Made by a program: the position numbers and the translations under genes
The notes under the pieces: model-generated
Databases searched by the model: none
The model's input: only the letters and a program-made list of their open reading frames with translations
What the model was told of the DNA's origin: nothing
Origin: a virus
Direction: 5' to 3' (one strand)
DNA length: 64,000 bases
Virus record (IMG/VR): IMGVR_UViG_3300031088_000737
Span: 64,001 to 128,000 of that record
Part shown: piece after piece, positions 1 through 64,000 of the stretch
Numbering within the stretch: the stretch's first letter is position 1
Layout of the letters: each line of letters starts with the position of its first letter

Positions 1-300
1 AGCTACCAAAGGAAGAATAATAAAAAGAATCCCCGCTATTTTTTTTAGAAATGAATTGAACACTTCATTTACAAAAATAGGTGTTGAGTACAGCAATACT
101 AATATAGCGACAATAATCCATATGATAACTGTTTGGTCATGATACATAGCGATTTGTGATGACATGTTTGTTTCTTGTATGAACGACATCAAATGATACG
201 GTAAAAAATATAACAATCCATAGCCAATGACTAAACCTAACGCGATTGAACCTACAACTGGCCCACCTAAAATAATTAACTCAAACAACAACTCTAACAT
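1..300 (-). CDS. Membrane protein, 3' end runs off the window
   Basis: ATG at 300 with AGGAG RBS. Manually translated open frame of 100 codons (MLELLFELIILGGPVVGSIALG...) with several hydrophobic segments. Not in the ORF track because it is truncated. Confidence 0.75.
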   Translation of the reverse strand, partial: MLELLFELIILGGPVVGSIALGLVIGYGLLYFLPYHLMSFIQETNMSSQIAMYHDQTVIIWIIVAILVLLYSTPIFVNEVFNSFLKKIAGILFIILPLVA

Positions 301-362
301 AACAAAACTCCTTTTAGTTATGAATTTTTACATTTATTCTTTTTCAAGTCAATCCTATTTAG

Positions 363-1361
363 TTAAATTTTAAGCATAGTGAGTGATATCAGATAACTTT
401 GAAAAGCTTCTGGTGTTTGAAATTCTCCAATTGTTGGATCTATTTTTAATTTTGTTACATCTTCAACAAAGGATGTAAATATTGGATCATAAAAATCTTG
501 ATAATTATCAGAAATATATTTTAAAATAACTGTATCCATTTCAGTTTGACTAATTGAATAATTTTTTTGAATATTGACATTGATTATATTGTCCCCCATA
601 TATTCTAAAATAAATTTCATTTTTTTATCTAGACGTGACTTCATGCCATTATTAAAGGATGCAAATAGAGTATGGTTTTCAAATAAATGGTGGACAGCAT
701 TAAACATTTTTGAGAGGTTAGCATTATATAGCTCTACTTTTTGTTTAATTTCAGTAGGCAATGTAATAGATGAATTACAAGTCAGTAGATCATTTATAAA
801 ATGAGCTTCACCCACGTAAACTGGATTCTCTTTAATATGTATGATATTGCTATCATGACTAAACCCATAATCTGTTTTTAAAATTCTTACAAGACCATCA
901 TGACCACTAGCTACCTTTCTCAATCTGAAATTGCCAAAGATAGGAATGCTCACATCAGTTACAAAATCGTAAGACTCTCCACTTTCCATTGAGCTTCTTA
1001 TAATAATTTTTTCAAAAATGTCTTTAAAATATTTTGTTGAATAAGACGTTTCACTATTTTCAAATCGAGCGGTTGTATAATTGTCTTTTGAATCTATTGT
1101 CAATGAAGTATTATTCAAATTCCCATTTTTTCTCACTCTTAAACCTATAGTTTTGTTTCTACTATCAAAGTAAAAATGAAGGTCAGATGGATGTTGATAG
1201 TTGATTAAGATATAAGTCAAGAGGTTGTCGATAGGTTCAAAGGTTTTAGAATTATAAAAAACGCCATCTTTTTCTATATATTCAAGTGAGCTTAATTCAC
1301 ATCCAAGAAGACTTAAAAATTTAAGGGCGTTGTCTAATTCTTTTGTTTCAAAGTTCAGCAT
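363..1361 (-). CDS. Hypothetical protein (332 aa) ending in the M-x-x-I C-terminal tag
   Basis: Long ORF ending ...QSYLISLTMLKI; upstream AAAGGA RBS. Confidence 0.75.
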   Translation of the reverse strand: MLNFETKELDNALKFLSLLGCELSSLEYIEKDGVFYNSKTFEPIDNLLTYILINYQHPSDLHFYFDSRNKTIGLRVRKNGNLNNTSLTIDSKDNYTTARFENSETSYSTKYFKDIFEKIIIRSSMESGESYDFVTDVSIPIFGNFRLRKVASGHDGLVRILKTDYGFSHDSNIIHIKENPVYVGEAHFINDLLTCNSSITLPTEIKQKVELYNANLSKMFNAVHHLFENHTLFASFNNGMKSRLDKKMKFILEYMGDNIINVNIQKNYSISQTEMDTVILKYISDNYQDFYDPIFTSFVEDVTKLKIDPTIGEFQTPEAFQSYLISLTMLKI

Positions 1362-1417
1362 GGGTTTTAGTCCTTTTTATATTTTTTAGCAAAAAGACCT
1401 TTTCAAAGGTCTTTTAT

Positions 1418-1606
1418 TTAAACGTAAACGTCTATGCGTTGATGTACTGTATTATTTTGTTCTTGTTCTATCTTATTAGTCTCGTAGACATGCTTTTGGA
1501 TTTCAACGTCTGTGTTCACTTTTCTGTTGATGACATCACGTTCATGAACTACTTTGGTAACGCTGTAAGTGCAATGATTGTTTACATTAAAATTAATAGT
1601 GCTCAT
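1418..1606 (-). CDS. Small hypothetical protein (62 aa)
   Basis: AGGAG RBS; followed by the hairpin AAAAGACCT-TTTCAA-AGGTCTTTT at about 1391-1415. Confidence 0.65.
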   Translation of the reverse strand: MSTINFNVNNHCTYSVTKVVHERDVINRKVNTDVEIQKHVYETNKIEQEQNNTVHQRIDVYV

Positions 1607-1927
1607 AAGTAAATCTCCTATAGATTTTTTACAATGTGATTATACTCTTTTTCTTGTTTGTTTTCAAGTCTTATTTGATATTTTAATCGAAGCCCCGTAA
1701 AAAAATAAAAAATATATTTTCTTTATTTAATAAGTAAATATTGATTTTTAAATATTTTTAATAATTATTTATTGAACTGTAATTGCAATTTATCATTCAA
1801 ATGATATTCTGTATTAAAATATATTATTCGTTTTTTGAATACAATCATAAATTAGAAATAAAAAATAGTCTTCAATTATTAATATATATGCTAGTATATA
1901 AATAATTTACTAATAAAGGAGTTCACC

Positions 1928-2521
1928 ATGATTAAAAAAATTACTTTATTTGCAGCATTACTAACTTTATCTGGATGTAGCACTTATTATGAAATGAAAA
2001 ATTGTGATCCAGAAAAAAATTACATTAATTCCAATCCAGAGGCATTAGAAAATTATAAAAAAATTGTTGCTGCTGGTGAGGTTAACAGTTATTATTTAAA
2101 AATTATTCCAACTCCATCATGTGAAAATAATAAATGTATATCATATGAAATTAATAAATATGATTTTATAGAAATGTATTTTAATGATAGTTCACGACAA
2201 GGAATTTATACAATTAAATTAAGCACAGATCCTTTGGATAAAAACTGTATTAAAAAGCAGTATAATTCTGATAAAAATTGTTATTCTGTAACAAAAAACC
2301 TTGATAATAAAATTCGTTCCCGTTTTTATTTAGAAGCAAATTTTACAGGAAACTTATTTTATCGAAAATTTGTCGATCTTCAAGAGAATGTTGAATTATT
2401 TACATCATCCTATCAGGTATATCATATACCAACAGCATTAGACAACCCGTCAGGGGGCATCTGTAAAACAAAGAATACACCAGAAGAATACATTTTTGAC
2501 ATTACAAAATATCCAAAATAA
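1928..2521 (+). CDS. Lipoprotein, putative immunity/partner of the downstream lipase-RTX protein (copy 1)
   Basis: Lipobox LSGC after a short hydrophobic signal; AAGGAG RBS; paralog of 2562..3152. Confidence 0.8.
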   Translation: MIKKITLFAALLTLSGCSTYYEMKNCDPEKNYINSNPEALENYKKIVAAGEVNSYYLKIIPTPSCENNKCISYEINKYDFIEMYFNDSSRQGIYTIKLSTDPLDKNCIKKQYNSDKNCYSVTKNLDNKIRSRFYLEANFTGNLFYRKFVDLQENVELFTSSYQVYHIPTALDNPSGGICKTKNTPEEYIFDITKYPK

Positions 2522-2920
2522 AAATAAATAGACCCAAGTTAAATAACTTAATGAGTTTACCATGATTAATAAAATTACTCTACTGACAGTATTATTGGCT
2601 TTATCTGGATGTAGCACTTACTATGAAATGAAAAATTGTGATCCAGAAAAAAATTACATTAATTCCAATCCAGAGGCATTAGAAAATTATAAAAAAATTG
2701 TTGCTGCTGGTGAGGTTAACAGTTATTATTTAAAAATTATTCCAACTCCATCATGTGAAAATAATAAATGTATATCATATGAAATTAATAAATATGATTT
2801 TATAGAAATGTATTTTAATGATAGTTCACGACAAGGAATTTATACAATTAAATTAAGCACAGATCCTTTGGATAAAAACTGTATTAAAAAGCAGTATAAT
2901 TCTGATAAAAATTGTTATTC
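1988..2920 (+). repeat. Direct repeat: 1988-2286 identical to 2622-2920 (299 bp, offset 634)
   Basis: Base-by-base comparison. A further 22 bp upstream also match apart from one mismatch (1987 T vs 2621 C). Both 3' thirds have diverged. Confidence 0.9.
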
Positions 2921-3152
2921 AGTTACGAAAAATAATAATGAAATTAAATCAAGATTTTATGTAGAATCAAATTATAATAATCATATTTTTTATAAGAAAT
3001 TTACAGATTTAAAAGAAAACATTGTTTTATTTGAATCTTCATATCAAGTTTATCATATACCCACATCATTAGATATTCCATCAGGTGGAGTATGCCATAT
3101 AAAAAACAATCCAAAAAATTATATTTTTGATATTTACGGATATCCAAAATAA
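2562..3152 (+). CDS. Lipoprotein, putative immunity/partner of the downstream lipase-RTX protein (copy 2)
   Basis: Lipobox LSGC; tandem paralog of 1928..2521. Confidence 0.8.
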   Translation: MINKITLLTVLLALSGCSTYYEMKNCDPEKNYINSNPEALENYKKIVAAGEVNSYYLKIIPTPSCENNKCISYEINKYDFIEMYFNDSSRQGIYTIKLSTDPLDKNCIKKQYNSDKNCYSVTKNNNEIKSRFYVESNYNNHIFYKKFTDLKENIVLFESSYQVYHIPTSLDIPSGGVCHIKNNPKNYIFDIYGYPK

Positions 3153-3178
3153 AAAAAATCAATTAAACTCGGAGTATT

Positions 3179-6100
3179 ATGTCATTAAATTATACAAATC
3201 AATATATTCAATCAATTTTATCATACATAGATTATATCACGTTTGATGGAACAGATGGTAAAGAAATATTGTTAAATAAAAATTATACGAACTTAACAGA
3301 TAAAACTTCCTTTTTAAATAGGGCTAAAGAATATATAGACAATCCAATAACTTATGCAGAAATGGAATCTAGTTTAGAGTTTTTTACATCACATTTTAAG
3401 ATCATTAATCAGGAAACAGCAGACAATTCTAATGGATTTACGGGAACAACTTACCAGTTGATAAGTCCAATTGAGGGATCTACTTATAATGTTGGAGAAA
3501 TTTTTGTATCTTACACTGGGACAGAGGCAGAGTCTGGTGATTATTTTACGGATTTAAAATTAACTTTTTCTGATTCTATTACTTTTACTAGATCATCACA
3601 AGAACCATTAGCTTTAGATTATTTAAAGAGAACATTAAACAACTCAAATGGAAATGTTGTAAATATTTCAGGACATTCGTTAGGTGGTTATTTAGCAGCA
3701 AGAAGTTATTATTATCTTACAACAGAAGAAATAAAAAAAATAGGTGAGGTGACAACTTTTAATGGAGCTGGTTTTTCTGTTTTAGACGGAGGTTTAGACC
3801 CAGTAAAAAGAGCTTTATATGAAGAAAAAATAAACAATATTTTTTCTTACAGGGGGCTGAATGTTACTACAAGCAATATTGGTGAAATTGATATTTCTAA
3901 TGCTTTGAAAGGTTCTTGGACACTTATTTCAACTTTTCAACATTTAGGTCCAAGAATAGGTGTATTTACTGAAAATCCGGGTGGATGGAAAGGAAATCAT
4001 AGCATGTCTATGTTAGTCAACACTATGGGATTTTATTCTATTTTAAGTAAAATAATTACTGATGTTTTCTATGTTGAAGATGATAACGGTGTCGAATATT
4101 TGGGTGATGATGCTGTTGTTTATTGGGTTAATAAGCTGTTGAGTGGTTCGTTTTATGACACTATTGATTTTGGACAAGCTTATAATACATTAGCTTCCAA
4201 AATAATGGAAATGTTTAATATACCAGAAAATGAGAGTTCAAAAGCAGGTTACCCATCAGCTCAATTTCTTTCTTTATTTGATTATTTTACAGAAAATAAT
4301 AATTTAAAAATTAAAATATTTGAAAATGTTCATTCAGAATCACCTGTTATAACTAATTTTGATAACAATAGTAATCGTGCTTATATGTATGCATTATTAA
4401 ATGACTTACCATTTACTGTTATTGTTCCTGAATCTTATAATACAGGGATATACCAAAAAACAAACCAAGATGGTTTTCAATATACATCAAATATAAAATA
4501 TAATGTAGAATATTATAGTGAGGATTATATAAGTCTAAGATCTATTTACAATAAACTATATACAAAGATACTATCTGACAAATTATCAAGTTCTTTAACT
4601 TATAATTTCACTGATGCTACTATTGTTATAGATGGTTTTGATAAATTTGCATTTATTGATGAAATCAATGTATCTGGAAGCCCAAATAATTACAACGTAA
4701 TTTATGTAAATACAACAAAAGATGAATACATTCCTGATAACGTTCCATTGATCTATTTTAAAGCTGACACTGGTCGTTATCTTGATGTAAAACTCGGTAA
4801 TGCTATTATATATGACACACCGGGTAACGACTCTATTAGGATATATTCAGATAATAATATAATCAACTCCACTTATGGCACAGATATTATTGAAATAGTA
4901 AGTGGAACTGTTGGCAATGTGATTATGCTGAAAGATTTAATAGCCACTGATAAAGAGCAATCCTTGATTGTTAGAAATAACAGTCAATTAGAGCACAGTC
5001 TTACTATCAGTGCTGATAATGTTAACATGGGAGATCTGATTGGAAGAATTAGTGATAACAAGGATTTCACATTAGATTTCGGTAATAAGGTTATAATTCT
5101 TTCAGGTAATACTGATTTAAATGTGGGTGGTTCTCAACATTCTTCGGCAGATATCAATGCTTTATTAAAAAACTTCCCTGAATTGTATTCAGTAGCGGCA
5201 GGACATAATTTTGTTTTTAATGAAAAATTTATTGATGATTACATAAAGATCACAGCCAAAAACTTTTCTGGTCAACTTGGATATGAAAACACACAAACAG
5301 TATCGTCAGAACATGCTGCTTATGTAATTGACAAGTTAACACAATATAGCCAAGACATGAATGATTCTTCATCATTATTCATACAAGAAGAAAAAAATAA
5401 ATTGAATAATAAAGTTACAAGTATCTCTTCATCATTAAATGTGAATGGATTACAAGAAGATATCTTAAATATGGTCATCCCATTAATAAAAAACAAAGTT
5501 GAAGCACAGTCAGTTGCTTTTATTCTTCAAAACAAGTTAGATGATTTTAAATATTTAGATCTTAGTCATCAAGTTAATATGGCAACAGAAGATGGCATGG
5601 CTAATAATAGAGCTGATAACATATATGGAAAAAAAGAAACGAAAAATTATATAGCACACTATACTTCTGAAGGTGATAAATATTGGGTATGGGATGGTAA
5701 ATATTATTATAATAGAGCTATTGATGGGGTTCAAGTATCTGCTTTTTATGATAGTGTTGAACGTGGTGAAGTAATGAATTATTATGTAGAGAATATTGTT
5801 TTGAAAAGCAGTTCAACATTTAGCAGTAATGTTCTTTCTGGATCTAATGGGTCGGATCTTTTAATTGGTGAACATGTTTATGGTCAAACAAACGATTTTG
5901 GAGTCGCAGGTGGAAAGACAGTCACAGAAGCAAACACCGTACAAAATGGAAATGATATTTTAATCGGTAAAGTAGCATCAGCATATTCAGGTAATAATTT
6001 TATATATGGTTCAGAAGGTGCCTATGGAGGATCAGGTAATGATTTGATTATTGGTGGTGGGACGATTATGGCAAATCAAAATTATAAAAATGATACAGAA

Positions 6101-9100
6101 AGCACTAATAATGAAAATGAGATAATAATATTATCATTATCAGATGTATATAGTTCTAATGGTAAAAATAATATTATAGATTTAGGCGAGGCAGGCAGCA
6201 ATATATTTGGAACTAGAAATGATACTTTTATTGGTGGTAGTGGACATTCTACATTTATTGGTGGTTATAATGCTTATTTTGCTTTAAGATATGGTGACAT
6301 CTCTTTTGGTTTGGATGGTGAGAATTTCTTAGAAACATTTAGAATGAAATTTAATATTCTTGATGATTTTTATAATTTACATAAAGTTAATCAATCTTTA
6401 GGTAAAAATATTATTTTAGCTGGCTCAGGTGGTGTGTCTGCTTCTCTTGGATATGGTGATTATATAGAGAATATGAAAGGTGGCGGTGGACAAATTATCG
6501 GATTAGGTGGTAATGATATATTTATTAAAGATCATACAGGTATAATATCAGGTGGTTCATCTAATATTAATATAACAGGAAATAATAATACAGTATATTT
6601 TGGAGTCAAAGATCAATATAGTTTATCTAATGCAAATAATAATATTTTGTATAGTAGAGGTTATCGAGATAATATTAATTTGGGTAATGATTACTATCAA
6701 ATTACTGGTATAGATAATACTCTATTATTAGGTAAATCTTCTTATAATATAAAATTAGATGGCGAAAGCACCCAAGTTAAATTTAAAGAAAATAACAATA
6801 ATAACAACATTGTTATAAATGAATCTAAAACTACATCTATTGATGTTGGCTTTCAAAATATCCTGACTATTGAAAGCCAAAATGAAATTTCTTTAAGATA
6901 TGGAAATCTTACTGAGCTTTTAATAAATACCAGATCACCATTAAGCCTTAATAGTATTATATCTGATCGCATTGTGTTACAAAATTATAATGGTATGAAT
7001 AACAGTGATATTTTTGCTTTATATAGTGTTACTGTTGACAACTTAACTGCTAGTAGTGGTATTATAACAGGCAGTGTAACTGATGTGTCAACAGCTAGTT
7101 TTGAAGGGACATTAGGCGGATTTTCTTTAAATGGTTCTGCTCTAGGAGCAAATGTTGAATTGAAAGGTTTTATTGAAGGTGTGAATACTTTATTTAATAA
7201 CGTCAAATCATTTAATTTTCAGCAAACAATTAGAACATACGAGCAAGCTATTATTGAAATTAAAGATTCCAATATTGATAATTATACATCATCAGGGAGC
7301 ACTAGATTTAGTGGACAAAATACAAATATTGATTCATTAACAGTTAGTGGCCTTAAAAACTCAATTTCTGTTGATGGATCTGTCAATTCAGCTATATTAT
7401 CATCAACAAGTGAACTATTTTTTAATGCAAAATCAATTAAGTCATTACAGGCAAGTTCTAATGGAGTAGTTGTCAAAGGTAATAATGTATTAGGTGCAAT
7501 ATCAGTAGGTATGGGCATTTATGGAAATTCTTTAATGGTCGATAATGCTAGTTTTATTGAAGTTTCAAATAGTGGCTATGGTTCAATGTTTTTATCAGTT
7601 ACAAATAGTGATGTCGTTAATATCATTAGTGGCTATTATAACGGAGCTGTTTTTACAAGTGTTAATACTGTAAATATAAATTTAGATAATGTTAATCCAT
7701 TAAGTTCTTTTAATGGCGATAATATACATTTAACATCTACAAAACCATTATCAATTAGATATTCTAACAATAAGTATTATCTTAATAATGTATCATTCAC
7801 TTTTATTCCTGATTCTGTTACTGTATCTGGTCGTCAATATAATTCAGAACAGTTAGCAGTATTATTTGAAGTCTTAAAGAAATCTAACTTAGTTCAAGCT
7901 ACTGCACTAATAGATTCAACTGGGATTGGTTATGACTCGATAGGTGATACTAATAATCAAGGTGTTCATGTTGATAGTGGTATTTACATAGGTACTGATA
8001 GTGATGATATTGTTTATGCTACTGATAATAAGGCTTATCGAATTAAAGCAGGTAAAGGTGATGATTATATTGATTTTGGAACAAAGCCAAGAGATTCTTA
8101 TACTCACATTATAGAGTACAATCGTGGTGATGGTTTAGATACTATTAACAGTAACAGTGAAAATATAGAAATACGATTGGGCAACATCGCATCAAATGAA
8201 TTGTCATTTAAAATGATTGATGATGTAGTTACCAATAATAAAGTCCTTAAAGTTTTTTTAGGAACTGAACAAATATTTACTATCAATGGCTTTCTAATTT
8301 CTAACATAATATTTAAGGCAAGTGATAAAAATATACTAAAAGCTGATATTATTAGTTTAACATCTACTATTTATGGTACTGATAATGGTGAAGTTATTGA
8401 AGGACTAACAACAGATACTTATATTGTTGCTGGAAAGGGTAATGATACTATTAATTTTATAGGAAATAATAAAAATGTTCTCTATTACAGTCGTGGAGAT
8501 GGTGTTGACATTGTTAATTCAGTTAGTAATTTTGAAATAAGATTTTCTGCTGATATTTTAAAGTCCAGCGTTCGATATAGTAAAGTAAGCGAAAATGTAT
8601 ATGACATCTATTTAGATGCAATTAAAATATTAACACTAACGAATACAAATCAATCTAAGTTTATTTTCTCAAATGGTGATGTGGTTGATGGATATTATAT
8701 TAATTCGTATCTGTCTGAACAGTTAGGTGGTAAACCTTTTTATGAAAATGGAATATATACAGGAAGCGACCTTCCCGATTATTATGATTTGTCAGAAGGT
8801 GGTGAATATCATTTAAAAGGTAATAAAGGTAATGATACTTTTAATTTTGGTGGAAATAATGAGCATAGTATCTTAGACTATACCGAAGGTGATGGTGTTG
8901 ATACTTTGGAAGGATATTCTAAAAATGTCGATATTAATTTGATTAACATGTCATCTGAATTTTTAACTTCTATTTATGAAAATGGTTACTTACACTTATA
9001 TTATAAAGGAGTTAAAATCATGAGAATTGATGATGTTGATAAATCAAATATTAATATTCACATGAGTGATAAGTCTTTTACTCAAACAGAAATTTTCATA

Positions 9101-10108
9101 TGGGCTTATGGTGAATCAGAAACTACCCCCACAGATCCAGCAAATACTGATGGCGATGATATTATTACGAATGACCCAACAATAGATAACAATATATATG
9201 CTGGTAAAGGTAATGACATTATTAATTTAACAAGTAATCCAGCTTATCCAAATGTTGTAAATAATATCTATTATTTTGATGGCGATGGACATGAAACAAT
9301 TAATAATGATTCAAATAGCAAATATAAAATTTTGTTAGCTAATACTATTGCAGAAGAAGATGTTTCTTACAACACTGGATTTGTAAATGGTTCTGTAATG
9401 CTTTATATTTCTTATAAAAACGATGTTATTTTCACGATCCCATCTTTCAATTTTAATGATTTCACAATTGATTATTTATCATCAGGAAATTCTATTGATA
9501 TGGATTCATTATCAGAAAATTTGATGATGAATTATGGAACAGATGGTGACGACATTTTAACATCAAATCAAGGAGTTGCTGTATTTTTTGCAGATGATGG
9601 TAACGATATTATTAATGTATCTTCTAACATTATGGCTGCTGATATTTATGCAGGCGGTGGTGATGATACGATAAATATTAATAATTATGGATTTAACAAT
9701 ATTAATTATAATGATGGAGATGGATACGATACTATTATCTTAAATAATCATGATAACACTATGATTTTAAATTTATATGACTATGATGAAGCTTCTATTA
9801 GATTCGAATATGATTTAACAAATCCAAATAATTTAAATATTTATAGTGATGAAACGAAAATTATTACAATTGAAAATTATGTGATTGATGATGTATCATT
9901 CGAGTCTATATCTATTGAGTTAAATGATAACACACTTGAAGGAGCTGATATTAATGCCAAAGCTGTTTCAGGTAGTGAGTCTTCTAAATTATTAGCGGAT
10001 TCCAACATTAATGGTCTTATTAGTTTCATGGCTTCTACACCAGATGATTCAGATACAGCAACCAGTGATACTCAATCGGCATCTAGTTATATAAAAAAGA
10101 ATGAGTAA
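3179..10108 (+). CDS. Large RTX-like Ca-binding protein with N-terminal alpha/beta-hydrolase (class 3 lipase-like) domain; probable T1SS substrate
   Basis: GHSLGG nucleophile elbow, YTGTE, TFNGAG, GNHSM. Many GxGxD repeats, and about 5 C-terminal modules (AGKGND...Y..GDG.D.I) like hemolysin-type Ca-binding units. No Sec signal; RTX-like C-terminal tail (NINGLISFMAS). Confidence 0.85.
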   Translation: MSLNYTNQYIQSILSYIDYITFDGTDGKEILLNKNYTNLTDKTSFLNRAKEYIDNPITYAEMESSLEFFTSHFKIINQETADNSNGFTGTTYQLISPIEGSTYNVGEIFVSYTGTEAESGDYFTDLKLTFSDSITFTRSSQEPLALDYLKRTLNNSNGNVVNISGHSLGGYLAARSYYYLTTEEIKKIGEVTTFNGAGFSVLDGGLDPVKRALYEEKINNIFSYRGLNVTTSNIGEIDISNALKGSWTLISTFQHLGPRIGVFTENPGGWKGNHSMSMLVNTMGFYSILSKIITDVFYVEDDNGVEYLGDDAVVYWVNKLLSGSFYDTIDFGQAYNTLASKIMEMFNIPENESSKAGYPSAQFLSLFDYFTENNNLKIKIFENVHSESPVITNFDNNSNRAYMYALLNDLPFTVIVPESYNTGIYQKTNQDGFQYTSNIKYNVEYYSEDYISLRSIYNKLYTKILSDKLSSSLTYNFTDATIVIDGFDKFAFIDEINVSGSPNNYNVIYVNTTKDEYIPDNVPLIYFKADTGRYLDVKLGNAIIYDTPGNDSIRIYSDNNIINSTYGTDIIEIVSGTVGNVIMLKDLIATDKEQSLIVRNNSQLEHSLTISADNVNMGDLIGRISDNKDFTLDFGNKVIILSGNTDLNVGGSQHSSADINALLKNFPELYSVAAGHNFVFNEKFIDDYIKITAKNFSGQLGYENTQTVSSEHAAYVIDKLTQYSQDMNDSSSLFIQEEKNKLNNKVTSISSSLNVNGLQEDILNMVIPLIKNKVEAQSVAFILQNKLDDFKYLDLSHQVNMATEDGMANNRADNIYGKKETKNYIAHYTSEGDKYWVWDGKYYYNRAIDGVQVSAFYDSVERGEVMNYYVENIVLKSSSTFSSNVLSGSNGSDLLIGEHVYGQTNDFGVAGGKTVTEANTVQNGNDILIGKVASAYSGNNFIYGSEGAYGGSGNDLIIGGGTIMANQNYKNDTESTNNENEIIILSLSDVYSSNGKNNIIDLGEAGSNIFGTRNDTFIGGSGHSTFIGGYNAYFALRYGDISFGLDGENFLETFRMKFNILDDFYNLHKVNQSLGKNIILAGSGGVSASLGYGDYIENMKGGGGQIIGLGGNDIFIKDHTGIISGGSSNINITGNNNTVYFGVKDQYSLSNANNNILYSRGYRDNINLGNDYYQITGIDNTLLLGKSSYNIKLDGESTQVKFKENNNNNNIVINESKTTSIDVGFQNILTIESQNEISLRYGNLTELLINTRSPLSLNSIISDRIVLQNYNGMNNSDIFALYSVTVDNLTASSGIITGSVTDVSTASFEGTLGGFSLNGSALGANVELKGFIEGVNTLFNNVKSFNFQQTIRTYEQAIIEIKDSNIDNYTSSGSTRFSGQNTNIDSLTVSGLKNSISVDGSVNSAILSSTSELFFNAKSIKSLQASSNGVVVKGNNVLGAISVGMGIYGNSLMVDNASFIEVSNSGYGSMFLSVTNSDVVNIISGYYNGAVFTSVNTVNINLDNVNPLSSFNGDNIHLTSTKPLSIRYSNNKYYLNNVSFTFIPDSVTVSGRQYNSEQLAVLFEVLKKSNLVQATALIDSTGIGYDSIGDTNNQGVHVDSGIYIGTDSDDIVYATDNKAYRIKAGKGDDYIDFGTKPRDSYTHIIEYNRGDGLDTINSNSENIEIRLGNIASNELSFKMIDDVVTNNKVLKVFLGTEQIFTINGFLISNIIFKASDKNILKADIISLTSTIYGTDNGEVIEGLTTDTYIVAGKGNDTINFIGNNKNVLYYSRGDGVDIVNSVSNFEIRFSADILKSSVRYSKVSENVYDIYLDAIKILTLTNTNQSKFIFSNGDVVDGYYINSYLSEQLGGKPFYENGIYTGSDLPDYYDLSEGGEYHLKGNKGNDTFNFGGNNEHSILDYTEGDGVDTLEGYSKNVDINLINMSSEFLTSIYENGYLHLYYKGVKIMRIDDVDKSNINIHMSDKSFTQTEIFIWAYGESETTPTDPANTDGDDIITNDPTIDNNIYAGKGNDIINLTSNPAYPNVVNNIYYFDGDGHETINNDSNSKYKILLANTIAEEDVSYNTGFVNGSVMLYISYKNDVIFTIPSFNFNDFTIDYLSSGNSIDMDSLSENLMMNYGTDGDDILTSNQGVAVFFADDGNDIINVSSNIMAADIYAGGGDDTININNYGFNNINYNDGDGYDTIILNNHDNTMILNLYDYDEASIRFEYDLTNPNNLNIYSDETKIITIENYVIDDVSFESISIELNDNTLEGADINAKAVSGSESSKLLADSNINGLISFMASTPDDSDTATSDTQSASSYIKKNE

Positions 10109-10127
10109 GTTTTAAACTCTCTCAAAG

Positions 10128-10151
10128 AATCGCTTTCGAGCGATTTTTTTT
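10128..10151 (+). terminator. Intrinsic terminator after the RTX gene
   Basis: AATCGCT-TTCG-AGCGATT followed by a T-run. Confidence 0.8.
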
Positions 10152-10213
10152 ATTTCTATTTTTTTAATATCTTAAACATGTTACAATATAATAAATAATT
10201 AACTTAAATAACA

Positions 10214-11401
10214 ATGAAACAAATACTCACTGATACTTTGCTTGGCTACCATGAGACACATCCAATTACATGTCCATTCATCAATCCACTTATCTTTCAA
10301 GGTAAAACATGTACACGAGTATTCGATGTAGCTCTTTATCAAAATCCAAGTGATTTAACCATATATTCATATGATCTCTTCGAAGCGGTTGATAACTTAA
10401 AGAAATGGGTTTCTGATGTGATTGCTAGCTATGAAAACCTTCCTGATGAAGTAAAAGCTCTTAAATCAGATTTAGAAATAGATGTGATGATTGATAATAT
10501 CAAAGAAATGTATCATTTCAACATTGATGTAGATTCACAAGAGCGTTATATCAATCAGATTATAAATCGTTGGGAGGAAGCTCATAATAAATACAATGAT
10601 CTTAATGATAAGATTGAATCGAAATCAAGAGAACTTGATGTTGCCGAATCTATGCTTGATATTGATGTGAATGATGATGACGTTAAGAATTATAGATTGT
10701 CTCAGAAAACAACTACAGCCAATGAATTACTAGCATTGGAAAACGAGTTATTGATTTTACAAAATGAATTTGATGATGATATTTCTGCTCAATTCGAAAT
10801 TGAAACAGAAACCTATTCACAAACATTAGAAACATTAAGAACCAGAAATGATAATATGCGAGTGGAAACTTACGCATTAATTGAATGCTTAACCATTAAT
10901 TTTAAGAATGAACTCAATATTGAACAACCTAATGACTACCTCACAAAAAGATTTGGCATTAAAGACAGTTTAAGTGGTATCAAAACTTTAAACATTGGAT
11001 TGCTTTATAACAACTCTGCGTTCAATGTGAACAGCTTAGATGAATACGAAACAAATGACAATGAATATGGAAAGCAATATTTTCTGAAGTTGGCTGATAA
11101 CTTGTATTCAAGAAATATTTTAACACATGCTGACAAAAGTGAATTCAAAGAAAAAATCAACCCTTTCATGTTATTGAAAGATGCTTATTTCGAAAAATAT
11201 GGTATATCAAAAGCTGAATCAAGAACTCCTGATTTTCAGAAGAAACTGTTATTCGATAAATTGAAAGAGTATGGATATCAAGTGGTCAGATTCTATGAGA
11301 CGATTGATGACTATAAATCAAGTAAGGACAATTTTAAGACACTTGAATTAAAAGATTGGGGAAACACCTTAAAACAGAAGAAAACAATAAAGCCAGTATA
11401 A
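10214..11401 (+). CDS. Hypothetical acidic coiled-coil protein with basic C-terminal tail
   Basis: 395-aa ORF with heptad-like central region; ends KQKKTIKPV. Confidence 0.75.
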   Translation: MKQILTDTLLGYHETHPITCPFINPLIFQGKTCTRVFDVALYQNPSDLTIYSYDLFEAVDNLKKWVSDVIASYENLPDEVKALKSDLEIDVMIDNIKEMYHFNIDVDSQERYINQIINRWEEAHNKYNDLNDKIESKSRELDVAESMLDIDVNDDDVKNYRLSQKTTTANELLALENELLILQNEFDDDISAQFEIETETYSQTLETLRTRNDNMRVETYALIECLTINFKNELNIEQPNDYLTKRFGIKDSLSGIKTLNIGLLYNNSAFNVNSLDEYETNDNEYGKQYFLKLADNLYSRNILTHADKSEFKEKINPFMLLKDAYFEKYGISKAESRTPDFQKKLLFDKLKEYGYQVVRFYETIDDYKSSKDNFKTLELKDWGNTLKQKKTIKPV

Positions 11402-11414
11402 ACTGGCTTTTGTT

Positions 11415-12038
11415 TTAAGGTTGAGATCTGAGTGATCCAGTTTTTGCTGGTCGTTGAATTTTAACTTGATTGTGCTCTGGGTCAAGTGCTGCTTTTTCAG
11501 CCATTTCCTCCTTTTGTTTTTTCAACATAAAGATAAAGCTTTTAAATTTAGGGGATTCTAATACTGCAGAGAGTTCACTTTTAATTTCAACAACACTTTT
11601 ATCCAGCATGGTGTTATCCACATTACCAAAATCTTCAACAGCTTGACCATCATTTCCTGCTTTCTTCATGTAGTCTTCAACACGTTCTTTGTAAGGGCGA
11701 AGATCGGATGTGAATGCAAACACTTTCTTTTTTTGTGCAGCAGCATAGCCCATTTCAAAGGCTGTACCCACATCAGTCGATGGGCCACGGAAAGGTGACA
11801 TGTTAACAATAAACAAATCAGCAGAATCCATCAAATTAGTATTCTTTTCATAGATTTCTTGGGATATCTGACTTGGCGTGTTATCAGTAGATACTTCATT
11901 ATCCAATGGAATTAAAGCAACGATACCATGCTTTTCACATAATAGTCTGGTCACTTCTGCATTTATTTTTGCGTCAGGGTGAAAGACATCAGGGCCAGCC
12001 ATATACGCTTTAATTACAATTTCATTCTTACTAGTCAT
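11415..12038 (-). CDS. Nucleoside 2-deoxyribosyltransferase family protein
   Basis: YMAGPDVF and D...VGTAFEMGYAAA..K.V motifs; extra C-terminal extension of about 45 aa. Confidence 0.88.
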   Translation of the reverse strand: MTSKNEIVIKAYMAGPDVFHPDAKINAEVTRLLCEKHGIVALIPLDNEVSTDNTPSQISQEIYEKNTNLMDSADLFIVNMSPFRGPSTDVGTAFEMGYAAAQKKKVFAFTSDLRPYKERVEDYMKKAGNDGQAVEDFGNVDNTMLDKSVVEIKSELSAVLESPKFKSFIFMLKKQKEEMAEKAALDPEHNQVKIQRPAKTGSLRSQP

Positions 12039-12197
12039 TTAATCCTCATTATATTCTATTGGTCAACTATATTATTATAATACAAAAGAGATAATTATAC
12101 AATCTTTTATTTTGATAATATTAATAAAGCAATATTAGTATACTTGCTGTTTTGAGCTTTTTTTAGTATAATTGAAATTATAAAAAAGGTATTATTG

Positions 12198-12836
12198 ATG
12201 AGAAATAACGAAAAACACTATAACATAAATAAATTATTTAAATTCGATGAACAATTATTAGAAGATTTTTCAAAAGAATCTGCGATTCCACTGGTCAAAC
12301 CCATTGGTATCTTTCATCTTGCGATTAAATTAAAAGAAGACGAATCTCCTTGTGTTGATGGTATTGGTTATCCCGCTCTCATTTGTCGCTATATCTTGAA
12401 AGATTATATGAAAGAAGATTATGACTTTTATTTACAAAATATTTTCGCTAAAATGAAACGTTATGGTAATTATATTAATGTCCAGTTTCAAAGACAAATA
12501 AAAAAAACAATAAGTATTACCTTATCTGATAATTATACTTCAATTAAGGATATTACCTCAATTAGTTTTGATTATGATATACACTTGCGTGATAAAAAAC
12601 ATCTCTATCCAGACGCCACAGTGACCATCGTTTTTAAAGGCGAATCAATCTATGAGTTCAGTATGGATGAAAATAATGAACCACACATTAAAATGGTTGT
12701 TAACTATAATGATTTAGATGGTTTCTTCGTTAAATTTATGGAAGCTTATAAAAATAAGTTTGCACGAAAAATAGGTGTACATCGATCAACAAATACTAGT
12801 CAACTTAAAACGTTGGTTGATATAGTTCTTTTTTAA
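12198..12836 (+). CDS. Hypothetical protein, paralog family A
   Basis: Clearly similar to 12901..13557 (YIL..YMKEDYD.FLQ.IF.K.K.YG; VINYNDL.GFF.KF). Confidence 0.8.
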   Translation: MRNNEKHYNINKLFKFDEQLLEDFSKESAIPLVKPIGIFHLAIKLKEDESPCVDGIGYPALICRYILKDYMKEDYDFYLQNIFAKMKRYGNYINVQFQRQIKKTISITLSDNYTSIKDITSISFDYDIHLRDKKHLYPDATVTIVFKGESIYEFSMDENNEPHIKMVVNYNDLDGFFVKFMEAYKNKFARKIGVHRSTNTSQLKTLVDIVLF

Positions 12837-12900
12837 ACAAAAGCTTGTTTTTATGATATTTGTTTGTATAATTATTAGTCTACTATAAGGCGATATTACA

Positions 12901-13557
12901 ATGAAAAATGATGTAGATAATTTTTTAAATGTTGATGATTCTCTTTTAAAAGTAATAGAAGATGAAGTATCTCTTATGATTATTGGTACCCATGATGGTT
13001 GTTCTATTTTTAATATTCAACCAATGAATCATTCACGTTTAGAAATCAAATTACAGGAAAACCAAAAACCTTTTTTTTATTATATAGGCGATCCATCTAT
13101 TATATCTCGCTATATATTAACACAATACATGAAAGAAGATTATGATGTATTTTTACAATCTATTTTTCATAAAATTAAAAACTATGGCAAGTTTCTGAAT
13201 ATTGATTTTAATAGCTTCACAAAAATAAACATGAATATTACGTTAGCTAATGATTATCAATCTATTAAAGATATTATATCTGTATGTTTAGTCTATAGAA
13301 TCCTGATCAGAACACATCAATATTATGCCATACATACAGAGCTTACTATTGTATTCGAAGGCGAGTCTCTTTACGATTTTAATTTTACGCAGGGTGATTA
13401 TGCAACACTTAAAATGGTTATTAACTATAACGACTTAAATGGATTTTTTCTTAAATTTGGTGAGGTATATAGAACTGATATTGCAAAAAAATTAGAATTA
13501 CCCGTTTCAACAGACATGAATCAAATGCTCATATTAGCTGAAATGTCGGTAATTTAG
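12901..13557 (+). CDS. Hypothetical protein, paralog family A
   Basis: Paralog of 12198..12836; ends LAEMSVI. Confidence 0.8.
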   Translation: MKNDVDNFLNVDDSLLKVIEDEVSLMIIGTHDGCSIFNIQPMNHSRLEIKLQENQKPFFYYIGDPSIISRYILTQYMKEDYDVFLQSIFHKIKNYGKFLNIDFNSFTKINMNITLANDYQSIKDIISVCLVYRILIRTHQYYAIHTELTIVFEGESLYDFNFTQGDYATLKMVINYNDLNGFFLKFGEVYRTDIAKKLELPVSTDMNQMLILAEMSVI

Positions 13558-13579
13558 TTCAGTTTGTAATTTTAAAGAT

Positions 13580-13605
13580 AAAAAAACCGTAAGTGAATAC
13601 GGTTT
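13580..13605 (-). terminator. Bidirectional intrinsic terminator closing the tRNA array
   Basis: AAACCGTA-AGTGAA-TACGGTTT flanked by A and T runs. Confidence 0.75.
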
Positions 13606-13613
13606 ATTTTATT

Positions 13614-13697
13614 TGGTGCGGAAAGTGGGACTCGAACCCACACGCCTCTCGGCACTGGCTTCTAAGACCAGCGTGTCTACCATTCCACCATTTCCGC
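13614..13697 (-). tRNA. tRNA-Leu(UAG)
   Basis: Full cloverleaf; anticodon stem CTGGT/GCCAG, loop CTTAGAA; long variable arm, A73, encoded CCA. Confidence 0.95.
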
Positions 13698-13704
13698 ATA
13701 GACA

Positions 13705-14049
13705 TTAATATTTCTTTTCAATATAATTTAAATCAACATTTTCAAAGATAAAATCTATATTATTATTTTTGCAACAGGTTATCAAATCTTGATAGTCTTC
13801 AAAATCATTGGCATCATAATCAGGAATACTATCTTCATGTTCATATAAATCAATTAAACTGTAACTCAACTCAGTTTCATCAACACCAGCAATATCGGAC
13901 CATTCTTTTCGAATAGAACGTTTAAAGACATAATCAGTAAAATCTTCTTTATGTGGCTCTGCAACCAGTTCGCCATCAAGGAAGATATTCCAATAACGAT
14001 TGTCATACAAATTAACGATAACAATTTTACCTTTCACTGAGTTTGTCAT
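13705..14049 (-). CDS. Acidic hypothetical protein (114 aa) inserted in the tRNA array
   Basis: The ORF-track call begins inside a tRNA. The likely start is ATG 14049 (MTNSVKGK...) with an AAGGT RBS. Confidence 0.7.
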   Translation of the reverse strand: MTNSVKGKIVIVNLYDNRYWNIFLDGELVAEPHKEDFTDYVFKRSIRKEWSDIAGVDETELSYSLIDLYEHEDSIPDYDANDFEDYQDLITCCKNNNIDFIFENVDLNYIEKKY

Positions 14050-14084
14050 GTTTAAATACCTTTGTAAGAAATAAAACATAAAGT

Positions 14085-14168
14085 TGGTGCCCGAAGACGG
14101 ACTCGAACCGTCACTCCCGAAGGAAGGGGATTTTAAGTCCCCCGCGTCTACCATTTCGCCATTCGGGC
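14085..14168 (-). tRNA. tRNA-Leu(UAA)
   Basis: Stem GGGGA/TCCCC, loop CTTAAAA, long variable arm, CCA. Confidence 0.95.
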
Positions 14169-14177
14169 ATAAAAAAG

Positions 14178-14275
14178 TAATTCAATATTTTAGAATGCAT
14201 TTCAGCAAACGTGTCTACCACTCCACCACCCCGTGCAAACACGAGAAAAGGATTCGAACCTTCGATATTGAATTA
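14178..14275 (-). ncRNA. Circularly permuted tRNA-like RNA (T arm - closed acceptor hairpin - D arm - degenerate anticodon arm, closed by an 11-bp stem)
   Basis: Minus strand: TAATTCAATAT C GAAGG-TTCGAAT-CCTTT TCTCGTG-TTTG-CACGGGG TG GTG-GAGTGGTAGA-CAC G TTTGC-TGAAAT-GCATT CTAAA ATATTGAATTA. Confidence 0.75.
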
Positions 14276-14279
14276 AATC

Positions 14280-14364
14280 TGGTCCCCGGAGCCGGACTCG
14301 AACCGGCACGCCTTTCGGCGGGAGATTTTAAGTCTCCTGTGTCTACCAATTCCACCATCCGGGG
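14280..14364 (-). tRNA. tRNA-Leu(UAA)
   Basis: Acceptor CCCCGGA/TCCGGGG, loop CTTAAAA, long variable arm, CCA. Confidence 0.95.
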
Positions 14365-14382
14365 ATAAACACATGTACAATC

Positions 14383-14468
14383 TGGTACCCGAAGTCGGAC
14401 TCGAACCGACACGCTTTTCAGCGGGAGATTTTGAATCTCCTGTGTACTACCAATTTCACCATTCGGGC
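14383..14468 (-). tRNA. tRNA-Leu(CAA)
   Basis: Stem GGAGA/TCTCC, loop TTCAAAA, CCA. Confidence 0.93.
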
Positions 14469-14479
14469 ATATCTAAATC

Positions 14480-14564
14480 TGGTACGGAAGATGGGACTCG
14501 AACCCACACGCCTCGCGGCACTGGTTTCTGAAACCAGCATGTGCTACCATTTCATCACTTCCGC
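14480..14564 (-). tRNA. tRNA-Leu(CAG)
   Basis: Stem CTGGT/ACCAG, loop TTCAGAA, CCA. Confidence 0.93.
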
Positions 14565-14578
14565 ATTAACTCATAATT

Positions 14579-14664
14579 TGGTACCCGAAGTCGGACTCGA
14601 ACCGACACGCCTTTCAGCGGGAGATTTTAAGTCTCCTGTGTACTACCAATTTCACCATTCTGGC
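14579..14664 (-). tRNA. tRNA-Leu(UAA), one A-G mismatch in the acceptor stem
   Basis: Loop CTTAAAA; near-copy of 14383..14468; acceptor GCCAGAA/TTCGGGT. Confidence 0.88.
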
Positions 14665-14675
14665 ATATCTAAATT

Positions 14676-14759
14676 TGGTGCGTTAGGTGAGACTCGAACT
14701 CACAATCCTTTCGGCACTGGCTTCTTAGACCAGCGTGTATACCATTCCACCACTAACGC
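14676..14759 (-). tRNA. tRNA-Leu(AAG), A34
   Basis: Stem CTGGT/GCCAG, loop CTAAGAA, long variable arm, CCA. Confidence 0.93.
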
Positions 14760-14765
14760 ATGATT

Positions 14766-14915
14766 TGTCGCTTAAAGTAGGAGTCGAACCTACAAGTCAT
14801 GGACTCAATGTCCATCGCGTCTACCGTTCCGCCATATTAGTAAGATACTAATAACAGGATTCGAACCTGTAATGACAGGGCTATCACCCTATGTCTACCA
14901 TTCCATCATTTAAGC
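14766..14915 (-). ncRNA. Double tRNA-like RNA with swapped acceptor stems and no anticodon loops
   Basis: Minus strand: GCTTAAA TG ATG-GAATGGTAGA-CAT A GGGT-GATA-GCCC TGTCATT ACAGG-TTCGAAT-CCTGT TATTAGTA-TCT-TACTAATA TG GCG-GAACGGTAGA-CGC G ATGGAC-ATTGA-GTCCAT GACTT GTAGG-TTCGACT-CCTAC TTTAAGC G ACA. Confidence 0.8.
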
Positions 14916-14919
14916 AATC

Positions 14920-15003
14920 TGGTGCGGAAGGTGGGACTCGAACCCACACGTCTCTCGACACTGGCTTCTAAGGCCAGCACGTCTACCATTTCATCACTTC
15001 CGC
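14920..15003 (-). tRNA. tRNA-Leu(UAG)
   Basis: Stem CTGGC/GCCAG, loop CTTAGAA, CCA. Confidence 0.95.
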
Positions 15004-15025
15004 GTGATATTTCTTTACATCAATT

Positions 15026-15109
15026 TGGTGCCCCGAGGGAGACTCGAACTCCCACTCCTTTCGGAAACGGATTTTGAATCCGCCGCGTCTACCATTCCGC
15101 CATCGGGGC
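15026..15109 (-). tRNA. tRNA-Leu(CAA)
   Basis: Stem GCGGA/TCCGT, loop TTCAAAA, CCA. Confidence 0.95.
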
Positions 15110-15141
15110 TTATGTTGTAGCTACATATCTTACTATAAATC

Positions 15142-15225
15142 TGGTGCGATTGGAGAGACTTGAACTCTCAATCCTTGCGGCATTGGCTTCTTAGACCAAC
15201 GTGTATACCATTCCACCACAATCGC
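15142..15225 (-). tRNA. tRNA-Leu(AAG), A34
   Basis: Stem TTGGT/GCCAA, loop CTAAGAA, CCA. Confidence 0.93.
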
Positions 15226-15232
15226 ATATCTT

Positions 15233-15316
15233 AATGAGTAAAGGGACTCGAACCCTTACGCCTTTATGGGGCATGTCTAAGCGAAGACATTATGGCTACC
15301 ATTACATCATACTCAT
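15233..15316 (-). ncRNA. tRNA-like RNA or pseudo-tRNA with Leu-type body, non-canonical anticodon loop and no CCA
   Basis: Acceptor ATGAGTA/TACTCAT; T arm AAGGG-TTCGAGT-CCCTT; anticodon arm ATGTCT-TCGCTT-AGACAT (6-nt loop); variable arm GCC...GGC. Confidence 0.7.
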
Positions 15317-15415
15317 CAGGGGTTTGACTTTGATAATAGTGAGTTACAAGCTAATAATTACTATGTTTCAAAGTTTCCAGTGGGAACCGGAGCAACCCAA
15401 TTTTAAATCTTTATT

Positions 15416-15500
15416 TGGTGCGGAAGGTGAGACTTGAACTCACAATCATTATAGAAACTGTGTTTGAGACAGTCGCGTTTACCAGTTTCGCCACATCCGC
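15416..15500 (-). tRNA. tRNA-Leu(CAA)
   Basis: Stem ACTGT/ACAGT, loop CTCAAAC; one T-T mismatch in the acceptor; weakly paired variable arm; CCA. Confidence 0.85.
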
Positions 15501-15552
15501 ATATTTATTTCTTTAAGAGTGTTTGTTTGTTTCCTCACTCTTCATGTTTACT

Positions 15553-15581
15553 ATCTTACCAACTCTTTTCTTCTTTGTCAA
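15553..15581 (-). promoter_or_regulatory. sigma70 promoter of the tRNA-Leu array
   Basis: TTGACA-17 nt-TAAGAT. An IHF-consensus match (AATCAATGATTTA, 15619-15631) lies just upstream but may be chance in AT-rich DNA. Confidence 0.8.
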
Positions 15582-15671
15582 CAACTATTTTAAATTATTT
15601 TAAAATATTTTCCTTTTAAATCAATGATTTACGTTGTTTATAGTTGTAGTTAACCCTAGACATTCGCCCAT

Positions 15672-15776
15672 AAAAAAAGACCCTTTTGGGGTCCAGATGC
15701 GAAATGAGGCGAGTTTTTATATTCGAGGTCATCTGCATCTGGACAATCTAATTGTCCAAAATGCAGACAAATAGAT
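15672..15776 (-). promoter_or_regulatory. Transcription attenuator (alternative hairpins, antiterminator and terminator) downstream of the Leu leader
   Basis: Terminator GACCC-CAAAA-GGGTC-T7 (15672-15693). Antiterminator GTCCAGATGC (15735-15744) pairs perfectly with GCATCTGGAC (15691-15700). Protector hairpin 15732-15767 and competing hairpin 15746-15776. Confidence 0.85.
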
Positions 15777-15777
15777 G

Positions 15778-15840
15778 CTAGCCCAAGCTAAGTAATAGTG
15801 AGCTTAAGAGTAGCAGTGATAATCGAATAGTTGTGAACAT
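15778..15840 (-). CDS. Leucine-rich attenuator leader peptide MFTTIRLSLLLLSSLLLSLG
   Basis: GAGGA RBS, 20 codons, 9 Leu (TTA CTG CTA CTC TTA CTA TTA CTT TTG); LeuL-like architecture. Confidence 0.85.
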   Translation of the reverse strand: MFTTIRLSLLLLSSLLLSLG

Positions 15841-15864
15841 AATTTCGTCCTCGTTAATTCTTAT

Positions 15865-15893
15865 ATTTTATCAAAGGTTCGTTTCAAAGTCAA
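15865..15893 (-). promoter_or_regulatory. sigma70 promoter of the Leu leader
   Basis: TTGACT-17 nt-TAAAAT, back to back with a divergent TTGACT at 15909 (10-bp inverted repeat TCAAAGTCAA/TTGACTTTGA). Confidence 0.8.
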
Positions 15894-15967
15894 ATGATTT
15901 CGTGCTCATTGACTTTGATTTCAATCACTATAAGATAATAGAAATGTTAATATAATGGAGATGGTGC

Positions 15968-16681
15968 ATGACCAAAGAGACAGATATACTTAAGCTCTAC
16001 GAAAAAATTCTAAAACACTCACCTTATTCAAAAGCTAATGATGTTGTTCGTATAGAAGCCAATACTTATCCATCTCAATCAGTGGAGCAATACCTTATCA
16101 AATCAACCAGTAGTGATGAAACTCTGTTAAATGCCATCATGATACCCACTGGCATACACACTAGTCAGTATTTGTTAAATTTAAATTTTGAAGGCGTTAC
16201 TAATGTTAACAATATTAATAAATGGTTAGGTAAAATTCATTTTAATCATGTGGTTGATATTATTAATAGCTATGCTCTGACTGGATTATCTGTTGGACTT
16301 ATTAAGGATATCAGTTATCCAGCAAAAATATCGTTGTCGTGGTTTTATCAACACCAAGAGGTTTATCAATCCTTTGGAGCCTACTATCATTCTATTTATC
16401 CTGATTATAACAAACGTGTCGCTAAGGTTTCTTTTATTGATTTGACCACTGGTTTGGAAACACGTCCTTTAAAATTGACGGCTAATCTAGAACTCTTAAT
16501 TGTCGATGAAGTCTTAACACCGACCGTTGTGTTATCTGTTCCTTTTGTTAAGACCAAGAATAGAAAAGAATTGCGTATCAATCTCAATGAACCTTTGGAT
16601 CTTGCTGTTTACATATCATTGTTTAAAAATGAATTTCAGTCCTTGCTTGATGCCAAAGTAAAGAAAACAAAAAAGAAATAA
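15968..16681 (+). CDS. Hypothetical protein
   Basis: 237-aa ORF, GGAG RBS, basic tail KVKKTKKK. Confidence 0.75.
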   Translation: MTKETDILKLYEKILKHSPYSKANDVVRIEANTYPSQSVEQYLIKSTSSDETLLNAIMIPTGIHTSQYLLNLNFEGVTNVNNINKWLGKIHFNHVVDIINSYALTGLSVGLIKDISYPAKISLSWFYQHQEVYQSFGAYYHSIYPDYNKRVAKVSFIDLTTGLETRPLKLTANLELLIVDEVLTPTVVLSVPFVKTKNRKELRINLNEPLDLAVYISLFKNEFQSLLDAKVKKTKKK

Positions 16682-16744
16682 ATGAGACAACAAAAAACCT
16701 ACATTGATAGTAGGTTTTAAGTATTGTATAGCTTGTAGATGTCA

Positions 16745-17548
16745 TCATGGACAGTTTTGGCAGATAGGGCAGTAATAGGTGCCACGACCACCTTGTTTGA
16801 TTCTGGTCACTGCATGACCTAATGAATCTTCTTTCTTACCATACACATGAAAATTATCTTGAAAGCTCCCTTCTTGGTCAAAAGCGTCACGGTAATCGGA
16901 AATAGAGGAACCACCTGCTATAATAGACTTGTTCAAAATGTCTTTAGTTTCCTTTACCAACATCTCTGATTGCTTCTGGGTTAAATCCATTGCTTTTGAA
17001 TATGGACTTATGCCACAGATATACATGAGTTCAATCACATAGATATTACCAAGCCCCACTACATACTTTTGATCCAGTAAAAACTGCTTGATGTTCTTTC
17101 TATTGTTTCTTGATAAGGAATAAAGATAATCCCCTGTAAAAGCGTCAGTTAAAGGCTCTATACCCAGATGCTTTATAAATTTGTTATCATTGGGTATGTT
17201 TTCATAAGTAATGAAACCAAATTTACGAATGTCATTGTAGACCAGATAGGAACCATCTTCAAACTGTATTGCTACTCGATTAAATTTGTCATCAATCTTT
17301 TCTGGCTGAATAAGAAACTTTCCTGTCATGCCTAGGTGAGCAACAAGGGAACCTTTGTCCAGATTGAAAATAATGCATTTAGCTCGACGTTCGACATTCT
17401 TAATAGTTCGACCATCTAACAATTTTCCTAAATTTGCTTGAACAGGTTCACGTAACTTATTGTCATAGACTTCAACGTTTTTTATTTTTTTGTTTCCTAT
17501 ACTGGCGAGCGAGTTGACCACACATTGTACTTCTGGTAATTCTGGCAT
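16745..17548 (-). CDS. mutM: Formamidopyrimidine-DNA glycosylase (Fpg/MutM)
   Basis: N-terminal PELPEV; RRAK; HLGMTG; H2TH motif LLDQ..V.GLGNIY; C-terminal GRGTYYCPICQ. Confidence 0.95.
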   Translation of the reverse strand: MPELPEVQCVVNSLASIGNKKIKNVEVYDNKLREPVQANLGKLLDGRTIKNVERRAKCIIFNLDKGSLVAHLGMTGKFLIQPEKIDDKFNRVAIQFEDGSYLVYNDIRKFGFITYENIPNDNKFIKHLGIEPLTDAFTGDYLYSLSRNNRKNIKQFLLDQKYVVGLGNIYVIELMYICGISPYSKAMDLTQKQSEMLVKETKDILNKSIIAGGSSISDYRDAFDQEGSFQDNFHVYGKKEDSLGHAVTRIKQGGRGTYYCPICQNCP

Positions 17549-17687
17549 TTGGATTCTCCTTTATTGGCAAAATTAATAGTATGATTGTCTCACAAAAAAT
17601 AATAAATTCAATAAAATTCTTTAATAAAGGATTCTTTATTTTTTAAAGATAATATGTTATAATGTTTATACAATAAAAGAAAAAATC

Positions 17688-19472
17688 ATGACTACACAAA
17701 AAACTCTTTCAGTGTTGAATAAAATAACTTCAAAATATTCAAAGAATCTTTATAATGAAACCTCATTTCATGATCACTTCAAAAAAGATAATAATAACTC
17801 ACTTGGAATATCTTTTGAAGATGTAGATTATGCTTTAAATAAGCTTATTTATGAAATTCAAGTAGATGAAGATAAATTCATTTACAACGATTATGATAAT
17901 CTAGAAACACCTGTAGACATTTACAATGGGGCAATATATGCAACCTATGCTCCAAGCACTAGAGGTGACTTTAAAAAATCATTGAACTCTATGTTAGACC
18001 ATTTAGATATTTTAATCAAAATGCCAGCTATTCGTGAATCAAAACAATATTATAATTATTTAAGTAGATTGGATTCAATGAAAACATTTTCTCAGCAGGT
18101 TATGGATGAATTTGAACCTAACACTTTATTTAAAACTAAAGTGCAAATAATCAATCAAAAACTAAAAATTAATAATCAGCATAAAAAAGAAAAAGATTTT
18201 TTAATCAGAAAACTTAAAAAACTAGCCAATGAGTATCCCGTAATAAACGAAACAAAAATTAGAGAACTTTTTTATAAATTTAATGAAAATTATATCAATA
18301 TAGAAAAAGAATGTAAAGAAATTATTAAATCTAAAAACCCCATTGAATTCGAATGTATGGCGGATAGATTTATTGAATCAATGAACTTGGGGGAAACTCC
18401 TGTTCAACAATTTCTTATTAACAAACAAAAAAATATTGAAATAATATGTGAAGAAAAATTTACAAAATCACAGATAAATCAAGAAGTTTACATATTTTCT
18501 GATCATAGCATTGTTGTTAATCATCGTGATGATGGATACAAAAAAATTGAAGGTTCAATAGCATTAAGACAATTCAATTTTGATTTACATCTTGATTCAA
18601 TAGATTATATGCTTAGAAAGAAACCACAAGTTAATAAATTTTTCAAAGCAAAATTTTTAGAAGAGAATAACTACAGTGCCGCAATCAATGCTATTGTTTC
18701 TTTCAATGAGAACGAAGTTATATTAAAGAATAGTGGTATAAAGTTGGCTTTATTTCAAGATAAATCTTTTGAAGCCATTGATGACTACATCAATCATATC
18801 AAAAAAATTCATAAAGTTGAACAGTTTGCTGGTAGTATTTTGAGTGCTAAGTATAAGCACCTTCTTAATATTAACACATTCCCTTTATTTGAAACATTGT
18901 ATGAGAAAGATTTTGGGCAAAAAGAATTACAAATGTATATTGGTAAAAAATTAGCAGCCATCAAATCAGATAATGATATGATTAATATACTAAAAGGAAC
19001 ACTAAATTTATTTAGTGGATTTTTAATTGACAACGTTATTGAAAAATTAGAAAATTTAAAAATAAAGCCAATAATTAATGAAAACAATATATTAGTTTTT
19101 GAAGTTGAAAATTATGCAAACTGCAAAGAAATGGGTTCACCTGCTTGGTGTATTGTTCGTAATGAAAGTTATTTTGAGCAATATACAAAAGATGATAGTA
19201 GACAATATATTTGTTATGATTTTAATAAAAGTGAAACTGATATAAACTCATTAGTTGGATTTACTTATGATGCTTTTGGAACTATTGATGCTGCACATTA
19301 TAAAAATGATGATGCAATAGATTATGAAGAAGATACTAAAGTTTTCAATATATTTCAACAGACATTATATTTAAATAAAAGTAGACATCAAATAGATAAT
19401 GAATTATTACAAAAACTAGATAATGAATATATAAAAATTAAAAATAACAAACATGGAGTAAAGTTGTCATGA
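17688..19472 (+). CDS. Hypothetical protein (594 aa) with a GSPAWCI...F..Y motif near the C-terminus
   Basis: Long ORF with promoter-like TATAAT upstream; overlaps the next gene (ATGA coupling). Confidence 0.8.
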   Translation: MTTQKTLSVLNKITSKYSKNLYNETSFHDHFKKDNNNSLGISFEDVDYALNKLIYEIQVDEDKFIYNDYDNLETPVDIYNGAIYATYAPSTRGDFKKSLNSMLDHLDILIKMPAIRESKQYYNYLSRLDSMKTFSQQVMDEFEPNTLFKTKVQIINQKLKINNQHKKEKDFLIRKLKKLANEYPVINETKIRELFYKFNENYINIEKECKEIIKSKNPIEFECMADRFIESMNLGETPVQQFLINKQKNIEIICEEKFTKSQINQEVYIFSDHSIVVNHRDDGYKKIEGSIALRQFNFDLHLDSIDYMLRKKPQVNKFFKAKFLEENNYSAAINAIVSFNENEVILKNSGIKLALFQDKSFEAIDDYINHIKKIHKVEQFAGSILSAKYKHLLNINTFPLFETLYEKDFGQKELQMYIGKKLAAIKSDNDMINILKGTLNLFSGFLIDNVIEKLENLKIKPIINENNILVFEVENYANCKEMGSPAWCIVRNESYFEQYTKDDSRQYICYDFNKSETDINSLVGFTYDAFGTIDAAHYKNDDAIDYEEDTKVFNIFQQTLYLNKSRHQIDNELLQKLDNEYIKIKNNKHGVKLS

Positions 19473-20845
19473 GAAAAGCTCGAAAAGATGATATTTTAGA
19501 TTTGATGGATTTGTTTAGTAAAAAATATGATGTCGATATAGATTATATTCAACCAATTATTCTTAAAGGAATTTTAAATCTCCCAGCATATCGTGATATC
19601 ATTTCTACAGCATTAGCAAAGACAAGCGATGGTCGCTTTATATTGTTAGTAGGAAATTCATATAACAAAATTTCAGATGAAAAAAATAAATCAAATTCAT
19701 TTTTTAATGATTATAAAATATCTAAAATTAAAAATTCTGATATTGAGATTCTTTTACACGAGTCTGTACCTGAATTGTTGAGTTCCGTGTTAAATATTAT
19801 CGAAAATAGCTCTAGTTTAAAAGATTTGATCGATGATTTTACTAAGACTTTCACATTGGAAGATCTCCATGCAATGAATACCATTCATAATACCCCATTA
19901 TTTGAGATGATGCTTTCTGTTCATTCTGCAGAACAGGAAAACGATTTTCACAAAATAAATATATTGAAAGAAAAAATTGTTAATTCTTTTCTTCATATTG
20001 TAAGACAAAATAATATGAATACAGATATTTTTTATAATTCAATTCTTCAGAACTCTAACTTTAAAGAATTTAAAGAACTTTTCTCAAACTTAGTTTCTAA
20101 CTATTTTGATTTATTTAAATATCATCATGAAATTAATTTGGGGCTTGCTGCCATTTCTGAAACAGAACAATCTTTGTTGAATAAACCTATTATTAATGAT
20201 TTTTTTGATTTATTATCTAAGGAATATCCAGAATATTTTTTTAATGATAACATTTCTTTACATGAATATTCAGTGGATGACCATGAATTGATCAATTCGC
20301 AAAAGTCAATTAATGATATCTTAAAACCTTTCAATTTATTTGATATTCGTTTTTTACCGCAACTGAATTCTGAAGGACTCTCAGGATTTTATAATATTCC
20401 TGAGCGTTCATCTGATGGATTAAATAGTGTGAGGTTTATTGGAGAGAATCCATTTTTTACAAAATATTATGTTTATTTAGAACATATTAAGTCAGCAAAT
20501 AAATTGGATGTATATAATTTAGAAACAATTGATTTCATTGAGAAAACATCAATTGATATAATTGAAAATGTTGTGAGAAAATGTTTAGAACTAGCTCAAG
20601 AAACAGGGTTCATTCTAAATATAAATAAACAATTTCAATTTATATCAACAGAGAATGATAATCATTTTAATATTGTTACCTGTTTTCATAAATTATCCAT
20701 AGAGTATCCGAATGTGGTGGTTATTAATACAGAGGATCGTGATCTAAAGATAGCCAACCATTCAAAAAATATTTTAGCATTTACGAATGATGATTTTAAT
20801 ATTAATAAAAAATCTTTGAGTAACAATTTCAAACAAAAAATTTAA
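19469..20845 (+). CDS. Hypothetical protein (458 aa)
   Basis: Long ORF translationally coupled to the upstream gene. Confidence 0.75.
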   Translation: MRKARKDDILDLMDLFSKKYDVDIDYIQPIILKGILNLPAYRDIISTALAKTSDGRFILLVGNSYNKISDEKNKSNSFFNDYKISKIKNSDIEILLHESVPELLSSVLNIIENSSSLKDLIDDFTKTFTLEDLHAMNTIHNTPLFEMMLSVHSAEQENDFHKINILKEKIVNSFLHIVRQNNMNTDIFYNSILQNSNFKEFKELFSNLVSNYFDLFKYHHEINLGLAAISETEQSLLNKPIINDFFDLLSKEYPEYFFNDNISLHEYSVDDHELINSQKSINDILKPFNLFDIRFLPQLNSEGLSGFYNIPERSSDGLNSVRFIGENPFFTKYYVYLEHIKSANKLDVYNLETIDFIEKTSIDIIENVVRKCLELAQETGFILNINKQFQFISTENDNHFNIVTCFHKLSIEYPNVVVINTEDRDLKIANHSKNILAFTNDDFNINKKSLSNNFKQKI

Positions 20846-20921
20846 AAAATATCTATGTTTTGATTGCTTTTTTAAGGCTTGACTTATATGATATAACTAA
20901 TATTAACAGGAGTTGTAAAAA

Positions 20922-21923
20922 ATGCAATTAAGACAAAAAGTAGACGTTGGGGTTATATGCCTGATGGTAATAGGGTTTATAACGATTATGAAGATATCTT
21001 TACTCCCCGCATTACTGGCAGGTATGGTCACATTTCTGATGATGCGATTCTCGGAACAAATGATGAATAATTATATGAAGCTTGGTAATATGTCAAAATT
21101 TGTTTCTACTATATTCATATCGCTCATTATTATAGGGTTTTTAACTCTTATCTCCATGTATTCATTCTCTTGGCTCTATAAGACGGTTAGTAACCCAGAT
21201 ATGATTGTTAACGAAATTACGGTAGTATTAGATAAAACCATAAAAGACTTACCACCAAAAATATCTGGTTTCTTTCCTCAAGACATTCATAAGCTAAAAG
21301 TCAGCATTGTCGATTTCATGAAAGAGAACCTATTTGTACTAAGAGAATTCAGTCGTGGTGCAACACATACTTTAATTACTATGATTTTAGGTATGATTAT
21401 TGGTATTATGATTGCCGCTAGTGATTATGTTAAAACTGATAAGATGTTTCTTGATTCTCTAAAAACACGTTATGCACATTTAATTGAATCTTTCAAACAT
21501 GTAATGGTTGCACAAGCAGGTATTGCACTCTTTAATGCGGTAATGACTGCCTTGTTCTTACTTATTGCTATGCCACTCTTTGGTGTTGATTTCCCATTTG
21601 CAAAAACCATCATCATCTTAACGTTTGTTATCGGTTTAATCCCTATTGCGGGTAACTTGATTGTGAATGCGATTGTATTGCTTGTTGGCCTATCCGTTTC
21701 ACCGTATGTGGGTGTCAGTGCCTTTGCTTATTTAATTTTCATACATAAATTCGAATACTTCTTGAATGCTAAAATTATCGGTAGTAGAATAGAAGCTAAA
21801 GCATTTGAACTCTTGGTTGCAATGTTGATAATGGAATCTATATTTGGTGTCACTGGGCTTATCGCAGCTCCTATTCTTTATTGTTACTTAAAGAAAGAAC
21901 TCAAATATCACGAAGTTATTTAA
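20922..21923 (+). CDS. AI-2E (PerM/YdiK) family transporter
   Basis: Multiple TM segments; LIPIAGN, EYFLNAKIIG and FGVTGLIAAP motifs. Confidence 0.85.
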   Translation: MQLRQKVDVGVICLMVIGFITIMKISLLPALLAGMVTFLMMRFSEQMMNNYMKLGNMSKFVSTIFISLIIIGFLTLISMYSFSWLYKTVSNPDMIVNEITVVLDKTIKDLPPKISGFFPQDIHKLKVSIVDFMKENLFVLREFSRGATHTLITMILGMIIGIMIAASDYVKTDKMFLDSLKTRYAHLIESFKHVMVAQAGIALFNAVMTALFLLIAMPLFGVDFPFAKTIIILTFVIGLIPIAGNLIVNAIVLLVGLSVSPYVGVSAFAYLIFIHKFEYFLNAKIIGSRIEAKAFELLVAMLIMESIFGVTGLIAAPILYCYLKKELKYHEVI

Positions 21924-21977
21924 AACAACATAAGAATGGAGGTCAAGTGACCTTCATTTTTTTTAGGAGCCAAAAAA

Positions 21978-22718
21978 TTGAAAAACCGAATACGATACGC
22001 TATGCCTCTCACCATTGATGAATTAGAGCATATCATTTTCAAAGTTGGTAAAACTGCAGTATTTGATGACAATGTAATAAAGTCATCACTCTTAGAGCAA
22101 GCTGGCTTTATTTCTATTCTTGATTTAGAAGCAAGCGAATATCTTTTTAAATCCTTTGAACATTACATCTTATTAATCAACATAGAACGTTTGATTAACA
22201 CAAATAAATTCTACATATCATCAAAATCTTACATATTAAACAATGAACGAAATATCAGCATCATTAAAAACTTAAATCGTGATAATTATCTTCATATTTT
22301 ATCAACTGTTGGTGATTCAGAAGAAACGTTGATTGGTAATAAATTTTACATTACGAATAACACAAAAGCCTATAAAGAAGTTTTTGATTTTCCTGAGCAT
22401 CTTGATATGGGAGTAACATATAGCGTATTTAAATATCAAGATTTCAAATATCGTATTGAACAAATTTGGATGGATGGTATGTTTGATGTTCAATATATTT
22501 CAAATGAAGATAATAACAATCTTATTGTAACGGACTTAACATTCTCTGAATACGGAACGTTGATAGCCTATTCTGTTGAAAACAAGAAAGGGTCAGTAAA
22601 ATCTAGTAACCTAAATTCATTGATTGATACCAGCCATGTTAACATAGACAACTATCATTCATTTTTCCAAAAAATCAATAAAGAAACGTTAACGGTTATT
22701 GAAATGCTTATTGAATAA
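21978..22718 (+). CDS. Hypothetical protein, paralog family B
   Basis: C-terminus IDNYHSFF...VIEMLIE shared with 23534-25880. Confidence 0.75.
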   Translation: MKNRIRYAMPLTIDELEHIIFKVGKTAVFDDNVIKSSLLEQAGFISILDLEASEYLFKSFEHYILLINIERLINTNKFYISSKSYILNNERNISIIKNLNRDNYLHILSTVGDSEETLIGNKFYITNNTKAYKEVFDFPEHLDMGVTYSVFKYQDFKYRIEQIWMDGMFDVQYISNEDNNNLIVTDLTFSEYGTLIAYSVENKKGSVKSSNLNSLIDTSHVNIDNYHSFFQKINKETLTVIEMLIE

Positions 22719-22775
22719 TATTGTTGAGTAATATTATAATTATGCTATAATAGAAATAAATAATATGAGAACATT

Positions 22776-23453
22776 ATGCAAAATATATTTAAACAAAGCA
22801 TTAGCAATCAGCTTTATAATGATATCTTTACAACTTATCAATATATAAATTATACTTCATTTTATAAAGATGAAAACGAACGCAATATTAATAAAAAAGA
22901 AAACCAAAAAAAAATAGCAATGATTGCTGCTGGTAGTTTAGGATTGCTCACGGTTGGTATGATGGCACTTAATCATTTTGATATTTATCAAATAAATCCT
23001 GAAAACATTAAATTTAGTGTGGTTGCAGCTATATCTGCTATTTCTATTAATGCAACAATTTCAAATACTTTAGATAGATTAAAAAACAATCGCAACAAAA
23101 GATATTTTGACGAAGCGTTGAATTATGACCAATTTGAAAAAAGATTGGTCGCTGATTTAAAATCTTATGGCATTCCAGTCCAATATAAAGAAGTCTCAAC
23201 ATTAAAAGAACATAATGATTTGAAAGACATTTGGAAAAACTCAGATAAAAAAGATTTTATTGATGATGTTCGTAGCAAAACTACCGAGTATGTTAAAAAG
23301 TTAATGGATACTTATGTTGAACCTGCTTTAGTAGAATCATCAGCAAAGTTAGATCAACAATACATAAAACGTATGCTAGATGGTTTCAGTGAAGAACCTG
23401 TTGCAGAGATAGCTTTACCATCAAAAACAAAACCTAAGAAAAATACACCATAA
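22776..23453 (+). CDS. Membrane-anchored hypothetical protein, family G
   Basis: Two hydrophobic segments; N-terminus IFKQSIS matches 28152..28676 (LFKQSIS). Confidence 0.75.
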   Translation: MQNIFKQSISNQLYNDIFTTYQYINYTSFYKDENERNINKKENQKKIAMIAAGSLGLLTVGMMALNHFDIYQINPENIKFSVVAAISAISINATISNTLDRLKNNRNKRYFDEALNYDQFEKRLVADLKSYGIPVQYKEVSTLKEHNDLKDIWKNSDKKDFIDDVRSKTTEYVKKLMDTYVEPALVESSAKLDQQYIKRMLDGFSEEPVAEIALPSKTKPKKNTP

Positions 23454-23533
23454 CAAAAAAGGCTTCGGCCTTTTTTTGTTGCTATTATTCTCAATAATGT
23501 GCTATAATACTGGCATTCTAATGAGGTCTGATT

Positions 23534-24292
23534 ATGCTGGATATTAAAAACATAGAACCTGACATTTTATTCATTACTAAAAGTATACCTACCGATATCT
23601 TTATGGCGGCTTTGACAACCATTGGTTCGACCGTATATTTTTACGAAGATGAATCTATTATTAAAGATATTTTGCTTTTTCATGGATTCAAAGATATCAG
23701 CTCAACATTACGAACTATCCACTATAAGGTTACTAATGGAAAGATACTTCTCATTCATATAGAAGATTTTTATGTCCGAGATAAATACTGGATTCAATTA
23801 ACGGATAAAAATATTAATTATATTGAAAATAATTTAAAAGAATACGATGACCCCTTGGACTCATTAGATTGTATTAATGAGGGTATTTATCAATTGTATG
23901 ATACAACTTTAGAAATTCCATTTAATGAAATGTTTGATGTTGCCCATATCATTGATGAAAAAATTAAAATTAATAAAATTGAACTTTCATTTAAATACGA
24001 AAAAGATAAAATGATGTCAATTAGAATTTTTCATCGAAAAGGCAGTTATATCCATATAAGTTATATAAATTACGTTGATAAATTTGATTATCTATATTCG
24101 GACTTTATTGAATTTGTTGCTGGCCGCATGAATGTCGCACGATTAATCAATAAAACAAAAAAAATAAATTTAGATATTACATCTGATTCTGATATTGTTG
24201 ATGTAGCCACTCTTACCTTGGATAACTTTCATTTATTCTGGAAGAATTTTACACCCGAACAAAAACTGCTTGTTGAAATGTCTGCAATATAA
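23534..24292 (+). CDS. Hypothetical protein, paralog family B
   Basis: EKY/DKYW, FKY..D and TLDNFHLFW motifs; ends VEMSAI. Confidence 0.8.
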   Translation: MLDIKNIEPDILFITKSIPTDIFMAALTTIGSTVYFYEDESIIKDILLFHGFKDISSTLRTIHYKVTNGKILLIHIEDFYVRDKYWIQLTDKNINYIENNLKEYDDPLDSLDCINEGIYQLYDTTLEIPFNEMFDVAHIIDEKIKINKIELSFKYEKDKMMSIRIFHRKGSYIHISYINYVDKFDYLYSDFIEFVAGRMNVARLINKTKKINLDITSDSDIVDVATLTLDNFHLFWKNFTPEQKLLVEMSAI

Positions 24293-24302
24293 GGACTAGA
24301 TA

Positions 24303-25082
24303 ATGATTGACTTAAAAACCACTGAGATGAAGCTTATCACTGTAGATATTAATACCTTTGATGCTAACGAATTTGTTAGTCATGTGTATGAACCAGAAGT
24401 GTGTGTTGCTTTTATTAACTACAGTTATGAAATGCTAGACAATGTTTTTAGAAATGCCGGATTTTCAAAAATCAAAACGGCTGAAACTCCACATTACTTT
24501 CAAGTTTTAGGAGCGTATATTTTCGTTGTTTACTTAGAGGCGAGTGTCGATAACTTTGTAATGAGAGAAAAATATTACCTTTATAATTCTGAACAAAACC
24601 TGAAAGCTGTCGAAACCTTCAGTAATAAACGGGCCAGTAATGGTTCATTTAAAGATTTTCATAGCGATAGTGAAGTCTTTAAGCATAAACTCTTTCCAGA
24701 GTCTTTAGATATGCCATTTTACGTCAACTATCTTGTTCGCTCAGCTTATGAAACGCCGAAACTACTTAGATTAGATTTGGGTTTTAAATATGGTCAAGAT
24801 AAGTTTATGTTTGTATCTATTTTTGATAGAGCAGATAAACGTATACAAATTCAGTATGATACCTATACCCCTAACTGTCAGTATATGTATGCCGAATTTA
24901 TTCAGTTTATTAATGATGAATTAGTCGATTTAACTATCTTTAATCCAAAAAATCAGAAAAAGATGTCGATGATGAATCTGCGGGATGAATTTGATGCTCA
25001 CATTACACTCGACAACTATCATCTTTTCTGGGAACGTTACACGGCTGAACAACTCACATTGATTGAAATGTTAATGGTCTAG
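24303..25082 (+). CDS. Hypothetical protein, paralog family B
   Basis: GFKYGQD, TLDNYHLFWER; ends IEMLMV. Confidence 0.8.
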   Translation: MIDLKTTEMKLITVDINTFDANEFVSHVYEPEVCVAFINYSYEMLDNVFRNAGFSKIKTAETPHYFQVLGAYIFVVYLEASVDNFVMREKYYLYNSEQNLKAVETFSNKRASNGSFKDFHSDSEVFKHKLFPESLDMPFYVNYLVRSAYETPKLLRLDLGFKYGQDKFMFVSIFDRADKRIQIQYDTYTPNCQYMYAEFIQFINDELVDLTIFNPKNQKKMSMMNLRDEFDAHITLDNYHLFWERYTAEQLTLIEMLMV

Positions 25083-25115
25083 TCGCTTACATATTTAAAA
25101 TGAGGATACTTAATT

Positions 25116-25880
25116 ATGATGGATTTGGAAAATACCGATATACACTTATTGTTTGTTGATATAGAAACAGAAAAAGAGACGCTTTGTCGTTATTTAAGCA
25201 CACCAGCAACTACTGTTTGGTTTGAAAGTCATCGTTCAGAATTATTTTATGATTTGCTTATAAAATCAGGTTTTCAACAATTTAAAAATTTAACAAAATT
25301 GTACTTTCAAGTTTTTGGTGAATTGATCTTGATTATTAATGTTTATGAGACAAATGTTAAAGAAAAATATTGGATTAAAAACACTGAAAGTAATCTGGAA
25401 TTCGTTCAGAAAGCAGATTTAAATTATGAAAGCTCCTTTCAAAGTTATTACAGTGATGCTGCACAACAATATAATCTGTATCCAGAAGCGGTCGATGTTC
25501 CGTTTTTTGAACACTTCGAAATTAGACAAACAGGTAATTTATTTTTAAATAAACCGAGCTTAATTCGTGTAGATATTGGTTTTAAATATGCTCCCGATCA
25601 ATTTATTATTGCTTCTCTTTTTAAAAATGATAAAAATACTGTTCATATTTGTTATGATGACTATAATGATAATTCTAAAAAAACATATCCTGACTTTATA
25701 GAATTTGAAGGTAACCAATTAAGTGTTGTGCAGATGTTAAATAGAAAAACTAGTAAAAAGATATCACTGCTAGAAGAAAACATGTTTGATAGCACACAGA
25801 TAACCTTATCGAACTTTCATTTGTTTTGGGAGCGAATGACAGCCGAAGAGAAAACACTATTAGATATTTTGTTAATTTAA
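25116..25880 (+). CDS. Hypothetical protein, paralog family B
   Basis: GFKYAPD, TLSNFHLFWER; ends LDILLI. Confidence 0.8.
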   Translation: MMDLENTDIHLLFVDIETEKETLCRYLSTPATTVWFESHRSELFYDLLIKSGFQQFKNLTKLYFQVFGELILIINVYETNVKEKYWIKNTESNLEFVQKADLNYESSFQSYYSDAAQQYNLYPEAVDVPFFEHFEIRQTGNLFLNKPSLIRVDIGFKYAPDQFIIASLFKNDKNTVHICYDDYNDNSKKTYPDFIEFEGNQLSVVQMLNRKTSKKISLLEENMFDSTQITLSNFHLFWERMTAEEKTLLDILLI

Positions 25881-25908
25881 ACAGAAAGGAGCCTAAGCTC
25901 CTTTTTTG

Positions 25909-26388
25909 TTATTTAAAGAAAGGTGTTAGCGATTCTTTTTCAGTAAAAAGGCGAACTAAATCGATTCGTTTGACCGTGTATTTTGATTTTTTGAACTTTT
26001 CTGCGAGTATAATCAAAGCCGTGATGATATTGTTGTTATTCTTAGTTAAATCAAGTTCAATTAAATGAATACTACCACGTTCTTGGTAGTTAACCATATT
26101 AAATACACATTTACCTTCATGAAAGGCTTCTCTGAATAGGTTTAACAATACTTCTTTCCCGCAATCTACGTCAGTCTCAATTAAATAAGTTTTGTTGGTT
26201 TCGATATGTTTAACTTGTTCTGGATTGGTTATTGCCCCTTCCAGTGTATTCCAGTTCTTCATGAAGAACACTTTTGCGAGTGCTTCCAGTATTTTGTTAT
26301 TTGGTAAAGAGACACCTTGTTCAGCTAAATACTTGGAAAGGTTTTTGGCAGATGCTTTTATATTTTGTTTGGTGGTTTCATATTTCAT
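25909..26388 (-). CDS. Protein with N-terminal 'glyoxalase superfamily' (Glyoxalase_8-like) helical domain
   Basis: K..AK.L...L...G..L.....LEALAK......WNTL pattern; AGGAG RBS places the start at 26388. Confidence 0.6.
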   Translation of the reverse strand: MKYETTKQNIKASAKNLSKYLAEQGVSLPNNKILEALAKVFFMKNWNTLEGAITNPEQVKHIETNKTYLIETDVDCGKEVLLNLFREAFHEGKCVFNMVNYQERGSIHLIELDLTKNNNNIITALIILAEKFKKSKYTVKRIDLVRLFTEKESLTPFFK

Positions 26389-26562
26389 TTTTGAGACTCC
26401 TAATTGATGTCCAAAAAGTGCTTCCATTGCTTATAGGCAATTAGTAGTAGTTTAGTTTGAAAGATCCTTAGTTCGCCAAATTGGAAGCGGCTAGCCATAG
26501 ACACATGAAGTGGTAAAGGAGGCTGTTTGAATAATAACCTCCTTTTTATGAAAAATCAAGTA

Positions 26563-27450
26563 TTAAATTGCAATACCTTCTTTGTTTAGTGACAATTTTG
26601 CCTGAATTCGGAAGTTATCAATGAACGTATTCTTGATGTTTTGCTCAGCATCCAGTTGTTGTTTAATTTCATTGTGGTCATTATTAATCGTTTTCATAAT
26701 CTCTTCAACTTTGACGGCAACGTTATAAAGTTGACTATCTGTATTTCCCAAACTGTTTAAGACCATAAAACTTGAAAAGGTGTCCATAAAACCATTATCT
26801 GACATGTCAAAAACAAAATCCAATGTAGTCCATAAAGAATCGAGTTGGACTTCACTGACCTTTAGACGTGTGTATTCAAGTTCTTTCTTGAATTTATTGA
26901 TGGCAGGCATAACATCATTCACTTCTGAACGTGCCGTGCTGGTGCTCATACTCGACATCAGTGAAATTCCTTTGTTCTTAGTAAACATGTCTAGGGTTTC
27001 CATCGACTGAGCTGAACTGATGGCTGAGCGTGCTTCACTGATCTCTTTTAAGACATAATCGCCCGCTTTCTTGGTTTTATGAATGGTGTTGTATAAATCA
27101 GTGGCTAATTGCACTCGCTTGTTAATCTCTTCATATTTTGTATTGTTTTCTTGGTTGGACATAATGAGTTGATTGGTATAATTGTCATGCAATGATTGTT
27201 TTTTACTCAAAAGCTCTTGTGAATATCTTTTTGACAAGGATTCTTTTTCAGCAATAAAGGCTTTCAATTCTTTCAATTGTTTTCTTTTTGCAAAGGCAAA
27301 CAATCTTTTGAAAAAGTTAATGGCTTTGTATTCAGCCGTAAAATCTATCAAGATAACTTCATATTCCGAAATAACGGTTTTCGTCTTTTTAATTTCATCT
27401 TGTTTGTTATTTTCAAAGGTTTTGTAATCATTGATTAAATTTGACAACAT
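26563..27450 (-). CDS. Coiled-coil hypothetical protein
   Basis: 295-aa ORF with heptad pattern and AGGAG RBS. Confidence 0.75.
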   Translation of the reverse strand: MLSNLINDYKTFENNKQDEIKKTKTVISEYEVILIDFTAEYKAINFFKRLFAFAKRKQLKELKAFIAEKESLSKRYSQELLSKKQSLHDNYTNQLIMSNQENNTKYEEINKRVQLATDLYNTIHKTKKAGDYVLKEISEARSAISSAQSMETLDMFTKNKGISLMSSMSTSTARSEVNDVMPAINKFKKELEYTRLKVSEVQLDSLWTTLDFVFDMSDNGFMDTFSSFMVLNSLGNTDSQLYNVAVKVEEIMKTINNDHNEIKQQLDAEQNIKNTFIDNFRIQAKLSLNKEGIAI

Positions 27451-27561
27451 TGAGTAAACTCCTAAAAGAATACTTGATTATACCTTTTTCACATTCATAA
27501 ATCAATATAATTTTGAAAGCAAAAAAAACACATCAAGTGTTTTTTTATTTTGTTTGATTAA

Positions 27562-28089
27562 TTATCTCAAATTATCATTTTTCAATGTCTTTTTAACTTC
27601 TTTTAGTACATTGGATTGATGAGCGGGTGGATTTTTTATACTGTCGTCTACTATTGTTTTTATTTTGTTAAAGGTATCGCCTATGTCTAAATCTTCTAAT
27701 TTTTTCAAAAAATCATTACCATGTTTTTCATTATGTTTTGATTGCATTGTTTTTTCAAGATTTTTATCATTTTCAAGGTTTTCTTTAGCCCTATGGTTAA
27801 GATATGAAAGCATACCAGCACCAACGGCAAGGCCAACTGGTAAGATCGCTCCTAATGCACCGCCAGCTCCTATATTTTGAAGATAAAGCTTACCTAATAG
27901 CATACCAGTAGGAATGGTCGCCATGCCTGTTAAAAATGTGCTTAAAACAAGATTGTTAGAGAGTTCATTACGATTATCAATTTTTGTATCAACTGATTTG
28001 TAGTTTTTCATTTTTGTTGAAAAGTCTTCAACAAGTTCATTCACTTTATTTAAAAGAACATCTGAATTTTTATTTATGAAAAGCGTCAT
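27562..28089 (-). CDS. Two-TM hypothetical protein, family G
   Basis: Paralog of 28152..28676 (AIP.GM..G, GA..GAI.P.GL, QSKHNE..G.DFL.KL). Confidence 0.8.
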   Translation of the reverse strand: MTLFINKNSDVLLNKVNELVEDFSTKMKNYKSVDTKIDNRNELSNNLVLSTFLTGMATIPTGMLLGKLYLQNIGAGGALGAILPVGLAVGAGMLSYLNHRAKENLENDKNLEKTMQSKHNEKHGNDFLKKLEDLDIGDTFNKIKTIVDDSIKNPPAHQSNVLKEVKKTLKNDNLR

Positions 28090-28151
28090 GTGTTTATTAT
28101 ATAGTTGTTATTAATATATTATCATACTCTTGAAAAATAGAAATATATGCA

Positions 28152-28676
28152 TTAAAGTTTATTTTTTTTAAGCACTTCTCTAACTTCATTACCCACATCT
28201 TCCTGAAATTTAGGTGGATTTTTAATACTTTCATCAACAACTGCTTTTATTTCTTTAAAGGCATCATCAAGATTGAATTCGCTAAGTTTTTCTAAGAAAT
28301 CTTTTCCCACTACTTCATTGTGCTTGGATTGTAATGATTTATCTAAAGAATCACTGATAGCTAATTGCTGGGTGTCTTTACGATTTAAGTATGAAATCAA
28401 CCCAGAACCTAAGCCAAGACCAGCAGGGATTATTGCTCCTATTGTTGCACCGCCTGTTAAACTGTCCAAATAGGCTGATCCTATCCACATTCCAATAGGG
28501 ATAGCCGCAATAATAGACGCTGCAGCTCCACTTAATAGTTCTTCTGCAACTTCTTCACGATCTTCTATCTTTTCTGCTATTGATACATAATTTATTAAAT
28601 TTTCAGTGTAATCATCGACTAAACCATGAAGTTCATTCGACAGTTCTTCTGATATGCTTTGTTTGAATAGTGCCAT
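28152..28676 (-). CDS. Two-TM hypothetical protein, family G
   Basis: Paralog of 27562..28089. Confidence 0.8.
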   Translation of the reverse strand: MALFKQSISEELSNELHGLVDDYTENLINYVSIAEKIEDREEVAEELLSGAAASIIAAIPIGMWIGSAYLDSLTGGATIGAIIPAGLGLGSGLISYLNRKDTQQLAISDSLDKSLQSKHNEVVGKDFLEKLSEFNLDDAFKEIKAVVDESIKNPPKFQEDVGNEVREVLKKNKL

Positions 28677-28819
28677 GTTGATATATTTTAATTATTATAA
28701 TAATTGTAACATGTTTTAATTGCTTGTGAATAAGTTTTAAAAAAAATATACGTTGTAATTCTTTTCAGGTTGCATTAAAAAACCCTCAATTGAGGGCTTT
28801 TAATTTATTTTTTTCTTTT

Positions 28820-29278
28820 TTAAGCGGTTTTAATGTAAGAATTGATACTGACATCAATAATTTTATCTACGTTAATAGAGGCAACCAGTTTTTTATCAGT
28901 AAAATGTTTATTAGCTTCAAATAACTCTTCTTTTATAATGTGTTTGGCTACTGTTTTTTTGTTCACTGATTTGGATAGTCTTTGTCTTTTCAAGTTGATT
29001 TGGAGTATCCAATCAATGAGTTTGAAATAGCATTTTTTTACATCTATCGTATTATTGAATTCGTTGACGAACAATTTAAAACAATTAGCATCAACTTCAC
29101 TGATTTGTTCTTTTATAAGTTTTATTGCATAACCTTCGTTTTTAACATTCGCATTGACGTGACCTTTAACAAATTCAATAACCTTTAACCAGTTATCTTC
29201 TTTAATTTTTAAGTCATAGATTATTTTAGCACTTAATGTAATCAATACGTTGTATGGGTTTTCAATTAGTTTAGACAT
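28820..29278 (-). CDS. Hypothetical protein
   Basis: 152-aa ORF, AAGGTG RBS, downstream hairpin AAAAACCCTCAATTGAGGGCTTTT. Confidence 0.7.
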   Translation of the reverse strand: MSKLIENPYNVLITLSAKIIYDLKIKEDNWLKVIEFVKGHVNANVKNEGYAIKLIKEQISEVDANCFKLFVNEFNNTIDVKKCYFKLIDWILQINLKRQRLSKSVNKKTVAKHIIKEELFEANKHFTDKKLVASINVDKIIDVSINSYIKTA

Positions 29279-29335
29279 ATTATCACCTTGTTATACTAAT
29301 ATTATACAATAAAAATTATATTAATAAAGTGCCAC

Positions 29336-29617
29336 TTAGAAGTATTCTGCGTTCATGTTGTCGTTCACTTTTTTCACAAACTCATCAACATTAATGAAAA
29401 TCTTTTTAACAAGCTCTTTGTTGTCTTTAACAAATTCAGCATTTTCTTCAATCACTAATTCAACCACTGTATTGATGTAAAAATTCAAAAGTTCTTCTAA
29501 TTTCAAGAGTTCTTCCAAATCGGATTTTAATAAGGCGTCTCTGTCCAAACCATCAAATTTTTCTTTTATTGCAAGTAGTTTAACAGATAAATCATTTACT
29601 TTTTCTAAAAATGTCAT
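29336..29617 (-). CDS. Small helical hypothetical protein
   Basis: 93-aa ORF with GGAG RBS. Confidence 0.7.
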   Translation of the reverse strand: MTFLEKVNDLSVKLLAIKEKFDGLDRDALLKSDLEELLKLEELLNFYINTVVELVIEENAEFVKDNKELVKKIFINVDEFVKKVNDNMNAEYF

Positions 29618-29854
29618 ATTTTAATCTCCAAGATTTTTAATGTTATTCTATAAACTAATATCATAATTTATACAAAAAGGAAGACAGTGACAGTGTTTAT
29701 TATTATATTTTTTAATCATTATAATATATGACGCCATTCAACTGACGTTACTTATTGTTTGTCTATCATGTCTCATTTTACGAAGTATTTCGTCTATTAT
29801 TATTCAATATTGTGAAAGTTGGCACGTATTTTGGGGGTATGTTGAAGAATGCTT

Positions 29855-29872
29855 TGTAAGCTTCCTCTTACA
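29855..29872. promoter_or_regulatory. GacA/UvrY-type upstream activating box
   Basis: TGTAAG-CTTCCT-CTTACA, an exact match to the TGTAAG-N6-CTTACA consensus found upstream of rsm/csr sRNA genes. Confidence 0.7.
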
Positions 29873-30124
29873 AGACTTGTAGCCGATTATTAGTAGAACC
29901 TTAAATTGAAATCATGCAGAATGCCGAAATATTAAAAAAAAATATTGCAAAAAACCATAAATATTTAATATTCGATGATAAATATTTTTATATTATATGA
30001 TTTTGCTTTCAACTCAAGGACTTATTGAAATATAATAACAACTTTATTTATGAAAAAATGATAAAAAAAATGGAGTTATTCCTTTGGCGTCAATAAAAAA
30101 CCATGCAAAATACTATAAATCTAG

Positions 30125-30152
30125 TTGACATAAAATAAAATACTGTTAGTAT
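30125..30152 (+). promoter_or_regulatory. sigma70 promoter of the GGA-rich sRNA
   Basis: TTGACA-16 nt-TAGTAT with an extended -10 TGn. Confidence 0.7.
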
Positions 30153-30158
30153 GTAATT

Positions 30159-30469
30159 GTCAGCAAGGAAACAACAATAATAACTGCATAAAAAATGATT
30201 TTGAGTGTGGGCTGATGATGTAATGGACGACAATAAAAAAGGAATAGTGACTCAAGGATGTAAGCGTATCAGGATGATGATTTAAGGATATAGGGTTATA
30301 TCAGGACGATAGGGAATCACTCAATAAAGGACTGTTACAAGGAAAAGGAAGAAGAATTAGAATGCACGATGGAATATGTTCTAGTTTATGTACACGGAGT
30401 GTTAATTTGTTTTAATGGATGTAAAAACCAAAGGAATGATAAGAGAGTCGAAAGGCTCTCTTTTTTTTT
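30159..30469 (+). ncRNA. CsrB/RsmB/RsmY-like CsrA(RsmA)-sequestering sRNA (about 310 nt)
   Basis: 15 GGA motifs counted in 30167-30435 and none seen on the opposite strand. Several sit in short stem-loops (ATC-AGGAT-GAT, TATC-AGGAC-GATA, GAT-AGGGA-ATC, TAC-ACGGA-GTG). No long ORF. Ends in terminator AAGAGAGTC-GAAA-GGCTCTCTT-T-run. Confidence 0.82.
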
Positions 30470-30510
30470 CTTCAATTTTTGTGGTATACTGAAAAGAAAA
30501 CGAGATCAGT

Positions 30511-31143
30511 ATGATAAATGAATTAAAAGAAAAGTATAACGCCATTGCTGTATTCCCTTATGGCTCCAATGTCTATAAAAATAAAACGCCTGAAGATTTT
30601 GATTTTATTATTGTCAGTGATAAGCCTTATTTCCAAGAACAATTTGAACAAGACAATATAAAATATGAAATCAGTAATTATAGCAAAGAAGAGTTCTTAG
30701 AACGTCTGAAAGAACATGAAATCTCCGTTCTGGAATGTTTGTATATTCCACATAAAGAAAAATACCTCTCACCCGCACTCAGTCGTGAAATAGAAGGGTT
30801 TACTTTGGATAAAGAAAAATTAAGAGAAAGCTGCTCACAAAAAAGTTCAAACAGTTATGTGAAAGCTAAGAAGAAATTGATTATTGAAGAAGATTTTAAT
30901 TTAAGTGTGTCTTACAAGTCATTGTGGCATTCTCTTCGTATCCTAGATTTTGGTCTACAAATAGCTAAAACTAATAAAATCAATCCAGAAAGTTGCAATG
31001 AATTATATGACCAAGTGATTAAAGACTATCTTATCATGAAAAATGATTGGTCTAAACTTCACGAGAAGTATAAACCACTTCATAACAAGATAGCTTCTGA
31101 ATTTAAACAGGAATGTCCTAAAAAGATTCACAAATGTATGTAA
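30511..31143 (+). CDS. Pol-beta superfamily nucleotidyltransferase-like protein (phage type)
   Basis: YGSNVY...EDFDFIIV motif; C-terminal helical region KAKKKL...KSLWHSLRIL.FG.QI. Confidence 0.7.
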   Translation: MINELKEKYNAIAVFPYGSNVYKNKTPEDFDFIIVSDKPYFQEQFEQDNIKYEISNYSKEEFLERLKEHEISVLECLYIPHKEKYLSPALSREIEGFTLDKEKLRESCSQKSSNSYVKAKKKLIIEEDFNLSVSYKSLWHSLRILDFGLQIAKTNKINPESCNELYDQVIKDYLIMKNDWSKLHEKYKPLHNKIASEFKQECPKKIHKCM

Positions 31144-31786
31144 AGGTTGCTAGAAATAGCAACAACATAAATCCTTCACCATCATAGGTATTATGATTAG
31201 CTACAGCAGTATCATAAAATTTATAAAACTTGTCCAATCTATCACCTACAATAGACTTAACAATGCTTTGGTTTCCTTTTTCAAAGCACTCTGCAATAGC
31301 AGCAATACAAAATTTGAGAGCCATTTTTCTATTAAGCCCTAAATTCATTAGTATTTCTTCGACTTCCATTACTTTTAAATCATATGGATTTATTTCAACA
31401 CCTGTTTCTTTATAATACATGTGCATAAATAATGTCACAGTCATTGAACAGTTTTCTAGAATAAAATATCTTTCAACTTCTGAGCTTATACAGTTTTTAT
31501 CATCCACCAGTTCATTGATCTCAAATAAGACAAGATCTCTGTATGGTGAAGATGAATTGTCAACATAATCGTTTAGATAGTTATATAAAGTCGCCATGTG
31601 GTTGTCTGGATTGGCTGAGTTATGAAATCTTTCTCTCAACTTTCTTTCAATGTTATAGATAAACATTCTTTGGTTTAAAATATTAGCAGCAAACATTTCA
31701 ATGTTATCATTGGAAAAAGTATCTTTAAATGCCTCTTCCATTCGATGTAGGTCTGCTACATAATTATTCAATGCGACTTGAGTCAT
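31118..31786 (-). CDS. Hypothetical protein
   Basis: AAGGAG RBS gives start MTQVALNN at 31786; 3' end overlaps the convergent gene. Confidence 0.7.
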   Translation of the reverse strand: MTQVALNNYVADLHRMEEAFKDTFSNDNIEMFAANILNQRMFIYNIERKLRERFHNSANPDNHMATLYNYLNDYVDNSSSPYRDLVLFEINELVDDKNCISSEVERYFILENCSMTVTLFMHMYYKETGVEINPYDLKVMEVEEILMNLGLNRKMALKFCIAAIAECFEKGNQSIVKSIVGDRLDKFYKFYDTAVANHNTYDGEGFMLLLFLATFTYICESF

Positions 31787-31907
31787 ACACTCTCCTTTTT
31801 CACCAATTATATAAAATAAACGAAATAAAGTCAACAAAAAAACTTTTTAAAAATTGATTACTATGCTATAATAATCATATTAACGTACATACAGGAAATT
31901 TATTATA

Positions 31908-34259
31908 ATGAGAACAGTTTACTTTTTATCAGCGATGCCGGGAACTGGTAAATCAACTTTTATTAGAGAACATGGTTTAGATGCTCATAGCTTGTCTTTG
32001 GATGCTATTCGTCATATTTATGCAGGAGCTGCCACAGATATGGATGGTCGCCTTATATTATCTAACAATCGAGAGGATTTAGTTTTTGGTAAATTTATGG
32101 AAGCCTTTGAACTGAGACTTCAAATGGGTGGTGTTCTCTTTATTGATAACCTTAATCAAGACCAAAAAGCAATTGACTCTTACATGGATCTTTTGAAAAA
32201 ATTTGATTATGATTACCGTGTGGTTCAATTCCCATTGCAGCCTATTGAGTTTTATTATGCTCGTAACGATCAACGTGAACCTTATAAAAGATTGCCAAAA
32301 GATGCGATTGATAGAAATTATGTGTTATTTCAGAATGCGTCATTTGATGATATGACAAAAATTATTACACCTGATGATGCGATTAAATTTGTTAAAGCTT
32401 CACCAGAAGACTTAATGATTGATTTAAGTGGATATAATAAGATTCATTACATTGGTGATCTTCAAGGTTCCTTTTATCCATTAAAAAAGTATTTTGAACA
32501 AGAAGGTGGTTTCAAAAAGAATGAATTCTATATCTTTGTAGGTGATTATATTGATCGTGGAATTGAAAATGATAAGTGTCTACACTTTTTAAGAAAGTAT
32601 ATGGGTTATGATAACATTGTATTTCTTATGGGTAACCATGAGAAGCATTTGTATAACTACAGTAATGATATCTATACACCACCTGATGAATTCATGAAGA
32701 AGACCTTGCCACAGCTTGAAAAAGCAGGTTTTACAAAAGAAGACATGAAAGAATTGTATCGTAAAATGCAATTGTTTAGCTTTATTCAATACAATGGACA
32801 AAAAATCATGACCACACATGCTGGTTTGACGGCTATCCCTGAGTTTCCACGTCTCTTGTCTGATGATGAATACATGCGTGGTTATGGTCCATACAGCTAT
32901 GATGTTGATGGTAAGTTTAATGAACAAAACAAAGACAATGAATGGTATCAAGTTCATGGTCATAGAAACCAACATAAACTAGATTTCAACAGTTATCCTA
33001 AAAGTTTTGCATTAGAAGCTGATGTTGAATATGGTGGTAGTTTGCCTGTATTGAGAGTCAGCCGTGAAGGTTTCAATGGTGTCTACATTACCAATAAAGT
33101 GTTTAATAAAGAAGAAGTCCTTAAAATGGAAAAAGCATCTGGCATGTTTGGTGTTGGTGAACCAGAAGGTGCTCTTGCTCATTTCTTAAACCGTAAAGTA
33201 GATGGTCACAAAAGTGGTGTTGAATTACTTCAAGAGTTGAGAAACAATAAGTTGTTGGTAGAAACTGTTTCTATTTCAAAGCCACATTTATCTACATTTA
33301 ATTTTAGCCATGATGTTGCTGACGCTAATATCCAAAAATCATCTGTTAAAATTCGTGGGCTTGTAGTGAATAACAAGACAGGTGATATCGTCACTCGTGG
33401 GTTTGATAAGTTTTATGCATTGAATGAAAAAGATGTTGCTGCTAATACATTAGAAGCTATTAAGGCAAAAGAAACGGGGGCTTTAAATGTATTTGAACAG
33501 GAAGATGGTCGTTTAGCCATGATTGGATATGACGTTGAAAATACTTCATTAGTGTTTACATCTAAACACGGAATTGATACTGCAGAAGCGGAGTCCTTTA
33601 AACAATTGATTTTGAGTAATCTTAAATCAAGTGAGCTTGAATTTATGAAAGTGTTTGCAAACAAACACAATGTTAACTATATTTTTGAAGTCATTGATCC
33701 AAAGAATGATTCAAACATCATTAAACCAGAGAATAGTTCTATTGTATTATTAGCAGTCGTAAAACGTGATGTTGTGCTATCACAATTAACATACGAAAAC
33801 TTAGAAGCCTTTGCTGGTCATTTTGAATCGCTTGAAGCTAAGAAAAAATTTGTAAGCTTTAACAACTTTGAAGGTTTTGAAAAATTCTGTAATGCCCTCA
33901 GTAATGAATCAGCATTCAAAACAAAAAGGCAAATGGAAGGATTTGTAGTAGAAGGAGCTGGTATGTTTATGGTTAAATTGCCTTACTATCAATTCTGGAA
34001 GTCAATGAGTGATTGCGTAAACCAAATCAATGTGGATGCTGTTAAAGGTGTTAAAACTGATCTCCCTGCTTTAGTAGAAGCATTAAATATCAAGTCAGAT
34101 GACAAGCCTAATGCGATTGAATTTTTGGAAAGTGTTAGAAGAATGTCGAAAGAAGAACGTGAATTAGATCTTGTGTCATTGAGAGAAAAGTTTTTGAGTT
34201 CAAGACCTGATCTTTCAGTTGTAGTAAAACCAAGAAAAAATAGGAACTCACCAAGTTAA
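31908..34259 (+). CDS. Pnkp-like RNA end-healing protein: P-loop polynucleotide kinase + metallophosphoesterase + Rnl-like ligase domain (degenerate)
   Basis: MPGTGKST Walker A; IGDLQG, GDYIDRG, GNHE, HAG, HGH; ligase-like RGFDKF, EQEDG, FEVID, EGFVV. Confidence 0.88.
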   Translation: MRTVYFLSAMPGTGKSTFIREHGLDAHSLSLDAIRHIYAGAATDMDGRLILSNNREDLVFGKFMEAFELRLQMGGVLFIDNLNQDQKAIDSYMDLLKKFDYDYRVVQFPLQPIEFYYARNDQREPYKRLPKDAIDRNYVLFQNASFDDMTKIITPDDAIKFVKASPEDLMIDLSGYNKIHYIGDLQGSFYPLKKYFEQEGGFKKNEFYIFVGDYIDRGIENDKCLHFLRKYMGYDNIVFLMGNHEKHLYNYSNDIYTPPDEFMKKTLPQLEKAGFTKEDMKELYRKMQLFSFIQYNGQKIMTTHAGLTAIPEFPRLLSDDEYMRGYGPYSYDVDGKFNEQNKDNEWYQVHGHRNQHKLDFNSYPKSFALEADVEYGGSLPVLRVSREGFNGVYITNKVFNKEEVLKMEKASGMFGVGEPEGALAHFLNRKVDGHKSGVELLQELRNNKLLVETVSISKPHLSTFNFSHDVADANIQKSSVKIRGLVVNNKTGDIVTRGFDKFYALNEKDVAANTLEAIKAKETGALNVFEQEDGRLAMIGYDVENTSLVFTSKHGIDTAEAESFKQLILSNLKSSELEFMKVFANKHNVNYIFEVIDPKNDSNIIKPENSSIVLLAVVKRDVVLSQLTYENLEAFAGHFESLEAKKKFVSFNNFEGFEKFCNALSNESAFKTKRQMEGFVVEGAGMFMVKLPYYQFWKSMSDCVNQINVDAVKGVKTDLPALVEALNIKSDDKPNAIEFLESVRRMSKEERELDLVSLREKFLSSRPDLSVVVKPRKNRNSPS

Positions 34260-34276
34260 CTAAAATCTTGAAATGA

Positions 34277-34304
34277 AAATACTCCTACGGGGGTATTTTT
34301 TTTT
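34277..34304 (+). terminator. Intrinsic terminator after the Pnkp-like gene
   Basis: AAAATACTCC-TACG-GGGGTATTTT plus T-run. Confidence 0.75.
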
Positions 34305-34308
34305 GGAC

Positions 34309-34392
34309 AAAAAAAAGCTCATAAGTCGGATTGGGGGATAACTTATGAGCCAGTACAGTGGGTATATAACATTATTATTATTATTTGGGGGA
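34309..34392 (-). ncRNA. Candidate sRNA (about 85 nt) with two UCCCCCAA motifs and an (AAU)n tract
   Basis: Starts about 7 nt after a near-consensus promoter. Ends in a 10-bp stem GCTCATAAGT/ACTTATGAGC with a T8 tail. No usable start codon in the predicted transcript. Confidence 0.65.
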
Positions 34393-34397
34393 CGCTC

Positions 34398-34426
34398 ATT
34401 ATAGCTAAACGATACACAAAGGTCAA
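34398..34426 (-). promoter_or_regulatory. sigma70 promoter of the candidate sRNA
   Basis: TTGACC-17 nt-TATAAT. Confidence 0.75.
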
Positions 34427-34616
34427 GCATATTTAAACATATTTTTTACTTAATTTTCTTGACCATATGGTCCAGTACTAGAAAACACCTCTGGAAGCCT
34501 CTGTTTATCTAAGGTTATGATTTTATATAGTTTTTTTTTAAAAAAGAGCCTTTAAAAATTGACAAAATGATAATGTAAATATATAATAACAAGTATTATT
34601 CATTAAGGAGATAAAA

Positions 34617-35189
34617 ATGAAACAAGAAGTTGCTATTTGCAATAGCGTAGTAGACTTGGATGGTGTTAAGCAGAAACTAGCTAAAACCATTGCAAGACTT
34701 ATTGCTCATAAGAAACTAAAACAAAGAGAAGTTGAACAGCTTTTAAACATTAAACAGCCGCGTGTCAGTGATTTAGTAAATGGTAAAGTTGAGAAGTTTT
34801 CAATAGATTCTTTGTTGGAGTATTTAAACAAAATCGGTTATGTAATTGAGGGTTACCCGGCTGATGATGTTAACTATATCAACACAATTAAAACACGTTT
34901 GGTGACATCCATTGGTGAAATTATTGTTGCTAATAAATTCAAACAACGTCAAGTTCAAGAAATTCTTGATATTAAACAACCACGAGTGAGTGACTTGGTT
35001 AATAAAAAGATTGATAAATTTTCAGTCGATTCATTGATTGAATATTTTACCAAGATTGGTTATGTTTTTGAAGTGAACGTCATGGATTCAAGTAAAACGC
35101 CAGTGTCTATTCAATTTAAGACAGTGTGTAAAGAAATTAAGAAACCAAGAATGCCTAAAAAGCTTATCAAAGAGCATAAGGTTGCTTAA
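34617..35189 (+). CDS. Tandem XRE-type HTH (HigA/HTH_37-like) DNA-binding protein
   Basis: The unit KQR.V...L.IKQPRVSDLVN.K..KFS.DSL.EY..KIGYV occurs twice. Confidence 0.85.
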   Translation: MKQEVAICNSVVDLDGVKQKLAKTIARLIAHKKLKQREVEQLLNIKQPRVSDLVNGKVEKFSIDSLLEYLNKIGYVIEGYPADDVNYINTIKTRLVTSIGEIIVANKFKQRQVQEILDIKQPRVSDLVNKKIDKFSVDSLIEYFTKIGYVFEVNVMDSSKTPVSIQFKTVCKEIKKPRMPKKLIKEHKVA

Positions 35190-35234
35190 TCGTAATTGAT
35201 AGATGTAGAAAAAGGTCACTTCGGTGACCTTTTC

Positions 35235-35522
35235 TTATTCTATATCTATCTGGTTTAATCGGGCTGTTGTCACTTTTGCTCCTAATGTAAAGATACCAAT
35301 ATAATTAAGTGCTGCTCCCAATAAGAATACTGAGTCTAAATGCTCTTTTAGAATAATAATACAAACACAAGCATTTAAAAAACTAAGCAACACAATGGCG
35401 GCCATTTCAATATCGTAGACAGAACTCGTTACTATCAAATACTTGTATCTAAAATATTTGTAACATACGACACCAAAGATAAATAATGAAATACTGATTA
35501 AACCTATATGTATGTCTATCAT
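35235..35522 (-). CDS. Small membrane protein
   Basis: Three hydrophobic segments; GGAG RBS favours ATG 35522. Confidence 0.7.
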   Translation of the reverse strand: MIDIHIGLISISLFIFGVVCYKYFRYKYLIVTSSVYDIEMAAIVLLSFLNACVCIIILKEHLDSVFLLGAALNYIGIFTLGAKVTTARLNQIDIE

Positions 35523-35566
35523 GATAAGCTCCAAAAAAAGACAATACCGTAATATTGTCTTATGGT

Positions 35567-36211
35567 TTATTTACATTTTTCACAACCGCATTTTGATTCT
35601 CTGAGTTCTTTCCTTAAATCTTCTATTTCTTTGAGTAGGATATTATAAACATATTCACTTTCAACAGTAAGGCTGGGTGCATAATATCCATGTATTCTTT
35701 CTATTTCATAGGTGTCAGCCGCTAGTTTGATGACTTGCACTTTTGAACGGAGATCAGTTAACAATTCTAATCCATCTGTTAATCTGTAGTCGTTCACATA
35801 AAATACTCGTTTAATGCCACTTTGTATAATTCTTTTTGAACATTCTATACATGGAATATGCGTTACAAATAAAGAAGCGTTTTTAACACTCAGTGTGCTT
35901 TGTTCTGCTTTTGACATACAGTTAGCTTCACCATGTAATGTAATCGGGTTTGTTACATCTTGTCCCGGTAACTCACATATGTTATCAAAACCAGAAGGTG
36001 TTCCATTGTATCCCATTAACATTTCATTATTAGGCGTTACAATTAAAGCCCCAACTTTTAGTCGAGCACAATAAGATAAACGACTGGCTTGAAAAGCCAT
36101 CGCCATATAGGTTTGAATGAACTTCAAATCGTGATGCTTACCTAATTTTTCTATTTCTGTTTCTATTTCATTATTATCCAACAACTGGTTAAAATCGCCA
36201 TATCTTGACAT
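35567..36211 (-). CDS. dCMP deaminase (ComEB/Dcd family)
   Basis: S.C.R.KVGA, GYNGTPSG...C, HGEANC and PCIECSK zinc motifs. Confidence 0.9.
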   Translation of the reverse strand: MSRYGDFNQLLDNNEIETEIEKLGKHHDLKFIQTYMAMAFQASRLSYCARLKVGALIVTPNNEMLMGYNGTPSGFDNICELPGQDVTNPITLHGEANCMSKAEQSTLSVKNASLFVTHIPCIECSKRIIQSGIKRVFYVNDYRLTDGLELLTDLRSKVQVIKLAADTYEIERIHGYYAPSLTVESEYVYNILLKEIEDLRKELRESKCGCEKCK

Positions 36212-36362
36212 TAAAAAATCCTCTTTTTATAAACTTTACACACAAAAGAGTATCATTAATTATTGATAAATCAATGCTTGTCGTCTTTTTTTTAATAATC
36301 TTTTTTTTGACTTTTCGTTTTTTGATGTTAACTTATTTCCTATTATTCAAGAGGAAATATAA

Positions 36363-37109
36363 ATGAACAAACCGTATAAAAATATATCTGATACCAACAC
36401 TGCTTTTGGCAACCTATTTGGATCAAGCGTTACTGGGACTACTGTTACTAACTATGAAAAACTTTATAACCAAGCCAAGAACCTTTATGATGAACTTGAT
36501 GAATTACGTGATGATGGGTTCGCTCTTTTAATTAAAGATCCTACTGATAAAAAGGGGCGTAAAGAAGTGGTTGACGCTGTTGCTGATTTACTTGTATTCC
36601 TTTATGGTTTACCACACTTCTTAAACGTTCAGTATGTTGAAGCAGTAGCAAATCCACATATCGTAGAGTTTTTAGGTGAAATACCAACACCAGAATTGTA
36701 CACCACTGTCTATGATGATATTAAAAACCTCATTGACGCCGTTATTGAAAGTATTCAAGAGAAAGCAACAGCTTCAGAAATCATGGCTGAAATTGTTAGT
36801 TTAGATACTTATCTTATGTCATTGTCCGCTTTCTATAAAGTTGATGTACCTAAATTAGTTCAAAAAGTGACTGATAGTAACATGAGCAAATTGTGTTTGA
36901 ACGATGAGGATACTGCAGCAACATTGAAATACTATCGTGACAAAGGTGTTGATGTGTATTCAAAAGATTCTCCATTGATTCAATCTAATGGTAAACCATT
37001 CCAAGTTGTTTACTCATCATCGGAGCAAACAGTGGATGGTAAAGTATACAGAGCACACAAATTCTTGAAATGTGTTAACTGGTTTGAACCTGACCTCTCA
37101 GATATTTAA
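36363..37109 (+). CDS. All-alpha NTP pyrophosphohydrolase (MazG/PRA-PH-like, phage type)
   Basis: ELDELRD...EVVDAVADLLVFLYG and V.DSNMSK motifs. Confidence 0.75.
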   Translation: MNKPYKNISDTNTAFGNLFGSSVTGTTVTNYEKLYNQAKNLYDELDELRDDGFALLIKDPTDKKGRKEVVDAVADLLVFLYGLPHFLNVQYVEAVANPHIVEFLGEIPTPELYTTVYDDIKNLIDAVIESIQEKATASEIMAEIVSLDTYLMSLSAFYKVDVPKLVQKVTDSNMSKLCLNDEDTAATLKYYRDKGVDVYSKDSPLIQSNGKPFQVVYSSSEQTVDGKVYRAHKFLKCVNWFEPDLSDI

Positions 37110-37259
37110 TCATAGAATGTTTCAATAAATAAAGACGATAATTATCGTCTTTTTTATTTCTTATTTTATTGTTTATTTAGTAAAAATAAATATTTGTTTG
37201 TATATTGTATTCTATTTTAAACGATCTAAAATATAGGTAAGGACTAAAAGAGAATTATT

Positions 37260-37595
37260 ATGTTTAATAAAGCGATTATATCACTCTCACTATTTATGTC
37301 ATCTTCATCTGTTATGGCCGCAGTAAGCACTGCAGTTAACAGAACAATCGAACAAGGTGACTACATCAACCCTGATGTGTTAAAAGCCACCCTCATCACA
37401 TCATTATTATTCTTATGCGTATTTGCGGCTCTTATTTTACTAGCAATGAAAAGTAAAACAGTCATGGCGGCTAATGTGTTTAGAGTTTCAGCTATCATTG
37501 TATTAGTTATTTTGCTTTCAATGAAGTATGCAACGAATTATCATAAGATGAATTATTACAGCCCAACACCTATAGTTCAAATGCCCAATAAATAA
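37260..37595 (+). CDS. Small exported/membrane protein
   Basis: Signal peptide plus two TM segments. Confidence 0.7.
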   Translation: MFNKAIISLSLFMSSSSVMAAVSTAVNRTIEQGDYINPDVLKATLITSLLFLCVFAALILLAMKSKTVMAANVFRVSAIIVLVILLSMKYATNYHKMNYYSPTPIVQMPNK

Positions 37596-37643
37596 TGACA
37601 AATCATTAATCGTATGTTATAGTTATTTTATTTGGAGTTTTAC

Positions 37644-38456
37644 ATGTCTTTTTATAATATAGCTCTTTCACTTTGTATTGGTGATGTTGAATTAGTCAGC
37701 ATACCTAGTCAATATTTAGAACCAATCAATTTTCCACACTCTCTTGAAGATATTAAAAATGTTGTGATAAATTTTGGTGACTCCTATGTAAAATGTGATA
37801 TAAAAATTGAATTTTCTTTTTTTAGTAATAATTTAAAAACCATTACTATTAATGGTAATGACATTTGTTATAAACGTTTATTTGAATTTTTGGATGAAAC
37901 GAATCCAACAGAACAAATATCAGTAGCTGGATTCGAAAGATTTCAACTTTCATTTTCATTAATGGCACAAATTGGTGGCGGATTTACTCGACGTATTCCT
38001 AACAAACCTGTTGTCCAGTCATATAAAAATGGAATTCTTGATGTTTTAGAATTTATGATGATTGATTATCATTATAATGTTACTGATTACTCGCAATTTA
38101 AACAGTGGCAAAAACCAACAACTTTATATTTCAATGAAGATGGGACAATTAAAGGACAATATTCCTATATTCGTTTCGAGAATCAAAGACGTAACAAGAA
38201 AATGGAAAAGATTCAAATTGATGAGTACATAAAAACAATGAATGCATTGATAGGTCAAAATCTTAAATTAAATTATCAAACATATGAATTTGAATTTGAA
38301 AACTACACATTAAATTTAGTCGATGAATTAATTATTGATATGTATTTTTATTTTGATGATTATAAAATAAATAAAGAAATAACATTTAACAATAGAGATT
38401 ATTTATTTCATTTAACACCTGATGAACGAATAGTATTGCAGATGCAAGTAATTTAA
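37644..38456 (+). CDS. Hypothetical protein, paralog family C
   Basis: Similar to 38508..39317 (FP..LEDI..V.I, NKPV...Y, P....FNE.G); ends LQMQVI. Confidence 0.78.
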   Translation: MSFYNIALSLCIGDVELVSIPSQYLEPINFPHSLEDIKNVVINFGDSYVKCDIKIEFSFFSNNLKTITINGNDICYKRLFEFLDETNPTEQISVAGFERFQLSFSLMAQIGGGFTRRIPNKPVVQSYKNGILDVLEFMMIDYHYNVTDYSQFKQWQKPTTLYFNEDGTIKGQYSYIRFENQRRNKKMEKIQIDEYIKTMNALIGQNLKLNYQTYEFEFENYTLNLVDELIIDMYFYFDDYKINKEITFNNRDYLFHLTPDERIVLQMQVI

Positions 38457-38507
38457 TGATTGACATTATAATAATATAAACCTAACATAATAATAGGAGG
38501 TTTTATC

Positions 38508-39317
38508 ATGTCAAAGCATGTCGATATGTCATTTACTGCAGCTAATAAGGAAATATTAAGTGTATCTGGGGTTACTTTTGATAACACTTCCTTCCCATTT
38601 GTCTACGAAGACATTGAAAAAGTTGTTATTTTAGTTGATGATGACTTTGAAGAAACAAAAGTAGTTGGATTAAATATTTACTTATTGGTTGATCATGAAA
38701 CCAAACTCTTTAGATTTAATATCTTCGATAGCGATTTAACAACACTCTTTAAAACGATTGATAGTTCAGTAAAACCTCTGGTGATTGGCTTTGACCCTTA
38801 TTTTCAATTAATGAGCGTTAAATTTATACCAAAAGGTATCTATGGCTTATACAAGGATAATGTTAACAAACCTGTTAGAACTGTTTATGATGAATTAGGC
38901 ATAGTAAAAAACTTAACCTATCTGGATGTTGATCCTAATCAGTCGGATTTGAATTATTACAATGCATCTTGTCATACAACCCCTAAGTTTATTGCCTACA
39001 ATGAATTTGGTGAATTGGATGAAGACAATTCGTATTTCTCAATACATAGAAAGAACACCACTTTCATTGTGGCCACTTATAAAGACCACTTAGCTTTAAT
39101 AGAAAATATCACTAAGAAAAAGGCTTTTTTTAATTTGGAAGAACACAAAGTGATGATTGAAAATGAATTGCTTTCTGTTAATGACCTCATCTTATTAAGG
39201 CTCTATTATTCCTTTAATTATTACAAACTTAAATTTAATCTCGAATATCAATCGAAAGAAGATATTTTTAATTTTTCCGATAACGATAAAGCCTTAATTT
39301 CTATGTTATTGTTCTAA
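38508..39317 (+). CDS. Hypothetical protein, paralog family C
   Basis: Paralog of 37644..38456; ends ISMLLF. Confidence 0.78.
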   Translation: MSKHVDMSFTAANKEILSVSGVTFDNTSFPFVYEDIEKVVILVDDDFEETKVVGLNIYLLVDHETKLFRFNIFDSDLTTLFKTIDSSVKPLVIGFDPYFQLMSVKFIPKGIYGLYKDNVNKPVRTVYDELGIVKNLTYLDVDPNQSDLNYYNASCHTTPKFIAYNEFGELDEDNSYFSIHRKNTTFIVATYKDHLALIENITKKKAFFNLEEHKVMIENELLSVNDLILLRLYYSFNYYKLKFNLEYQSKEDIFNFSDNDKALISMLLF

Positions 39318-39380
39318 CATATAGATTGACATTTAAATTAAATAAGATACTATTTATACACCAATTTAGGAGTATATATT

Positions 39381-39569
39381 ATGGCAATATCAGCAAGTTT
39401 AAAAGAAGCAATATTAGCAATACCAGATGATGGTTTTTGGAAATCAAGTGCAGAAGACAGTTTTCTTGATGCGGGTGCATTGTTGGCTGAAAAAGGTTTA
39501 GCCGAAGATGAAATTGTTGATTTGTTGAATGATTTGTATTATGCAGCAGCATCTTGCTATGGTGGTTAA
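39381..39569 (+). CDS. Small acidic hypothetical protein (62 aa)
   Basis: AGGAG RBS, upstream TTGACA...TAAGAT/TACTAT promoter, downstream terminator. Confidence 0.75.
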   Translation: MAISASLKEAILAIPDDGFWKSSAEDSFLDAGALLAEKGLAEDEIVDLLNDLYYAAASCYGG

Positions 39570-39612
39570 CACTAACTAAATTGAATACTAAAAAACCGCT
39601 TTCTAGCGGTTT

Positions 39613-40401
39613 TTAAATAGTTCCCATTTCAATAATTTTCATGTAATCTATTTTTTCTTCAGTTGTTAGTTGTTTTAAATCAGCCATTGTCATTTTAAAA
39701 TTATTTTTTAGTAAGACATCCATATGTTCTTTTACTTTTGATTCATAATCATTTTTAAAGCCTAACAATTCTACTTCCTGATTACATTTGTTATCTTCAT
39801 GAATGTTTAAATATAGGTAATACCGTTTTTTAGCAGATACAGGGTAGGAAACTGTCAAAACAGGCTGTAGTTTGTTATTCTTAACTATGAATCTTAGTTC
39901 TATATTAATTGTACAAGCATAAACCATTTTTTTGTAATCTGGATCAAATTCAACTAAGGCATTTGAAAGCGTTACGACACCAGCCGTTTTGAATGAGCTG
40001 TTTTTTTCAATCAATTTACTTTTAAATTGTCCTTCTATCGAGCAGTCTTTTATTTCAATTTTTTTCACGAATCCATATCGTTCACCAATGATATTGAAAT
40101 CATTAAACATATTATTTAGATAAGTGTAGTCATAGTTTTTATTTCCAAATAACTGATCAATAGTTTCGTTTTCTACATATCTAAATTTCATCGAACAGTG
40201 ATAGTCATACGACATATTGGGAATCAATCGTTGAGGTTTAGCAAACACACAGGCTACGGTACTGGTATTGTATTTAACTGTTTCATCAATGCCTACAACT
40301 TCATAAATGGAATACTTGTCTTTTGGACACAAATACTTTTCAAAGGATGTATTATCAAACATCTCATGATAGGCTGCTAATACTACCTCTGCATTGATCA
40401 T
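39613..40401 (-). CDS. Hypothetical protein, paralog family D
   Basis: NY.Y, G..F, L.P.L.V..P motifs; ends TEEKIDYMKIIEMGTI. Confidence 0.8.
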   Translation of the reverse strand: MINAEVVLAAYHEMFDNTSFEKYLCPKDKYSIYEVVGIDETVKYNTSTVACVFAKPQRLIPNMSYDYHCSMKFRYVENETIDQLFGNKNYDYTYLNNMFNDFNIIGERYGFVKKIEIKDCSIEGQFKSKLIEKNSSFKTAGVVTLSNALVEFDPDYKKMVYACTINIELRFIVKNNKLQPVLTVSYPVSAKKRYYLYLNIHEDNKCNQEVELLGFKNDYESKVKEHMDVLLKNNFKMTMADLKQLTTEEKIDYMKIIEMGTI

Positions 40402-40412
40402 AGACACTCCGA

Positions 40413-41258
40413 TTAAATCATGGACATTTCAGCAACTTTCAAATAATTCAATTTATCTTCAAAGGTTAATGTTGCTAAATATTTATTTTTTAGTTTTAAT
40501 TCTTTTCTTAAAATCATATCCACTCTTTCTTTTAATACGATATCTAACTTAGACATCGCTTTTTCGAGTTGTCGTTCATTAAACGCTTGTCCATCTGGAT
40601 GAATATCAACAGTAATGAACATTTTGTCACTGATAGAAATGGGGAATGTAATCTCTGCTAATGGATGAATAACACCGTTAGTGACAGCAAACTTATAGAC
40701 TATTGTAATTCTTCGGCTTCTTAATTTACCATTTCTGGTGTTGTTTTTAGTTTTGAAGAAGTCTGCAAAATTAACTTCTGATATCTTAGTCTCAGTGGGA
40801 ATAAGTTTTGTAGAAATTCCTTTAAATTGATAAGCTTTTTTAAAGTAATGATGAAGAGCGGGATCTTTAATGGTTTCCAATGATTCAAATAAAGCATGTT
40901 GTTGCCCCATTGCAAAGCAATCATTGATAACTTTATTGACAATTTCATAATTATAGTTCACTTGACTAAATAGAGAACTTACAAATTTTTTGTTGAGATT
41001 AGAAAACTGTAAATAAGTATAAAACTGATAATCTTCTTTTTCTTGTGGATACCCAGTGTTATAACTAAAAGCCATATATATTTCTTCATTTTCTTCATCA
41101 ATTTCTTTTTGCTTAACAGCTTTATTTCTTGATTTAATAACCCCAACGACACCCGTACTTGTACTAGAGTTTGCGTCGTAAAACGAAGGCTTATCAAAAG
41201 CGGTTCCCTCAAAAAGTTTTAAATAGGCGTCTAAGCAGGTTATTTGACTTTCATTCAT
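40413..41258 (-). CDS. Hypothetical protein, paralog family D
   Basis: IHPLAEITFP, DIHPD; ends AEMSMI. Confidence 0.8.
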   Translation of the reverse strand: MNESQITCLDAYLKLFEGTAFDKPSFYDANSSTSTGVVGVIKSRNKAVKQKEIDEENEEIYMAFSYNTGYPQEKEDYQFYTYLQFSNLNKKFVSSLFSQVNYNYEIVNKVINDCFAMGQQHALFESLETIKDPALHHYFKKAYQFKGISTKLIPTETKISEVNFADFFKTKNNTRNGKLRSRRITIVYKFAVTNGVIHPLAEITFPISISDKMFITVDIHPDGQAFNERQLEKAMSKLDIVLKERVDMILRKELKLKNKYLATLTFEDKLNYLKVAEMSMI

Positions 41259-41288
41259 GTAAGGCTCCATAATTTAACAGTAACGGTA

Positions 41289-42107
41289 TCATATTTCCGA
41301 CATTTCTGCAATCGTTAAATAGTTGATTTTATCTTCTGTTGTTAACGTTGCTAATGTTTTATTAGTAAATTGTAATTCTTTTTTTAACACCTGATTGACT
41401 CTTTTAATCAATCTTTCTTCTAGTTCAGATGAGTATTTGATCAATCGTTCTTCAGCTTCTTGTTTCTGATCCGGGTGGATATCAAATGCGAGTTCTATAC
41501 TGGCATTGGGTGCTACAGGGTAATCAATCATTGCTATTGGATGAATTTCATTGTTTCTTAAAACAAAATGATAACATAAGGTCATATTTTTACCTTTTAA
41601 TTTTTTTGCACCTCTTTCTAGTTTATGCAGTTCAGTCTTATAGAAATTTGAAAACTGTATATTTGAAATATTTTTTGTGCTGGCAAATTGTGTGTTTTCG
41701 TAATGCGTCCACAAATATCTTGAAACTAACGTTTCTTCAATTTTAATATATTTAACTGGCTTTAAAGTTTTAAACAACTTATAGGTTTCACCTAGTGTGT
41801 ATAAATGTTTTATTGCTTTTTCAATGAATGCATAATTATATTGATGTGGCTTTAACAGTTCCCTCACTGTTTTTATGTTTATATTTTCGAAGCCAATGAC
41901 ACATTCTTTTTCATAATCCACACATTTATTTGGAAATCCAACCTTATCCTTAAATCTAAATATTACCTTAGATGAAGATTCTTTCATATCTACGATGAAT
42001 GCATGGTTGAAATAATGATTACTTTCACCTGTATTGATTTGATCGATGTCTTGATCTTTAAAAAAGTCTTTACAGACTTGAATAAGATTGTTTTGTTCTT
42101 CGCTCAT
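41289..42107 (-). CDS. Hypothetical protein, paralog family D
   Basis: IHPIAMIDYP, DIHPDQ; ends AEMSEI. Confidence 0.8.
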   Translation of the reverse strand: MSEEQNNLIQVCKDFFKDQDIDQINTGESNHYFNHAFIVDMKESSSKVIFRFKDKVGFPNKCVDYEKECVIGFENINIKTVRELLKPHQYNYAFIEKAIKHLYTLGETYKLFKTLKPVKYIKIEETLVSRYLWTHYENTQFASTKNISNIQFSNFYKTELHKLERGAKKLKGKNMTLCYHFVLRNNEIHPIAMIDYPVAPNASIELAFDIHPDQKQEAEERLIKYSSELEERLIKRVNQVLKKELQFTNKTLATLTTEDKINYLTIAEMSEI

Positions 42108-42143
42108 TAATATCTCCAGTGGTATTTTATTCTTTGATTACAT

Positions 42144-42947
42144 TCAAATCGTGTTCATGTCTATGACAATGAGGTAATTTAATTTTTCTTCTAACGTCAT
42201 GGCCGCAATCTCTTCTTTTTTCATTTTAAGTTTTCTTTTCAAAACACTTTCAAAATGTTCTTCTAAGATCTTTGCAAAACGAATCTTTTCTTTTTCCAAA
42301 TGTTCTTTTTGAGCCACTTCTTGTGATGGGTGTAAATTTAGTTTTACCAAAAAATCATAAGATGAACTATAAGGCAACGATATACTGACAATCGGTTGAA
42401 TATCAAGACTCTCAGAAAGATAAAAGTTGTTATGAATTTTTGCCACTTTCTTTTTCAAGTTATCAGCAGACGATCTTTTGTCCGTCATCATGGGAGAAAA
42501 CGATATTTTTGTTAAATGTTTTTGTTCACTCTTGGCAACTTTTCTTACGGTTGTGTATAATTCTTCAAGTTTTGTGTGCTTTAATTCGGTAATTTCTTTG
42601 TAGAAACCAAACTTGTGACCAATTTTATAAAGAGATTGAACGGTATCATGAATAGCTTGATAATTATAGTTTTGGGCATTAAAAAAGTCTGTTAATATGT
42701 CTTCTTTTATGTCATTACCAATTATTTCACACATATATGGATATGATTGTCCATAAAACTTGGCTCTATTTGAACGGTAAAAGTTAAATTGTAAGCTAGT
42801 GCTGGTAGGTTCTCCTTTGCGTTTGTAGATACTTTTAATATTTGTCATTATAAAATCACCTTCTGTTTGAACAATTTCATTTTCAGAAGGCAATAAATTT
42901 TGGGTCATTTTATTAAAAGCATTTAAGTAAATTGTTAATTCATTCAT
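42144..42947 (-). CDS. Hypothetical protein, paralog family D
   Basis: Start MNELTIY at 42947 (GAGG RBS); NLHPSQ; ends IDMNTI. Confidence 0.8.
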   Translation of the reverse strand: MNELTIYLNAFNKMTQNLLPSENEIVQTEGDFIMTNIKSIYKRKGEPTSTSLQFNFYRSNRAKFYGQSYPYMCEIIGNDIKEDILTDFFNAQNYNYQAIHDTVQSLYKIGHKFGFYKEITELKHTKLEELYTTVRKVAKSEQKHLTKISFSPMMTDKRSSADNLKKKVAKIHNNFYLSESLDIQPIVSISLPYSSSYDFLVKLNLHPSQEVAQKEHLEKEKIRFAKILEEHFESVLKRKLKMKKEEIAAMTLEEKLNYLIVIDMNTI

Positions 42948-43001
42948 TTTACAAACCTCTTTCGTGAGGTCTATTATATCAAAAAAAAGAACTTTAATCA
43001 A

Positions 43002-43790
43002 CTAAATTGAATTCATTTCAAGTATCGGAATGTAATTTAATTTTTCTTCTAATGTTAATCGAAAAATTTCATCTCTGGTTAACTTCATTCGTTTGTTTAA
43101 TAAGAAATCTAAATGATCTTCTAACAATTTTTTAAAATCATTAATTTGCAATTCTAAATTTTCTAATTGACTTTCTTTTTGAGATGGATGTAAATAAATT
43201 TTCACCATGAAACTAGATGATGAGCAATAAGGAATTGTTAAATAAAGAATAGGATGTATCTCGTTATCATCACTTACAAAAAATTCAACACGATGACTGG
43301 CAACCTTATTGAGTGGTTTGCCATCATTTCTAGGCTTTAAAAAACTAGCTAAATTTAATTTGCTTACATTTTTTACAGTAATTCGTGGTTCATCAAAGCC
43401 ATAGTCAAAGCTATCATGTAGTTTAATATTTTTTATTTCTTGCATATTGTTAAAGAAACTAAATGATTGACCTACTTTAAAGCAATCGACCATTGCTTTT
43501 TCAACTAATTCGTAATTGTAGTTTTGAGCTTCAAAAATGTCTTTTAATAGTTCATAAGGCACATCTCTTGTTCGTATCTGACAATGAGTGTCGTAACTTT
43601 CTTGACTAGTCTTCTTGTCAGGATAAAAGCTAACATTTATATAGTAGTTAAATTTTGATTTGTCTTCTGGTTCATTGACACTGACAAATTCATGTTGAAC
43701 CCCATGTTGTCGATAAATGACACGATTTTCTGGTGTTTGTTTGACTATTAATTTATTAAAAGCTTCTTTGTACCTATCTTCTTTGTTCAT
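43002..43790 (-). CDS. Hypothetical protein, paralog family D
   Basis: IHPILYLTIPY, YLHPSQ; ends LEMNSI. Confidence 0.8.
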   Translation of the reverse strand: MNKEDRYKEAFNKLIVKQTPENRVIYRQHGVQHEFVSVNEPEDKSKFNYYINVSFYPDKKTSQESYDTHCQIRTRDVPYELLKDIFEAQNYNYELVEKAMVDCFKVGQSFSFFNNMQEIKNIKLHDSFDYGFDEPRITVKNVSKLNLASFLKPRNDGKPLNKVASHRVEFFVSDDNEIHPILYLTIPYCSSSSFMVKIYLHPSQKESQLENLELQINDFKKLLEDHLDFLLNKRMKLTRDEIFRLTLEEKLNYIPILEMNSI

Positions 43791-43813
43791 TTTGACTCCA
43801 TATTCTCATTTAT

Positions 43814-44623
43814 TTAAAATTTTACCATTTCTACTAACGGTAGATAACTCATTTTTTCTTCTAAGGTTAATTTCAGTATATCTGCTTTTTTGAGTTTGAG
43901 CGATTTATTTAAAAGGATGTCGATATGTTCAGTGAGTAATACTTTGAAATCATTTAGTATTGAAGGTATCGTATTAATCATTTCTTCTTTTTTTGATGGA
44001 TGTAAATTGATTGAAACCATCATATATTTGTTCATTGTATAAGGTATAGATAAACTCAATACCGGGTGAAGTCTATTATCTTCTGACAATTTAAATTCAA
44101 GACGATAAACAAGTGTTTTTTTCTTTTCATTACCATTGGGTGTTTTTGTAGCAATAACAGTTGAAAGCGATATCTTTGTTGCCGTTTTTATTGATTCTGA
44201 TATGTAATAGAACCCGTGGCTATAACTGTCACTTATTTTAAAATCATGAACAGGTGTGAATGTCGTAAAAAATTTAAATTCTTGGCCTATTTTTATCAAG
44301 TTCATTAACACTTGTTGAACTAATTCATAATTGTAAGTATTGTTACTGAATATTTTAGTTATGTCCTCACTTGGCATATTTTGAAGCTGAAATTTACAAG
44401 AAGTATCATAATACGTTTCACCGACTTTCTCTAATTTAGCATGCTGAGTAAATACGCATGAAATCGCTTTACGATCAGGTAAGTTGTCATTTTTGACAAG
44501 ATGTATCAAACTATCAGAGTTATCCATAGAATTCTCAATCCTTGTATAAACAGGATTTATCATTTTTCCTAAGAAATGATGAAAAGCTTTTTTGTATCTT
44601 TTTTCTTTATCAAAATGTATCAT
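43814..44623 (-). CDS. Hypothetical protein, paralog family D
   Basis: LHPVLSLSIPY, NLHPSK; ends VEMVKF. Confidence 0.8.
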   Translation of the reverse strand: MIHFDKEKRYKKAFHHFLGKMINPVYTRIENSMDNSDSLIHLVKNDNLPDRKAISCVFTQHAKLEKVGETYYDTSCKFQLQNMPSEDITKIFSNNTYNYELVQQVLMNLIKIGQEFKFFTTFTPVHDFKISDSYSHGFYYISESIKTATKISLSTVIATKTPNGNEKKKTLVYRLEFKLSEDNRLHPVLSLSIPYTMNKYMMVSINLHPSKKEEMINTIPSILNDFKVLLTEHIDILLNKSLKLKKADILKLTLEEKMSYLPLVEMVKF

Positions 44624-44634
44624 TTAATAGTACC

Positions 44635-45198
44635 TTAAATTTTAACCATGTGAAAAAGTGCTAATTCTTCTTTTGTATATTTATTCAGTGGTTTTTCCAA
44701 AAAACCTTGCAACCTTTGAGAATAAAACTGTTCATGTACGGCATCTATTGTTTTATCTATTTTAGAAAGCATGCTGGGAGCAAACTGAAATTGAAAGGAT
44801 GCAGCAACTGTAGACACTTTTATTGTTGGGATAGCATATAATTTTTTAGAACGTTTATTGTAATAGAAATAAGTTTCCTTCAAATAAAAAACAACTTTTC
44901 TTTTATTTTCTATAATATTTTCATATTTGTCGATAAGATCTCTATTTTCATCGTAAGCTGCTAAAATAGCATCGTAAATCGATTTGTCAGCCGCTTCAAA
45001 AATCTTACGGTATTCATCACTCTCATGATCTCGACTAACGTACATGGTATTTCCATCATTAACCTTGGCAAAAAGTTTATGAGTACCAATATCAGTAGAT
45101 GGAAGACTTATTTCAAAATCTGTTTTGTTATTATAACTCACTTTTATTTTCGATTCATCTAACTCTAAAATATCAGTAATTTTTTCTACCAACGTCAT
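44635..45198 (-). CDS. Hypothetical protein, distant member of the tagged families
   Basis: AGGAG RBS gives start MTLVEKIT at 45198; ends TKEELALFHMVKI. Confidence 0.75.
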   Translation of the reverse strand: MTLVEKITDILELDESKIKVSYNNKTDFEISLPSTDIGTHKLFAKVNDGNTMYVSRDHESDEYRKIFEAADKSIYDAILAAYDENRDLIDKYENIIENKRKVVFYLKETYFYYNKRSKKLYAIPTIKVSTVAASFQFQFAPSMLSKIDKTIDAVHEQFYSQRLQGFLEKPLNKYTKEELALFHMVKI

Positions 45199-45451
45199 AA
45201 TTTTTCTCCTACATAATTTCAGGATTATACATGAACATAACATTTTTTGCAATGTTTTATTGACTTCACCGTGTTTTTTGCTTATAATTGAGATGTGCTT
45301 TATTGAGAGCGTGCTAAATAGGCGAGATGGCGAAACCGAACTGGTATCAATGATTATGTTTTCATTAATCAAACAACCCAACTTAATTGATCCTTAAAAT
45401 AAGTTGATTCCTATTTGTCGAATTATAACACTATTTTAATGGAGAATAATT

Positions 45452-46300
45452 ATGTCAAACATCAGTATCAATTCGAAAAATTTTAATCGCTATACCAAAA
45501 GACTTCAAAAAAATGCAGAAAAATATGGTCTAAAAATTACACTATCACAGGCTCAGGAATTGTTTTCTGAAACATTGGGAGCTGCTAACTATTTTGAAAT
45601 GCAAGCCATCCTTGAAAAAGAGTCGATTTCCAGAGAAGCTGAGTTTATTCAAAAATACAAAGAAATTATCAATAACGAAACAGCCATTGCAAAGTCTCGT
45701 ATCTATGTAGACTTTGGGAATATGATTATTGATATTGTCGGCTGGAATGAAGAGGAAGTTTATTCCATTTATTTTGGTAGCGAACGTATTGATAAATTAG
45801 ATGACTTTAAGCAAATAGGAATCCCGCTTGAAACATCAGAAAAATTAGTAAAATTATTCAATGAATATAATCCAGTAGGAAAATATGAAGGATTGTTGTT
45901 TGGTTCAAATGTTAGAAAAATTATGCAAGATGAAACAGGCAGTAATGACACGGTTTATTTTAAAAACAAGTTATTCGCTTATGAAAAAATGATTGATGGA
46001 TCTGTTTATTCAAAACGCTATATGGTTGTTACAGATCAGGGATTTAAGTCGATTGTAAAGAAACTCCATCCTTCAGGTGATTATTGCATCATGAAAAGTG
46101 ATAGATATCCGGGGTTTTCTGATGGTGATAAAGAGATTGCCTTACATCAGATAAAGAAAAATGATTCTATTGCTATTGAGTATTACCATGAGGTTGGTCA
46201 GGAGTATCCAAAGTGTTTACTTACACGTTTTTGGACATCTATTGATGGTGTAACACAAGAATATCAACCGGCTGATTATAAGCTTAATTTGCAGAGTTAA
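45452..46300 (+). CDS. Protein with N-terminal Glyoxalase_8-like helical domain and unknown C-terminal domain
   Basis: KRLQK..E..G.KITLSQAQELFSE.LG..NY pattern; own promoter TTGACT-17-TATAAT at 45260-45288. Confidence 0.6.
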   Translation: MSNISINSKNFNRYTKRLQKNAEKYGLKITLSQAQELFSETLGAANYFEMQAILEKESISREAEFIQKYKEIINNETAIAKSRIYVDFGNMIIDIVGWNEEEVYSIYFGSERIDKLDDFKQIGIPLETSEKLVKLFNEYNPVGKYEGLLFGSNVRKIMQDETGSNDTVYFKNKLFAYEKMIDGSVYSKRYMVVTDQGFKSIVKKLHPSGDYCIMKSDRYPGFSDGDKEIALHQIKKNDSIAIEYYHEVGQEYPKCLLTRFWTSIDGVTQEYQPADYKLNLQS

Positions 46301-46416
46301 TATCATAATTGTATAGTTATTGTTAGAAGATGACCACAAATCAACATAGAACAACCTTCGGGTTGTTTTTTTTTCGATTGGTGTTATTATGTCATCAGCC
46401 AACTATCGAGAAAATT

Positions 46417-46923
46417 ATGAAAACACTCACTTATTTTTTGGAAGACAGTTTAAACTTAGATAATATATTGATAGCCATCAACTCAGCTAATCAAGTGGTA
46501 TTTGTCAGTCTTGATAATACAAAAGAAGATAACATCTATAATTTGAAAAAAGAGTATCCTAATTTCAAAATAGAAGAAGGTATTCTTAATGATAATATGA
46601 GAGAAATATTTAACCACGTCAAAAACCCAGTTAGACCCCATTCAGTAGAAATACATATGGATGGTTCAGACTTTCAGATGGCTGTATGGAATGCGATTAT
46701 GAAAATACCCACTGGTAAAACTGCTAGTTATACTGAAATAGCTGAATCATTAGGTAAACCACAATCTGTTCGTGCTGTAGCAACTGCTTGTAGTAAAAAT
46801 AAGATAGCCGTATTAGTGCCTTGTCATAGAGTGGTCAGTAAGAGTGATAAGAATACAGGATATAGATGGGATGTGTTTAGAAAGAAAAGATTGTTGGATA
46901 TTGAAAAGGAAAAACAATTCTGA
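46417..46923 (+). CDS. ogt: Methylated-DNA--protein-cysteine methyltransferase (Ogt/Ada-C type)
   Basis: GSDFQ..VW..I..IP.G.T.SY..IA...G.P..VRAVA.AC..N.IA..VPCHRV. The ORF-track start lies upstream of a terminator, so 46417 is used. Confidence 0.92.
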   Translation: MKTLTYFLEDSLNLDNILIAINSANQVVFVSLDNTKEDNIYNLKKEYPNFKIEEGILNDNMREIFNHVKNPVRPHSVEIHMDGSDFQMAVWNAIMKIPTGKTASYTEIAESLGKPQSVRAVATACSKNKIAVLVPCHRVVSKSDKNTGYRWDVFRKKRLLDIEKEKQF

Positions 46924-46931
46924 GGTGGGAT

Positions 46932-47132
46932 TTATACAAGTGATGAGCGTGCTGAGGCTTCCGATGAGTCTTTTCTCAAAGAAGCCTTATTAAAGGAGTT
47001 TTTACCTTCTCCACGTTTGGATTTAGCTTTTTTATCTTCTACAATACGAAGACCACAGTTACCCATTTCATGCATATATTTAGCAACGAAATTTCTTGAC
47101 TCTTGTGGCTGTTGATTCTTTTTCATTTTCAT
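46932..47132 (-). CDS. Small basic phage-type protein (RNFVAK motif)
   Basis: 66-aa ORF with AGGAG RBS; N(P/F)VAK...DKK.K..RG pattern recalled from small phage proteins. Confidence 0.65.
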   Translation of the reverse strand: MKMKKNQQPQESRNFVAKYMHEMGNCGLRIVEDKKAKSKRGEGKNSFNKASLRKDSSEASARSSLV

Positions 47133-47270
47133 TTCACTACTCTCCTAGTTATTTCCCTATAATATCATAGTATTTAAAGAAAATAAAGCCTTTTAAGATC
47201 AAAATTATAAAAAAATAAGTTGCCTAAATTTTGTTCATGATTTATACTTCAGTTGATATGATTGGAGAGT

Positions 47271-48008
47271 ATGAAAAAAATGAATGTTAAATCATTAGTG
47301 CCTGCTTTTTACTTTAAGAATTACCATTCTTTTGTATTGCTCAATTCTATTATTTTTTTAATTTTATCAATTCCTTTCCCAACAGTTGATGATTGGTCAT
47401 TAAATGGAATGAGATATCTTTTAGACTATCCTATCATGTTCTTTCTAACACTGTTGGTTGTATCAAATATTGCACTGTATTCTAAAAGTTTTATATCTAA
47501 ATCTTATCCATCCATACAAGACAGCATGTCCGATTTTTTTAATGTTTATTGTGTCTATGTTGCCATTATTTTAAAAGTTATGTTTCAACTTGGATGTATT
47601 TCTTATTACCTTTATGAAAAAAACATGACAACATTTCCATCAGCAAAATGGATGTTGGGAACGATGGCTTTATTTTATTTCTTATCACTCCTGAGTATTG
47701 GGCATTTTGTCTTTCATTCAGTTAAAGGCACTTATAAAAGGTACAAAACACCAGCCCACAAGAACCACTGGATTATGGAATATCTCAATCCTAAGCAACT
47801 TCGAAAATTAAAAAACATTTCTAGCAATGGAAAAATCGTTTCTATTTATTTTAATGGATTTCTTCTAAATGAAGCTGATAACAGTGTTGTGATTAGACAA
47901 TATAAGCTCAAACTGAATGCATTTCGAGACTATATTACACTTAACAATTTAAAATTAGATGATTTGAATGATGACGAACTTAAAGTCATTGAAATGCTAG
48001 GTATATAA
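47271..48008 (+). CDS. Four-TM membrane protein with soluble C-terminal domain, family E
   Basis: Paralog of 48025..48735 (KNHW..E...KQ.R, GK...IYF.GFL.NE.DN); ends VIEMLGI. Confidence 0.82.
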   Translation: MKKMNVKSLVPAFYFKNYHSFVLLNSIIFLILSIPFPTVDDWSLNGMRYLLDYPIMFFLTLLVVSNIALYSKSFISKSYPSIQDSMSDFFNVYCVYVAIILKVMFQLGCISYYLYEKNMTTFPSAKWMLGTMALFYFLSLLSIGHFVFHSVKGTYKRYKTPAHKNHWIMEYLNPKQLRKLKNISSNGKIVSIYFNGFLLNEADNSVVIRQYKLKLNAFRDYITLNNLKLDDLNDDELKVIEMLGI

Positions 48009-48024
48009 TTATGGAGTTTAAGTC

Positions 48025-48735
48025 ATGAGAGTTCAACTGGTTTTACCCACTATTTATATTTACAATTATCATGCTCTCAATATTGTAGCCTGTCTTTTGT
48101 TTCTTGGTCTGCAAGCGATTGTTGGCGATGATTATTTTGAAACGGTTTCATTTATTCAGCCGATTATTAAATATTCTCTAGTATTGTTACTGATTTTAAA
48201 CATTGTATTATTGATCAAGTCAATCCTTGTTAAAACGTATACCAGCCTTAATGAAAGTCAAAAGGATATCTATCAAATCATGAGTTTCATCATCATGATT
48301 TCATTTAAAGTGTGTATTATGGTATTAGTATTCTTTATGTGGCTTGGTGTCTTTGAAAAAGATTACATGAATATCACTGTTCATATTATTATAGGGTGTT
48401 TCTTTTTTATTTATTGTCTTTCATTTTTACTATTTTTATATTTTAGTATGATAGGTATTAAAAATAGAATAAATCATGTTAAAGTAAAAAATCATTGGAC
48501 TTTTGAGTTCATGAGTGAAAAACAAATAAGAAACGTTAAAACCTATCAAGAAGAAGGTAAGGTTATAGGTATTTATTTTAAAGGATTTCTGGTTAATGAA
48601 AAAGATAATGAGCTGACGCTCAATGGTAAGCCGCTTAATCTCAACTCATTCAAATTTTACATGAACAATAAAAAGTGCAAAATTGACGATTTAACCGATG
48701 AAGATATAGCCATTATCGAGATGTTAGGAATCTAA
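48025..48735 (+). CDS. Four-TM membrane protein, family E
   Basis: Paralog of 47271..48008; ends IIEMLGI. Confidence 0.82.
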   Translation: MRVQLVLPTIYIYNYHALNIVACLLFLGLQAIVGDDYFETVSFIQPIIKYSLVLLLILNIVLLIKSILVKTYTSLNESQKDIYQIMSFIIMISFKVCIMVLVFFMWLGVFEKDYMNITVHIIIGCFFFIYCLSFLLFLYFSMIGIKNRINHVKVKNHWTFEFMSEKQIRNVKTYQEEGKVIGIYFKGFLVNEKDNELTLNGKPLNLNSFKFYMNNKKCKIDDLTDEDIAIIEMLGI

Positions 48736-48747
48736 TGTAAGACTATC

Positions 48748-49659
48748 TTATTTTGGCTTTATATGTTTTTTTGGTAGAAAATGATCAATAGGATTTCCAT
48801 ACCCCATATGCTCTAATATATCAGGACATAAAAATGGAATGACTAAACCATCTACACTATTGGCAAGAGCTGTTCTTATAACTTTAAAATCCTTTCTCAA
48901 TCGTTCACTGGCTAAATGGAAATATTGTCCATCTTTTTGCAATATGGATAAAATGATTTGTTTATTATCTCTTGCTTCATCAGCTATGTAATAAACTGCT
49001 GATATATTATTGTTTATAGCTGCCTTAACTATTTTTTTATCGCTTCGTAATCGTGATGAAGCAAATTCTAATGCTTTTCCATGATTTTTGACTGCAGTTA
49101 AAACTACTTCATAGTCATCTTGCATTTCTTTACTAGCATATTGAAGATTTAATCCATTTGCTTTGACCGTCATCAACACAACATCTTTATCATTCTTTAA
49201 CTGATCAGAATAACCTTCTAATTGCCACACTTTTAATTTCAATAATAATTCTTTGTTGTTTGAATACTTTTCAGTCAAATGCACTAAGCATTCTGGTGAG
49301 TGTTTTAATGTCATGTGAACAATTTCATCATCATTTTTTAAGATGGTTGATAATTTTTCAAAAATATTATTGCTTAAATATCCTGTCTTTTTCATCGCTG
49401 CAAGCACAATATCTCTGTCAGCTAGAAACTTTTTGTTTGCAAATAAAAGATTGTCTCCATTTTGTGAAATAGCTTTCAATACTACATCTCTGTCAGCTTT
49501 CAATCGTTCGCTTACATCATTCAAGGATATATAGTTTTTATCAATAAGTTTTAAAACATCATCTTTAATGTCTAAATGCAATGCTATTTTTTTTCTGAAA
49601 AGATTGAAATCAATGGATTTATCTTTCCATTCTCTTATCACAATTTCGACACTATCCAT
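48748..49659 (-). CDS. DUF4116-repeat protein
   Basis: Repeated L.YAS..L..D..IV..AV..NG units. Confidence 0.85.
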   Translation of the reverse strand: MDSVEIVIREWKDKSIDFNLFRKKIALHLDIKDDVLKLIDKNYISLNDVSERLKADRDVVLKAISQNGDNLLFANKKFLADRDIVLAAMKKTGYLSNNIFEKLSTILKNDDEIVHMTLKHSPECLVHLTEKYSNNKELLLKLKVWQLEGYSDQLKNDKDVVLMTVKANGLNLQYASKEMQDDYEVVLTAVKNHGKALEFASSRLRSDKKIVKAAINNNISAVYYIADEARDNKQIILSILQKDGQYFHLASERLRKDFKVIRTALANSVDGLVIPFLCPDILEHMGYGNPIDHFLPKKHIKPK

Positions 49660-49757
49660 TTCACAACACCTTTATAATTTTTTCCAGTATATCAATTGTG
49701 TAATATTTAATCAATATTCAAGGTTGAAAAAAAGCCACTTTATAGTGGCTGTTCGTC

Positions 49758-52283
49758 TTATTGTTTCTCTACATCATTACAGCTTTTACATAACTCATTG
49801 TCGCATAGATGTTCAAAGTAATTCCAACAACGATCACATTTCTTAAAATCATGCTTGAATAACTCAGTTTTATGATATTTAACAACATTCACATTCCCCA
49901 GTAATACAGACAAGACGGTTTGTTGTTCCTTGTTCAAATCCTTGTCTAAGTAAAGTACCGTCTCATTGTTTTTAGACATTACTTTATTGGTTCTACCTTC
50001 TTCAAACAATTTATTCGCTACATCTCTTAGTTCTAAGACTTGATTAAAGCTGTTTTGATCAAAATCAACTACAACGTCATCCAATAACTCTTCCATAAAT
50101 ACACTTAACCCAGAGTAGCTGTTGAGACTTCTGTAGTATTCTTCTGTTGAATAAGGAAGGTAAGTAGACAATAAGACCATTAAATTATGTTGAACATAGT
50201 TTAAAACAGATTGCGTTAATCTTCTTCTTGGTGCGTCAGGAGCTAGACAATATAATCTGTCTTTGTTCGCTTCAAAGTAAAGCACGCTCAATCTATCACA
50301 AAAAGCATACAGAACGCTTAATGCTTCATTAAACTTGTATTCATCACCTAGTTTTAAAACGGTCTTTTTAAGCTCGTTTGTTTCATTGAGCACGTATTTA
50401 TCCAACAAGTCCATGTCTTGTGTGTTTAATACACTTTCGGGTGTGTAATCATATAAGTTTTGCAACATGAACCTGTAAGTGTTTCTAAACTTCTTATACA
50501 TTTCAGTTGCTGCTTGTAATGTGCTTTCTGAATAGGTCAATTCTTTATGATAGTCTTGGTTAAGACACCATAATCTTAATACATCAGGACTATGCTGTTT
50601 CAATAAGTCTTTCAAAGCGACATAATTACCTAATGACTTAGAAAACTTCATACCTTTCGCATCCACTACAAAGCCATGTGTGAATACTTGTTTGTAAGGT
50701 GCTTTATTATTTAAAGCAGTTGATGTCAACAAGGATGATTGAAACCATCCACGGTGTTGGTCAGAACCTTCCAAGTATAAATCAGATTGTGTGGTACCGT
50801 AGTTTCTTTTCATCACAGTCGTATGTGTCATTCCACTGTCAAACCAGACATCAAGTGTTTGAGCAGAGAAGTCATCAGTATAAAGTGATGATAATCCGTT
50901 ATGTTTAACAAAGGTGACCCACGTTCTATATTCAGCAAGAGCTTCTGGGGTTTTATCTTTGGGTAATGGCACGCCCCAAAGTCTGTTCCGTGAAACACAC
51001 CAACTGTTACGAGTAGACAACATGGATGACAATCTATTTTTACCATTGCTCGGGAAGAAAGTTACATGTTCTACTTCATCAAGAGCTTTTTCTTTCACAT
51101 TAGAAAGATCCATGAACCATTCTTTTGAAGCTTTAGAGAACAATGGAGACTTATGACGCCAGCAGTGTGGGTATTCATGTTCTAATTTGGTTAAATTGAA
51201 AACCAGTTGATCGCCTTGTAATTTCTGTAATACGAATGCGGCTGAATCTTTCAAATTCATACCTTGTAGCTCTGGAAAATCAACTGAATCATATTTACCA
51301 TAGTTATCCACATAACTATTAACGTCAAGATGATGAGTTTCGCCCAAATAAAAGTCATCTAGCCCAAAGGACGGAGCCACATGAACAAAACCAGTACCTG
51401 AGTTTTCAACAAAATCTGCTTGAAGTAAAGGTACCATTTTTTTACTGTATGGACTTTGAACATCGAGATTGTCTAATTCAACATCTGTAACGTATTCCAT
51501 TTCTGAACCAAGATCGTCATTTTTCAATCTGACATAATACTTATTATGGGCTTTATTGTAATACTTTGCATAAGTAAAACGTTTATTATACGCAACAGCT
51601 TGGTTGGCTGGTAAGGTATAAGGCGTTGTTGTCCATACAAGTAGATAAGTGTTATCATCCAGTTTGAATTCAACCGTTACGCTGTCGGATGTTTTGACTT
51701 TGTATTCGACCTCAGCTTCCGCTAAGGAAGACTGACAATCTTTACACCAATGAACAGGTCTAAATTTTTGATAGAGATATTCTTTTTCTAACAAACTAAG
51801 AACAGCTTCCATTTCCTCAGCTTCACGGAAGAATTCATTTGTTTTGTAAGACTTATCAAAATCAGCTAACATACCAAACTCTTTTAACTGGGATAATTGA
51901 TTAGCGACTTGTTCATTAGAATACTGGTAACACTGATTGAGGAATTCTTGTTTGTTAGTTTTACCACTATGCAATTTTTCAACGGCTAATTCAACAGGCA
52001 ATCCATGACAGTCAAATCCATTGTTAAAAGGAGCGTAGTAGCCATTGAGGCGTTTAAATTTTAAGACAGTATCTTTCAATACCTTGTTGGTAAAATGACC
52101 CAAATGCAGGTCACCGTTCGCATAGGGAGGCCCATCATGAAGCAAGAATAAAGGCTTATGACGTTGACTTTCTAAAAAGTCTTTCATTTCTTGGCTATTC
52201 CAGCAATCCATATAGCTGGATTTATCCAAAAACTTTTCGTTAAGGTTGAAACTGACTTTTTGCATGTTGAGTGTATATTTCAT
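49758..52283 (-). CDS. ileS: Isoleucyl-tRNA synthetase (type 1, compact, 841 aa)
   Basis: HDGPPYANGDLHLGH, GFDCHGLPVE, WTTTPYTLPAN, GTGFVHVAP, WCVSRNRLWG, EGSDQHRGWFQS, KFSKS, C-terminal C..RCW...C..C zinc motif. Confidence 0.96.
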   Translation of the reverse strand: MKYTLNMQKVSFNLNEKFLDKSSYMDCWNSQEMKDFLESQRHKPLFLLHDGPPYANGDLHLGHFTNKVLKDTVLKFKRLNGYYAPFNNGFDCHGLPVELAVEKLHSGKTNKQEFLNQCYQYSNEQVANQLSQLKEFGMLADFDKSYKTNEFFREAEEMEAVLSLLEKEYLYQKFRPVHWCKDCQSSLAEAEVEYKVKTSDSVTVEFKLDDNTYLLVWTTTPYTLPANQAVAYNKRFTYAKYYNKAHNKYYVRLKNDDLGSEMEYVTDVELDNLDVQSPYSKKMVPLLQADFVENSGTGFVHVAPSFGLDDFYLGETHHLDVNSYVDNYGKYDSVDFPELQGMNLKDSAAFVLQKLQGDQLVFNLTKLEHEYPHCWRHKSPLFSKASKEWFMDLSNVKEKALDEVEHVTFFPSNGKNRLSSMLSTRNSWCVSRNRLWGVPLPKDKTPEALAEYRTWVTFVKHNGLSSLYTDDFSAQTLDVWFDSGMTHTTVMKRNYGTTQSDLYLEGSDQHRGWFQSSLLTSTALNNKAPYKQVFTHGFVVDAKGMKFSKSLGNYVALKDLLKQHSPDVLRLWCLNQDYHKELTYSESTLQAATEMYKKFRNTYRFMLQNLYDYTPESVLNTQDMDLLDKYVLNETNELKKTVLKLGDEYKFNEALSVLYAFCDRLSVLYFEANKDRLYCLAPDAPRRRLTQSVLNYVQHNLMVLLSTYLPYSTEEYYRSLNSYSGLSVFMEELLDDVVVDFDQNSFNQVLELRDVANKLFEEGRTNKVMSKNNETVLYLDKDLNKEQQTVLSVLLGNVNVVKYHKTELFKHDFKKCDRCWNYFEHLCDNELCKSCNDVEKQ

Positions 52284-52326
52284 TTTGAATCTCCTAGATT
52301 GAGTAATTTAATTTATTTTCGGCAAT

Positions 52327-52360
52327 AAAAAAAGGCACTTGGTTTTGACCGAGTGCCTTT
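52327..52360 (-). terminator. Attenuator terminator upstream of ileS
   Basis: AAAGGCACTCGGTC-AAA-ACCAAGTGCCTTT followed by a T-run, between the leader ORF and the ileS RBS. Confidence 0.85.
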
Positions 52361-52382
52361 GAATTAACAACAACTTATCCTG

Positions 52383-52445
52383 TTAGCTCATTGGCAACTT
52401 AGGGATAATAATAATGCTGTTTACGAATGTGTTTAAGGTTTTCAT
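52383..52445 (-). CDS. Ile-rich attenuator leader peptide MKTLNTFVNSIIIIPKLPMS
   Basis: 20 codons with tandem ATT ATT ATT ATC; GAGA RBS; promoter TTGACT-17-TATGAT at 52476-52504. Confidence 0.82.
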   Translation of the reverse strand: MKTLNTFVNSIIIIPKLPMS

Positions 52446-52512
52446 GTTTTATTTAATCTCTTTTAATTAATTTCAATCATATAACAATTGACCGATTAAG
52501 TCAATCTCTATT

Positions 52513-53478
52513 TTAAATAGCTTTAAACAAATCAAGGTTATTTTTCAAATCGACCCTGAATTGATCTTTAACAATGTTGAACAATTGACGAATCCTTTCT
52601 TTGGAAAGACCACACATACCTGCAATGGCTGTTTGATTTTTTGAATCCAAAATATGAATCATCATGTGGTAATGCTCATTGTTTGTTTTATCAAAAAGTG
52701 TATTCAATGAGGTTTGGAAAACTTTTCTTACCACTTGTTCTACATCTTTCATGATAAAGTTTTGTTGCAGTTCATCTTTTACAATTTCTTTAATGATCTT
52801 TTGAGAAGCTGTCATCTTTAAATCAAATTTATCGAAAAGTGCCAACACTTCAACTTTCTTGCTGCTCAATTCGTTGTTATCGCGTTTAATCAGCTCTCTT
52901 TTCAAGAATGAGAGGATATCAAACGTATCTTCTGCGAGTTCTGTTTCATTTTCATCTTGTTCTTTATTGAATTTATACAACTCAATGTCATCACATGTTT
53001 GAACAAATTCTTTTAACAGTTCGTAGGTCAACATGTCTTCGACAATCAAATATTCATAATTAGCCGCAACTAACAATTCACGTCTATTTTTTTCAATGTT
53101 ATCATCGTGCCAACGTCTTTTGAGATCCCTTGACCATTCTTGAAATTTTTTGTCAGTGGCATAACGCAATGGAATACGACTCAAAAAATGTTCTTGCAAC
53201 ATAGGAAAGTAAGCATTCCAATGATCTTTGGTCGAAAGAATACCAGCATTTTCCACAAACGTTTTAATTCTATTTCGCTTAGCTTCATTTTTCTGGTTGG
53301 TTGATGAGTGTGAACGAATCCAGTTCAACAAGGTAACACCGTAGATAAGGTAGTCTTTGGAAGGTAGTTTTCCTTCCTTGGTGATGAAATCGACAGCCGC
53401 ATCATACATTTTCTCCCAACGTTGATCGGGACTTAATGTATTATACTGTTCAGTGCTGAAGGTGGGGTTTAAGTCCAT
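52513..53478 (-). CDS. Protein with helicase-associated (HA)-like repeats and a C-terminal sigma70 region-4-like HTH
   Basis: WEKMY..A..F...EG.LP and W...R.W patterns; IAGMCGLSKERIRQL. Confidence 0.55.
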   Translation of the reverse strand: MDLNPTFSTEQYNTLSPDQRWEKMYDAAVDFITKEGKLPSKDYLIYGVTLLNWIRSHSSTNQKNEAKRNRIKTFVENAGILSTKDHWNAYFPMLQEHFLSRIPLRYATDKKFQEWSRDLKRRWHDDNIEKNRRELLVAANYEYLIVEDMLTYELLKEFVQTCDDIELYKFNKEQDENETELAEDTFDILSFLKRELIKRDNNELSSKKVEVLALFDKFDLKMTASQKIIKEIVKDELQQNFIMKDVEQVVRKVFQTSLNTLFDKTNNEHYHMMIHILDSKNQTAIAGMCGLSKERIRQLFNIVKDQFRVDLKNNLDLFKAI

Positions 53479-53678
53479 TCAATTATCCTCTATGGTGTAC
53501 AAGTCAGTCCGATTATACCACAAAGTTGAATAAATGGCAATCTATTATTTAATTACTATAATATTTATTCAAGACTTATCACCTTTTTGTAAATACAAAT
53601 GTTATTATATTTCAAAATGTTTGAAAGAGCGTTAAAGCAATGGTAAATTGTAGAGATAAGACAATAGGAGATTGTTGA

Positions 53679-55547
53679 ATGGAAGGTCATACCGCGTCAC
53701 TTTTAAAAAATAAGAAATTTTTACCCTTATTTTTAACTCAATTTTTTGGGGCTTTTAATGATAACGTTTTTAAAAATGCGTTAATCATGATGATAGTATT
53801 CAAATTGGCAACAGATACCAATTTATACGTTAACTTAGCTGCAGCTTTATTTATTTTACCCTTTTTCTTGTTTTCAGCGGTGGCAGGTCAAATTGCTGAT
53901 AAGTATGAAAAGTCTTTTGTGATTAAAGTTAACAAATTTATAGAAATTCTTATTATGTTGATGGCAACCATGTTCTTTTACATGAATAGTATCAATGGAT
54001 TGATAGCTGTTTTATTCTTGATGGGAACACAATCAGCATTTTTTGGGCCTTTGAAATACAGTATTTTACCACAACACTTACATGAAAAAGAAATCATGGC
54101 AGCCAATGGATTTATTGAAATGGGTACATTCTTGGCTATCTTGCTGGGTACCATGTTAGGCGTTGGTTTAATTGCTCAACAAAATGGTGAAGGCTTGGTG
54201 TCAGTTGTTATTTTAGCGATTTCTGTTATAGGCTTTGTAACGAGCTTGTTTATTCCAAAAGCTCAATCATTAAATACAGCCACTAAAATCAATTACAATA
54301 TATTTACAGCAACTTCTGGTGTATTTAAAATTATGAAACAACAACAGAAATCAGTAGTGATGTCTATTTTTGCTGTTTCATGGTTTTGGTTCTTGGGAGC
54401 TGTTTATCTGACACAATTACCACAGTTTGTAAAAAGTGAACTTGGGTATTCTGAGTCTGTTGTCACCTTGTTTCTTGTGGTGTTCTCTGTTGGTATAGGT
54501 TTAGGCTCCATGTTGTGTGAACGTATCTCAAAAGATTACATTGAAGTCGGTTTAGTAGCTTTTGGTTCATTTGGTATTACTTTGTTTGGTATCCTAATGT
54601 TTTTTGAAGTTCAAAGCTTTGATTCATTATCGTTGGTGGTCAACAATACATTATTAACATTAGAACAATTTAAGCAAGACCCAAGAAGTGTTTATCTTTG
54701 CACTTATCTATTCTGTATTGGATTATTTGGGGGGTTCTATACAGTTCCTTTGTATGCAATGATTCAAACCAGAACCATTAAAGAACATATGTCACGTATT
54801 ATTGCTGCCAACAACATCTTGAACTCAATCTTTATGGTAGCATCTGCAATTGTGGCTATCATCTTATTAAAGTTCTTAAAGATTAGTCAGTTGTTTTTAG
54901 CCCTATCGTTGTTTAACTGGGTAGTTGCTTATTACATTTATAAGAAGATACCAGAATTCTATCTACGTTTTATGACATGGTTTGTGTTAACGTTCATGTA
55001 TAGAATAAAAACACACAATCTTTCTCATGTGCCAAGTGAAGGAGCGGCAGTAATTGCAGTGAACCATGTAAGTTTTGTAGACGCTTTAATTATCACCAGT
55101 GAAATTAAAAGACCAATGAGATTTATCATGTATTACAAAATATTTAACATTCCAGTGTTGAATTGGTTGTTTAGACAAATGGGTGGTATCCCTATTGCGG
55201 GTATTAAAGAAGATCCTAAGATTTTGGAAGAATGTTATGTAAAGATAAAAGAAGCCTTGGAAAACGGTGAATTAGTATGCATATTTCCAGAAGGAGCCAT
55301 TACTTATGATGGTGAACTCAAAATTTTTAAGAGTGGTATTGAGAAGATTATCGAAGCAACGCCAGTTCCAGTTATTCCAGTCGCTATCAAAGGGGTATAT
55401 GGTAGCATGTTTAGCAGAAAACATAAAGTGAGATTGCCTCGTAAATTCTTTAGACGAATTACAATTGAAATAGGTAAACCGATACCAGCAGCAGATGCGA
55501 AAAAGCAAGTATTGTATGAAAAAGTTAAAGAGTTGATTGAAAAGTAA
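53679..55547 (+). CDS. MFS transporter fused to a PlsC-type acyltransferase (LplT/Aas-like)
   Basis: FLPLFLTQFFGAFNDN.FK MFS start, 12 TM; NHVSFVD (HxxxxD), IFPEG, P.IPVAI. Confidence 0.92.
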   Translation: MEGHTASLLKNKKFLPLFLTQFFGAFNDNVFKNALIMMIVFKLATDTNLYVNLAAALFILPFFLFSAVAGQIADKYEKSFVIKVNKFIEILIMLMATMFFYMNSINGLIAVLFLMGTQSAFFGPLKYSILPQHLHEKEIMAANGFIEMGTFLAILLGTMLGVGLIAQQNGEGLVSVVILAISVIGFVTSLFIPKAQSLNTATKINYNIFTATSGVFKIMKQQQKSVVMSIFAVSWFWFLGAVYLTQLPQFVKSELGYSESVVTLFLVVFSVGIGLGSMLCERISKDYIEVGLVAFGSFGITLFGILMFFEVQSFDSLSLVVNNTLLTLEQFKQDPRSVYLCTYLFCIGLFGGFYTVPLYAMIQTRTIKEHMSRIIAANNILNSIFMVASAIVAIILLKFLKISQLFLALSLFNWVVAYYIYKKIPEFYLRFMTWFVLTFMYRIKTHNLSHVPSEGAAVIAVNHVSFVDALIITSEIKRPMRFIMYYKIFNIPVLNWLFRQMGGIPIAGIKEDPKILEECYVKIKEALENGELVCIFPEGAITYDGELKIFKSGIEKIIEATPVPVIPVAIKGVYGSMFSRKHKVRLPRKFFRRITIEIGKPIPAADAKKQVLYEKVKELIEK

Positions 55548-55592
55548 GATAAAAAAAAGAACCTTCGGGTTCTTTTTTTGTTGACTTAATTC

Positions 55593-56027
55593 TTAATAAT
55601 AGACACCATTAAAACCTAAGACGCATTTTACTGCGGGATTTTTATCAAGATAGTTCTGATTGTGTTCTTCGGCTGGATGAAATCTTTCCATTCTTAGAAT
55701 CTTTGTTTTCGATTCACCAACACGCCCAGCGAGTTTTATCTTTTGGTTAAATCTATTCAATGCCATCACCATACTGGATTGATGATCAATGTTGGTGTAG
55801 AAAATATAACTTTGATATTTTTCAGGAATTTCTTTTAAGATGAATGAGTGATTTTCAAAAAATGTTCCCAAGTAATGATCGAGATCTTTTAATGATGAGT
55901 AAGTAATTTCAAGTAGTTCTATTCCATCTGGATTGTAACCAACTCGTGTCTCTAATGTGGGATAATTGTTTTTAAATATGTATTGCGAACTCCAAAAGCA
56001 TCCCATTCCTAAATATAATTTATCCAT
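55593..56027 (-). CDS. msrA: Minimal peptide-methionine (S)-sulfoxide reductase MsrA-like protein
   Basis: GMGCFW catalytic motif, TRVGY, FHPAEEHNQNYLDKNP; shorter than typical MsrA. Confidence 0.75.
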   Translation of the reverse strand: MDKLYLGMGCFWSSQYIFKNNYPTLETRVGYNPDGIELLEITYSSLKDLDHYLGTFFENHSFILKEIPEKYQSYIFYTNIDHQSSMVMALNRFNQKIKLAGRVGESKTKILRMERFHPAEEHNQNYLDKNPAVKCVLGFNGVYY

Positions 56028-56131
56028 TGTGAGCCTCCTTATGGTTTTAATACTATTATACTCGATATAAAAACCTTTACAAACAAACGCATATAGTGTA
56101 TTGTAAGCAATTAATACAAAAGGAGGATATC

Positions 56132-56572
56132 ATGTCATTAAAAGATGAAATAACACAAGCACGAGTTAAAGCGTTGAGAGAAAAAGACAACCTCACAAAA
56201 ACAGCGGTTGGCTATATCCTTGCAGCGATTAAACAAAAAGAAGTAGACACTAAGAAAGAAGTCACTGATGCTGATGTCATTAGTATTTTGAAAACACTCA
56301 TACGTCAACGTAAAGACGCTATTGAAGAATACAAAGACATTAAGGAATTGGTTGAAAAAGACTCAGCAGAAATTGAACTGTTGTCTAAATACATGCCAAC
56401 ACAATTAAGTGATGAAGATGTATTAGCTATCATTCGGGCTGGTATTGTACAAGCTAAATCTGAAAATCCTGTTATTGCTTTTGGTGATGTAATGAAATTA
56501 ATCAAAAGTCAATTGAATGGTAAAACAGACATGAGTAAAGTTAAAGGGATGGTTGAAAAAGAACTTGGTTAA
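56132..56572 (+). CDS. GatB/YqeY domain protein
   Basis: A.R.KD......I.AAIKQ.E.D...; RQRKDAIE.Y; AEIE.L..Y.P.QL; G.VMK.....L.GK.DM. AGGAGG RBS gives start 56132. Confidence 0.92.
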   Translation: MSLKDEITQARVKALREKDNLTKTAVGYILAAIKQKEVDTKKEVTDADVISILKTLIRQRKDAIEEYKDIKELVEKDSAEIELLSKYMPTQLSDEDVLAIIRAGIVQAKSENPVIAFGDVMKLIKSQLNGKTDMSKVKGMVEKELG

Positions 56573-56594
56573 CAAGTTCTTTTTTTTTACTAGA

Positions 56595-57437
56595 TTATTT
56601 TTTAAATGTTATATCCACAAAGTCATCCGATTTGCAGGCTTTTGCTAGGTCTATGTTTTTAATTTCTTTGTAGTTGTTTAATGTCTTGTCTCCTACAGTC
56701 ACAGAACTCCATCCAACATTTTTTTCTTTTTTAATAAAATCAATACAATTAAAATCAGCTTCAACGTGTGTGTATTTAACTTCAAATGCATTACTGGATG
56801 TTCCTGATATTAACACTTCTCCGTCCCAATTGTTCATTATCGTTTTATCAGCTATCGTCATTGTGTTTGGAATTAGTCCTTCTTTAATGGCCGTGGCATT
56901 GTCTAATTTAAAGTTTCCTTTTTGTTTATAGATGTCATTTATATTTTTGTATAAAGCTGAGACATGTTCAGATTCGTGTTGGACATTGAGTTTATCTTTA
57001 ACAGTTCCATATACTGTTATGGTTATTGCAATCAATCCAACAATTAAAAAAATCAACATCATCATCGGCACCATACTAGCTTGTGGGCTAACGAGATATT
57101 TACCAGCTTCTTCTGGTGTGTCACACCATTTAATTTGTTCAATGGCGGCTTGATTAGGAGTTAATCCTTTAACAAAGGCTTCCTCTAGCGTATTAATATC
57201 TTCTGGTGATAAGTCAGGTGAAATTGTTTTGTTTGATGACATGTCTTGGTATGTTTCAAGAACCTTAGCTAACATTTCAGAGTCTTCTTTATACATCATC
57301 TTTAATATTAAGGTAGGTTTTAATAAGAATGCATTCAATGTTTTAGCATCAGGAATCAAAAGATGTTCTTCAAATTCTATTAACAATGTTAATTTGTGTT
57401 TGGCGTCGTTTAGCCAGATATCTTTTTCAGTGGTCAT
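56595..57437 (-). CDS. Type IVb pilin (PilS)-like protein with long N-terminal cytoplasmic extension
   Basis: Single TM followed by GLIP..M......N.WDG.V.I......F.V.Y..V....C...K......GW.SV.V, ending in C... Confidence 0.55.
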   Translation of the reverse strand: MTTEKDIWLNDAKHKLTLLIEFEEHLLIPDAKTLNAFLLKPTLILKMMYKEDSEMLAKVLETYQDMSSNKTISPDLSPEDINTLEEAFVKGLTPNQAAIEQIKWCDTPEEAGKYLVSPQASMVPMMMLIFLIVGLIAITITVYGTVKDKLNVQHESEHVSALYKNINDIYKQKGNFKLDNATAIKEGLIPNTMTIADKTIMNNWDGEVLISGTSSNAFEVKYTHVEADFNCIDFIKKEKNVGWSSVTVGDKTLNNYKEIKNIDLAKACKSDDFVDITFKK

Positions 57438-57544
57438 AGATTAGTTACCTTTTTTTAGTATTTAATCATTCGCCAAAAAACTGTCAACTTTATTAAAAAA
57501 AAAGAGCCATCGCTGGCTCTCTTTTATGTTACTTGACTACCTGA

Positions 57545-59821
57545 TTACTCAGTTGTTGCTGCTTTGGTTCTTGAACGGCGTGTGGTGGTTTTCTTAGCCA
57601 CTTCACAGCCGATGACAAATTCAACTTTGCCATCTTTCATCACTGCTTGAATAACTGAATTTTCAGGCAATTGAGTGAATGTTACAAGCTTGGCAAGTGG
57701 CAGAGCAATAAGCTCTTTCACAATACGAGCCACTGGACGGGCACCCATTGCTGGTTCATAACCCTTCACTGACAATTCATCCAATACTGCAGTTTCAATT
57801 TCAAGTGTAAAGCCTTTCTTTGCCGCTTCCGCATAGATTGGAGCAAGGTTTTTGTTAACGATGTTCAAGATCATGTCTTTATCAATCGCTTTAAACTCGA
57901 CCATACCATCAAGACGGTTACGGAACTCAGGAGCAAAGATTTTATTCACTTGTTCCCAGTTTACCAAGCTGCTAACCGCTTCTTTGTTTTGTACAAAACC
58001 GATACCGTTTTTCTCTTGTGAAGACAACTTGATACCTGCGTTTGAAGTCATGATAATCAGCGTATTACGGAAGTCAATCTTACGACCTTCTGAGTCCGTC
58101 ATGAAGCCATAATCAAGCACTTGCAAGAAAGCGTTGAACACATCAGGGTTAGCCTTTTCAAATTCATCCAAAAGGATAACAGAGTAAGGGTTTTTGTTAA
58201 CTTGCTCAGTAAGCAAACCACCTTTACCATGACCGATATAACCAGCCGGGGCACCAATCAACTTAGAAACAGTGTGAGCTTCCATGTATTCTGACATGTC
58301 AAAACGTAGCAAGCTCATGTTCATTTCTTTCGCCAGTTGTTTAGCCAACTCAGTTTTACCAACACCAGTAGGGCCGATGAACAAGTAAGAACCGATAGGT
58401 TTATCAACAGAGCCAAAACCACTTTTGTTCAATACGATAGCATCAACAATCTTTTCAACAGCACCATCTTGACCGAAAATTTGTTTCTTAATGTTGGTAT
58501 CAAGATTTTTCAATTGTTCGCTCAATACACCTTCAACTTCTTTCACCGGCTGTTTAGCCATTTTAGAGATAACTTCTTCTACAAGAGCAACAGTTACCAC
58601 TTTTTCAGTCATACGAAGTTTTGCATATGCACCTGTTTCATCAAGCACGTCAATCGCTTTGTCAGGGAATTTCTTGTTGTGCAAGAAACGAGCTGATAGG
58701 TTCACAATACTCGCAATGGCTGCATCATCATACGTCACACCATGACCTTTTTCGTATTGACCTTTAACTTGCTTCAACACATGCAAGGTAGCTTCTGGTG
58801 AAAGTTCATCCAAATCAACCTTGTTGAAACGGCGAGAAAGAGCTGAGTTTTTCTCAAAAACCTGACGATATTCCTCAGTGGTTGTAGCACCGATGCAGCG
58901 AATTTTACCAGAAGACAAGTAAGGCTTCAATGTGTTACCAATGTCCATACCACCTTCTGACTTACCAGAGCTGATAATGCTATGGATTTCGTCAATGAAA
59001 AGAATAGTGTTGTTGTTAGAAACAGCATCAATAATCTTTTTAACACGATCTTCCAAATCACCACGGAATTTTGTACCCGCAACCATACCGTTCACATCAA
59101 GAGAAAGCACTTTAAAACCTTTCAACGAGTCGTGAATGTTACCAGCCGCAATTTTTTGAGCCAAACCTTCAACCACAGCAGTTTTACCAACACCTGCATC
59201 ACCAACGATGATTGGGTTGTTTTTCTTACGGCGTGAAAGAATTTCTTCAATACGATCAACTTCTTCGACACGACCGATCATTGGTTCAAGTTTACCTTGT
59301 GCCGCTTGTTCAGTAAGGTCAGTCACAAAAGAACGAATCAATTGACTAACGTTGGTGTTGGTACCATGACGATCTTCTTCCATAACCGCTTTGCTACGTT
59401 GGTTATCGTATTCTACCAGTTGTTCAATGTTAACGTTGCTCTTAGTCAAAGCTTCTTGGGCTGGCAAGTGTGATGTTTCAAGAATAGTAATCAACAAGTC
59501 GATTTCATCAAGTTCATTACGACCACTACTCAAAATTTTCATAATGGTACGTTGCATTGCTTTTTCCATTGTCGCAGAATGCTTAAGTTCTTTACTTAGT
59601 GTGCGAGGTTTGTTAGTATCAACAGTTGCCTTCAAGTTGCTTTTGAGTTCATGTACGTTGATTTTGTTGTTATTAAGGATATTTCGGAATTCTGTACTTA
59701 AGTCAACCATTTTAAGTATGAGATATTCAGGAGACAGGAGGCCGTTATTCTCTTCGAATACTTGACCACGGATTGCTTCAAAAATTTTAATTAGGCTTTC
59801 GGACATATTAGCATTGCTCAT
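57545..59821 (-). CDS. clpA: ATP-dependent Clp protease ATP-binding subunit ClpA
   Basis: N-domain; AAA1 [21 protein letters not shown]; AAA2 [35 protein letters not shown]. Lacks the ClpB middle coiled coil. Confidence 0.93.
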
Positions 59822-60069
59822 AGAATCTCCTTTTGTTTTCAATTCTTTCCGCTATTATATGATAGAAAAATCACATATGTCAATCTTTTTTTTCAATTCA
59901 TTTTATATCATTCCATGCTATATATAGAAGAAGAAAAATATGAACTAGACAGATCCTCTTCTTTTTCCCTTTTATAAAATATTTTTAAAAATTAAGTATT
60001 AAAGTATTGTCTTAGTTTAACTGTTGTGTTAGAATAGCCTCACTAAATTAGAAATCAGGAGTAATTAGT

Positions 60070-60456
60070 ATGAACACAGAAAATAACAACATCGACATCG
60101 AAGAACTTGAAGACACCATTGCTGAATTTGAAGCTGGCATTAAAGATGAACGTGGTCCAACCCGTAGACAACTGGCTAAAATTGAATCTGATTACTCAGA
60201 TGTGTTAAAAGGTGATGTTGATAACATTGATGATGAAAGTGAAATGAGTGCAGAAGATAAAGCTCTCATGAAACGAATTTCAAAATACATTGAAAACGTA
60301 AGACTGGGTAATCGTATCACATCATCTGAATACGTGCATGTTCGTAAATCACGCGAGGATGATGAAGACGATGGTGAAGTAAAAGAGCTTGACTGCAACT
60401 TTGATCGTAATGCAGGTCGCCATTTGTCAAGAATGGATCGTATGTTCGATGAGTAA
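60070..60456 (+). CDS. Small acidic hypothetical protein
   Basis: AGGAG RBS; about 28% Asp+Glu; terminator downstream. Confidence 0.75.
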   Translation: MNTENNNIDIEELEDTIAEFEAGIKDERGPTRRQLAKIESDYSDVLKGDVDNIDDESEMSAEDKALMKRISKYIENVRLGNRITSSEYVHVRKSREDDEDDGEVKELDCNFDRNAGRHLSRMDRMFDE

Positions 60457-60495
60457 ATATTCCTGAAATTTTAAAGAGGCTTCGGCCTCTTTTTT

Positions 60496-61233
60496 TTATC
60501 TTTCAATTTTGTAAACGTCAAGTTCAGCATTTGTTAACGTTTCAAATTTTTTGTTATGCTTGTCAATGTAATCCGTTAAACCTTTGATATCATACAAATG
60601 ATTATTATAGTTGAGCACATCCATCTGTATTGGTGTTTTATGATATCCTAAATTGATTTGATTGGGTTTATTTATTTTGAAAATTTCTACCAAATTATCA
60701 ATGATTTTTTGAGGATCTTCAATCGAATCTGATATTCTTTTTGTAATCACTCTGTTAGTGGTTATATAATGTTTGTATTCTTCTGGTATGGTTAATGGCT
60801 TGTTGTGGTAGTGCCATTCTTGACAAATTTCGTCAACAGTAAAAAATACAGTGAGTATGATTCTAGCAATAGCAAACATTAATATAGCAAAATTGAGAAC
60901 AAACATTATTCCAGTTACATGATACATAGAGAAAGCCACTGTAAAATATACACCAAATTCAACAACCTTTAAAATGTTAAATCCTAAAATTTCAGTCATC
61001 GCTGCTTTTAATTTTTCAGGATAAACTGAAATCACTCGGTGTCTTAATGAAATATGAAGATCATGCAGTCTAAATAAGACATCAATTCCGTAAAAACCAC
61101 ACAAAACCCATACAAATAAATTAATCTTTTCTCCATCTATACAAGAAATTGCAGCCAAAAATAAAGCTCCACTGATGATGGTATTGTATATATATTTGTT
61201 GTTAAAGTATAACATGCTTGTTTCTTTCGTCAT
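60496..61233 (-). CDS. Four-TM membrane protein, distant family E
   Basis: Same layout as 47271/48025 (TM block plus soluble domain); ends TLTNAELDVYKIER. Confidence 0.72.
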   Translation of the reverse strand: MTKETSMLYFNNKYIYNTIISGALFLAAISCIDGEKINLFVWVLCGFYGIDVLFRLHDLHISLRHRVISVYPEKLKAAMTEILGFNILKVVEFGVYFTVAFSMYHVTGIMFVLNFAILMFAIARIILTVFFTVDEICQEWHYHNKPLTIPEEYKHYITTNRVITKRISDSIEDPQKIIDNLVEIFKINKPNQINLGYHKTPIQMDVLNYNNHLYDIKGLTDYIDKHNKKFETLTNAELDVYKIER

Positions 61234-61327
61234 TAGGAAGACTCCTTTAATAATCATTTATTGTAGCCTTCCTAATTTAAAAGTCAAAAAAAGCCTACGA
61301 ATAGGCTTTTGTTTTATTTTACATGTA

Positions 61328-61621
61328 TTAATCAACTTCTTTTTTGATAACTTCACCTGTTGCAGCGTTGATTTTAACATTGAAGTCTGCTTTGTTAGCG
61401 TCTACTAAATCGACATCATAAACATAAATACCGTTATCAAGATCGAGTTCAGTTGATTCTACAGTTGTACCGGGATATTGTTTGATGGCAATATCATTGA
61501 GTTCTTTAACATCTTTGATGGTTCCACTTTCTCGTAGTTTTATCGCTTCTGAATCGCTGACATCTGCAAATGCTACACCTGAAACCATGATTGCTGCTAA
61601 CGCTAGTATGATCTTTTTCAT
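61328..61621 (-). CDS. PepSY domain exported protein
   Basis: Signal peptide (AFA); ...YPG..VE..ELD.D.G.YVYDV.L.D.......V.INA.TGEVIK. Confidence 0.88.
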   Translation of the reverse strand: MKKIILALAAIMVSGVAFADVSDSEAIKLRESGTIKDVKELNDIAIKQYPGTTVESTELDLDNGIYVYDVDLVDANKADFNVKINAATGEVIKKEVD

Positions 61622-61823
61622 AGGATATCCTCCGGTTAATTGTTATATATCATACATGAAAAAACACAAAAATCAAGTTTTTGGATGGAATTTAACAATA
61701 TGGTTAAGGTTTGATATTATGTTTTTAGATAGTTTACAGGATAACATCATTAAAAAATAATTCGCTTTCTTTTTATCTTCTGTATGCTATGATGAAAATA
61801 AAGTCAACTATATTTTAAAACTC

Positions 61824-62033
61824 ATGCATACGATACATATAGAAAAAAGTTTACAGCAGCAACACATTTGCGAAAAATTCCTCAATTCGGTTAGCCACAA
61901 TCATCCAGAACTTCAACTTGCTTACTCTTATGAACAATCCACAGACCTTTCAGTGGTCTTTGAAATCAACTTCTCTTTGGAACATCCAGCTTTGGCAGAA
62001 GAGTTAGTTAAAAAACTATACGGCATAAATTGA
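61824..62033 (+). CDS. Small hypothetical protein
   Basis: 69-aa ORF; weak RBS. Confidence 0.5.
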   Translation: MHTIHIEKSLQQQHICEKFLNSVSHNHPELQLAYSYEQSTDLSVVFEINFSLEHPALAEELVKKLYGIN

Positions 62034-62083
62034 CTTTTATTCTTTATAAATTAAACTAATAAAATATATTTCAGGAGAATTTT

Positions 62084-63151
62084 ATGAGAAAAACAATTTT
62101 GGCACTCGCTATATTGAGTGGCATCTCTTTACAAGCGAATGCTCAATTGTCTGGTGATGATTTAATGGATATTACAGATATTCTTAATGATACACCTACC
62201 GCAACTGCAAAAACACCAGAAAAAACAAAACCTGTTGAACAGAAAAAAGCGGAGCCTGTCAAAGCAGAAAAGAAAACCACTACACCTGTAGTCGAAACAA
62301 AAACTTCAAAACCAGAAACAACTGCAGTGACAGATAAAGATGTAAAACCTGCTGATGTCCCTGTTGTTGAAAAGTCCAAAACTAAACCAACACTTGTCGT
62401 TCCTGTTTCTGCTACTAATTTTGTCTTGAATGTTAAACGATTAAACAAAAGTATCATCACTAAAACATTGAGTAAAGATGAAATTGGATTAGGTTTAATG
62501 ACTGATGTCGCTAATGACCATAAAACAGATAAAGAGGTTGTCGAGTTTATTGATGAAGCAAACAAAAATAAACTGGTTAGTTTTTCAAACTTTGTTGAAG
62601 AACCTAGTGTTTATGTAGGTAGTAAGACGACTGTTGATAAAGAAACAGGAAAAGCAACAGTTAAAGAAGAATTGGGTACGTTAGTCTATGGTTATGGATA
62701 TATTGTTCAAATCAAAGAATATGATAAGAAAAATAATAGAGTTTCTATTCGTTTAGATTACACTAACAAAGCAATTTCTTCTTATGAAGAACATGAGGTT
62801 GTTACTACCGAAGGTGTTTTAACTAAAGTGAAGATCCCTGTTATAAAAACATCTGTTACATCTAACGTATTCTGGATTAAACTCGAAACAGATTCCAAAC
62901 AATCTATAAAAGTAGATGACAAACATTATTTAGATATTACAATGGGTCGTGTGTTACCTTATGTTAAACCTGTTATTGCTGTTGACTTCAAAAAGATGGC
63001 GGCAGATGAAAAAGCAGCTAAGGAAGCAGAAATTAAAGCAAAACAAGATAAGATAAAAGCGGATGCGGCTGCAAAAGAAGCTGCAAAGTTAGAAGCCATT
63101 AAAGCAGAAAACAGTTTATATGATGATTTAGAAAAAGATTTGAAAAAATAA
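62084..63151 (+). CDS. Exported protein with P/T/K-rich linker and beta-rich domain (possibly distant secretin-like)
   Basis: Signal peptide (QANA), low-complexity linker, alternating beta-strand pattern, A/K/E-rich tail. Confidence 0.7.
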   Translation: MRKTILALAILSGISLQANAQLSGDDLMDITDILNDTPTATAKTPEKTKPVEQKKAEPVKAEKKTTTPVVETKTSKPETTAVTDKDVKPADVPVVEKSKTKPTLVVPVSATNFVLNVKRLNKSIITKTLSKDEIGLGLMTDVANDHKTDKEVVEFIDEANKNKLVSFSNFVEEPSVYVGSKTTVDKETGKATVKEELGTLVYGYGYIVQIKEYDKKNNRVSIRLDYTNKAISSYEEHEVVTTEGVLTKVKIPVIKTSVTSNVFWIKLETDSKQSIKVDDKHYLDITMGRVLPYVKPVIAVDFKKMAADEKAAKEAEIKAKQDKIKADAAAKEAAKLEAIKAENSLYDDLEKDLKK

Positions 63152-63220
63152 AATAATCGATAATAGAAAAATAAGCCTGATGGCTTATTTTTTTTGTCTT
63201 AAAATTAATATTTTCTATTT

Positions 63221-63931
63221 TTAGTAAGTGAATTTTAGTTGAAAATTAAGGCCACTGGTTTTCAATCCAGCATCTTTATTAGCTGAGTAATCATCAGCAA
63301 AAGATAAGTTTGATAATGCATAAGTAGCAATAAAACTTAAGTTATCAACCTTTGTAATATTGTTTTTATAATAAAGTCCCGACTCTTGTATTTTCTCAGT
63401 TGCCAATTGTGACTCTTTGGTATACAAACCAACATATTCATTTTTATCCAAGCTATAAAACATATCTAAATAGGTTAATGGGATAGTAGAATTAAGTGAT
63501 TCAGATCCTAATTGAGCTGTTTCAATTTCTCCAACATACTGTCTAAGACCACCACCTAAATTGACACCAAAATTGTAATTATCTGCAAATAAAGTGTAAT
63601 AACTGACTGCATCACCATATTGAAGGTTAACATCAACAAAGTTAGCTTGGTTATTGATGTAGTTTGCGTTAACTTCACCGTAATTAGTTGAATAGGCATT
63701 ACTGGTGTATTCTAATTTCAAATTAGGCATACCAACTTTTGTTTTGAGATCAAGGTAGAATGATTGAGCAATGGTGTTGTAACTTAATTTTGAATTACTG
63801 GTACCTTGTGCAGTGACATTACTTAAATTGGTTGCAGCCCCACCTTCCACTTGAATGGAATCATCAGCCATTGCGACCGTTGACAATAATCCAGCTATCG
63901 CTGCTGGTAATATTAATTTTAGGCTAAACAT
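63221..63931 (-). CDS. Outer-membrane beta-barrel protein
   Basis: Signal peptide (AMA), amphipathic beta strands, C-terminal beta-signal FQLKFTY. Confidence 0.75.
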   Translation of the reverse strand: MFSLKLILPAAIAGLLSTVAMADDSIQVEGGAATNLSNVTAQGTSNSKLSYNTIAQSFYLDLKTKVGMPNLKLEYTSNAYSTNYGEVNANYINNQANFVDVNLQYGDAVSYYTLFADNYNFGVNLGGGLRQYVGEIETAQLGSESLNSTIPLTYLDMFYSLDKNEYVGLYTKESQLATEKIQESGLYYKNNITKVDNLSFIATYALSNLSFADDYSANKDAGLKTSGLNFQLKFTY

Positions 63932-64000
63932 GGTTTACTCTTTTTATTTGTTTTTACATAGTAGACCAAAAAAAGTTATAAATCAACGTTATATGTCGTT

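Follow-up and report, generated by a model that had tools for sequence, protein, structure and literature searches.

A C-terminal tag on unrelated proteins of a plasmid-like giant mobile element looks like a docking label, with export as its most likely role

We found that many proteins of an AT-rich giant mobile element, which is megabase-sized and plasmid-like, end in a common tail with methionine as the fourth-last residue, Met(-4). The tail is a protein-level signal locked to the C-terminus, and is a modular tag rather than the end of one superfamily. We read it as an address or docking label of a kind not described before, which would most likely serve export; a literature search found no published description of it. 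The window analyzed here is a stretch of 64,000 nucleotides (positions 64,001 to 128,000 of the IMG/VR record IMGVR_UViG_3300031088_000737), and the tail was also counted in the whole 181,270-bp record and in a distant 290-kb relative, G001.

Met(-4) was present in 45 of the 194 open reading frames (ORFs) of at least 80 amino acids in the whole record (binomial p 3.9e-28, with Met taken as 2.8% of residues), and the other positions from -8 to -1 held only 1-6 Met each in the same ORFs. The rate was 4.6% among 525 ORFs from unrelated control loci. All 18 tails listed by an initial annotation of the window, 16 with Met and two with Ile at -4, are present at those genes (Table 1). The annotation had proposed that the tag marks a large element-specific class, and this class proved larger than the approximately 18 proteins first noticed, with about 40 further Met(-4) proteins in G001; carriers of the tail account for a fifth to a quarter of the genes of the element. 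By contrast, Glu(-5), also regarded as part of the tag, occurred in only 29 of 83 pooled tails and has to be dropped from its definition.

In the pooled tails, a set defined by Met at -4, hydrophobic residues occupy -9, -7, -6, -3, and -1 and are best kept at -9, -7, -6, and -1; position -1 was hydrophobic in 98% of them, in a pool partly selected for a hydrophobic final residue. Acidic residues reach 46-48% at -5, -11, and -15, Lys is common at -12, and runs of Glu were not seen. The tail helix is about two-thirds hydrophobic with one polar stripe. The information content is confined to the final 15-18 residues of the carriers, and similarity further upstream is weak (acidic -15, Thr -13, and, in some families, an HTH-like turn 'LG[IV]S'). 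Since all three types of stop codon follow the tails, their codons vary, and the DNA after the stop is unconserved, the signal lies in the protein and not in the DNA, in agreement with the initial annotation. The median leave-one-out score of the tails against a position matrix was 12.2 bits, and none of 51,347 windows was a true internal match at 10 bits or more; the two top "internal" matches sit 1 and 3 residues before a C-terminus.

The tail in the distant relative G001 is an independent replication. Only 20 ORFs were common to G001 and this record by BLASTP, and the genes common to both relatives include PTH2, a DEDDh exonuclease, a trypsin-like peptidase, and a 594-aa and 458-aa gene pair. 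A matrix made from this record, from which the Met column had been deleted, separated Met(-4) tails from other tails in G001 (p 2e-20) and scored at least 10 bits at 15 of 430 G001 C-termini versus 4 of 73,430 internal windows.

Table 1. Tagged genes of the window and its ClpA-type gene (window positions; aa, amino acids; TM, transmembrane).
Position	Strand	Feature	C-terminus	Basis or remark
363..1361	-	Tagged orphan, 332 aa, singleton family	...LTMLKI	No above-threshold Pfam family
12195..12836	+	Ile(-4) variant, 213 aa, paralogue of 12901	...VDIVLF	
12901..13557	+	Tagged orphan, 218 aa	...AEMSVI	
21978..22718	+	Tagged orphan, 246 aa	...IEMLIE	Glu at -1
23534..24292	+	Tagged orphan, 252 aa	...VEMSAI	AF2 model, pLDDT 83.8
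24303..25082	+	Tagged paralogue, 259 aa	...IEMLMV	
25116..25880	+	Ile(-4) variant paralogue, 254 aa	...LDILLI	
37632..38456	+	Tagged orphan, 274 aa	...LQMQVI	L009 and L011 orthologues retain Met(-4)
38508..39317	+	Tagged paralogue, 269 aa	...ISMLLF	
39613..40407	-	Six-gene tandem family, member 1	...IEMGTI	Alignment
40413..41270	-	Six-gene tandem family, member 2	...AEMSMI	Alignment
41289..42107	-	Six-gene tandem family, member 3	...AEMSEI	Alignment
42144..43001	-	Six-gene tandem family, member 4	...IDMNTI	Probable start 42947
43002..43790	-	Six-gene tandem family, member 5, 262 aa	...LEMNSI	AF2 model, pLDDT 89.7
43814..44623	-	Six-gene tandem family, member 6	...VEMVKF	Alignment
44635..45381	-	Tagged orphan, 248 aa, own family	...FHMVKI	
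47262..48008	+	Tagged membrane protein, 4 predicted TM segments	...IEMLGI	Hydropathy
48025..48735	+	Tagged membrane paralogue, 4 predicted TM segments	...IEMLGI	Hydropathy
57545..59842	-	Untagged divergent ClpA-type AAA+ unfoldase		Pfam AAA_2, AAA, ClpB_D2-small

Within the window, the Met is invariant in the alignment of the six-gene tandem family despite 21-35% identity between members. The protein at 21978 is linked to the 23534 family (hhalign probability 92%), and its ending is retained across all its homologue clusters. The Ile(-4) tail at 25116 scored 7.1 bits, the top score among non-Met(-4) proteins, and the pre-tail region of the variant at 12195 is weakly similar to that of a tagged 492-aa protein, g165353p (hhalign P 0.0024). 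The L009 orthologue of the protein at 38508 has one additional residue (...MLLFQ). Two genes had initially been placed at 37644 and 47271, which are alternative starts within the ORFs 37632-38456 and 47262-48008.

The carriers sort by sequence into about 33 families and show at least four architectures (soluble alpha+beta, beta-meander, membrane proteins with 3-4 TM segments, and a phage-type domain), and this variety, together with fast-changing bodies behind conserved tails, identifies the tail as a modular tag. Five carriers have 3-4 TM segments by hydropathy, no signal peptide was predicted in the carriers, and one carrier contains the phrog_21276 domain, whose homologues in jumbo phages do not have the tail. 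These architectures bear out the earlier view that the bodies are unrelated, and the absence of the tag from recognizable enzymes was likewise confirmed: none of 48 carriers had a Pfam match, versus at least 40 of 131 untagged proteins (Fisher p 9e-7). In hhalign comparisons of the bodies, tag-versus-tag pairs scored the same as tag-versus-untagged controls, and several top pairs align immediately upstream of the removed tail. The AF2 model of the protein at 43002 has an alpha+beta body, a 34-residue helix, and three short helices, the last of which is the tail; that of the protein at 23534 has a beta-alpha-beta-alpha arrangement, a 7-strand meander, and then two short C-terminal helices. A PDB fold search found no significant match for either model, the search lists were disjoint, and the topologies differ between these two soluble families. 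The tail helix had a pLDDT of 70-87 in both models, with only the final two residues at low confidence. A single divergent superfamily, which the initial annotation had set against its own reading, was not supported by the control-level hhalign scores, the occurrence of TM and soluble carriers, or the two topologies of the two soluble families folded, although some of the families may still be linked by deep homology.

Comparison with orthologues indicates that the tagged bodies evolve much faster than adjacent genes while the tails stay conserved. Tagged bodies were 50% and 77% identical to their orthologues, versus 76% and 86% for untagged neighbours, and the tails were 69% and 94% identical. 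For the protein at 44635, the tail is 71-79% identical to those of its orthologues and the body 37%; for the membrane protein at 47262, all 14 of 14 tail positions are identical to the L011 orthologue and the body is 41% identical. In two families, Met(-4) was present in 52 of 53 database sequences among the matches listed, the exception being a fragment. By analogy, the evolution of the tagged proteins may be called effector-like.

The element was found on contigs longer than 1 Mb in at least three assemblies, with sizes of 1.84-1.86 Mb. It resembles the pMEGA megaplasmids of Enterobacteriaceae, a likeness by shared hallmarks alone: megabase size, a GC content in the high twenties to about 30%, about 80% hypothetical genes, large tRNA arrays, tandem paralogue runs, single host-type genes, ClpA, type IVb pilin-like genes, and the absence of virion genes. 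The pMEGA elements differ in being at most 1.58 Mb, and the text of the paper describing them has no "C-terminal" and no such tag (bioRxiv 10.1101/2025.09.30.679422). A search of 471 kb of the lineage (this record and G001) recovered no virion genes: capsid, portal, terminase, and tail families were absent both from the Pfam families listed for 273 untagged proteins and from the PHROG matches of ten large proteins. The element has tRNA arrays, RtcB, PTH2, and RNA repair of the Pnkp type, as well as one phrog domain that also occurs in jumbo phages, and the largest ORF of a "96% complete" relative encodes 633 aa. Both this record and G001 are listed as proviruses in IMG/VR.

The best explanation, to which we assign a probability of roughly 35%, is that the tail is a label read by a type IVB (Dot/Icm) machine for the translocation of the tagged proteins. 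The label would be a C-terminal helix of about 15 residues, hydrophobic at -9, -7, -6, -4 (Met), -3, and -1 and carrying a single polar, often acidic stripe at -5, -8, -11, and -15, which would mark a large, fast-evolving set of accessory proteins for one shared, presumed reader. The free C-terminus is probably part of the recognized feature, because the helix stops three residues past the Met. The most likely reader would be the coupling complex of a secretion and conjugation machine, presumably of the Dot/Icm type, encoded elsewhere on the element, and the tagged proteins would be exported into recipient or target cells. In the DNA searched, no reader was found.

The Dot/Icm signals of Legionella and Coxiella (E-block or Glu-rich, read by DotM; PMC5802825) resemble the tail in occupying the last 15-30 residues, in combining acidic and hydrophobic residues, in the apparent importance of the terminal residue, and in their occurrence on hundreds of fast-evolving orphans, some of them TM-containing and often in paralogue arrays. 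The tail also lies within the last 20-35 residues, where a Dot/Icm signal is expected. Such a signal would further have a Glu-rich, net-acidic block at about -10 to -17; in the tail this stretch is often acidic at -11 and -15, with frequent Lys at -12 and no Glu run. DotM binds acidic effector tails, and an L-to-E change at the extreme C-terminus of the Legionella consensus signal was reported to abolish transport (PMC5802825); TM-containing effectors are also exported by type IVB systems (PMC11602083), and the pMEGA megaplasmids encode a complete Dot/Icm system with DotL, DotM, DotN, IcmW, and the rest (bioRxiv 10.1101/2025.09.30.679422). However, Dot/Icm signals are degenerate, disordered, and statistically defined, without an invariant residue, whereas the tail has a fixed Met(-4) and register and is predicted to be helical with moderate to high confidence in the monomer. 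The 21978 subfamily stably ends in Glu, the residue that abrogates transport when placed last in the Legionella consensus (PMC5802825). Secretion substrates encoded by a fifth to a quarter of genes would be very numerous, and the contigs of the element exceed every described pMEGA in length. The 181-kb and 290-kb records yielded no type IVB genes, and T4CP and VirB4 families were absent; this counts only weakly against a type IVB machine, because both records are fragments.

The constant tail on variable bodies also follows the logic of adaptor families, in which the tail would be a handle plugging into one conserved cytoplasmic hub (e.g., a scaffold, chaperone, polymerase, clamp, or ribosome-associated factor; compare F-box/PRANC, dockerin, and clamp-binding tails) and the bodies would supply targets or activities. 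The clamp-binding tails of T4-family phages are hydrophobic C-terminal peptides, and a modular, position-locked helix that is largely hydrophobic with a single polar stripe would suit insertion into a deep groove. We nevertheless consider such a handle doubtful, as no candidate hub was found, the few genes common to the two relatives (PTH2, DEDDh exonuclease, etc.) contain no known peptide-binding domain, and membrane-embedded carriers would be odd for a clamp- or polymerase-type hub. Non-polar C-terminal tails and the ssrA tag are classical degrons for ClpXP, ClpAP, FtsH, and Tsp, and Parsell, Silber, and Sauer reportedly worked on such non-polar tails as degrons in 1990. A degron read by AAA+ proteolysis of the element (ClpA with ClpP, or FtsH) could keep costly or toxic proteins short-lived; the strict C-terminal lock and the non-polar last residues suit recognition of a free end, and FtsH could process soluble and membrane carriers alike. 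Under this reading alone, the divergent element-specific ClpA nearby, with best identities of 39-43% across about 185,000 species genomes, would be a candidate reader, and pMEGA-type elements encode ClpP, ClpA-like proteins, and three FtsH copies (bioRxiv 10.1101/2025.09.30.679422). Known degrons, however, are shorter and unstructured, lack a conserved Met, do without a capped acidic helix some 15 residues long, and do not occur on a fifth of a proteome, whereas the tail is not an exposed unstructured peptide but helical in the AF2 models of two families. The 471 kb searched, which consists of fragments, yielded no ClpP, making and destroying a fifth of all gene products seems wasteful, and fast-evolving bodies with a constant tail suit delivery or docking better than turnover. 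Such a role is therefore unlikely.

The well-predicted tail helix, the weak similarity reaching upstream of it, the best hhalign pairs that align right before the cut tail, and the many carriers in tandem arrays, like diverged paralogues, could also fit a structural cap, that is, the last helix of a small C-terminal module spread by duplication or shuffling, with the Met packing into the core of each carrier. This appears quite improbable, since a cap needs no exact end three residues past the Met, as seen in more than 80 unrelated proteins including membrane proteins; body homology was not detectable by hhalign, and the region upstream of the tail is a long helix in one AF2 model but a beta-meander in the other. 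Virion packaging had been among the roles first suggested for the tag, which would then be a C-terminal counterpart of the T4 capsid-targeting or encapsulin cargo peptide for co-injection. The internal proteins of T-even phages are unrelated and have only the targeting peptide in common, and the provirus listing and the phage-flavoured gene content would agree with such a role. The T-even sequence (IPI, IPII, IPIII, Alt) is likewise a short constant peptide on unrelated hypervariable proteins of one element, but it is N-terminal, cleaved by the prohead protease, and confined to a handful of proteins, whereas the tail is C-terminal and on about 20% of genes. Packaging is very unlikely because no virion genes were found in the 471 kb of the lineage searched; in addition, the largest ORF of the "96% complete" relative is short, elements of a similar kind have been reported to be plasmids that lack virion genes (Guitor et al., bioRxiv 10.1101/2025.09.30.679422), four-TM proteins would be poor capsid cargo, and the distinct cargo proteins would be far too many.

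Returning to export, the tail may also be compared with type I secretion substrates of the protease/lipase/HasA class, which are said to carry an acidic-then-hydrophobic extreme C-terminus (Ghigo and Wandersman, 1994). Like the tail, this motif follows an amphipathic helix, and it is intolerant of extension, as the tail would be, but type I substrates usually have RTX repeats. The one RTX-type protein of the window (3179-10108) is untagged.

Translation of the open reading frames (ORFs) recovered all of the protein ends reported in the initial annotation, namely 16 proteins with Met as the fourth-last residue (-4) and two paralogues with Ile in that place. Over the whole 181,270-bp source record, Met occupied -4 in 45 of 194 ORFs of at least 80 aa, and each of the other last-eight positions held 1-6 Met. 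With a background of 2.8% Met among all residues, this excess corresponds to a binomial p of 3.9e-28, and the Met(-4) rate in unrelated control loci was 4.6%. The tails were followed by TAA, TAG, and TGA stops, their codons varied, and the DNA downstream of the stop showed no conservation. Therefore, the constraint acts on the protein, as had been proposed, and a DNA-level motif at the stop codon was rejected on the same grounds.

We pooled 83 tails from the record and from G001, a distant 290-kb relative bearing the tag, with Met at -4 as the defining criterion. Hydrophobic residues made up 87% at -9, 95% at -7, 89% at -6, 71% at -3, and 98% at -1, the last figure being inflated because the set was partly picked for a hydrophobic final residue; Ile alone accounted for 65% at -1. 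A polar stripe was formed by acidic residues in 46-48% of tails at each of -5, -11, and -15, and Thr or Ser often capped the helix at -13 or -17. Thus, in the 'E-M-x-x-I' tag first described, Glu at -5 is common but not a defining feature. A position matrix of the tail gave a median leave-one-out score of 12.2 bits and found no true internal window of at least 10 bits among 51,347; the best two apparent internal matches were tails lengthened by 1 and 3 residues, and one orthologue in a relative carried a single extra C-terminal residue. These results indicate that the motif is locked to the C-terminus, apart from rare short extensions.

The bodies of the tagged proteins (carriers) appeared unrelated. 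After removal of the tails, 48 carriers fell into approximately 33 families by BLASTP, phmmer, and hhalign, with the 18 window proteins representing seven. The sole cross-family link joined 21978 with the 23534 family (genes are named by start position), and profile scores between tagged bodies were no better than those between tagged bodies and untagged controls. In addition, two families were folded from alignments of 25-26 sequences each. In the model of 43002 (pLDDT 89.7), from a tandem six-gene family, a 34-residue helix and then three short helices come after an alpha+beta body. The model of the 23534 family (pLDDT 83.8) begins with a beta-alpha-beta-alpha unit, continues with a seven-strand meander, and closes with two short helices. 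Their fold-search lists did not overlap. The best Foldseek E-values (0.028 and 0.04) and VIA Z-scores (6.3 and 6.2) lie within the stated noise of these tools, so neither model was assigned a fold, and a p32/gC1qR-like resemblance of the 23534 family is only a lead. A homodimer prediction for 43002 scored 0.00, which is evidence neither for nor against dimerization. As far as sequence, profile, and fold searches can test, the bodies do not form one divergent superfamily, in agreement with the initial annotation, and the tail behaves as a module.

Five carriers had 3-4 predicted transmembrane segments, the remainder being soluble, and no signal peptide was found in any carrier. A Pfam match at E ≤0.01 was found for 0 of 48 carriers versus at least 40 of 131 untagged proteins, as tallied from family lists (Fisher p 9e-7), which bears out the claim that recognizable enzymes lack the tag. 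One 492-aa carrier contained a phrog_21276 domain common to jumbo phages of Xanthomonas, Stenotrophomonas, and Pseudomonas (44-56% identity); in the homologues from Xanthomonas phage XacN1 and Tenacibaculum phage PTm1, the tail is missing and the C-terminus is a different one.

Syntenic relatives were found on ENA contigs of 1.84 Mb (ERZ27281805:k141_522346) and 450 kb. Tagged bodies shared 50% and 77% identity with their orthologues on these two contigs, versus 76% and 86% for untagged neighbors, whereas the tagged tails shared 69% and 94%. The tails of untagged proteins (80% and 88%) showed no comparable gap. In one membrane carrier, the body was 41% identical to that of its orthologue and the tail was identical at 14 of 14 positions. 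Among the database sequences listed for two families, Met(-4) was kept in 52 of 53, the exception being a truncated fragment, and in one subfamily a Glu ending was stable. G001, an IMG/VR record located via a 594-aa protein at 39% identity, had only 20 ORFs in common with our record, yet Met(-4) occurred in 46 of its 430 ORFs. The matrix trained on our record, with the Met column removed, separated these G001 tails from the rest (p 2e-20), and this constitutes an independent replication of the helix around Met. Pattern scans for the six-gene family in IMG/VR, JGI metagenomes, and GTDB genomes gave no match; the relatives were obtained solely through a protein index and, for a single IMG/VR record, through the 594-aa family. 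Two further records carrying PTH2, G002 (GC 38%) and G003 (GC 49%), showed no tag in the flanks sampled and were rejected as members of the tag-bearing lineage.

The source record, of which the window spans bases 64,001-128,000, is classified as a provirus in IMG/VR (CheckV completeness 58%) and has a GC content of approximately 30%. Tagged genes extend past both of its ends, and three or more assemblies have identical proteins on contigs of >1 Mb. The 471 kb examined contained tRNA arrays, aminoacyl-tRNA synthetases, RNA-repair enzymes, isolated host-type genes, and many orphans. The ClpA of the window shares only 39-43% identity with the ClpA of any of approximately 185,000 species; therefore, the DNA is unlikely to be the genome of a cell from a known lineage. 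An atlas look-up of this ClpA yielded nothing on the host. Two G001 tRNAs (loci L107 and L108) have a CTA anticodon of the amber-suppressor type. Stop-codon recoding was rejected as the cause of the small G001 ORFs, since they gain hardly any length when TAG or TGA is treated as a sense codon.

These features may be likened to those of the pMEGA megaplasmids on the basis of shared hallmarks; neither sequence nor sample accession yielded a link to them. Elements of this kind have been reported from gut Enterobacteriaceae, among them E. coli and Salmonella. The pMEGA of Enterobacteriaceae are circular, 1.3-1.58 Mb in size, and low in GC (25.98% for pMEGA4), with hypothetical genes making up approximately 80%, as many as 208 tRNAs, and paralogue runs of two to eleven (bioRxiv 10.1101/2025.09.30.679422). 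They lack phage structural genes and code for ClpP, ClpA-like proteins, three FtsH copies, and a complete Dot/Icm-type system, with DotL, DotM, DotN, and IcmW among its components (bioRxiv 10.1101/2025.09.30.679422). The term 'C-terminal' does not occur in that paper, which makes no mention of the tag (bioRxiv 10.1101/2025.09.30.679422).

The helix is approximately two-thirds hydrophobic with a single polar stripe, and its end is fixed three residues after Met. These properties would fit a handle that inserts in the groove of one reader, which would also sense the free C-terminus. The carriers are numerous, orphan, and fast-evolving, lie in paralogue arrays, lack Sec signals, and in some cases span the membrane, a profile matching that of Dot/Icm effectors, whose signals also lie at the C-terminus and combine acidic with hydrophobic residues. 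In those signals the last residue matters and DotM is the reader (PMC5802825), and type IVB systems also export transmembrane effectors (PMC11602083). On these parallels we rank a type IVB (Dot/Icm-type) translocation signal first, with a probability of roughly 0.35. Several points count against this reading: the fragments G000 (our record) and G001 yielded no such system, tagged genes make up a very high share of the total, a Glu ending occurs in one subfamily, and known Dot/Icm signals are fuzzy and disordered, whereas the tail is strict and predicted to be helical. A bolder and doubtful extension is that, on a giant conjugative plasmid-like Gram-negative element, the Met(-4) helix would be a universal export ticket, with which a Dot/Icm-type machine encoded by the element itself would deliver several hundred fast-evolving proteins to recipients or competitors, an arsenal on the Legionella scale; the whole effector set could then be read straight from sequence.

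Searches for ClpP, T4CP, VirB4, and DotB-type ATPases gave nothing significant in G000-G003, records that may be fragments. Alternatively, the tail could act as a degron, directing its carriers to Clp or FtsH proteases of the element; the window encodes ClpA. It could also be a handle for another hub, which a groove-inserting helix would suit, or a purely structural cap. Least likely is a virion-packaging signal: although the record is annotated as a provirus, no virion genes were found in the 471 kb examined. Secretion genes were not found there either. Two candidate partners were rejected. The 594-aa and 458-aa gene pair offered nothing beyond co-occurrence as a reader, and the 2309-aa protein, considered as a cohesin-like scaffold with repeated docking modules, showed no internal repeat by self-BLAST and is a lipase with RTX-type repeats.

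Full-text literature searches found no description of the tag, which is best filed as an unusually strict C-terminal addressing signal. One recognizable end-label, borne by a fifth of the genes, would provide a first functional handle on the very large set of genes of megabase-sized mobile elements that have no known function. Should the tag serve export or docking, sequence alone would suffice to list every client of one machine, which the fuzzy signals of Legionella-type effectors do not allow. If these elements are of the pMEGA kind, the tagged proteins would be prime candidates for roles in plasmid establishment, competition, or action on other cells.

Table. Features in and around the window (L, numbered loci)
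Feature	Position	Strand	Remarks
Tandem paralogous lipoproteins	window 1928-2521 and 2562-3152	+	LSGC lipobox
2309-aa protein	window 3179-10108	+	N-terminal lipase-like domain (GHSLGG motif, Mbeg1-like), then long RTX/HCBP-type calcium-binding repeats
Array of 11 tRNA-Leu plus tRNA-Gln	window 13614-15500	-	several anticodons
tRNA call (ARAGORN)	window 15232-15317		four-base anticodon (cgct); within tRNA-Leu array
Gene pair, ~594 aa and 458 aa	window 17688-20845	+	
Gene pair, further copies	L001:18135-19943 with L002:1940-3490; L003:1207-4600		
MsrA (methionine sulfoxide reductase)	window 55593-56027	-	two genes from ClpA
ClpA	window 57545-59842	-	divergent
Trypsin_2 small trypsin-like peptidase paralogues	L002:15857-16528; L002:16665-17165	-; -	
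Trypsin_2 paralogues in G001	8066-8746; 136433		
492-aa tagged carrier	L007:1453-2931	+	phrog_21276 domain

The 594-aa/458-aa pair, present in three copies on the record and at least two in G001 (37-39% identity), matched nothing in Pfam or PHROG. Invariant Cys, His, and Asp in the C-terminal part of the 594-aa protein hint at a possible novel Cys-His enzyme. The 2309-aa protein lacks the tag and resembles substrates of type I secretion. MsrA lies near ClpA on an element whose tag hinges on an invariant Met, which may well be coincidence. The Trypsin_2 paralogues are among the few genes common to both tag-bearing records. Additionally, coordinate arithmetic places the start of a 1.28-Mb relative contig at about the lipoprotein pair, which suggests a repeat-induced assembly break.

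Follow-up and report, generated by a model that had tools for sequence, protein, structure and literature searches.

The array of tRNA-Leu genes in the 64,000-nucleotide stretch of DNA analysed here (the window) probably stands under the control of a ribosome-mediated transcription attenuator, i.e. a translated leader peptide element that has tRNA genes as its regulated genes. The same design recurs for at least seven other array types of the lineage, and it is also found in front of ileS and aspS in the same genome. The anatomy of the elements, the matching of leader codons to array anticodons, the pattern of conservation and the thermodynamic bistability of the leader are demonstrated here.

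A leucine-rich leader in front of tRNA-Leu genes

All elements of the Leu locus lie on the minus strand. An earlier note on this DNA had described a promoter, a 20-codon leader with nine leucine codons of all six kinds, two hairpins (A and B) and a terminator, and each of these elements was located where it had been placed. The promoter P1 (15865-15893) reads TTGACT-17-TAAAAT with an extended -10 TG, and its hexamers are invariant in eight orthologous sequences. It is followed by the Shine-Dalgarno motif GAGGA (15848-15852), which is situated 7 nt 5′ of the leader ATG and is invariant in the alignment. The leader ORF itself (15778-15840) comprises 20 codons and encodes MFTTIRLSLLLLSSLLLSLG before a stop codon. 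It is enriched in leucine codons, which make up 9 of 19 (TTA three times, CTA twice, and CTG, CTC, CTT and TTG once each).

Downstream of the ORF the RNA can adopt several helices. Hairpin A (15746-15776; -9.2 kcal/mol, z -4.5) has a 5′ arm that begins 2 nt past the stop codon, and hairpin B (15732-15767; -19.0 kcal/mol, z -6.3), the anti-antiterminator, sequesters the 5′ strand of the antiterminator. The antiterminator, GTCCAGATGC paired with GCATCTGGAC (15691-15744; -22.4 kcal/mol, z -6.4), had been described as a perfect 10-bp helix overlapping the terminator. Both the helix and the overlap, which involves GGAC in the 5′ arm of the terminator, are present, but the length needs correction, as the helix is really 16 bp long (15744-15729 with 15707-15691). 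The intrinsic terminator that would act as attenuator (15672-15694; -8.2 kcal/mol) consists of GGACCC-CAAAA-GGGTCT plus U7 and is invariant in relatives. It was picked up by a terminator scan, while its 6-bp stem taken alone is no better than shuffled sequences (z -0.9); for the whole leader the folding z is -5.2. The strands of A, B, the antiterminator and the terminator overlap in such a way that the antiterminator excludes the terminator, and the upstream helix excludes the antiterminator.

Between the terminator and the tRNA genes lies a module (15553-15640) that we term P2, composed of an AT-rich upstream tract and a promoter, TTGACA-17-TAAGAT (15553-15581); a second promoter at this position had been noticed before. 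A stem-loop, AAGAGTG...CACTCTT (15516-15542), was recognized by eye at the 5′ end of the P2 transcript, right before the first tRNA. In the array (13614-15500) ARAGORN detected 11 tRNA-Leu genes, with the anticodons TAG (two), TAA (three), CAA (three), CAG (one) and AAG (two), as well as two aberrant tRNA-like genes. Together with a single small ORF inside the array (13705-14046; 113 aa), which has no family match and is missing from some relatives, this agrees with the downstream content proposed earlier. The array ends at an intrinsic terminator (13584-13605) found by the terminator scan. An Rfam scan of the region at E <= 1 gave no match to a leader family, including the Leu leader RF00512, and at the gathering threshold the whole window yielded tRNAs only and no leader or T-box family. 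Likewise, the T-box covariance model had no match in 13000-16500 at E <= 1.

Conservation of the Leu leader

A homologous tRNA-Leu array is present in L009, L017, L019, L032 and L035. Among eight orthologous Leu-leader sequences, variable columns amount to 3% in the ORF (2 of 63) and 9% in the attenuator, as opposed to 23-37% in the flanking segments. Eight of the 10 variable columns of the attenuator are unpaired, and the other two correspond to a bulge and a mismatch (Fisher p = 0.0017). Substitutions in the antiterminator are confined to an interior loop. Since the stems are invariant, the Leu leader offers no covariation. All six Leu codons are retained without synonymous change across lineages, and the neighbouring protein in the genomes that share the leader is just 52-54% identical. 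A scan of genome contigs with the neighbouring Fpg protein retrieved distant homologues only (29-39% identity).

Matched leaders at other tRNA arrays and at synthetase genes

The same genome harbours an Ala/Arg array (Ala-TGC/GGC, Arg-TCT/CCT and CAT tRNAs). Upstream of this array lie a promoter of its own, the leader MNIQLTIRARAIS, a terminator and a copy of the P2 module; the P2 modules of the Leu and Ala/Arg arrays are ~82% identical. By scanning metagenomes for the P2 module we found related genomes with further arrays. Their leaders are MLVFQLVSSSSSSHSSHMEG at a His/Ser array, MQNFKLVGCGGCGCGCGRMNTSA at a Cys/Gly array, MKPTFKFSSSYYYSYSR at a Ser/Tyr array, MNTLYTVVIVMDIMDIIDIQS at an Ile/Asp/Val/Met array, MNMYMINNQQPQPQPQQWGWQPIA at a Pro/Trp/Gln array and MNMLVKSLREREERLS at a Glu/Arg-ACG array. 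All seven non-Leu array types come with P1, a short leader ORF that has a ribosome-binding site, a terminator (10-14 bp) and P2, and the codons of each leader spell out the amino acids of the array behind it. At every array located, the P2 module resides between the terminator and the tRNAs, and the stretch from the T-run to P2 forms a conserved module. Pattern scans of IMG/VR for the P2 module returned no related loci, a looser pattern giving 57 random loci without arrays, and megablast against GenBank phages gave tRNA-level matches only. The stem-loop of the P2 transcript appears in other arrays with the same 5′ arm and a different but still complementary 3′ arm, as judged by eye.

When eight leaders were paired with eight arrays, the true assignment was the unique best among 40,320 permutations, and the array anticodons can decode 74 of the 75 matched leader codons. 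It is important to note that the match is isoacceptor-specific: AGA codons occur with Arg-TCT, and CGA/CGT codons with Arg-ACG. In the Glu/Arg leader, one compensatory change from G-C to U-A supports a long-range helix.

Two aminoacyl-tRNA synthetase genes of the genome carry cassettes of the same type, but without P2. The ileS element (52327-52504, minus strand) consists of a promoter, a leader with a run of Ile codons, MKTLNTFVNSIIIIPKLPMS and a stop codon (ORF 52445-52383), and a terminator, and it lies upstream of ileS (49758-52283). In front of aspS we found an Asp/Asn leader and a terminator. Relatives of the IleRS in IMG/VR are distant (30-35%) and lack an Ile leader.

Ribosome position and folding of the leaders

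In full-length leaders at equilibrium the terminators always win; the two states are separable only in transcripts that end before the 3′ arm of the terminator. When the Leu leader was folded around a ribosome footprint, stalls at Leu10-Leu17 yielded a P(antiterminator) of 0.55-0.99, as against 0.00 at Leu19, Gly20 and the stop codon. With the ribosome modelled on Leu codons 10-17, the folds obtained are A and the antiterminator; once it has moved to the last codons or the stop codon, it covers A, and B forms and leaves the terminator free. In the model, this reproduces the logic predicted in the earlier note, according to which a ribosome at the stop masks A in favour of B and the terminator, while a stall on Leu codons permits A and the antiterminator.

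Across the set, a thermodynamic model placed the maximum of antiterminator stabilisation (7-13 kcal/mol) at positions with the A site on matched codons in 7 of 10 leaders, the value dropping to 0-4 kcal/mol once the ribosome was on the last codons or the stop. For two of these seven, the His/Ser and aspS leaders, the stabilisation comes back up to 6-7 kcal/mol at the stop codon itself. The position dependence in the Glu/Arg and Pro/Trp/Gln leaders is weak or ambiguous. Unlike in trp superattenuation, the untranslated Leu leader tends to read-through in a simple model. The kinetic route to A plus antiterminator is not assured, because transcription reaches B earlier than the 3′ strand of the antiterminator, and B is far stabler than A.

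Proposed mechanism and alternative readings

According to the scheme that we propose, P1 would transcribe the 20-codon ORF containing every Leu codon, and the position of the leading ribosome would pick between two RNA folds. Slow decoding at any Leu codon would stall the ribosome within codons 10-17, hairpin A would form and B would be blocked. With B blocked, the 16-bp antiterminator could pair with part of the 5′ arm of the terminator, and RNA polymerase would pass through P2 into the 11 tRNA-Leu genes. Upon fast decoding, on the other hand, the ribosome would advance to the last codons or the stop codon and mask A, B and the terminator would form, and P2 alone would feed the array. Because the sensor reads codons served by the isoacceptors of the array, the circuit would represent a negative feedback on decoding capacity, i.e. 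the supply of charged tRNA-Leu. Its target would be this supply and not leucine synthesis. In general terms, tRNA output is probably raised when the matched codons are read slowly. What we infer is the direction in which the control works, how strong P1 is relative to P2, and which physiological signal is involved. As every array has P2 below its terminator, only the P1-derived fraction can be tuned by the attenuator.

The same hardware could operate with the opposite sign, efficient leader translation leading to read-through and stalling to termination, so that tRNA output would be coupled to growth and translational capacity in a feed-forward manner and would not make up for a shortage. In its favour, several leaders have a distance of 15-35 nt between the matched codons and the first strong stem downstream of them, so that a ribosome stalled there does not physically cover this stem. 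Moreover, helix 1:2 of the Glu/Arg leader is partly melted by a ribosome at the stop, and with a +16 footprint on the Leu stop codon the antiterminator is regained (P = 0.94). Yet footprints of +10 to +14 on the Leu leader give a P(antiterminator) of 0.00-0.02 at the ORF end versus 0.55-0.99 on Leu codons, and the seven leaders with maximal stabilisation on matched codons include those of ileS and aspS, where the classical logic is expected. We consider such an inverted response improbable. Marginally less credit is due to the idea that the cassette of P1, leader and terminator does not feed the array at all. It would then be a separate short unit (a small RNA or a peptide that senses codons, or else an insulator), or its read-through would interfere transcriptionally with P2, and the arrays would essentially be expressed from P2. 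In favour of this idea are a strong conserved P2 with its AT-rich upstream tract between terminator and tRNAs at every array, and the modular conservation from the T-run to P2. However, the codon-level match to the downstream anticodons and the co-linear same-strand layout at eight array types argue for a link in cis, an antiterminator would be purposeless in a stand-alone unit, and the ileS and aspS cassettes do without any P2.

Short Leu-rich ORFs are common in AT-rich DNA and no Rfam leader family matches, so one might suspect that the hydrophobic mini-ORF arose beside the tRNA array by chance, or is left over from an attenuator of a leu operon or of leuS. We regard this as highly improbable, and the conservation of the Leu leader together with the permutation test effectively refutes it: the pairing of leaders and arrays is a unique optimum, and the six Leu codons have been kept across lineages. 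In addition, neither leuS nor leuA was found at any homologous locus, where the leader directly precedes tRNA-Leu arrays; the earlier suggestion of a relic of a lost leuS or leu gene is thereby rejected. The coupling of a Leu-codon attenuator to a tRNA-Leu array, the core of the earlier note, is supported by the seven further matched array types, the conservation of the Leu leader, the modelling and the loci free of leuS and leuA. The further idea of that note, a sensing of tRNA cleavage by a defence nuclease, is speculative.

Beyond the individual cassettes, we lean slightly towards the view that practically all tRNA genes of the ~1.9-Mb replicon are grouped in arrays by amino acid, each array behind a leader that samples exactly the codons of its isoacceptors, with synthetases under the same logic. 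Taken together, these circuits would act as a homeostat based on translation and spanning the genome, which would measure the supply of every decoder and correct each one separately. As a layer of tRNA gene regulation this would be without a described precedent.

Comparison with known attenuators

Enterobacterial amino-acid operons are controlled by the attenuators leuL, ilvL (ilvGMEDA, multivalent), ivbL, thrL, hisL, pheL and trpL. The elements described here resemble them in having a promoter, a short ORF in which regulatory codons abound, and anti-antiterminator, antiterminator and terminator helices that exclude one another; sensing through the position of the ribosome is predicted for them as well. 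The multi-amino-acid leaders ilvL and thrL find a parallel in the Ile/Asp/Val/Met and Pro/Trp/Gln leaders. On the other hand, the enterobacterial attenuators control biosynthetic enzymes and not tRNA genes, and their leaders contain a run of one codon, whereas those reported here cover each codon or isoacceptor that the array serves (for Leu, all six codons). There is also a second promoter below the terminator in our case, and no sequence or Rfam similarity. From the classical leu operon attenuator (RF00512) the Leu element differs in that tRNA-Leu genes lie downstream, with no leuA or leuS in the orthologous loci.

The pheM leader attenuates pheST, the phenylalanyl-tRNA synthetase operon, and is thus a case of leader-peptide attenuation acting on the translation apparatus. 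The ileS and aspS leaders are direct analogues, but the target of pheM is a synthetase, while the array leaders precede tRNA genes. T-box riboswitches likewise attenuate transcription in cis according to the state of one specific tRNA, and the genes under their control have to do with translation; they bind uncharged tRNA directly without translation, whereas the sensor here would be a translated ORF. We know of no tRNA genes under leader-peptide attenuation, and we found no account of such control in the literature. A possible leader at the tRNA-Phe genes of E. coli was rejected, as pheV and pheU of MG1655 have no upstream leader ORF.

The control of tRNA genes in bacteria is generally regarded as global, with growth rate, the stringent response and promoter strength as its determinants, and to our knowledge no mechanism tunes individual tRNA species to demand. 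If the proposed mechanism is true, it would provide the first case of a feedback that adjusts tRNA supply isoacceptor by isoacceptor. Attenuation would then reach beyond amino-acid metabolism to the decoding machinery itself, and the sorting of the arrays by amino acid would be explained. The leader design would also offer synthetic biology a simple, portable sensor that reports in a codon-specific way how fast decoding proceeds. As the cassettes are ~200 nt long and have sigma70-type promoters, Shine-Dalgarno sites and intrinsic terminators, they should work in E. coli extracts or in reconstituted systems containing defined tRNA pools.

Replicon context

The replicon is labelled "provirus", and its tRNA arrays, which share a common P2 module, are spread across it. 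In the 181 kb examined there was no 16S and no match to Terminase_6N or Phage_capsid. A PHROGs search gave no matches to structural proteins. Language-model neighbours of ClpA and IleRS provide weak leads to Pseudomonadota and Campylobacterota.

A leucine-codon leader precedes the tRNA-Leu array

All elements claimed by the earlier note, i.e. a promoter, a leader ORF, hairpins, a terminator, a second promoter and a tRNA-Leu array, were found on the minus strand at the coordinates it gave. The leader promoter P1 (TTGACT-17-TAAAAT with a TG extended -10; 15893-15865) is among the three best matches of the region in a promoter scan. The Shine-Dalgarno sequence GAGGA lies 7 nt 5' of the ATG of the leader ORF (15840-15778), which encodes MFTTIRLSLLLLSSLLLSLG up to its stop codon. 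Its codon list agrees with the claim of nine Leu codons covering all six kinds (TTA x3, CTA x2, CTG, CTC, CTT and TTG). Folding yields hairpin A (15776-15746, -9.2 kcal/mol), hairpin B (15767-15732, -19.0 kcal/mol), an antiterminator (15744-15729 with 15707-15691, -22.4 kcal/mol) and a terminator with a U7 tail (-8.2 kcal/mol). The antiterminator is located where it had been proposed; it comprises 16 bp rather than the 10 bp claimed. Folding of the 200-nt leader is far more stable than that of shuffled sequences (z = -5.2), and no Rfam leader or T-box family matched in this region. The second promoter, P2 (TTGACA-17-TAAGAT; 15581-15553), is followed by 11 tRNA-Leu genes with the anticodons TAG, TAA, CAA, CAG and AAG, two aberrant tRNA-like genes and one 113-aa ORF, and a terminator (13605-13584) closes the array. 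The gene calls thus bear out the proposed downstream content of 11 tRNA-Leu genes, tRNA-like RNAs and one small ORF. Taken together, the data support a Leu-sensing leader-peptide attenuator of the tRNA-Leu array.

In full-length equilibrium folding the terminator always wins, which makes this calculation uninformative. Transcripts were ended just 5' of the terminator 3' arm, and a 28-nt ribosome footprint, spanning -15 to +12 around the A site, was forced single-stranded codon by codon. A ribosome placed on Leu10-Leu17 yields A together with the antiterminator as the minimum-energy fold, P(antiterminator) being 0.55-0.99. A ribosome on Leu19, Gly20 or the stop codon lets B form, with P(antiterminator) at 0.00. 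This position dependence is stable over downstream edges from +10 to +14. The predicted logic, in which a stall on Leu codons permits A and the antiterminator while a ribosome at the stop leads to B, was reproduced exactly in these folding calculations. Slow decoding would probably cause read-through. The support for the switch logic is thermodynamic in nature; kinetics could differ, since B is made ahead of the antiterminator 3' strand and is stronger than A.

Leader and array are conserved together

Beside the Leu leader a protein is encoded whose homologues are 98, 89, 86, 81, 72 and about 52-54% identical to it and lie on contigs that reach 1.84-1.92 Mb. The earlier note had proposed to compare relatives for a leader-tRNA array arrangement versus a leuS gene. 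In the fetched homologous loci the same leader stands immediately 5' of tRNA-Leu arrays, and both leuS and leuA are absent from them. An alignment of eight orthologous leader sequences, representing six distinct versions, has 3% variable columns in the leader ORF, 9% in the attenuator, 25% in the P1 spacer and 5' UTR, 23% from the terminator to P2 and 37% from P2 to the first tRNA. Eight of the ten variable attenuator columns fall into segments that are unpaired in all four helices (Fisher p = 0.0017); the other two are located in an internal bulge of B and a mismatch of A. As the stems are invariant, the Leu leader offers no covariation. No Leu codon shows a synonymous change among the aligned orthologues, which argues for selection on codon identity or RNA structure, and not on the peptide alone.

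Related cassettes match their own tRNA arrays

A search of the 181-kb IMG/VR record with the Leu leader region revealed a second copy (82% identity) that covers nothing but the terminator tail, P2 and what lies between them. The tRNAs of the array behind it are Ala-TGC, Ala-GGC, Arg-TCT, Arg-CCT and CAT. On the 5' side of the copy lie a different consensus promoter, a Shine-Dalgarno sequence, an ORF encoding MNIQLTIRARAIS, whose codons include ATA AGA GCC AGA GCG ATA, and a 12-bp terminator. Both arrays thus have P2 in common, while their different leaders each fit their own tRNAs. A metagenome scan for the P2 core (TTGACA-N23-27-TAAACATGAAGAGT) yielded 15 loci, ten of which are P2-headed tRNA arrays in related genomes; the remaining five look like chance matches. 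A single 678-kb contig carries several of these arrays, separated by more than 390 kb. Each P2-headed array found in relatives is preceded by its own promoter, Shine-Dalgarno sequence, short ORF and terminator, the leaders being MLVFQLVSSSSSSHSSHMEG (His/Ser), MQNFKLVGCGGCGCGCGRMNTSA (Cys/Gly), MKPTFKFSSSYYYSYSR (Ser/Tyr), MNTLYTVVIVMDIMDIIDIQS (Ile/Asp/Val/Met), MNMYMINNQQPQPQPQQWGWQPIA (Pro/Trp/Gln) and MNMLVKSLREREERLS (Glu/Arg-ACG).

To score the match, we counted leader residues whose amino acid the array serves, for eight leaders and eight arrays in all permutations. The true assignment scores 75 and is the unique best among 40,320 permutations. All but one of the 75 matched codons are readable by an anticodon present in their own array, and for 31 of the 35 array anticodons the leader of that array contains a cognate codon. 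The six Leu codon kinds parallel the five anticodons of the Leu array. Likewise, Arg is written AGA in the Ala/Arg leader, whose array has Arg-TCT, and CGA and CGT in the Glu/Arg leader, whose array has Arg-ACG. Judged from the sequences, the match goes down to the isoacceptor level, and the association of leader with array is as firmly grounded as sequence comparison permits.

A cassette of the same design serves two synthetase genes of the same genome. The cassette upstream of ileS (window 49758-52283, minus strand; TIGR00392) spans window 52327-52504 on the minus strand and comprises a promoter, the leader MKTLNTFVNSIIIIPKLPMS and a 12-bp terminator. This leader has four Ile codons in a row, and modelled antiterminator stabilisation is highest on and just before them. 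The one upstream of the AspRS gene (5308-6576) lies at G000:C1 6628-6790 (L005, minus strand; G000 is the 181-kb record); its promoter and terminator flank the leader MTIRFIADNNDNFAQLSVGLSVA (D-N-N-D-N). Here, modelled stabilisation is 8-12 kcal/mol with the ribosome on the Asp/Asn codons and 0-1 kcal/mol afterwards. The tripeptide TIR is common to three leaders, immediately before the regulatory codons.

Ten leaders, the eight of tRNA arrays and those of ileS and aspS, were compared by the free energy sequestering the terminator 5' arm. In seven (His/Ser, Cys/Gly, Ser/Tyr, Ile/Asp/Val/Met, Ala/Arg, ileS and aspS) sequestration is strongest, at 7-13 kcal/mol, when array-matched codons occupy the A site, and by the last codons or the stop it is down to 0-4 kcal/mol; the His/Ser and aspS leaders show a renewed rise to 6-7 kcal/mol at the stop codon itself. 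The Pro/Trp/Gln leader has a weak Leu-like pattern, and the Glu/Arg leader is ambiguous in footprint folding. In the latter, a G-C to U-A double change keeps a long-range helix. When the Glu/Arg leaders L033 8030-8290 and L029 830-1090 are compared, the ORF start AUGAACAUGUUAG pairs with a segment 3' of helix 1:2, and the double change consists of ATG-to-ATT in one genome and C-to-A in the pairing partner. This pairing suggests that the start region of the ORF takes part in the switch.

The Leu cassette shares its hardware with classical leader-peptide attenuators, namely leuL, ilvL and thrL (both multivalent) and pheM, which belongs to pheST. It differs from them in the target, which is tRNA genes, in a leader that samples codons of every isoacceptor rather than a run of one codon, and in the second promoter below the terminator. 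Full-text literature searches gave no description of leader-peptide control of tRNA genes. A leader ORF at the E. coli tRNA-Phe genes pheV and pheU was ruled out as a precedent, as direct inspection found none there.

Nature of the replicon

The window belongs to a 181-kb record labelled 'provirus', in which 16S, Terminase_6N, Phage_capsid and structural PHROGs had no match. The record encodes GAPDH, a PPAT/CoaE fusion, AsnB, an AI-2E transporter and an MFS-acyltransferase, and about half of its larger ORFs lack a Pfam family. In four independent assemblies the contigs measure 1.84-1.92 Mb, with arrays scattered along them. The replicon to which the record belongs is about 1.85-1.92 Mb in size, with 30% GC and at least nine amino-acid-themed tRNA arrays (G000; contigs behind L009, L017, L019 and L024-L033). 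An atypical cell genome, or else an element of very large size, seems more likely to us than an ordinary prophage. By language-model features, IleRS is nearest to Campylobacterota, which we regard as a lead only. Tandem runs of seven (window 39613-45381, minus strand) and five (window 21978-25880, plus strand) like-sized ORFs of about 250-285 aa look like paralogous families. A Pnkp-like kinase-phosphoesterase-T4-type RNA ligase fusion of 783 aa (window 31908-34259, plus strand) and an RtcB ligase encoded elsewhere in the record (L005 8791-10227, plus strand) would together equip the surroundings of the tRNA arrays for RNA and tRNA repair.

Unusual members of the Leu array

A conserved type-II tRNA-like gene (window 15232-15317, minus strand) has an 8-nt anticodon loop and no encoded CCA. 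Together with its homologues (L015:54-139, L017:4031-4114, L019:4040-4123 and L032:1346-1429) it has a nearly invariant body, and the loop middle differs per lineage (TTCGCTTA, TTAGCTTA, TAAGCGTA, TTCACATA). Four-base decoding and action as a decoy are possible roles. At window 14767-14915 (minus strand) two short tRNA-like units lie side by side (Rfam scores of 38 and 28 bits), one of them being Gln-TTG with an odd loop according to ARAGORN. At window 14169-14280 (minus strand), a piece with a T-arm and 3' acceptor comes before one with a 5' acceptor, D-arm and anticodon arm. The pair represents either what is left of a tRNA-Leu, rearranged or permuted in appearance, or the scar of a recombination between units of the array. 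Transcripts from P2 begin with the conserved CATGAAGAGT (window 15516-15545, minus strand; equivalent place in L002 and L024-L033). This sequence forms a stem directly 5' of the first tRNA with a 3' arm that varies among arrays yet keeps complementarity, and the stem may be a processing or stabilising element.

What the first reader, a model, noticed from the sequence alone, without database searches (positions are those of the whole stretch)
13614..15500. tRNA array devoted to a single amino acid (11 tRNA-Leu, 5 anticodons, no GAG)
Seen in sequence: every canonical tRNA in the 1.9-kb array is Leu-type (long variable arm, A73): UAG x2, UAA x3, CAA x3, CAG x1, AAG x2. Known phage and plasmid tRNA arrays are usually mixed isoacceptor sets. 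Inference: the element either sorts its tRNA genes by amino acid under amino-acid-specific control, or protects Leu decoding through redundancy and sequence diversity against anticodon nucleases.
Basis: partly seen in the sequence, partly recalled or inferred. Interest (0 to 1): 0.75.

Follow-up and report, generated by a model that had tools for sequence, protein, structure and literature searches.

The report
Leucine-only tRNA operon on giant element
A giant AT-rich bacterial mobile element carries eleven working leucine tRNA genes in one operon behind a tiny leucine-rich "test" gene, which probably tunes leucine tRNA supply to how fast leucine codons are being read.

Summary
ARAGORN and Rfam find 11 tRNA-Leu genes (UAG x2, UAA x3, CAA x3, CAG x1, AAG x2, no GAG) on the minus strand at 13614-15500. 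All have A73, an encoded CCA and a cloverleaf kept by compensatory changes (98% of 253 pair cells paired). Interspersed are non-canonical tRNA-like units and one 114-codon ORF.

The array grew by tandem duplication with anticodon switching; a 196-bp two-tRNA unit is duplicated at 88% identity. It lies behind a promoter and a 20-codon leader ORF with 9 Leu codons, covering all six. Modelled folds give read-through when a ribosome stalls at Leu codons and termination when it reaches the stop. A second conserved promoter follows the terminator.

The contig's other array (Ala/Arg/CAU) has its own matching leader. I found similar array-matched leaders before three arrays of the cultured Pseudomonas megaplasmid pMPPla107. 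Its "diversity against anticodon nucleases" is not: anticodon loops of same-anticodon copies are nearly all identical.

Four named megaplasmids and three IMG/VR contigs that I examined have mixed arrays. Earlier notes of this scan report all-Leu arrays with Leu leaders on other DNA; I could not fetch those. It is a new variant of a known kind.

The parts
15865..15893 (-). Promoter P1 (TTGACT-17-TAAAAT, TG before the -10)
   Evidence: Consensus scan, 10 of 12 matches. It lies 25 nt upstream of the leader ATG. The upstream gene 15968-16681 is divergent.
15778..15840 (-). Leader ORF MFTTIRLSLLLLSSLLLSLG*, with GAGGA 8 nt before the ATG. It has 9 Leu codons: TTA x3, CTA x2, CTG, CTC, CTT, TTG.
   Evidence: P(>=9 Leu of 19) = 1.6e-5 at the element's 9.04% Leu.
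15691..15776 (-). Alternative RNA structures. Hairpin A (about 15746-15776) plus antiterminator (about 15691-15744) form when the 5' part is free. Hairpin B (about 15729-15770) forms when a ribosome at the stop codon masks it.
   Evidence: Masked folds with ViennaRNA. The whole-leader fold is -59.6 kcal/mol, z = -5.2, with 0 of 200 shuffles as stable.
15671..15694 (-). Intrinsic terminator GGACCC-CAAAA-GGGTCT followed by T7. Its 5' arm overlaps the antiterminator by 4 nt.
15553..15581 (-). Promoter P2 (TTGACA-17-TAAGAT, TG before the -10), inside a conserved cassette of roughly 150 nt (about 15501-15650) that also precedes the second tRNA array.
   Evidence: In one search the 35-nt core has 2 mismatches between the two arrays, and the aligned cassettes are largely identical. 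No other copy occurs in the contig.
15416..15500 (-). tRNA-Leu(CAA) 'caa1', a sequence outlier (49-69% identical to the others). It has one T.T in the acceptor stem and anticodon loop CUCAAAC.
   Evidence: (57.6 bits).
15232..15317 (-). tRNA-like unit with an 8-nt anticodon loop (UUCGCUUA), an 8-bp acceptor stem and no CCA.
   Evidence: Called by ARAGORN only. No Rfam match at E <= 1. Function not tested.
15142..15225 (-). tRNA-Leu(AAG) 'aag1'
   Evidence: (58.2 bits). It is 88% identical to aag2.
15026..15109 (-). tRNA-Leu(CAA) 'caa2'
   Evidence: (59.4 bits).
14920..15003 (-). tRNA-Leu(UAG) 'tag1'
   Evidence: (58.2 bits). It is 89% identical to tag2 and 87% to cag.
14767..14915 (-). Two tRNA-like units without CCA: a Gln(UUG)-like unit at 14767-14842 and a sub-threshold unit at 14846-14915.
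   Evidence: Rfam gives 38.3 and 28.4 bits. ARAGORN's drawing shows A33 and several unpaired acceptor positions. Not canonical tRNAs.
14676..14759 (-). tRNA-Leu(AAG) 'aag2'
   Evidence: (57.5 bits).
14579..14664 (-). tRNA-Leu(UAA) 'taa1', with one A.G in the acceptor stem
   Evidence: (48.2 bits). It is 95% identical to caa3.
14480..14564 (-). tRNA-Leu(CAG) 'cag'
   Evidence: (52.3 bits).
14383..14468 (-). tRNA-Leu(CAA) 'caa3'
   Evidence: (51.4 bits).
14379..14738 (-). Tandem duplication of a 196-bp two-tRNA unit: 14575-14738 (aag2 + taa1) and 14379-14542 (cag + caa3). The anticodon changed in both members.
   Evidence: the repeat finder family D3: 164 nt, 88% identity, spacing 196.
14280..14364 (-). 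tRNA-Leu(UAA) 'taa2'
   Evidence: (55.3 bits).
14178..14275 (-). Spacer with tRNA-derived pieces: a T-arm-like segment followed by an acceptor/D-arm-like segment.
   Evidence: Seen in the sequence. No ARAGORN or Rfam call. Not analysed further.
14085..14168 (-). tRNA-Leu(UAA) 'taa3'
   Evidence: (60.4 bits).
13705..14049 (-). 114-codon acidic ORF inside the operon, between taa3 and tag2. Function unknown.
   Evidence: No hit in NCBIfam, PHROGs or PADLOC. The longer 149-aa form had no Pfam hit.
13614..13697 (-). tRNA-Leu(UAG) 'tag2', the last gene of the operon
   Evidence: (62.9 bits). It is 100% identical over 84 nt to a lone tRNA-Leu in two otherwise unrelated IMG/VR contigs.
13584..13605 (-). 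Operon terminator: 8-bp stem, 6-nt loop, T run

Best explanation
This is a self-contained leucine-decoding tRNA operon of a giant AT-rich bacterial mobile element. IMG/VR files the record as a 'provirus'. Its close relatives sit on contigs of up to 1.84-1.92 Mb.

Origin. The operon grew from at least three ancestral tRNA-Leu genes by local tandem duplication followed by anticodon switching. That is tolerated because LeuRS does not read the anticodon (established knowledge, recalled).

Function. The eleven copies are all kept as working tRNAs. Together they read all six Leu codons, roughly in proportion to the element's own usage, in which TTA + TTG make up 63% of Leu codons.

Transcription. 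There are two inputs. A conserved strong promoter cassette (P2) lies directly before the first tRNA. An upstream promoter (P1) must pass a ribosome-mediated attenuator. Its 20-codon leader samples all six Leu codons. If any Leu codon is decoded slowly, the stalled ribosome leaves an antiterminator free to form, and P1 transcripts read through into the tRNA genes. If decoding is fast, the ribosome reaches the stop codon, a different hairpin forms, and the terminator stops transcription.

Why one amino acid. Keeping a single amino acid in the operon is what makes such a codon-specific feedback meaningful.

Shown: the genes, their integrity, the duplication, the leader, the terminator and the alternative pairings.
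Inferred: that the attenuator works in vivo, that P2 is an active promoter, and that the benefit is supply of Leu-tRNA for an AT-rich gene set.
For: - Eleven canonical tRNA-Leu genes.
- 98.0% of 253 stem cells are paired. 18 of 23 pairs show changes on both sides. 0 of 500 shuffles reach this, and slid controls give 32-47% paired. The copies are therefore old and under selection.
- There are two sequence families, each holding different anticodons: tag/cag/aag at 76-89% identity, and taa/caa at up to 95%. A 196-bp two-gene unit is duplicated.
- Leu is 9.04% of residues, level with Lys (9.05%) as the commonest. Codon share against gene share is UUR 0.63/0.55, CUY 0.24/0.18 and CUR 0.13/0.27.
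- Leader, terminator and antiterminator are present. Masked folds switch in the classical direction.
- The second array has its own matching leader and the same P2 cassette.
- pMPPla107 arrays have matching leaders plus terminators: 12 of 23 and 10 of 20 residues are D/E/R before the Glu/Asp/Arg array, and 15 of 17 before the Ser/Thr/Pro/Leu/Gly/Met/Arg array.
- A strong Shine-Dalgarno signal (AGGAG before 46 of 191 ORFs, 0.9 expected) shows bacterial translation.
Against: - P2 lies between the attenuator and the tRNAs. If P2 is strong and constitutive, the attenuator can only add to expression and cannot gate it.
- The ribosome footprint in the fold model is an assumption (15 nt beyond the first A-site base). 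I did not vary it.
- CUR-reading genes are over-represented relative to codon use (0.27 against 0.13), so copy number is not a simple mirror of usage.
- The host and its codon usage are unknown.
- No close relative could be fetched, so conservation of the array is untested here.
- In the Pseudomonas megaplasmids, 5 of 5 upstream regions of Leu tRNA genes showed no Leu-rich leader.
- The pMPPla107 leaders were picked from 32 short ORFs listed in 9 upstream regions. The P values need that correction; the best ones survive a factor of 32.
- More tRNA does not help if leucine itself is short.
Confidence: 0.58

Rival explanations
1. Counter-defence. The redundant and sequence-diverse Leu tRNAs exist mainly to keep Leu decoding alive when host or competitor nucleases cleave tRNA-Leu. 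The attenuator would then serve to replace destroyed tRNA.
For: - The contig encodes RtcB (L001:8791-10227, 325 bits) and a P-loop kinase / phosphoesterase / T4 Rnl1-type ligase fusion (window 31908-34259). These are the enzyme types that repair cleaved tRNA.
- All 11 genes carry A37. E. coli leuV and the pMPPla107 CUN Leu tRNAs have G37.
- Phage tRNAs that escape anticodon nucleases through loop changes are in print (PMC10264068, passages seen; PMC11555353, listing only).
- A leader that senses slow decoding would also respond to tRNA loss.
Against: - Anticodon loops are identical among copies with the same anticodon: UAA 3 of 3, UAG 2 of 2, AAG 2 of 2, CAA 2 of 3. The copies offer no diversity where anticodon nucleases cut.
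- No PADLOC hit among 10 neighbouring proteins.
- No Leu-specific nuclease or host is known here.
- The second array and the pMPPla107 arrays follow the same design for many amino acids. That argues for a general supply logic over a Leu-specific arms race.
Confidence: 0.2
2. Plain constitutive supplementation. The array is only a dosage and codon-bias supplement driven by P2. The leader ORF and hairpins would be a relic, or would regulate nothing.
For: - P2 is a near-consensus promoter with an extended -10, placed after the terminator. It is conserved before both arrays.
- The authors of the pMPPla107 paper propose tRNA depletion or codon bias as the reason for megaplasmid tRNAs (PMC6482414, passage seen).
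- Gene shares roughly follow codon shares.
Against: - Leader composition is far from chance (P = 1.6e-5).
- The leader region is unusually structured (z = -5.2).
- Matching leaders recur before 2 of 2 arrays here and before 3 arrays of pMPPla107, with terminators. A relic would not stay matched to each array's content.
Confidence: 0.14
3. Not a mobile element. The contig is part of the chromosome of a small AT-rich bacterium of about 1.9 Mb, misfiled as viral, and this operon is simply that organism's only Leu tRNA set.
For: - Proteins 88-96% identical to the neighbouring Fpg lie on contigs of 1,843,594, 1,859,102 and 1,917,244 bp in three clusters. That is a consistent replicon size.
- Bacterial promoters and Shine-Dalgarno sites are present.
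- Isolated housekeeping genes are present: IleRS, a Clp/Hsp100-type AAA+ ATPase, AsnB, Fpg.
Against: - No rRNA or other housekeeping RNA in 181 kb.
- Of 39 distinct proteins scanned against Pfam, NCBIfam, PHROGs or PADLOC, most had no family.
- Housekeeping genes stand alone, without operon context.
- 25 tRNA calls for only about five amino acids in 181 kb.
- Nearest named homologues of Fpg and IleRS are on 0.8-1.0 Mb megaplasmids.
Confidence: 0.06
4. Neutral amplification. The copies are recent slippage products or decaying pseudogenes without individual function.
For: Tandem duplication is evident. Broken tRNA-like pieces lie between the genes.
Against: - Copies differ by 5-51%.
- They still keep 98% of stem pairs, with compensatory changes in 18 of 23 pairs.
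- All 11 keep A73 and CCA.
Confidence: 0.02

Closest known systems
tRNA arrays of the pMPPla107 / pBASL58 family of ~1-Mb Pseudomonas megaplasmids (Smith, Leligdon and Baltrus 2019, PMC6482414), with similar Pseudomonas and Variovorax megaplasmids in PLSDB
   Same: - They are giant replicons of lower GC than the host, with 41-56 tRNA matches each (the paper's Table 1 gives 54 and 44), aaRS genes and many orphan ORFs.
- Fpg of pMPPla107 and pBASL58 is the best named match to the array's neighbour (51-53%). The IleRS best match is on ~0.8-Mb Variovorax plasmids (46.6%).
- Repeated tRNA units are common.
- I found leader ORFs enriched in each array's amino acids, followed by terminators, before three pMPPla107 arrays. 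The T7-ATGCC sequence follows the terminators there and before this element's second array; the Leu leader's terminator is followed by T7-ATGGG.
   Different: - Their arrays are mixed: 23, 15 and 11 genes in pMPPla107, and 38 in Variovorax.
- Leu genes occur singly or as a UAA+CAA pair, with no Leu-rich leader.
- GC is 53-55% against 31% here.
- There is no synteny. Of 191 ORFs, only Fpg gave a real protein match in the fetched plasmid loci; the one other hit lay over tRNA genes.
- The paper holds no occurrence of 'attenuat' or 'leader'.
Leader-peptide transcription attenuators of enterobacterial amino-acid operons (leuL of the leu operon; trpL, hisL, pheL) and of pheST (recalled textbook knowledge; PMC1183508 and PMC3082878 seen as listings only)
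   Same: A short translated ORF is rich in codons of one amino acid. An intrinsic terminator follows, with a mutually exclusive antiterminator. Stalling favours read-through.
   Different: - The regulated genes are tRNA genes, not biosynthetic or synthetase genes.
- The leader uses all six Leu codons, not a run of one.
- A second promoter lies between the attenuator and the genes.
- Two full-text searches listed no paper describing such control of tRNA genes.
Single-species tRNA runs in bacterial chromosomes: E. coli leuQPV, and Shewanella arrays with more than 12 tRNA-Glu and 8 tRNA-Val copies (Tran et al. 2016, PMC4758250)
   Same: Tandem genes for one amino acid in one transcription unit, made by duplication (passage seen).
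   Different: Those are copies of one tRNA with one anticodon. Here five anticodons form a complete Leu decoding set. The copies are 49-95% identical, not near-identical, and the operon has a Leu leader.
tRNA sets of large phages, and the counter-defence idea for them (van den Berg et al. 2023, PMC10264068; Azam et al. 2024, PMC11555353)
   Same: - These are tRNA genes carried by a mobile element, next to RNA-repair enzymes.
- Several of this array's tRNAs have close matches in IMG/VR contigs: tag2 100%, tag1 95%, and aag1 and aag2 87-89%.
   Different: - The phage arrays I fetched are mixed.
- No loop diversity is seen among redundant copies here.
- Whether this record is a phage at all is doubtful.

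Membership tests
Functional bacterial tRNA-Leu (type II tRNA charged by LeuRS) | Cloverleaf with a long variable arm and conserved core (U8, A14, G18G19, T-loop) | tested here: met
   ARAGORN structures for 11 of 11. Rfam gives 48-63 bits. Invariant columns are listed. 98% of stem cells are paired.
Functional bacterial tRNA-Leu (type II tRNA charged by LeuRS) | Discriminator A73 (the LeuRS identity element in E. coli; recalled) and a Leu anticodon | tested here: met
   A73 followed by CCA is invariant in 11 of 11. Anticodons are UAG, UAA, CAA, CAG and AAG.
Functional bacterial tRNA-Leu (type II tRNA charged by LeuRS) | Aminoacylation with leucine, and expression | not testable with these tools
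   Needs tRNA-seq or charging assays. No LeuRS gene is present in the 181-kb contig, so a host or off-contig enzyme would be used.
tRNA array unit as defined by Tran et al. 2016 (at least 20 tRNA genes, at least 2 per kb) | At least 20 tRNA genes | tested here: not met
   11 canonical genes, or 13 ARAGORN calls. The definition was read in the abstract start of PMC4758250.
tRNA array unit as defined by Tran et al. 2016 (at least 20 tRNA genes, at least 2 per kb) | Density of at least 2 tRNA genes per kb | tested here: met
   11 genes in 1,887 bp is 5.8 per kb.
Ribosome-mediated (leader-peptide) transcription attenuator | Short ORF with a ribosome-binding site, enriched in the regulatory codons | tested here: met
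   GAGGA 8 nt before the ATG. 9 Leu among 19 sense codons, all six codons used, P = 1.6e-5.
Ribosome-mediated (leader-peptide) transcription attenuator | Intrinsic terminator with an overlapping, mutually exclusive antiterminator whose formation depends on ribosome position | tested here: met
   Terminator at 15678-15694 plus T7. In folds with the ribosome-covered part removed, the antiterminator forms for stalls at Leu codons 7-17. The terminator forms for a ribosome at codon 19 or at the stop. This is in silico only, with one footprint setting.
Ribosome-mediated (leader-peptide) transcription attenuator | The terminator is the only gate between the promoter and the regulated genes | tested here: not met
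   A near-consensus promoter (15553-15581) lies between the terminator and the first tRNA. Its activity is untested.
pMPPla107-family megaplasmid | Shared gene content and synteny with pMPPla107 / pBASL58 | tested here: not met
   Fpg is 51% identical. In tblastn of 191 ORFs against nine fetched plasmid loci, only Fpg gave a real protein match. Only a small part of each plasmid was fetched.
pMPPla107-family megaplasmid | Many tRNA genes in arrays on a giant replicon with aaRS genes | tested here: met
   25 ARAGORN calls in 181 kb, plus IleRS. The plasmids have 41-56 tRNA matches.
Nuclease-resistant mobile-element tRNAs (van den Berg et al. 2023) | Anticodon-loop differences from the host's tRNA at nuclease recognition or cleavage sites | tested here: inconclusive
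   The host is unknown. A37 here differs from G37 in E. coli leuV and in the pMPPla107 Leu(GAG/CAG/UAG) genes. Loops do not differ among the redundant copies.

The most novel reading that the evidence does not exclude
The array is one module of an undescribed 'tRNA-supply homeostat'. Giant bacterial replicons sort their tRNA genes into operons by amino acid, so that each operon can be governed by a ribosome-mediated attenuator whose leader is spelled in exactly the codons those tRNAs read. The all-Leu operon, with a leader sampling all six Leu codons, would be the purest case. The same design in the cultured Pseudomonas megaplasmid pMPPla107 would make it directly testable. The leader's codon counts even mirror the gene counts for four of five anticodons: TTA 3 / UAA 3, CTA 2 / UAG 2, CTG 1 / CAG 1, CTY 2 / AAG 2. 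The exception is TTG 1 / CAA 3. This may be chance.
Probability: 0.5. Interest if true: 0.8.

Novelty: new variant of a known kind. Interest (0 to 1): 0.63.

Why it matters
The role of tRNA genes on phages and megaplasmids has been debated for decades, between codon compensation and defence evasion.

An operon that holds a complete, redundant decoding set for one amino acid, behind a leader that tests exactly those codons, points to a third element: feedback control of tRNA supply by the speed of decoding itself. Attenuation of this type is textbook for amino-acid biosynthesis and for pheST. I found no paper reporting it for tRNA genes.

Array-matched leaders also sit before arrays of pMPPla107, which lives in a culturable Pseudomonas. 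The idea can therefore be tested with ordinary reporter fusions and tRNA-seq.

The array is also a clear natural example of tRNA gene families growing by duplication and anticodon switching within one isotype.

Tried and rejected
Close relatives.
- I tried to fetch them to see whether the array is conserved.
- Single-protein scans of viral contigs with the two flanking proteins and the RNA-repair fusion found nothing. IleRS found only 30-35% matches.
- An exact 29-nt tRNA stretch and the P2 cassette found nothing.
- Two degenerate tRNA patterns found only unrelated contigs that share a single tRNA.
Of its 80 loci I scanned 4 for tRNAs; none had a Leu array.
- The genome-contig scan gave only 29-39% matches.
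- The search for homologous proteins showed a graded series of Fpg relatives at 96, 88, 70, 67 and 50%.
- Conservation of the array therefore rests only on an unchecked first-reader note of this scan.

Considered and rejected.
- A eukaryotic giant virus. AT-rich sequence, Fpg, AsnB and aaRS suggested it, but the strong Shine-Dalgarno signal and only 7 of 191 upstream regions with AAAATTGA speak against it.
- An element-encoded TadA for the A34 tRNAs. The only CDA-fold gene (window 35567-36211) is a dCMP deaminase: best PDB match 4p9c at 6.8e-33, TadA model at 19.8 bits against a cut-off of 150.
- An element-encoded LeuRS. None is present in 181 kb.
- A defence island around the array. 0 of 10 proteins hit PADLOC.
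- Host inference from the identical tRNA-Leu(UAG) in IMG/VR records. Their flanks are orphan ORFs and they hold no Fpg, so no host could be named.

Not done.
- I did not test the 8-nt-loop unit, the paired tRNA-like units or the permuted-looking spacer beyond ARAGORN and Rfam.
- I did not test whether the two CAU tRNAs of the second array are Ile2 or Met.
The supplementary tables of PMC4758250 (array patterns) and of PMC10264068 may list other single-isotype arrays or Leu-targeting nucleases.

Full report
**What is there**

ARAGORN on the window and on the whole 181,270-bp contig in which it lies finds 13 tRNA-type genes on the minus strand between 13614 and 15500. Eleven are tRNA-Leu: UAG x2, UAA x3, CAA x3, CAG x1, AAG x2. 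There is no GAG.

Rfam at gathering threshold finds 12 tRNA matches in the window. Eleven are the Leu genes, at 48-63 bits against a cut-off of 29. The twelfth is a weaker match (38.3 bits) at 14769-14841.

All eleven Leu genes have a canonical type-II cloverleaf, A73 and an encoded CCA. Two have one non-standard acceptor pair: caa1 (T.T) and taa1 (A.G).

On an alignment of the eleven, 98.0% of 253 stem cells form standard pairs. Of 23 pairs, 18 show changes on both sides. None of 500 shuffles reaches these values, and sliding the partners drops pairing to 32-47%. The copies are therefore diverged (49-95% pairwise identity) and still kept as tRNAs by selection. They are not fresh duplicates or decaying pseudogenes.

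**What else lies inside the operon**

- A Gln(UUG)-like unit at 14767-14842 with A33, several unpaired acceptor positions and no CCA.
- A sub-threshold tRNA match next to it at 14846-14915 (28.4 bits).
- An ARAGORN-only unit at 15232-15317 with an 8-nt anticodon loop and no Rfam match.
- A spacer with tRNA-derived pieces at about 14178-14275 (sequence).
- A 114-codon acidic ORF at 13705-14049 with no hit in NCBIfam, PHROGs or PADLOC.
- A hairpin-plus-T-run terminator at 13584-13605 that closes the unit.

The statement that every canonical tRNA is Leu is therefore right, with these non-canonical companions.

**How the array arose**

The eleven fall into two sequence families and one outlier:

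| Group | Members | Identity |
|---|---|---|
| Family A | tag1, tag2, cag | 86-89% |
| Family A, AAG pair | aag1, aag2 | 88% to each other, 69-85% to the others in A |
| Family B | taa1, caa3 | 95% |
| Family B, further members | taa2, taa3, caa2 | 86-88%, 76-78% and 66-76% to the rest of B |
| Outlier | caa1 | 49-69% to all |

Each family holds several anticodons. A 164-nt repeat with 196-bp spacing shows that a two-gene unit, one A-type plus one B-type tRNA, was duplicated in tandem. The copies at 14575-14738 and 14379-14542 are 88% identical. The anticodon then changed in both members (AAG/CAG and UAA/CAA). Duplication with anticodon switching within one isotype therefore explains why all the genes are Leu.

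**Context**

- The contig is 31% G+C. Rfam finds no RNA family other than tRNA in it.
- It has a strong Shine-Dalgarno signal: AGGAG before 46 of 191 ORFs, against 0.9 expected. It is therefore translated by bacterial ribosomes. I considered and rejected a eukaryotic giant virus.
- The tool calls it an IMG/VR virus record classed 'provirus', with a CheckV completeness estimate of 58%.
- Its only other tRNAs form a second array at contig position 156104-158247: Ala(UGC) x5, Ala(GGC), Arg(UCU) x2, Arg(CCU), CAU x2 and one odd unit.
- It encodes RtcB, a kinase/phosphoesterase/Rnl1-type ligase fusion, IleRS, a Clp/Hsp100-type AAA+ ATPase, AsnB, a HipA-like kinase and a Ser/Thr kinase among many orphans.
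- It has no LeuRS and no TadA. The one CDA-fold gene is a dCMP deaminase.

The neighbouring Fpg gene has a graded series of relatives (96, 88, 70, 67 and 50%). Members of the 88-96% clusters lie on contigs of up to 1.84-1.92 Mb.

The best named matches are on megaplasmids. Fpg is 51-53% identical to that of Pseudomonas megaplasmids pMPPla107 and pBASL58. IleRS is 46.6% identical to that of ~0.8-Mb Variovorax plasmids. There is no local synteny with pMPPla107.

I therefore treat the record as part of a giant AT-rich mobile replicon of the megaplasmid kind. A small-genome bacterium remains a minor rival.

**How it is probably expressed**

Reading the minus strand from 15893:
- A promoter, TTGACT-17-TAAAAT.
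- GAGGA, then a 20-codon ORF, MFTTIRLSLLLLSSLLLSLG. Its nine Leu codons cover all six (TTA x3, CTA x2, CTG, CTC, CTT, TTG). At the element's 9.04% Leu this has P = 1.6e-5.
- A very stable leader RNA (z = -5.2) that ends in the terminator GGACCC-CAAAA-GGGTCT-T7 at 15671-15694.

I folded the RNA left free by a ribosome at different codons.
- With the A site at Leu codons 7 to 17, a small hairpin forms together with a long antiterminator that takes up the terminator's 5' arm.
- With the A site at codon 19 or at the stop codon, a different hairpin captures the antiterminator strand and the terminator forms.

This is the classical direction: slow decoding of Leu codons gives read-through. It is a model with one assumed footprint.

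One feature departs from the classical design. A near-consensus promoter, TTGACA-17-TAAGAT with an extended -10, lies after the terminator at 15553-15581. It sits in a cassette that also precedes the second array; the 35-nt core differs at 2 positions. The attenuator can therefore only add to a basal level. The arrangement is reminiscent of the tandem P1/P2 promoters of rRNA operons (recalled).

**Is the control amino-acid specific?**

The second array has its own promoter, a 13-codon leader (MNIQLTIRARAIS, with ATA x2, AGA x2, GCC and GCG) and a strong terminator. It matches Ala, Arg(AGR) and the CAU tRNAs: 7 of 12 residues, P = 0.002 if CAU counts as Met or Ile.

I then listed all ATG-ORFs of 8-45 codons in the 450 nt upstream of nine tRNA clusters on three Pseudomonas megaplasmids. 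This gave 32 ORFs in all.

| Array | Leader(s) | Match to array amino acids |
|---|---|---|
| pMPPla107 Glu/Asp/Arg | Two tandem leaders | 12 of 23 and 10 of 20 residues are D, E or R |
| pMPPla107 Ser/Thr/Pro/Leu/Gly/Met/Arg | MNTLSLSSSMPTPSLMAS | 15 of 17 |
| pMPPla107 23-gene array | One leader | 20 of 25 (weak, P = 0.009) |

- Each of the first three leaders is followed by a hairpin-plus-T7 terminator. The leader regions are unusually stable, with z = -4.7, -2.5 and -4.4.
- The simple terminator scan missed those in L105. The folds show them.
- The FeN3W Asp/Glu/Arg case is marginal (P = 0.05).
- The five Leu-gene upstream regions of these plasmids show no Leu-rich leader.
- The pMPPla107 paper does not contain the words 'attenuat' or 'leader'.
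- Two full-text searches listed no paper on leader-peptide control of tRNA genes.

**Supply and codon use**

Leu is level with Lys as the commonest residue. The element's Leu codons are TTA 0.40, TTG 0.22, CTT 0.18, CTA 0.08, CTC 0.06 and CTG 0.05. Gene shares follow roughly:

| Codon group | Codon share | Gene share |
|---|---|---|
| UUR | 0.63 | 0.55 |
| CUY | 0.24 | 0.18 |
| CUR | 0.13 | 0.27 |

The tRNAs of both arrays (UUR, AGR, GCA, perhaps AUA) are those an AT-rich gene set needs most. The host is unknown, so compensation cannot be measured.

**The anticodon-nuclease idea**

For it:
- RNA-repair genes lie on the contig.
- All eleven genes carry A37. E. coli leuV and the megaplasmid CUN Leu tRNAs have G37.
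- Phage tRNAs that escape nucleases are in print (PMC10264068, passages; PMC11555353, listing only; PMC13056530, passages).

Against it:
- Copies with the same anticodon have identical loops: UAA 3 of 3, UAG 2 of 2, AAG 2 of 2, CAA 2 of 3.
- No defence protein lies among ten neighbours.
- The same operon design serves many other amino acids.

I keep it as the main rival at 0.2.

**How unusual it is**

- Mixed arrays were found in 4 of 4 named megaplasmids and in 3 of 3 IMG/VR contigs with arrays.
- The five IMG/VR loci that share the UAG tRNA hold it singly. tag2 is 100% identical to the tRNA in two of them, though their flanks are unrelated. The four records searched in full have only 3-4 scattered tRNAs each.
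- Runs of one tRNA are known. E. coli leuQPV has three Leu(CAG) genes. Shewanella has more than 12 tRNA-Glu and 8 tRNA-Val copies (PMC4758250, passage seen).
- An eleven-gene, five-anticodon, Leu-only operon behind a Leu leader is not among what I found in print.
- Earlier notes of this scan describe all-Leu arrays on other DNA. One has nine genes and shares 81 of 97 short words with the taa1-cag-caa3 block. Giant phages have five-gene arrays behind Leu leaders. I could not fetch or test those.

**Limits**

- The metagenome scan was wasted on generic motifs.
- The host is unknown.
- All regulatory claims are from sequence and folding.
- The short-ORF survey involved selection among 32 ORFs.

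**Verdict**

I file it as a new variant of a known kind, with interest 0.63.

Noticed in passing
L104:3195-3390, L105:1636-2010 and L103:about 990-1175 (pMPPla107, NZ_CP031226.1): The cultured Pseudomonas megaplasmid pMPPla107 has short leader ORFs enriched in the amino acids of the tRNA array behind them. Each leader before the Glu/Asp/Arg and Ser/Thr/Pro/Leu arrays is followed by a hairpin-plus-T7 terminator. There are two tandem leaders before the Glu/Asp/Arg array. The published description of the plasmid does not mention leaders or attenuation.
   Followed up: partly
window 13614-15500, column 39 of alignment A2: All 11 tRNA-Leu genes carry A37, including the five that read CUN codons. 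E. coli leuV and the megaplasmid Leu(GAG/CAG/UAG) genes have G37, the m1G37 site of TrmD (recalled). The A37 type also occurs in IMG/VR tRNA-Leu genes: L010-L012 (AAG) and L093-L095 and L097 (UAG).
   Followed up: partly
window 14676-14759 and 15142-15225: There are two tRNA-Leu(AAG) genes and no Leu(GAG). A34 outside tRNA-Arg is rare in bacteria (recalled), and reading CUC would need inosine. No TadA is on the contig; the only deaminase-fold gene (35567-36211) is a dCMP deaminase. AAG tRNAs 87-89% identical occur in three IMG/VR contigs with mixed arrays.
   Followed up: partly
window 13614-13697; L094:2260-2343; L097:5630-5713: The last tRNA-Leu(UAG) of the operon is 100% identical over 84 nt to a lone tRNA-Leu in two IMG/VR records of 36% G+C. 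Their flanking genes show no similarity to this contig. Either a host tRNA was copied by several elements, or tRNA genes move between elements.
   Followed up: partly
window 15232-15317: A tRNA-like unit with an 8-nt anticodon loop (UUCGCUUA), an 8-bp acceptor stem, a short stem in the variable region and no CCA. Only ARAGORN calls it. It could be a four-base decoder or a non-decoding mimic. A similar odd unit ('tt' anticodon) sits in the second array and in the Variovorax plasmid array (L118:5388-5465).
   Followed up: no
window 14767-14915: Two adjacent tRNA-like units without CCA. The acceptor halves do not pair within each unit. The first-stage note reads them as an acceptor-swapped double tRNA. 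I saw only the weak Rfam scores (38.3 and 28.4 bits) and the mismatched acceptor stem.
   Followed up: no
window 15501-15650 and L006:10950-11103: A cassette of roughly 150 nt is largely identical before both tRNA arrays and occurs nowhere else in the contig. It consists of an A/T-rich upstream part, TTGACA-17-TAAGAT with an extended -10, and a 5' leader ending AATAAATAT just before the first tRNA.
   Followed up: partly
L006:10918-10931; L104 and L105 leaders; compare window 15665-15678: The terminator before this element's second array and those of pMPPla107 end in the same T7-ATGCC sequence. The Leu leader's terminator ends T7-ATGGG. This hints at a common origin of the attenuator modules despite 31% against 53% G+C.
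   Followed up: no
window 15778-15840: The leader's Leu codon counts equal the tRNA gene counts for four of five anticodons: TTA 3 / UAA 3, CTA 2 / UAG 2, CTG 1 / CAG 1, CTT + CTC 2 / AAG 2. TTG 1 / CAA 3 is the exception. This is possibly chance.
   Followed up: no
L001:8791-10227 and window 31908-34259: The contig encodes RtcB and a three-domain P-loop kinase / calcineurin-type phosphoesterase / T4 Rnl1-type RNA ligase protein. Together they form a full RNA end-healing and sealing set on the same contig as the tRNA arrays. The fusion's best plasmid matches are on Bacillus and Priestia plasmids (about 30%).
   Followed up: partly
(proteins P0003, P0123, P0148): Fpg proteins 88-96% identical to the window's lie on contigs of 1.84, 1.86 and 1.92 Mb from different sources. 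The replicon to which this 181-kb record belongs may therefore be about 1.9 Mb, far larger than any described phage and about twice the size of pMPPla107.
   Followed up: partly
L097:5762-6235: In the IMG/VR record that holds the identical tRNA-Leu(UAG), the gene next to the tRNA is a GNAT acetyltransferase among orphan ORFs.
   Followed up: no
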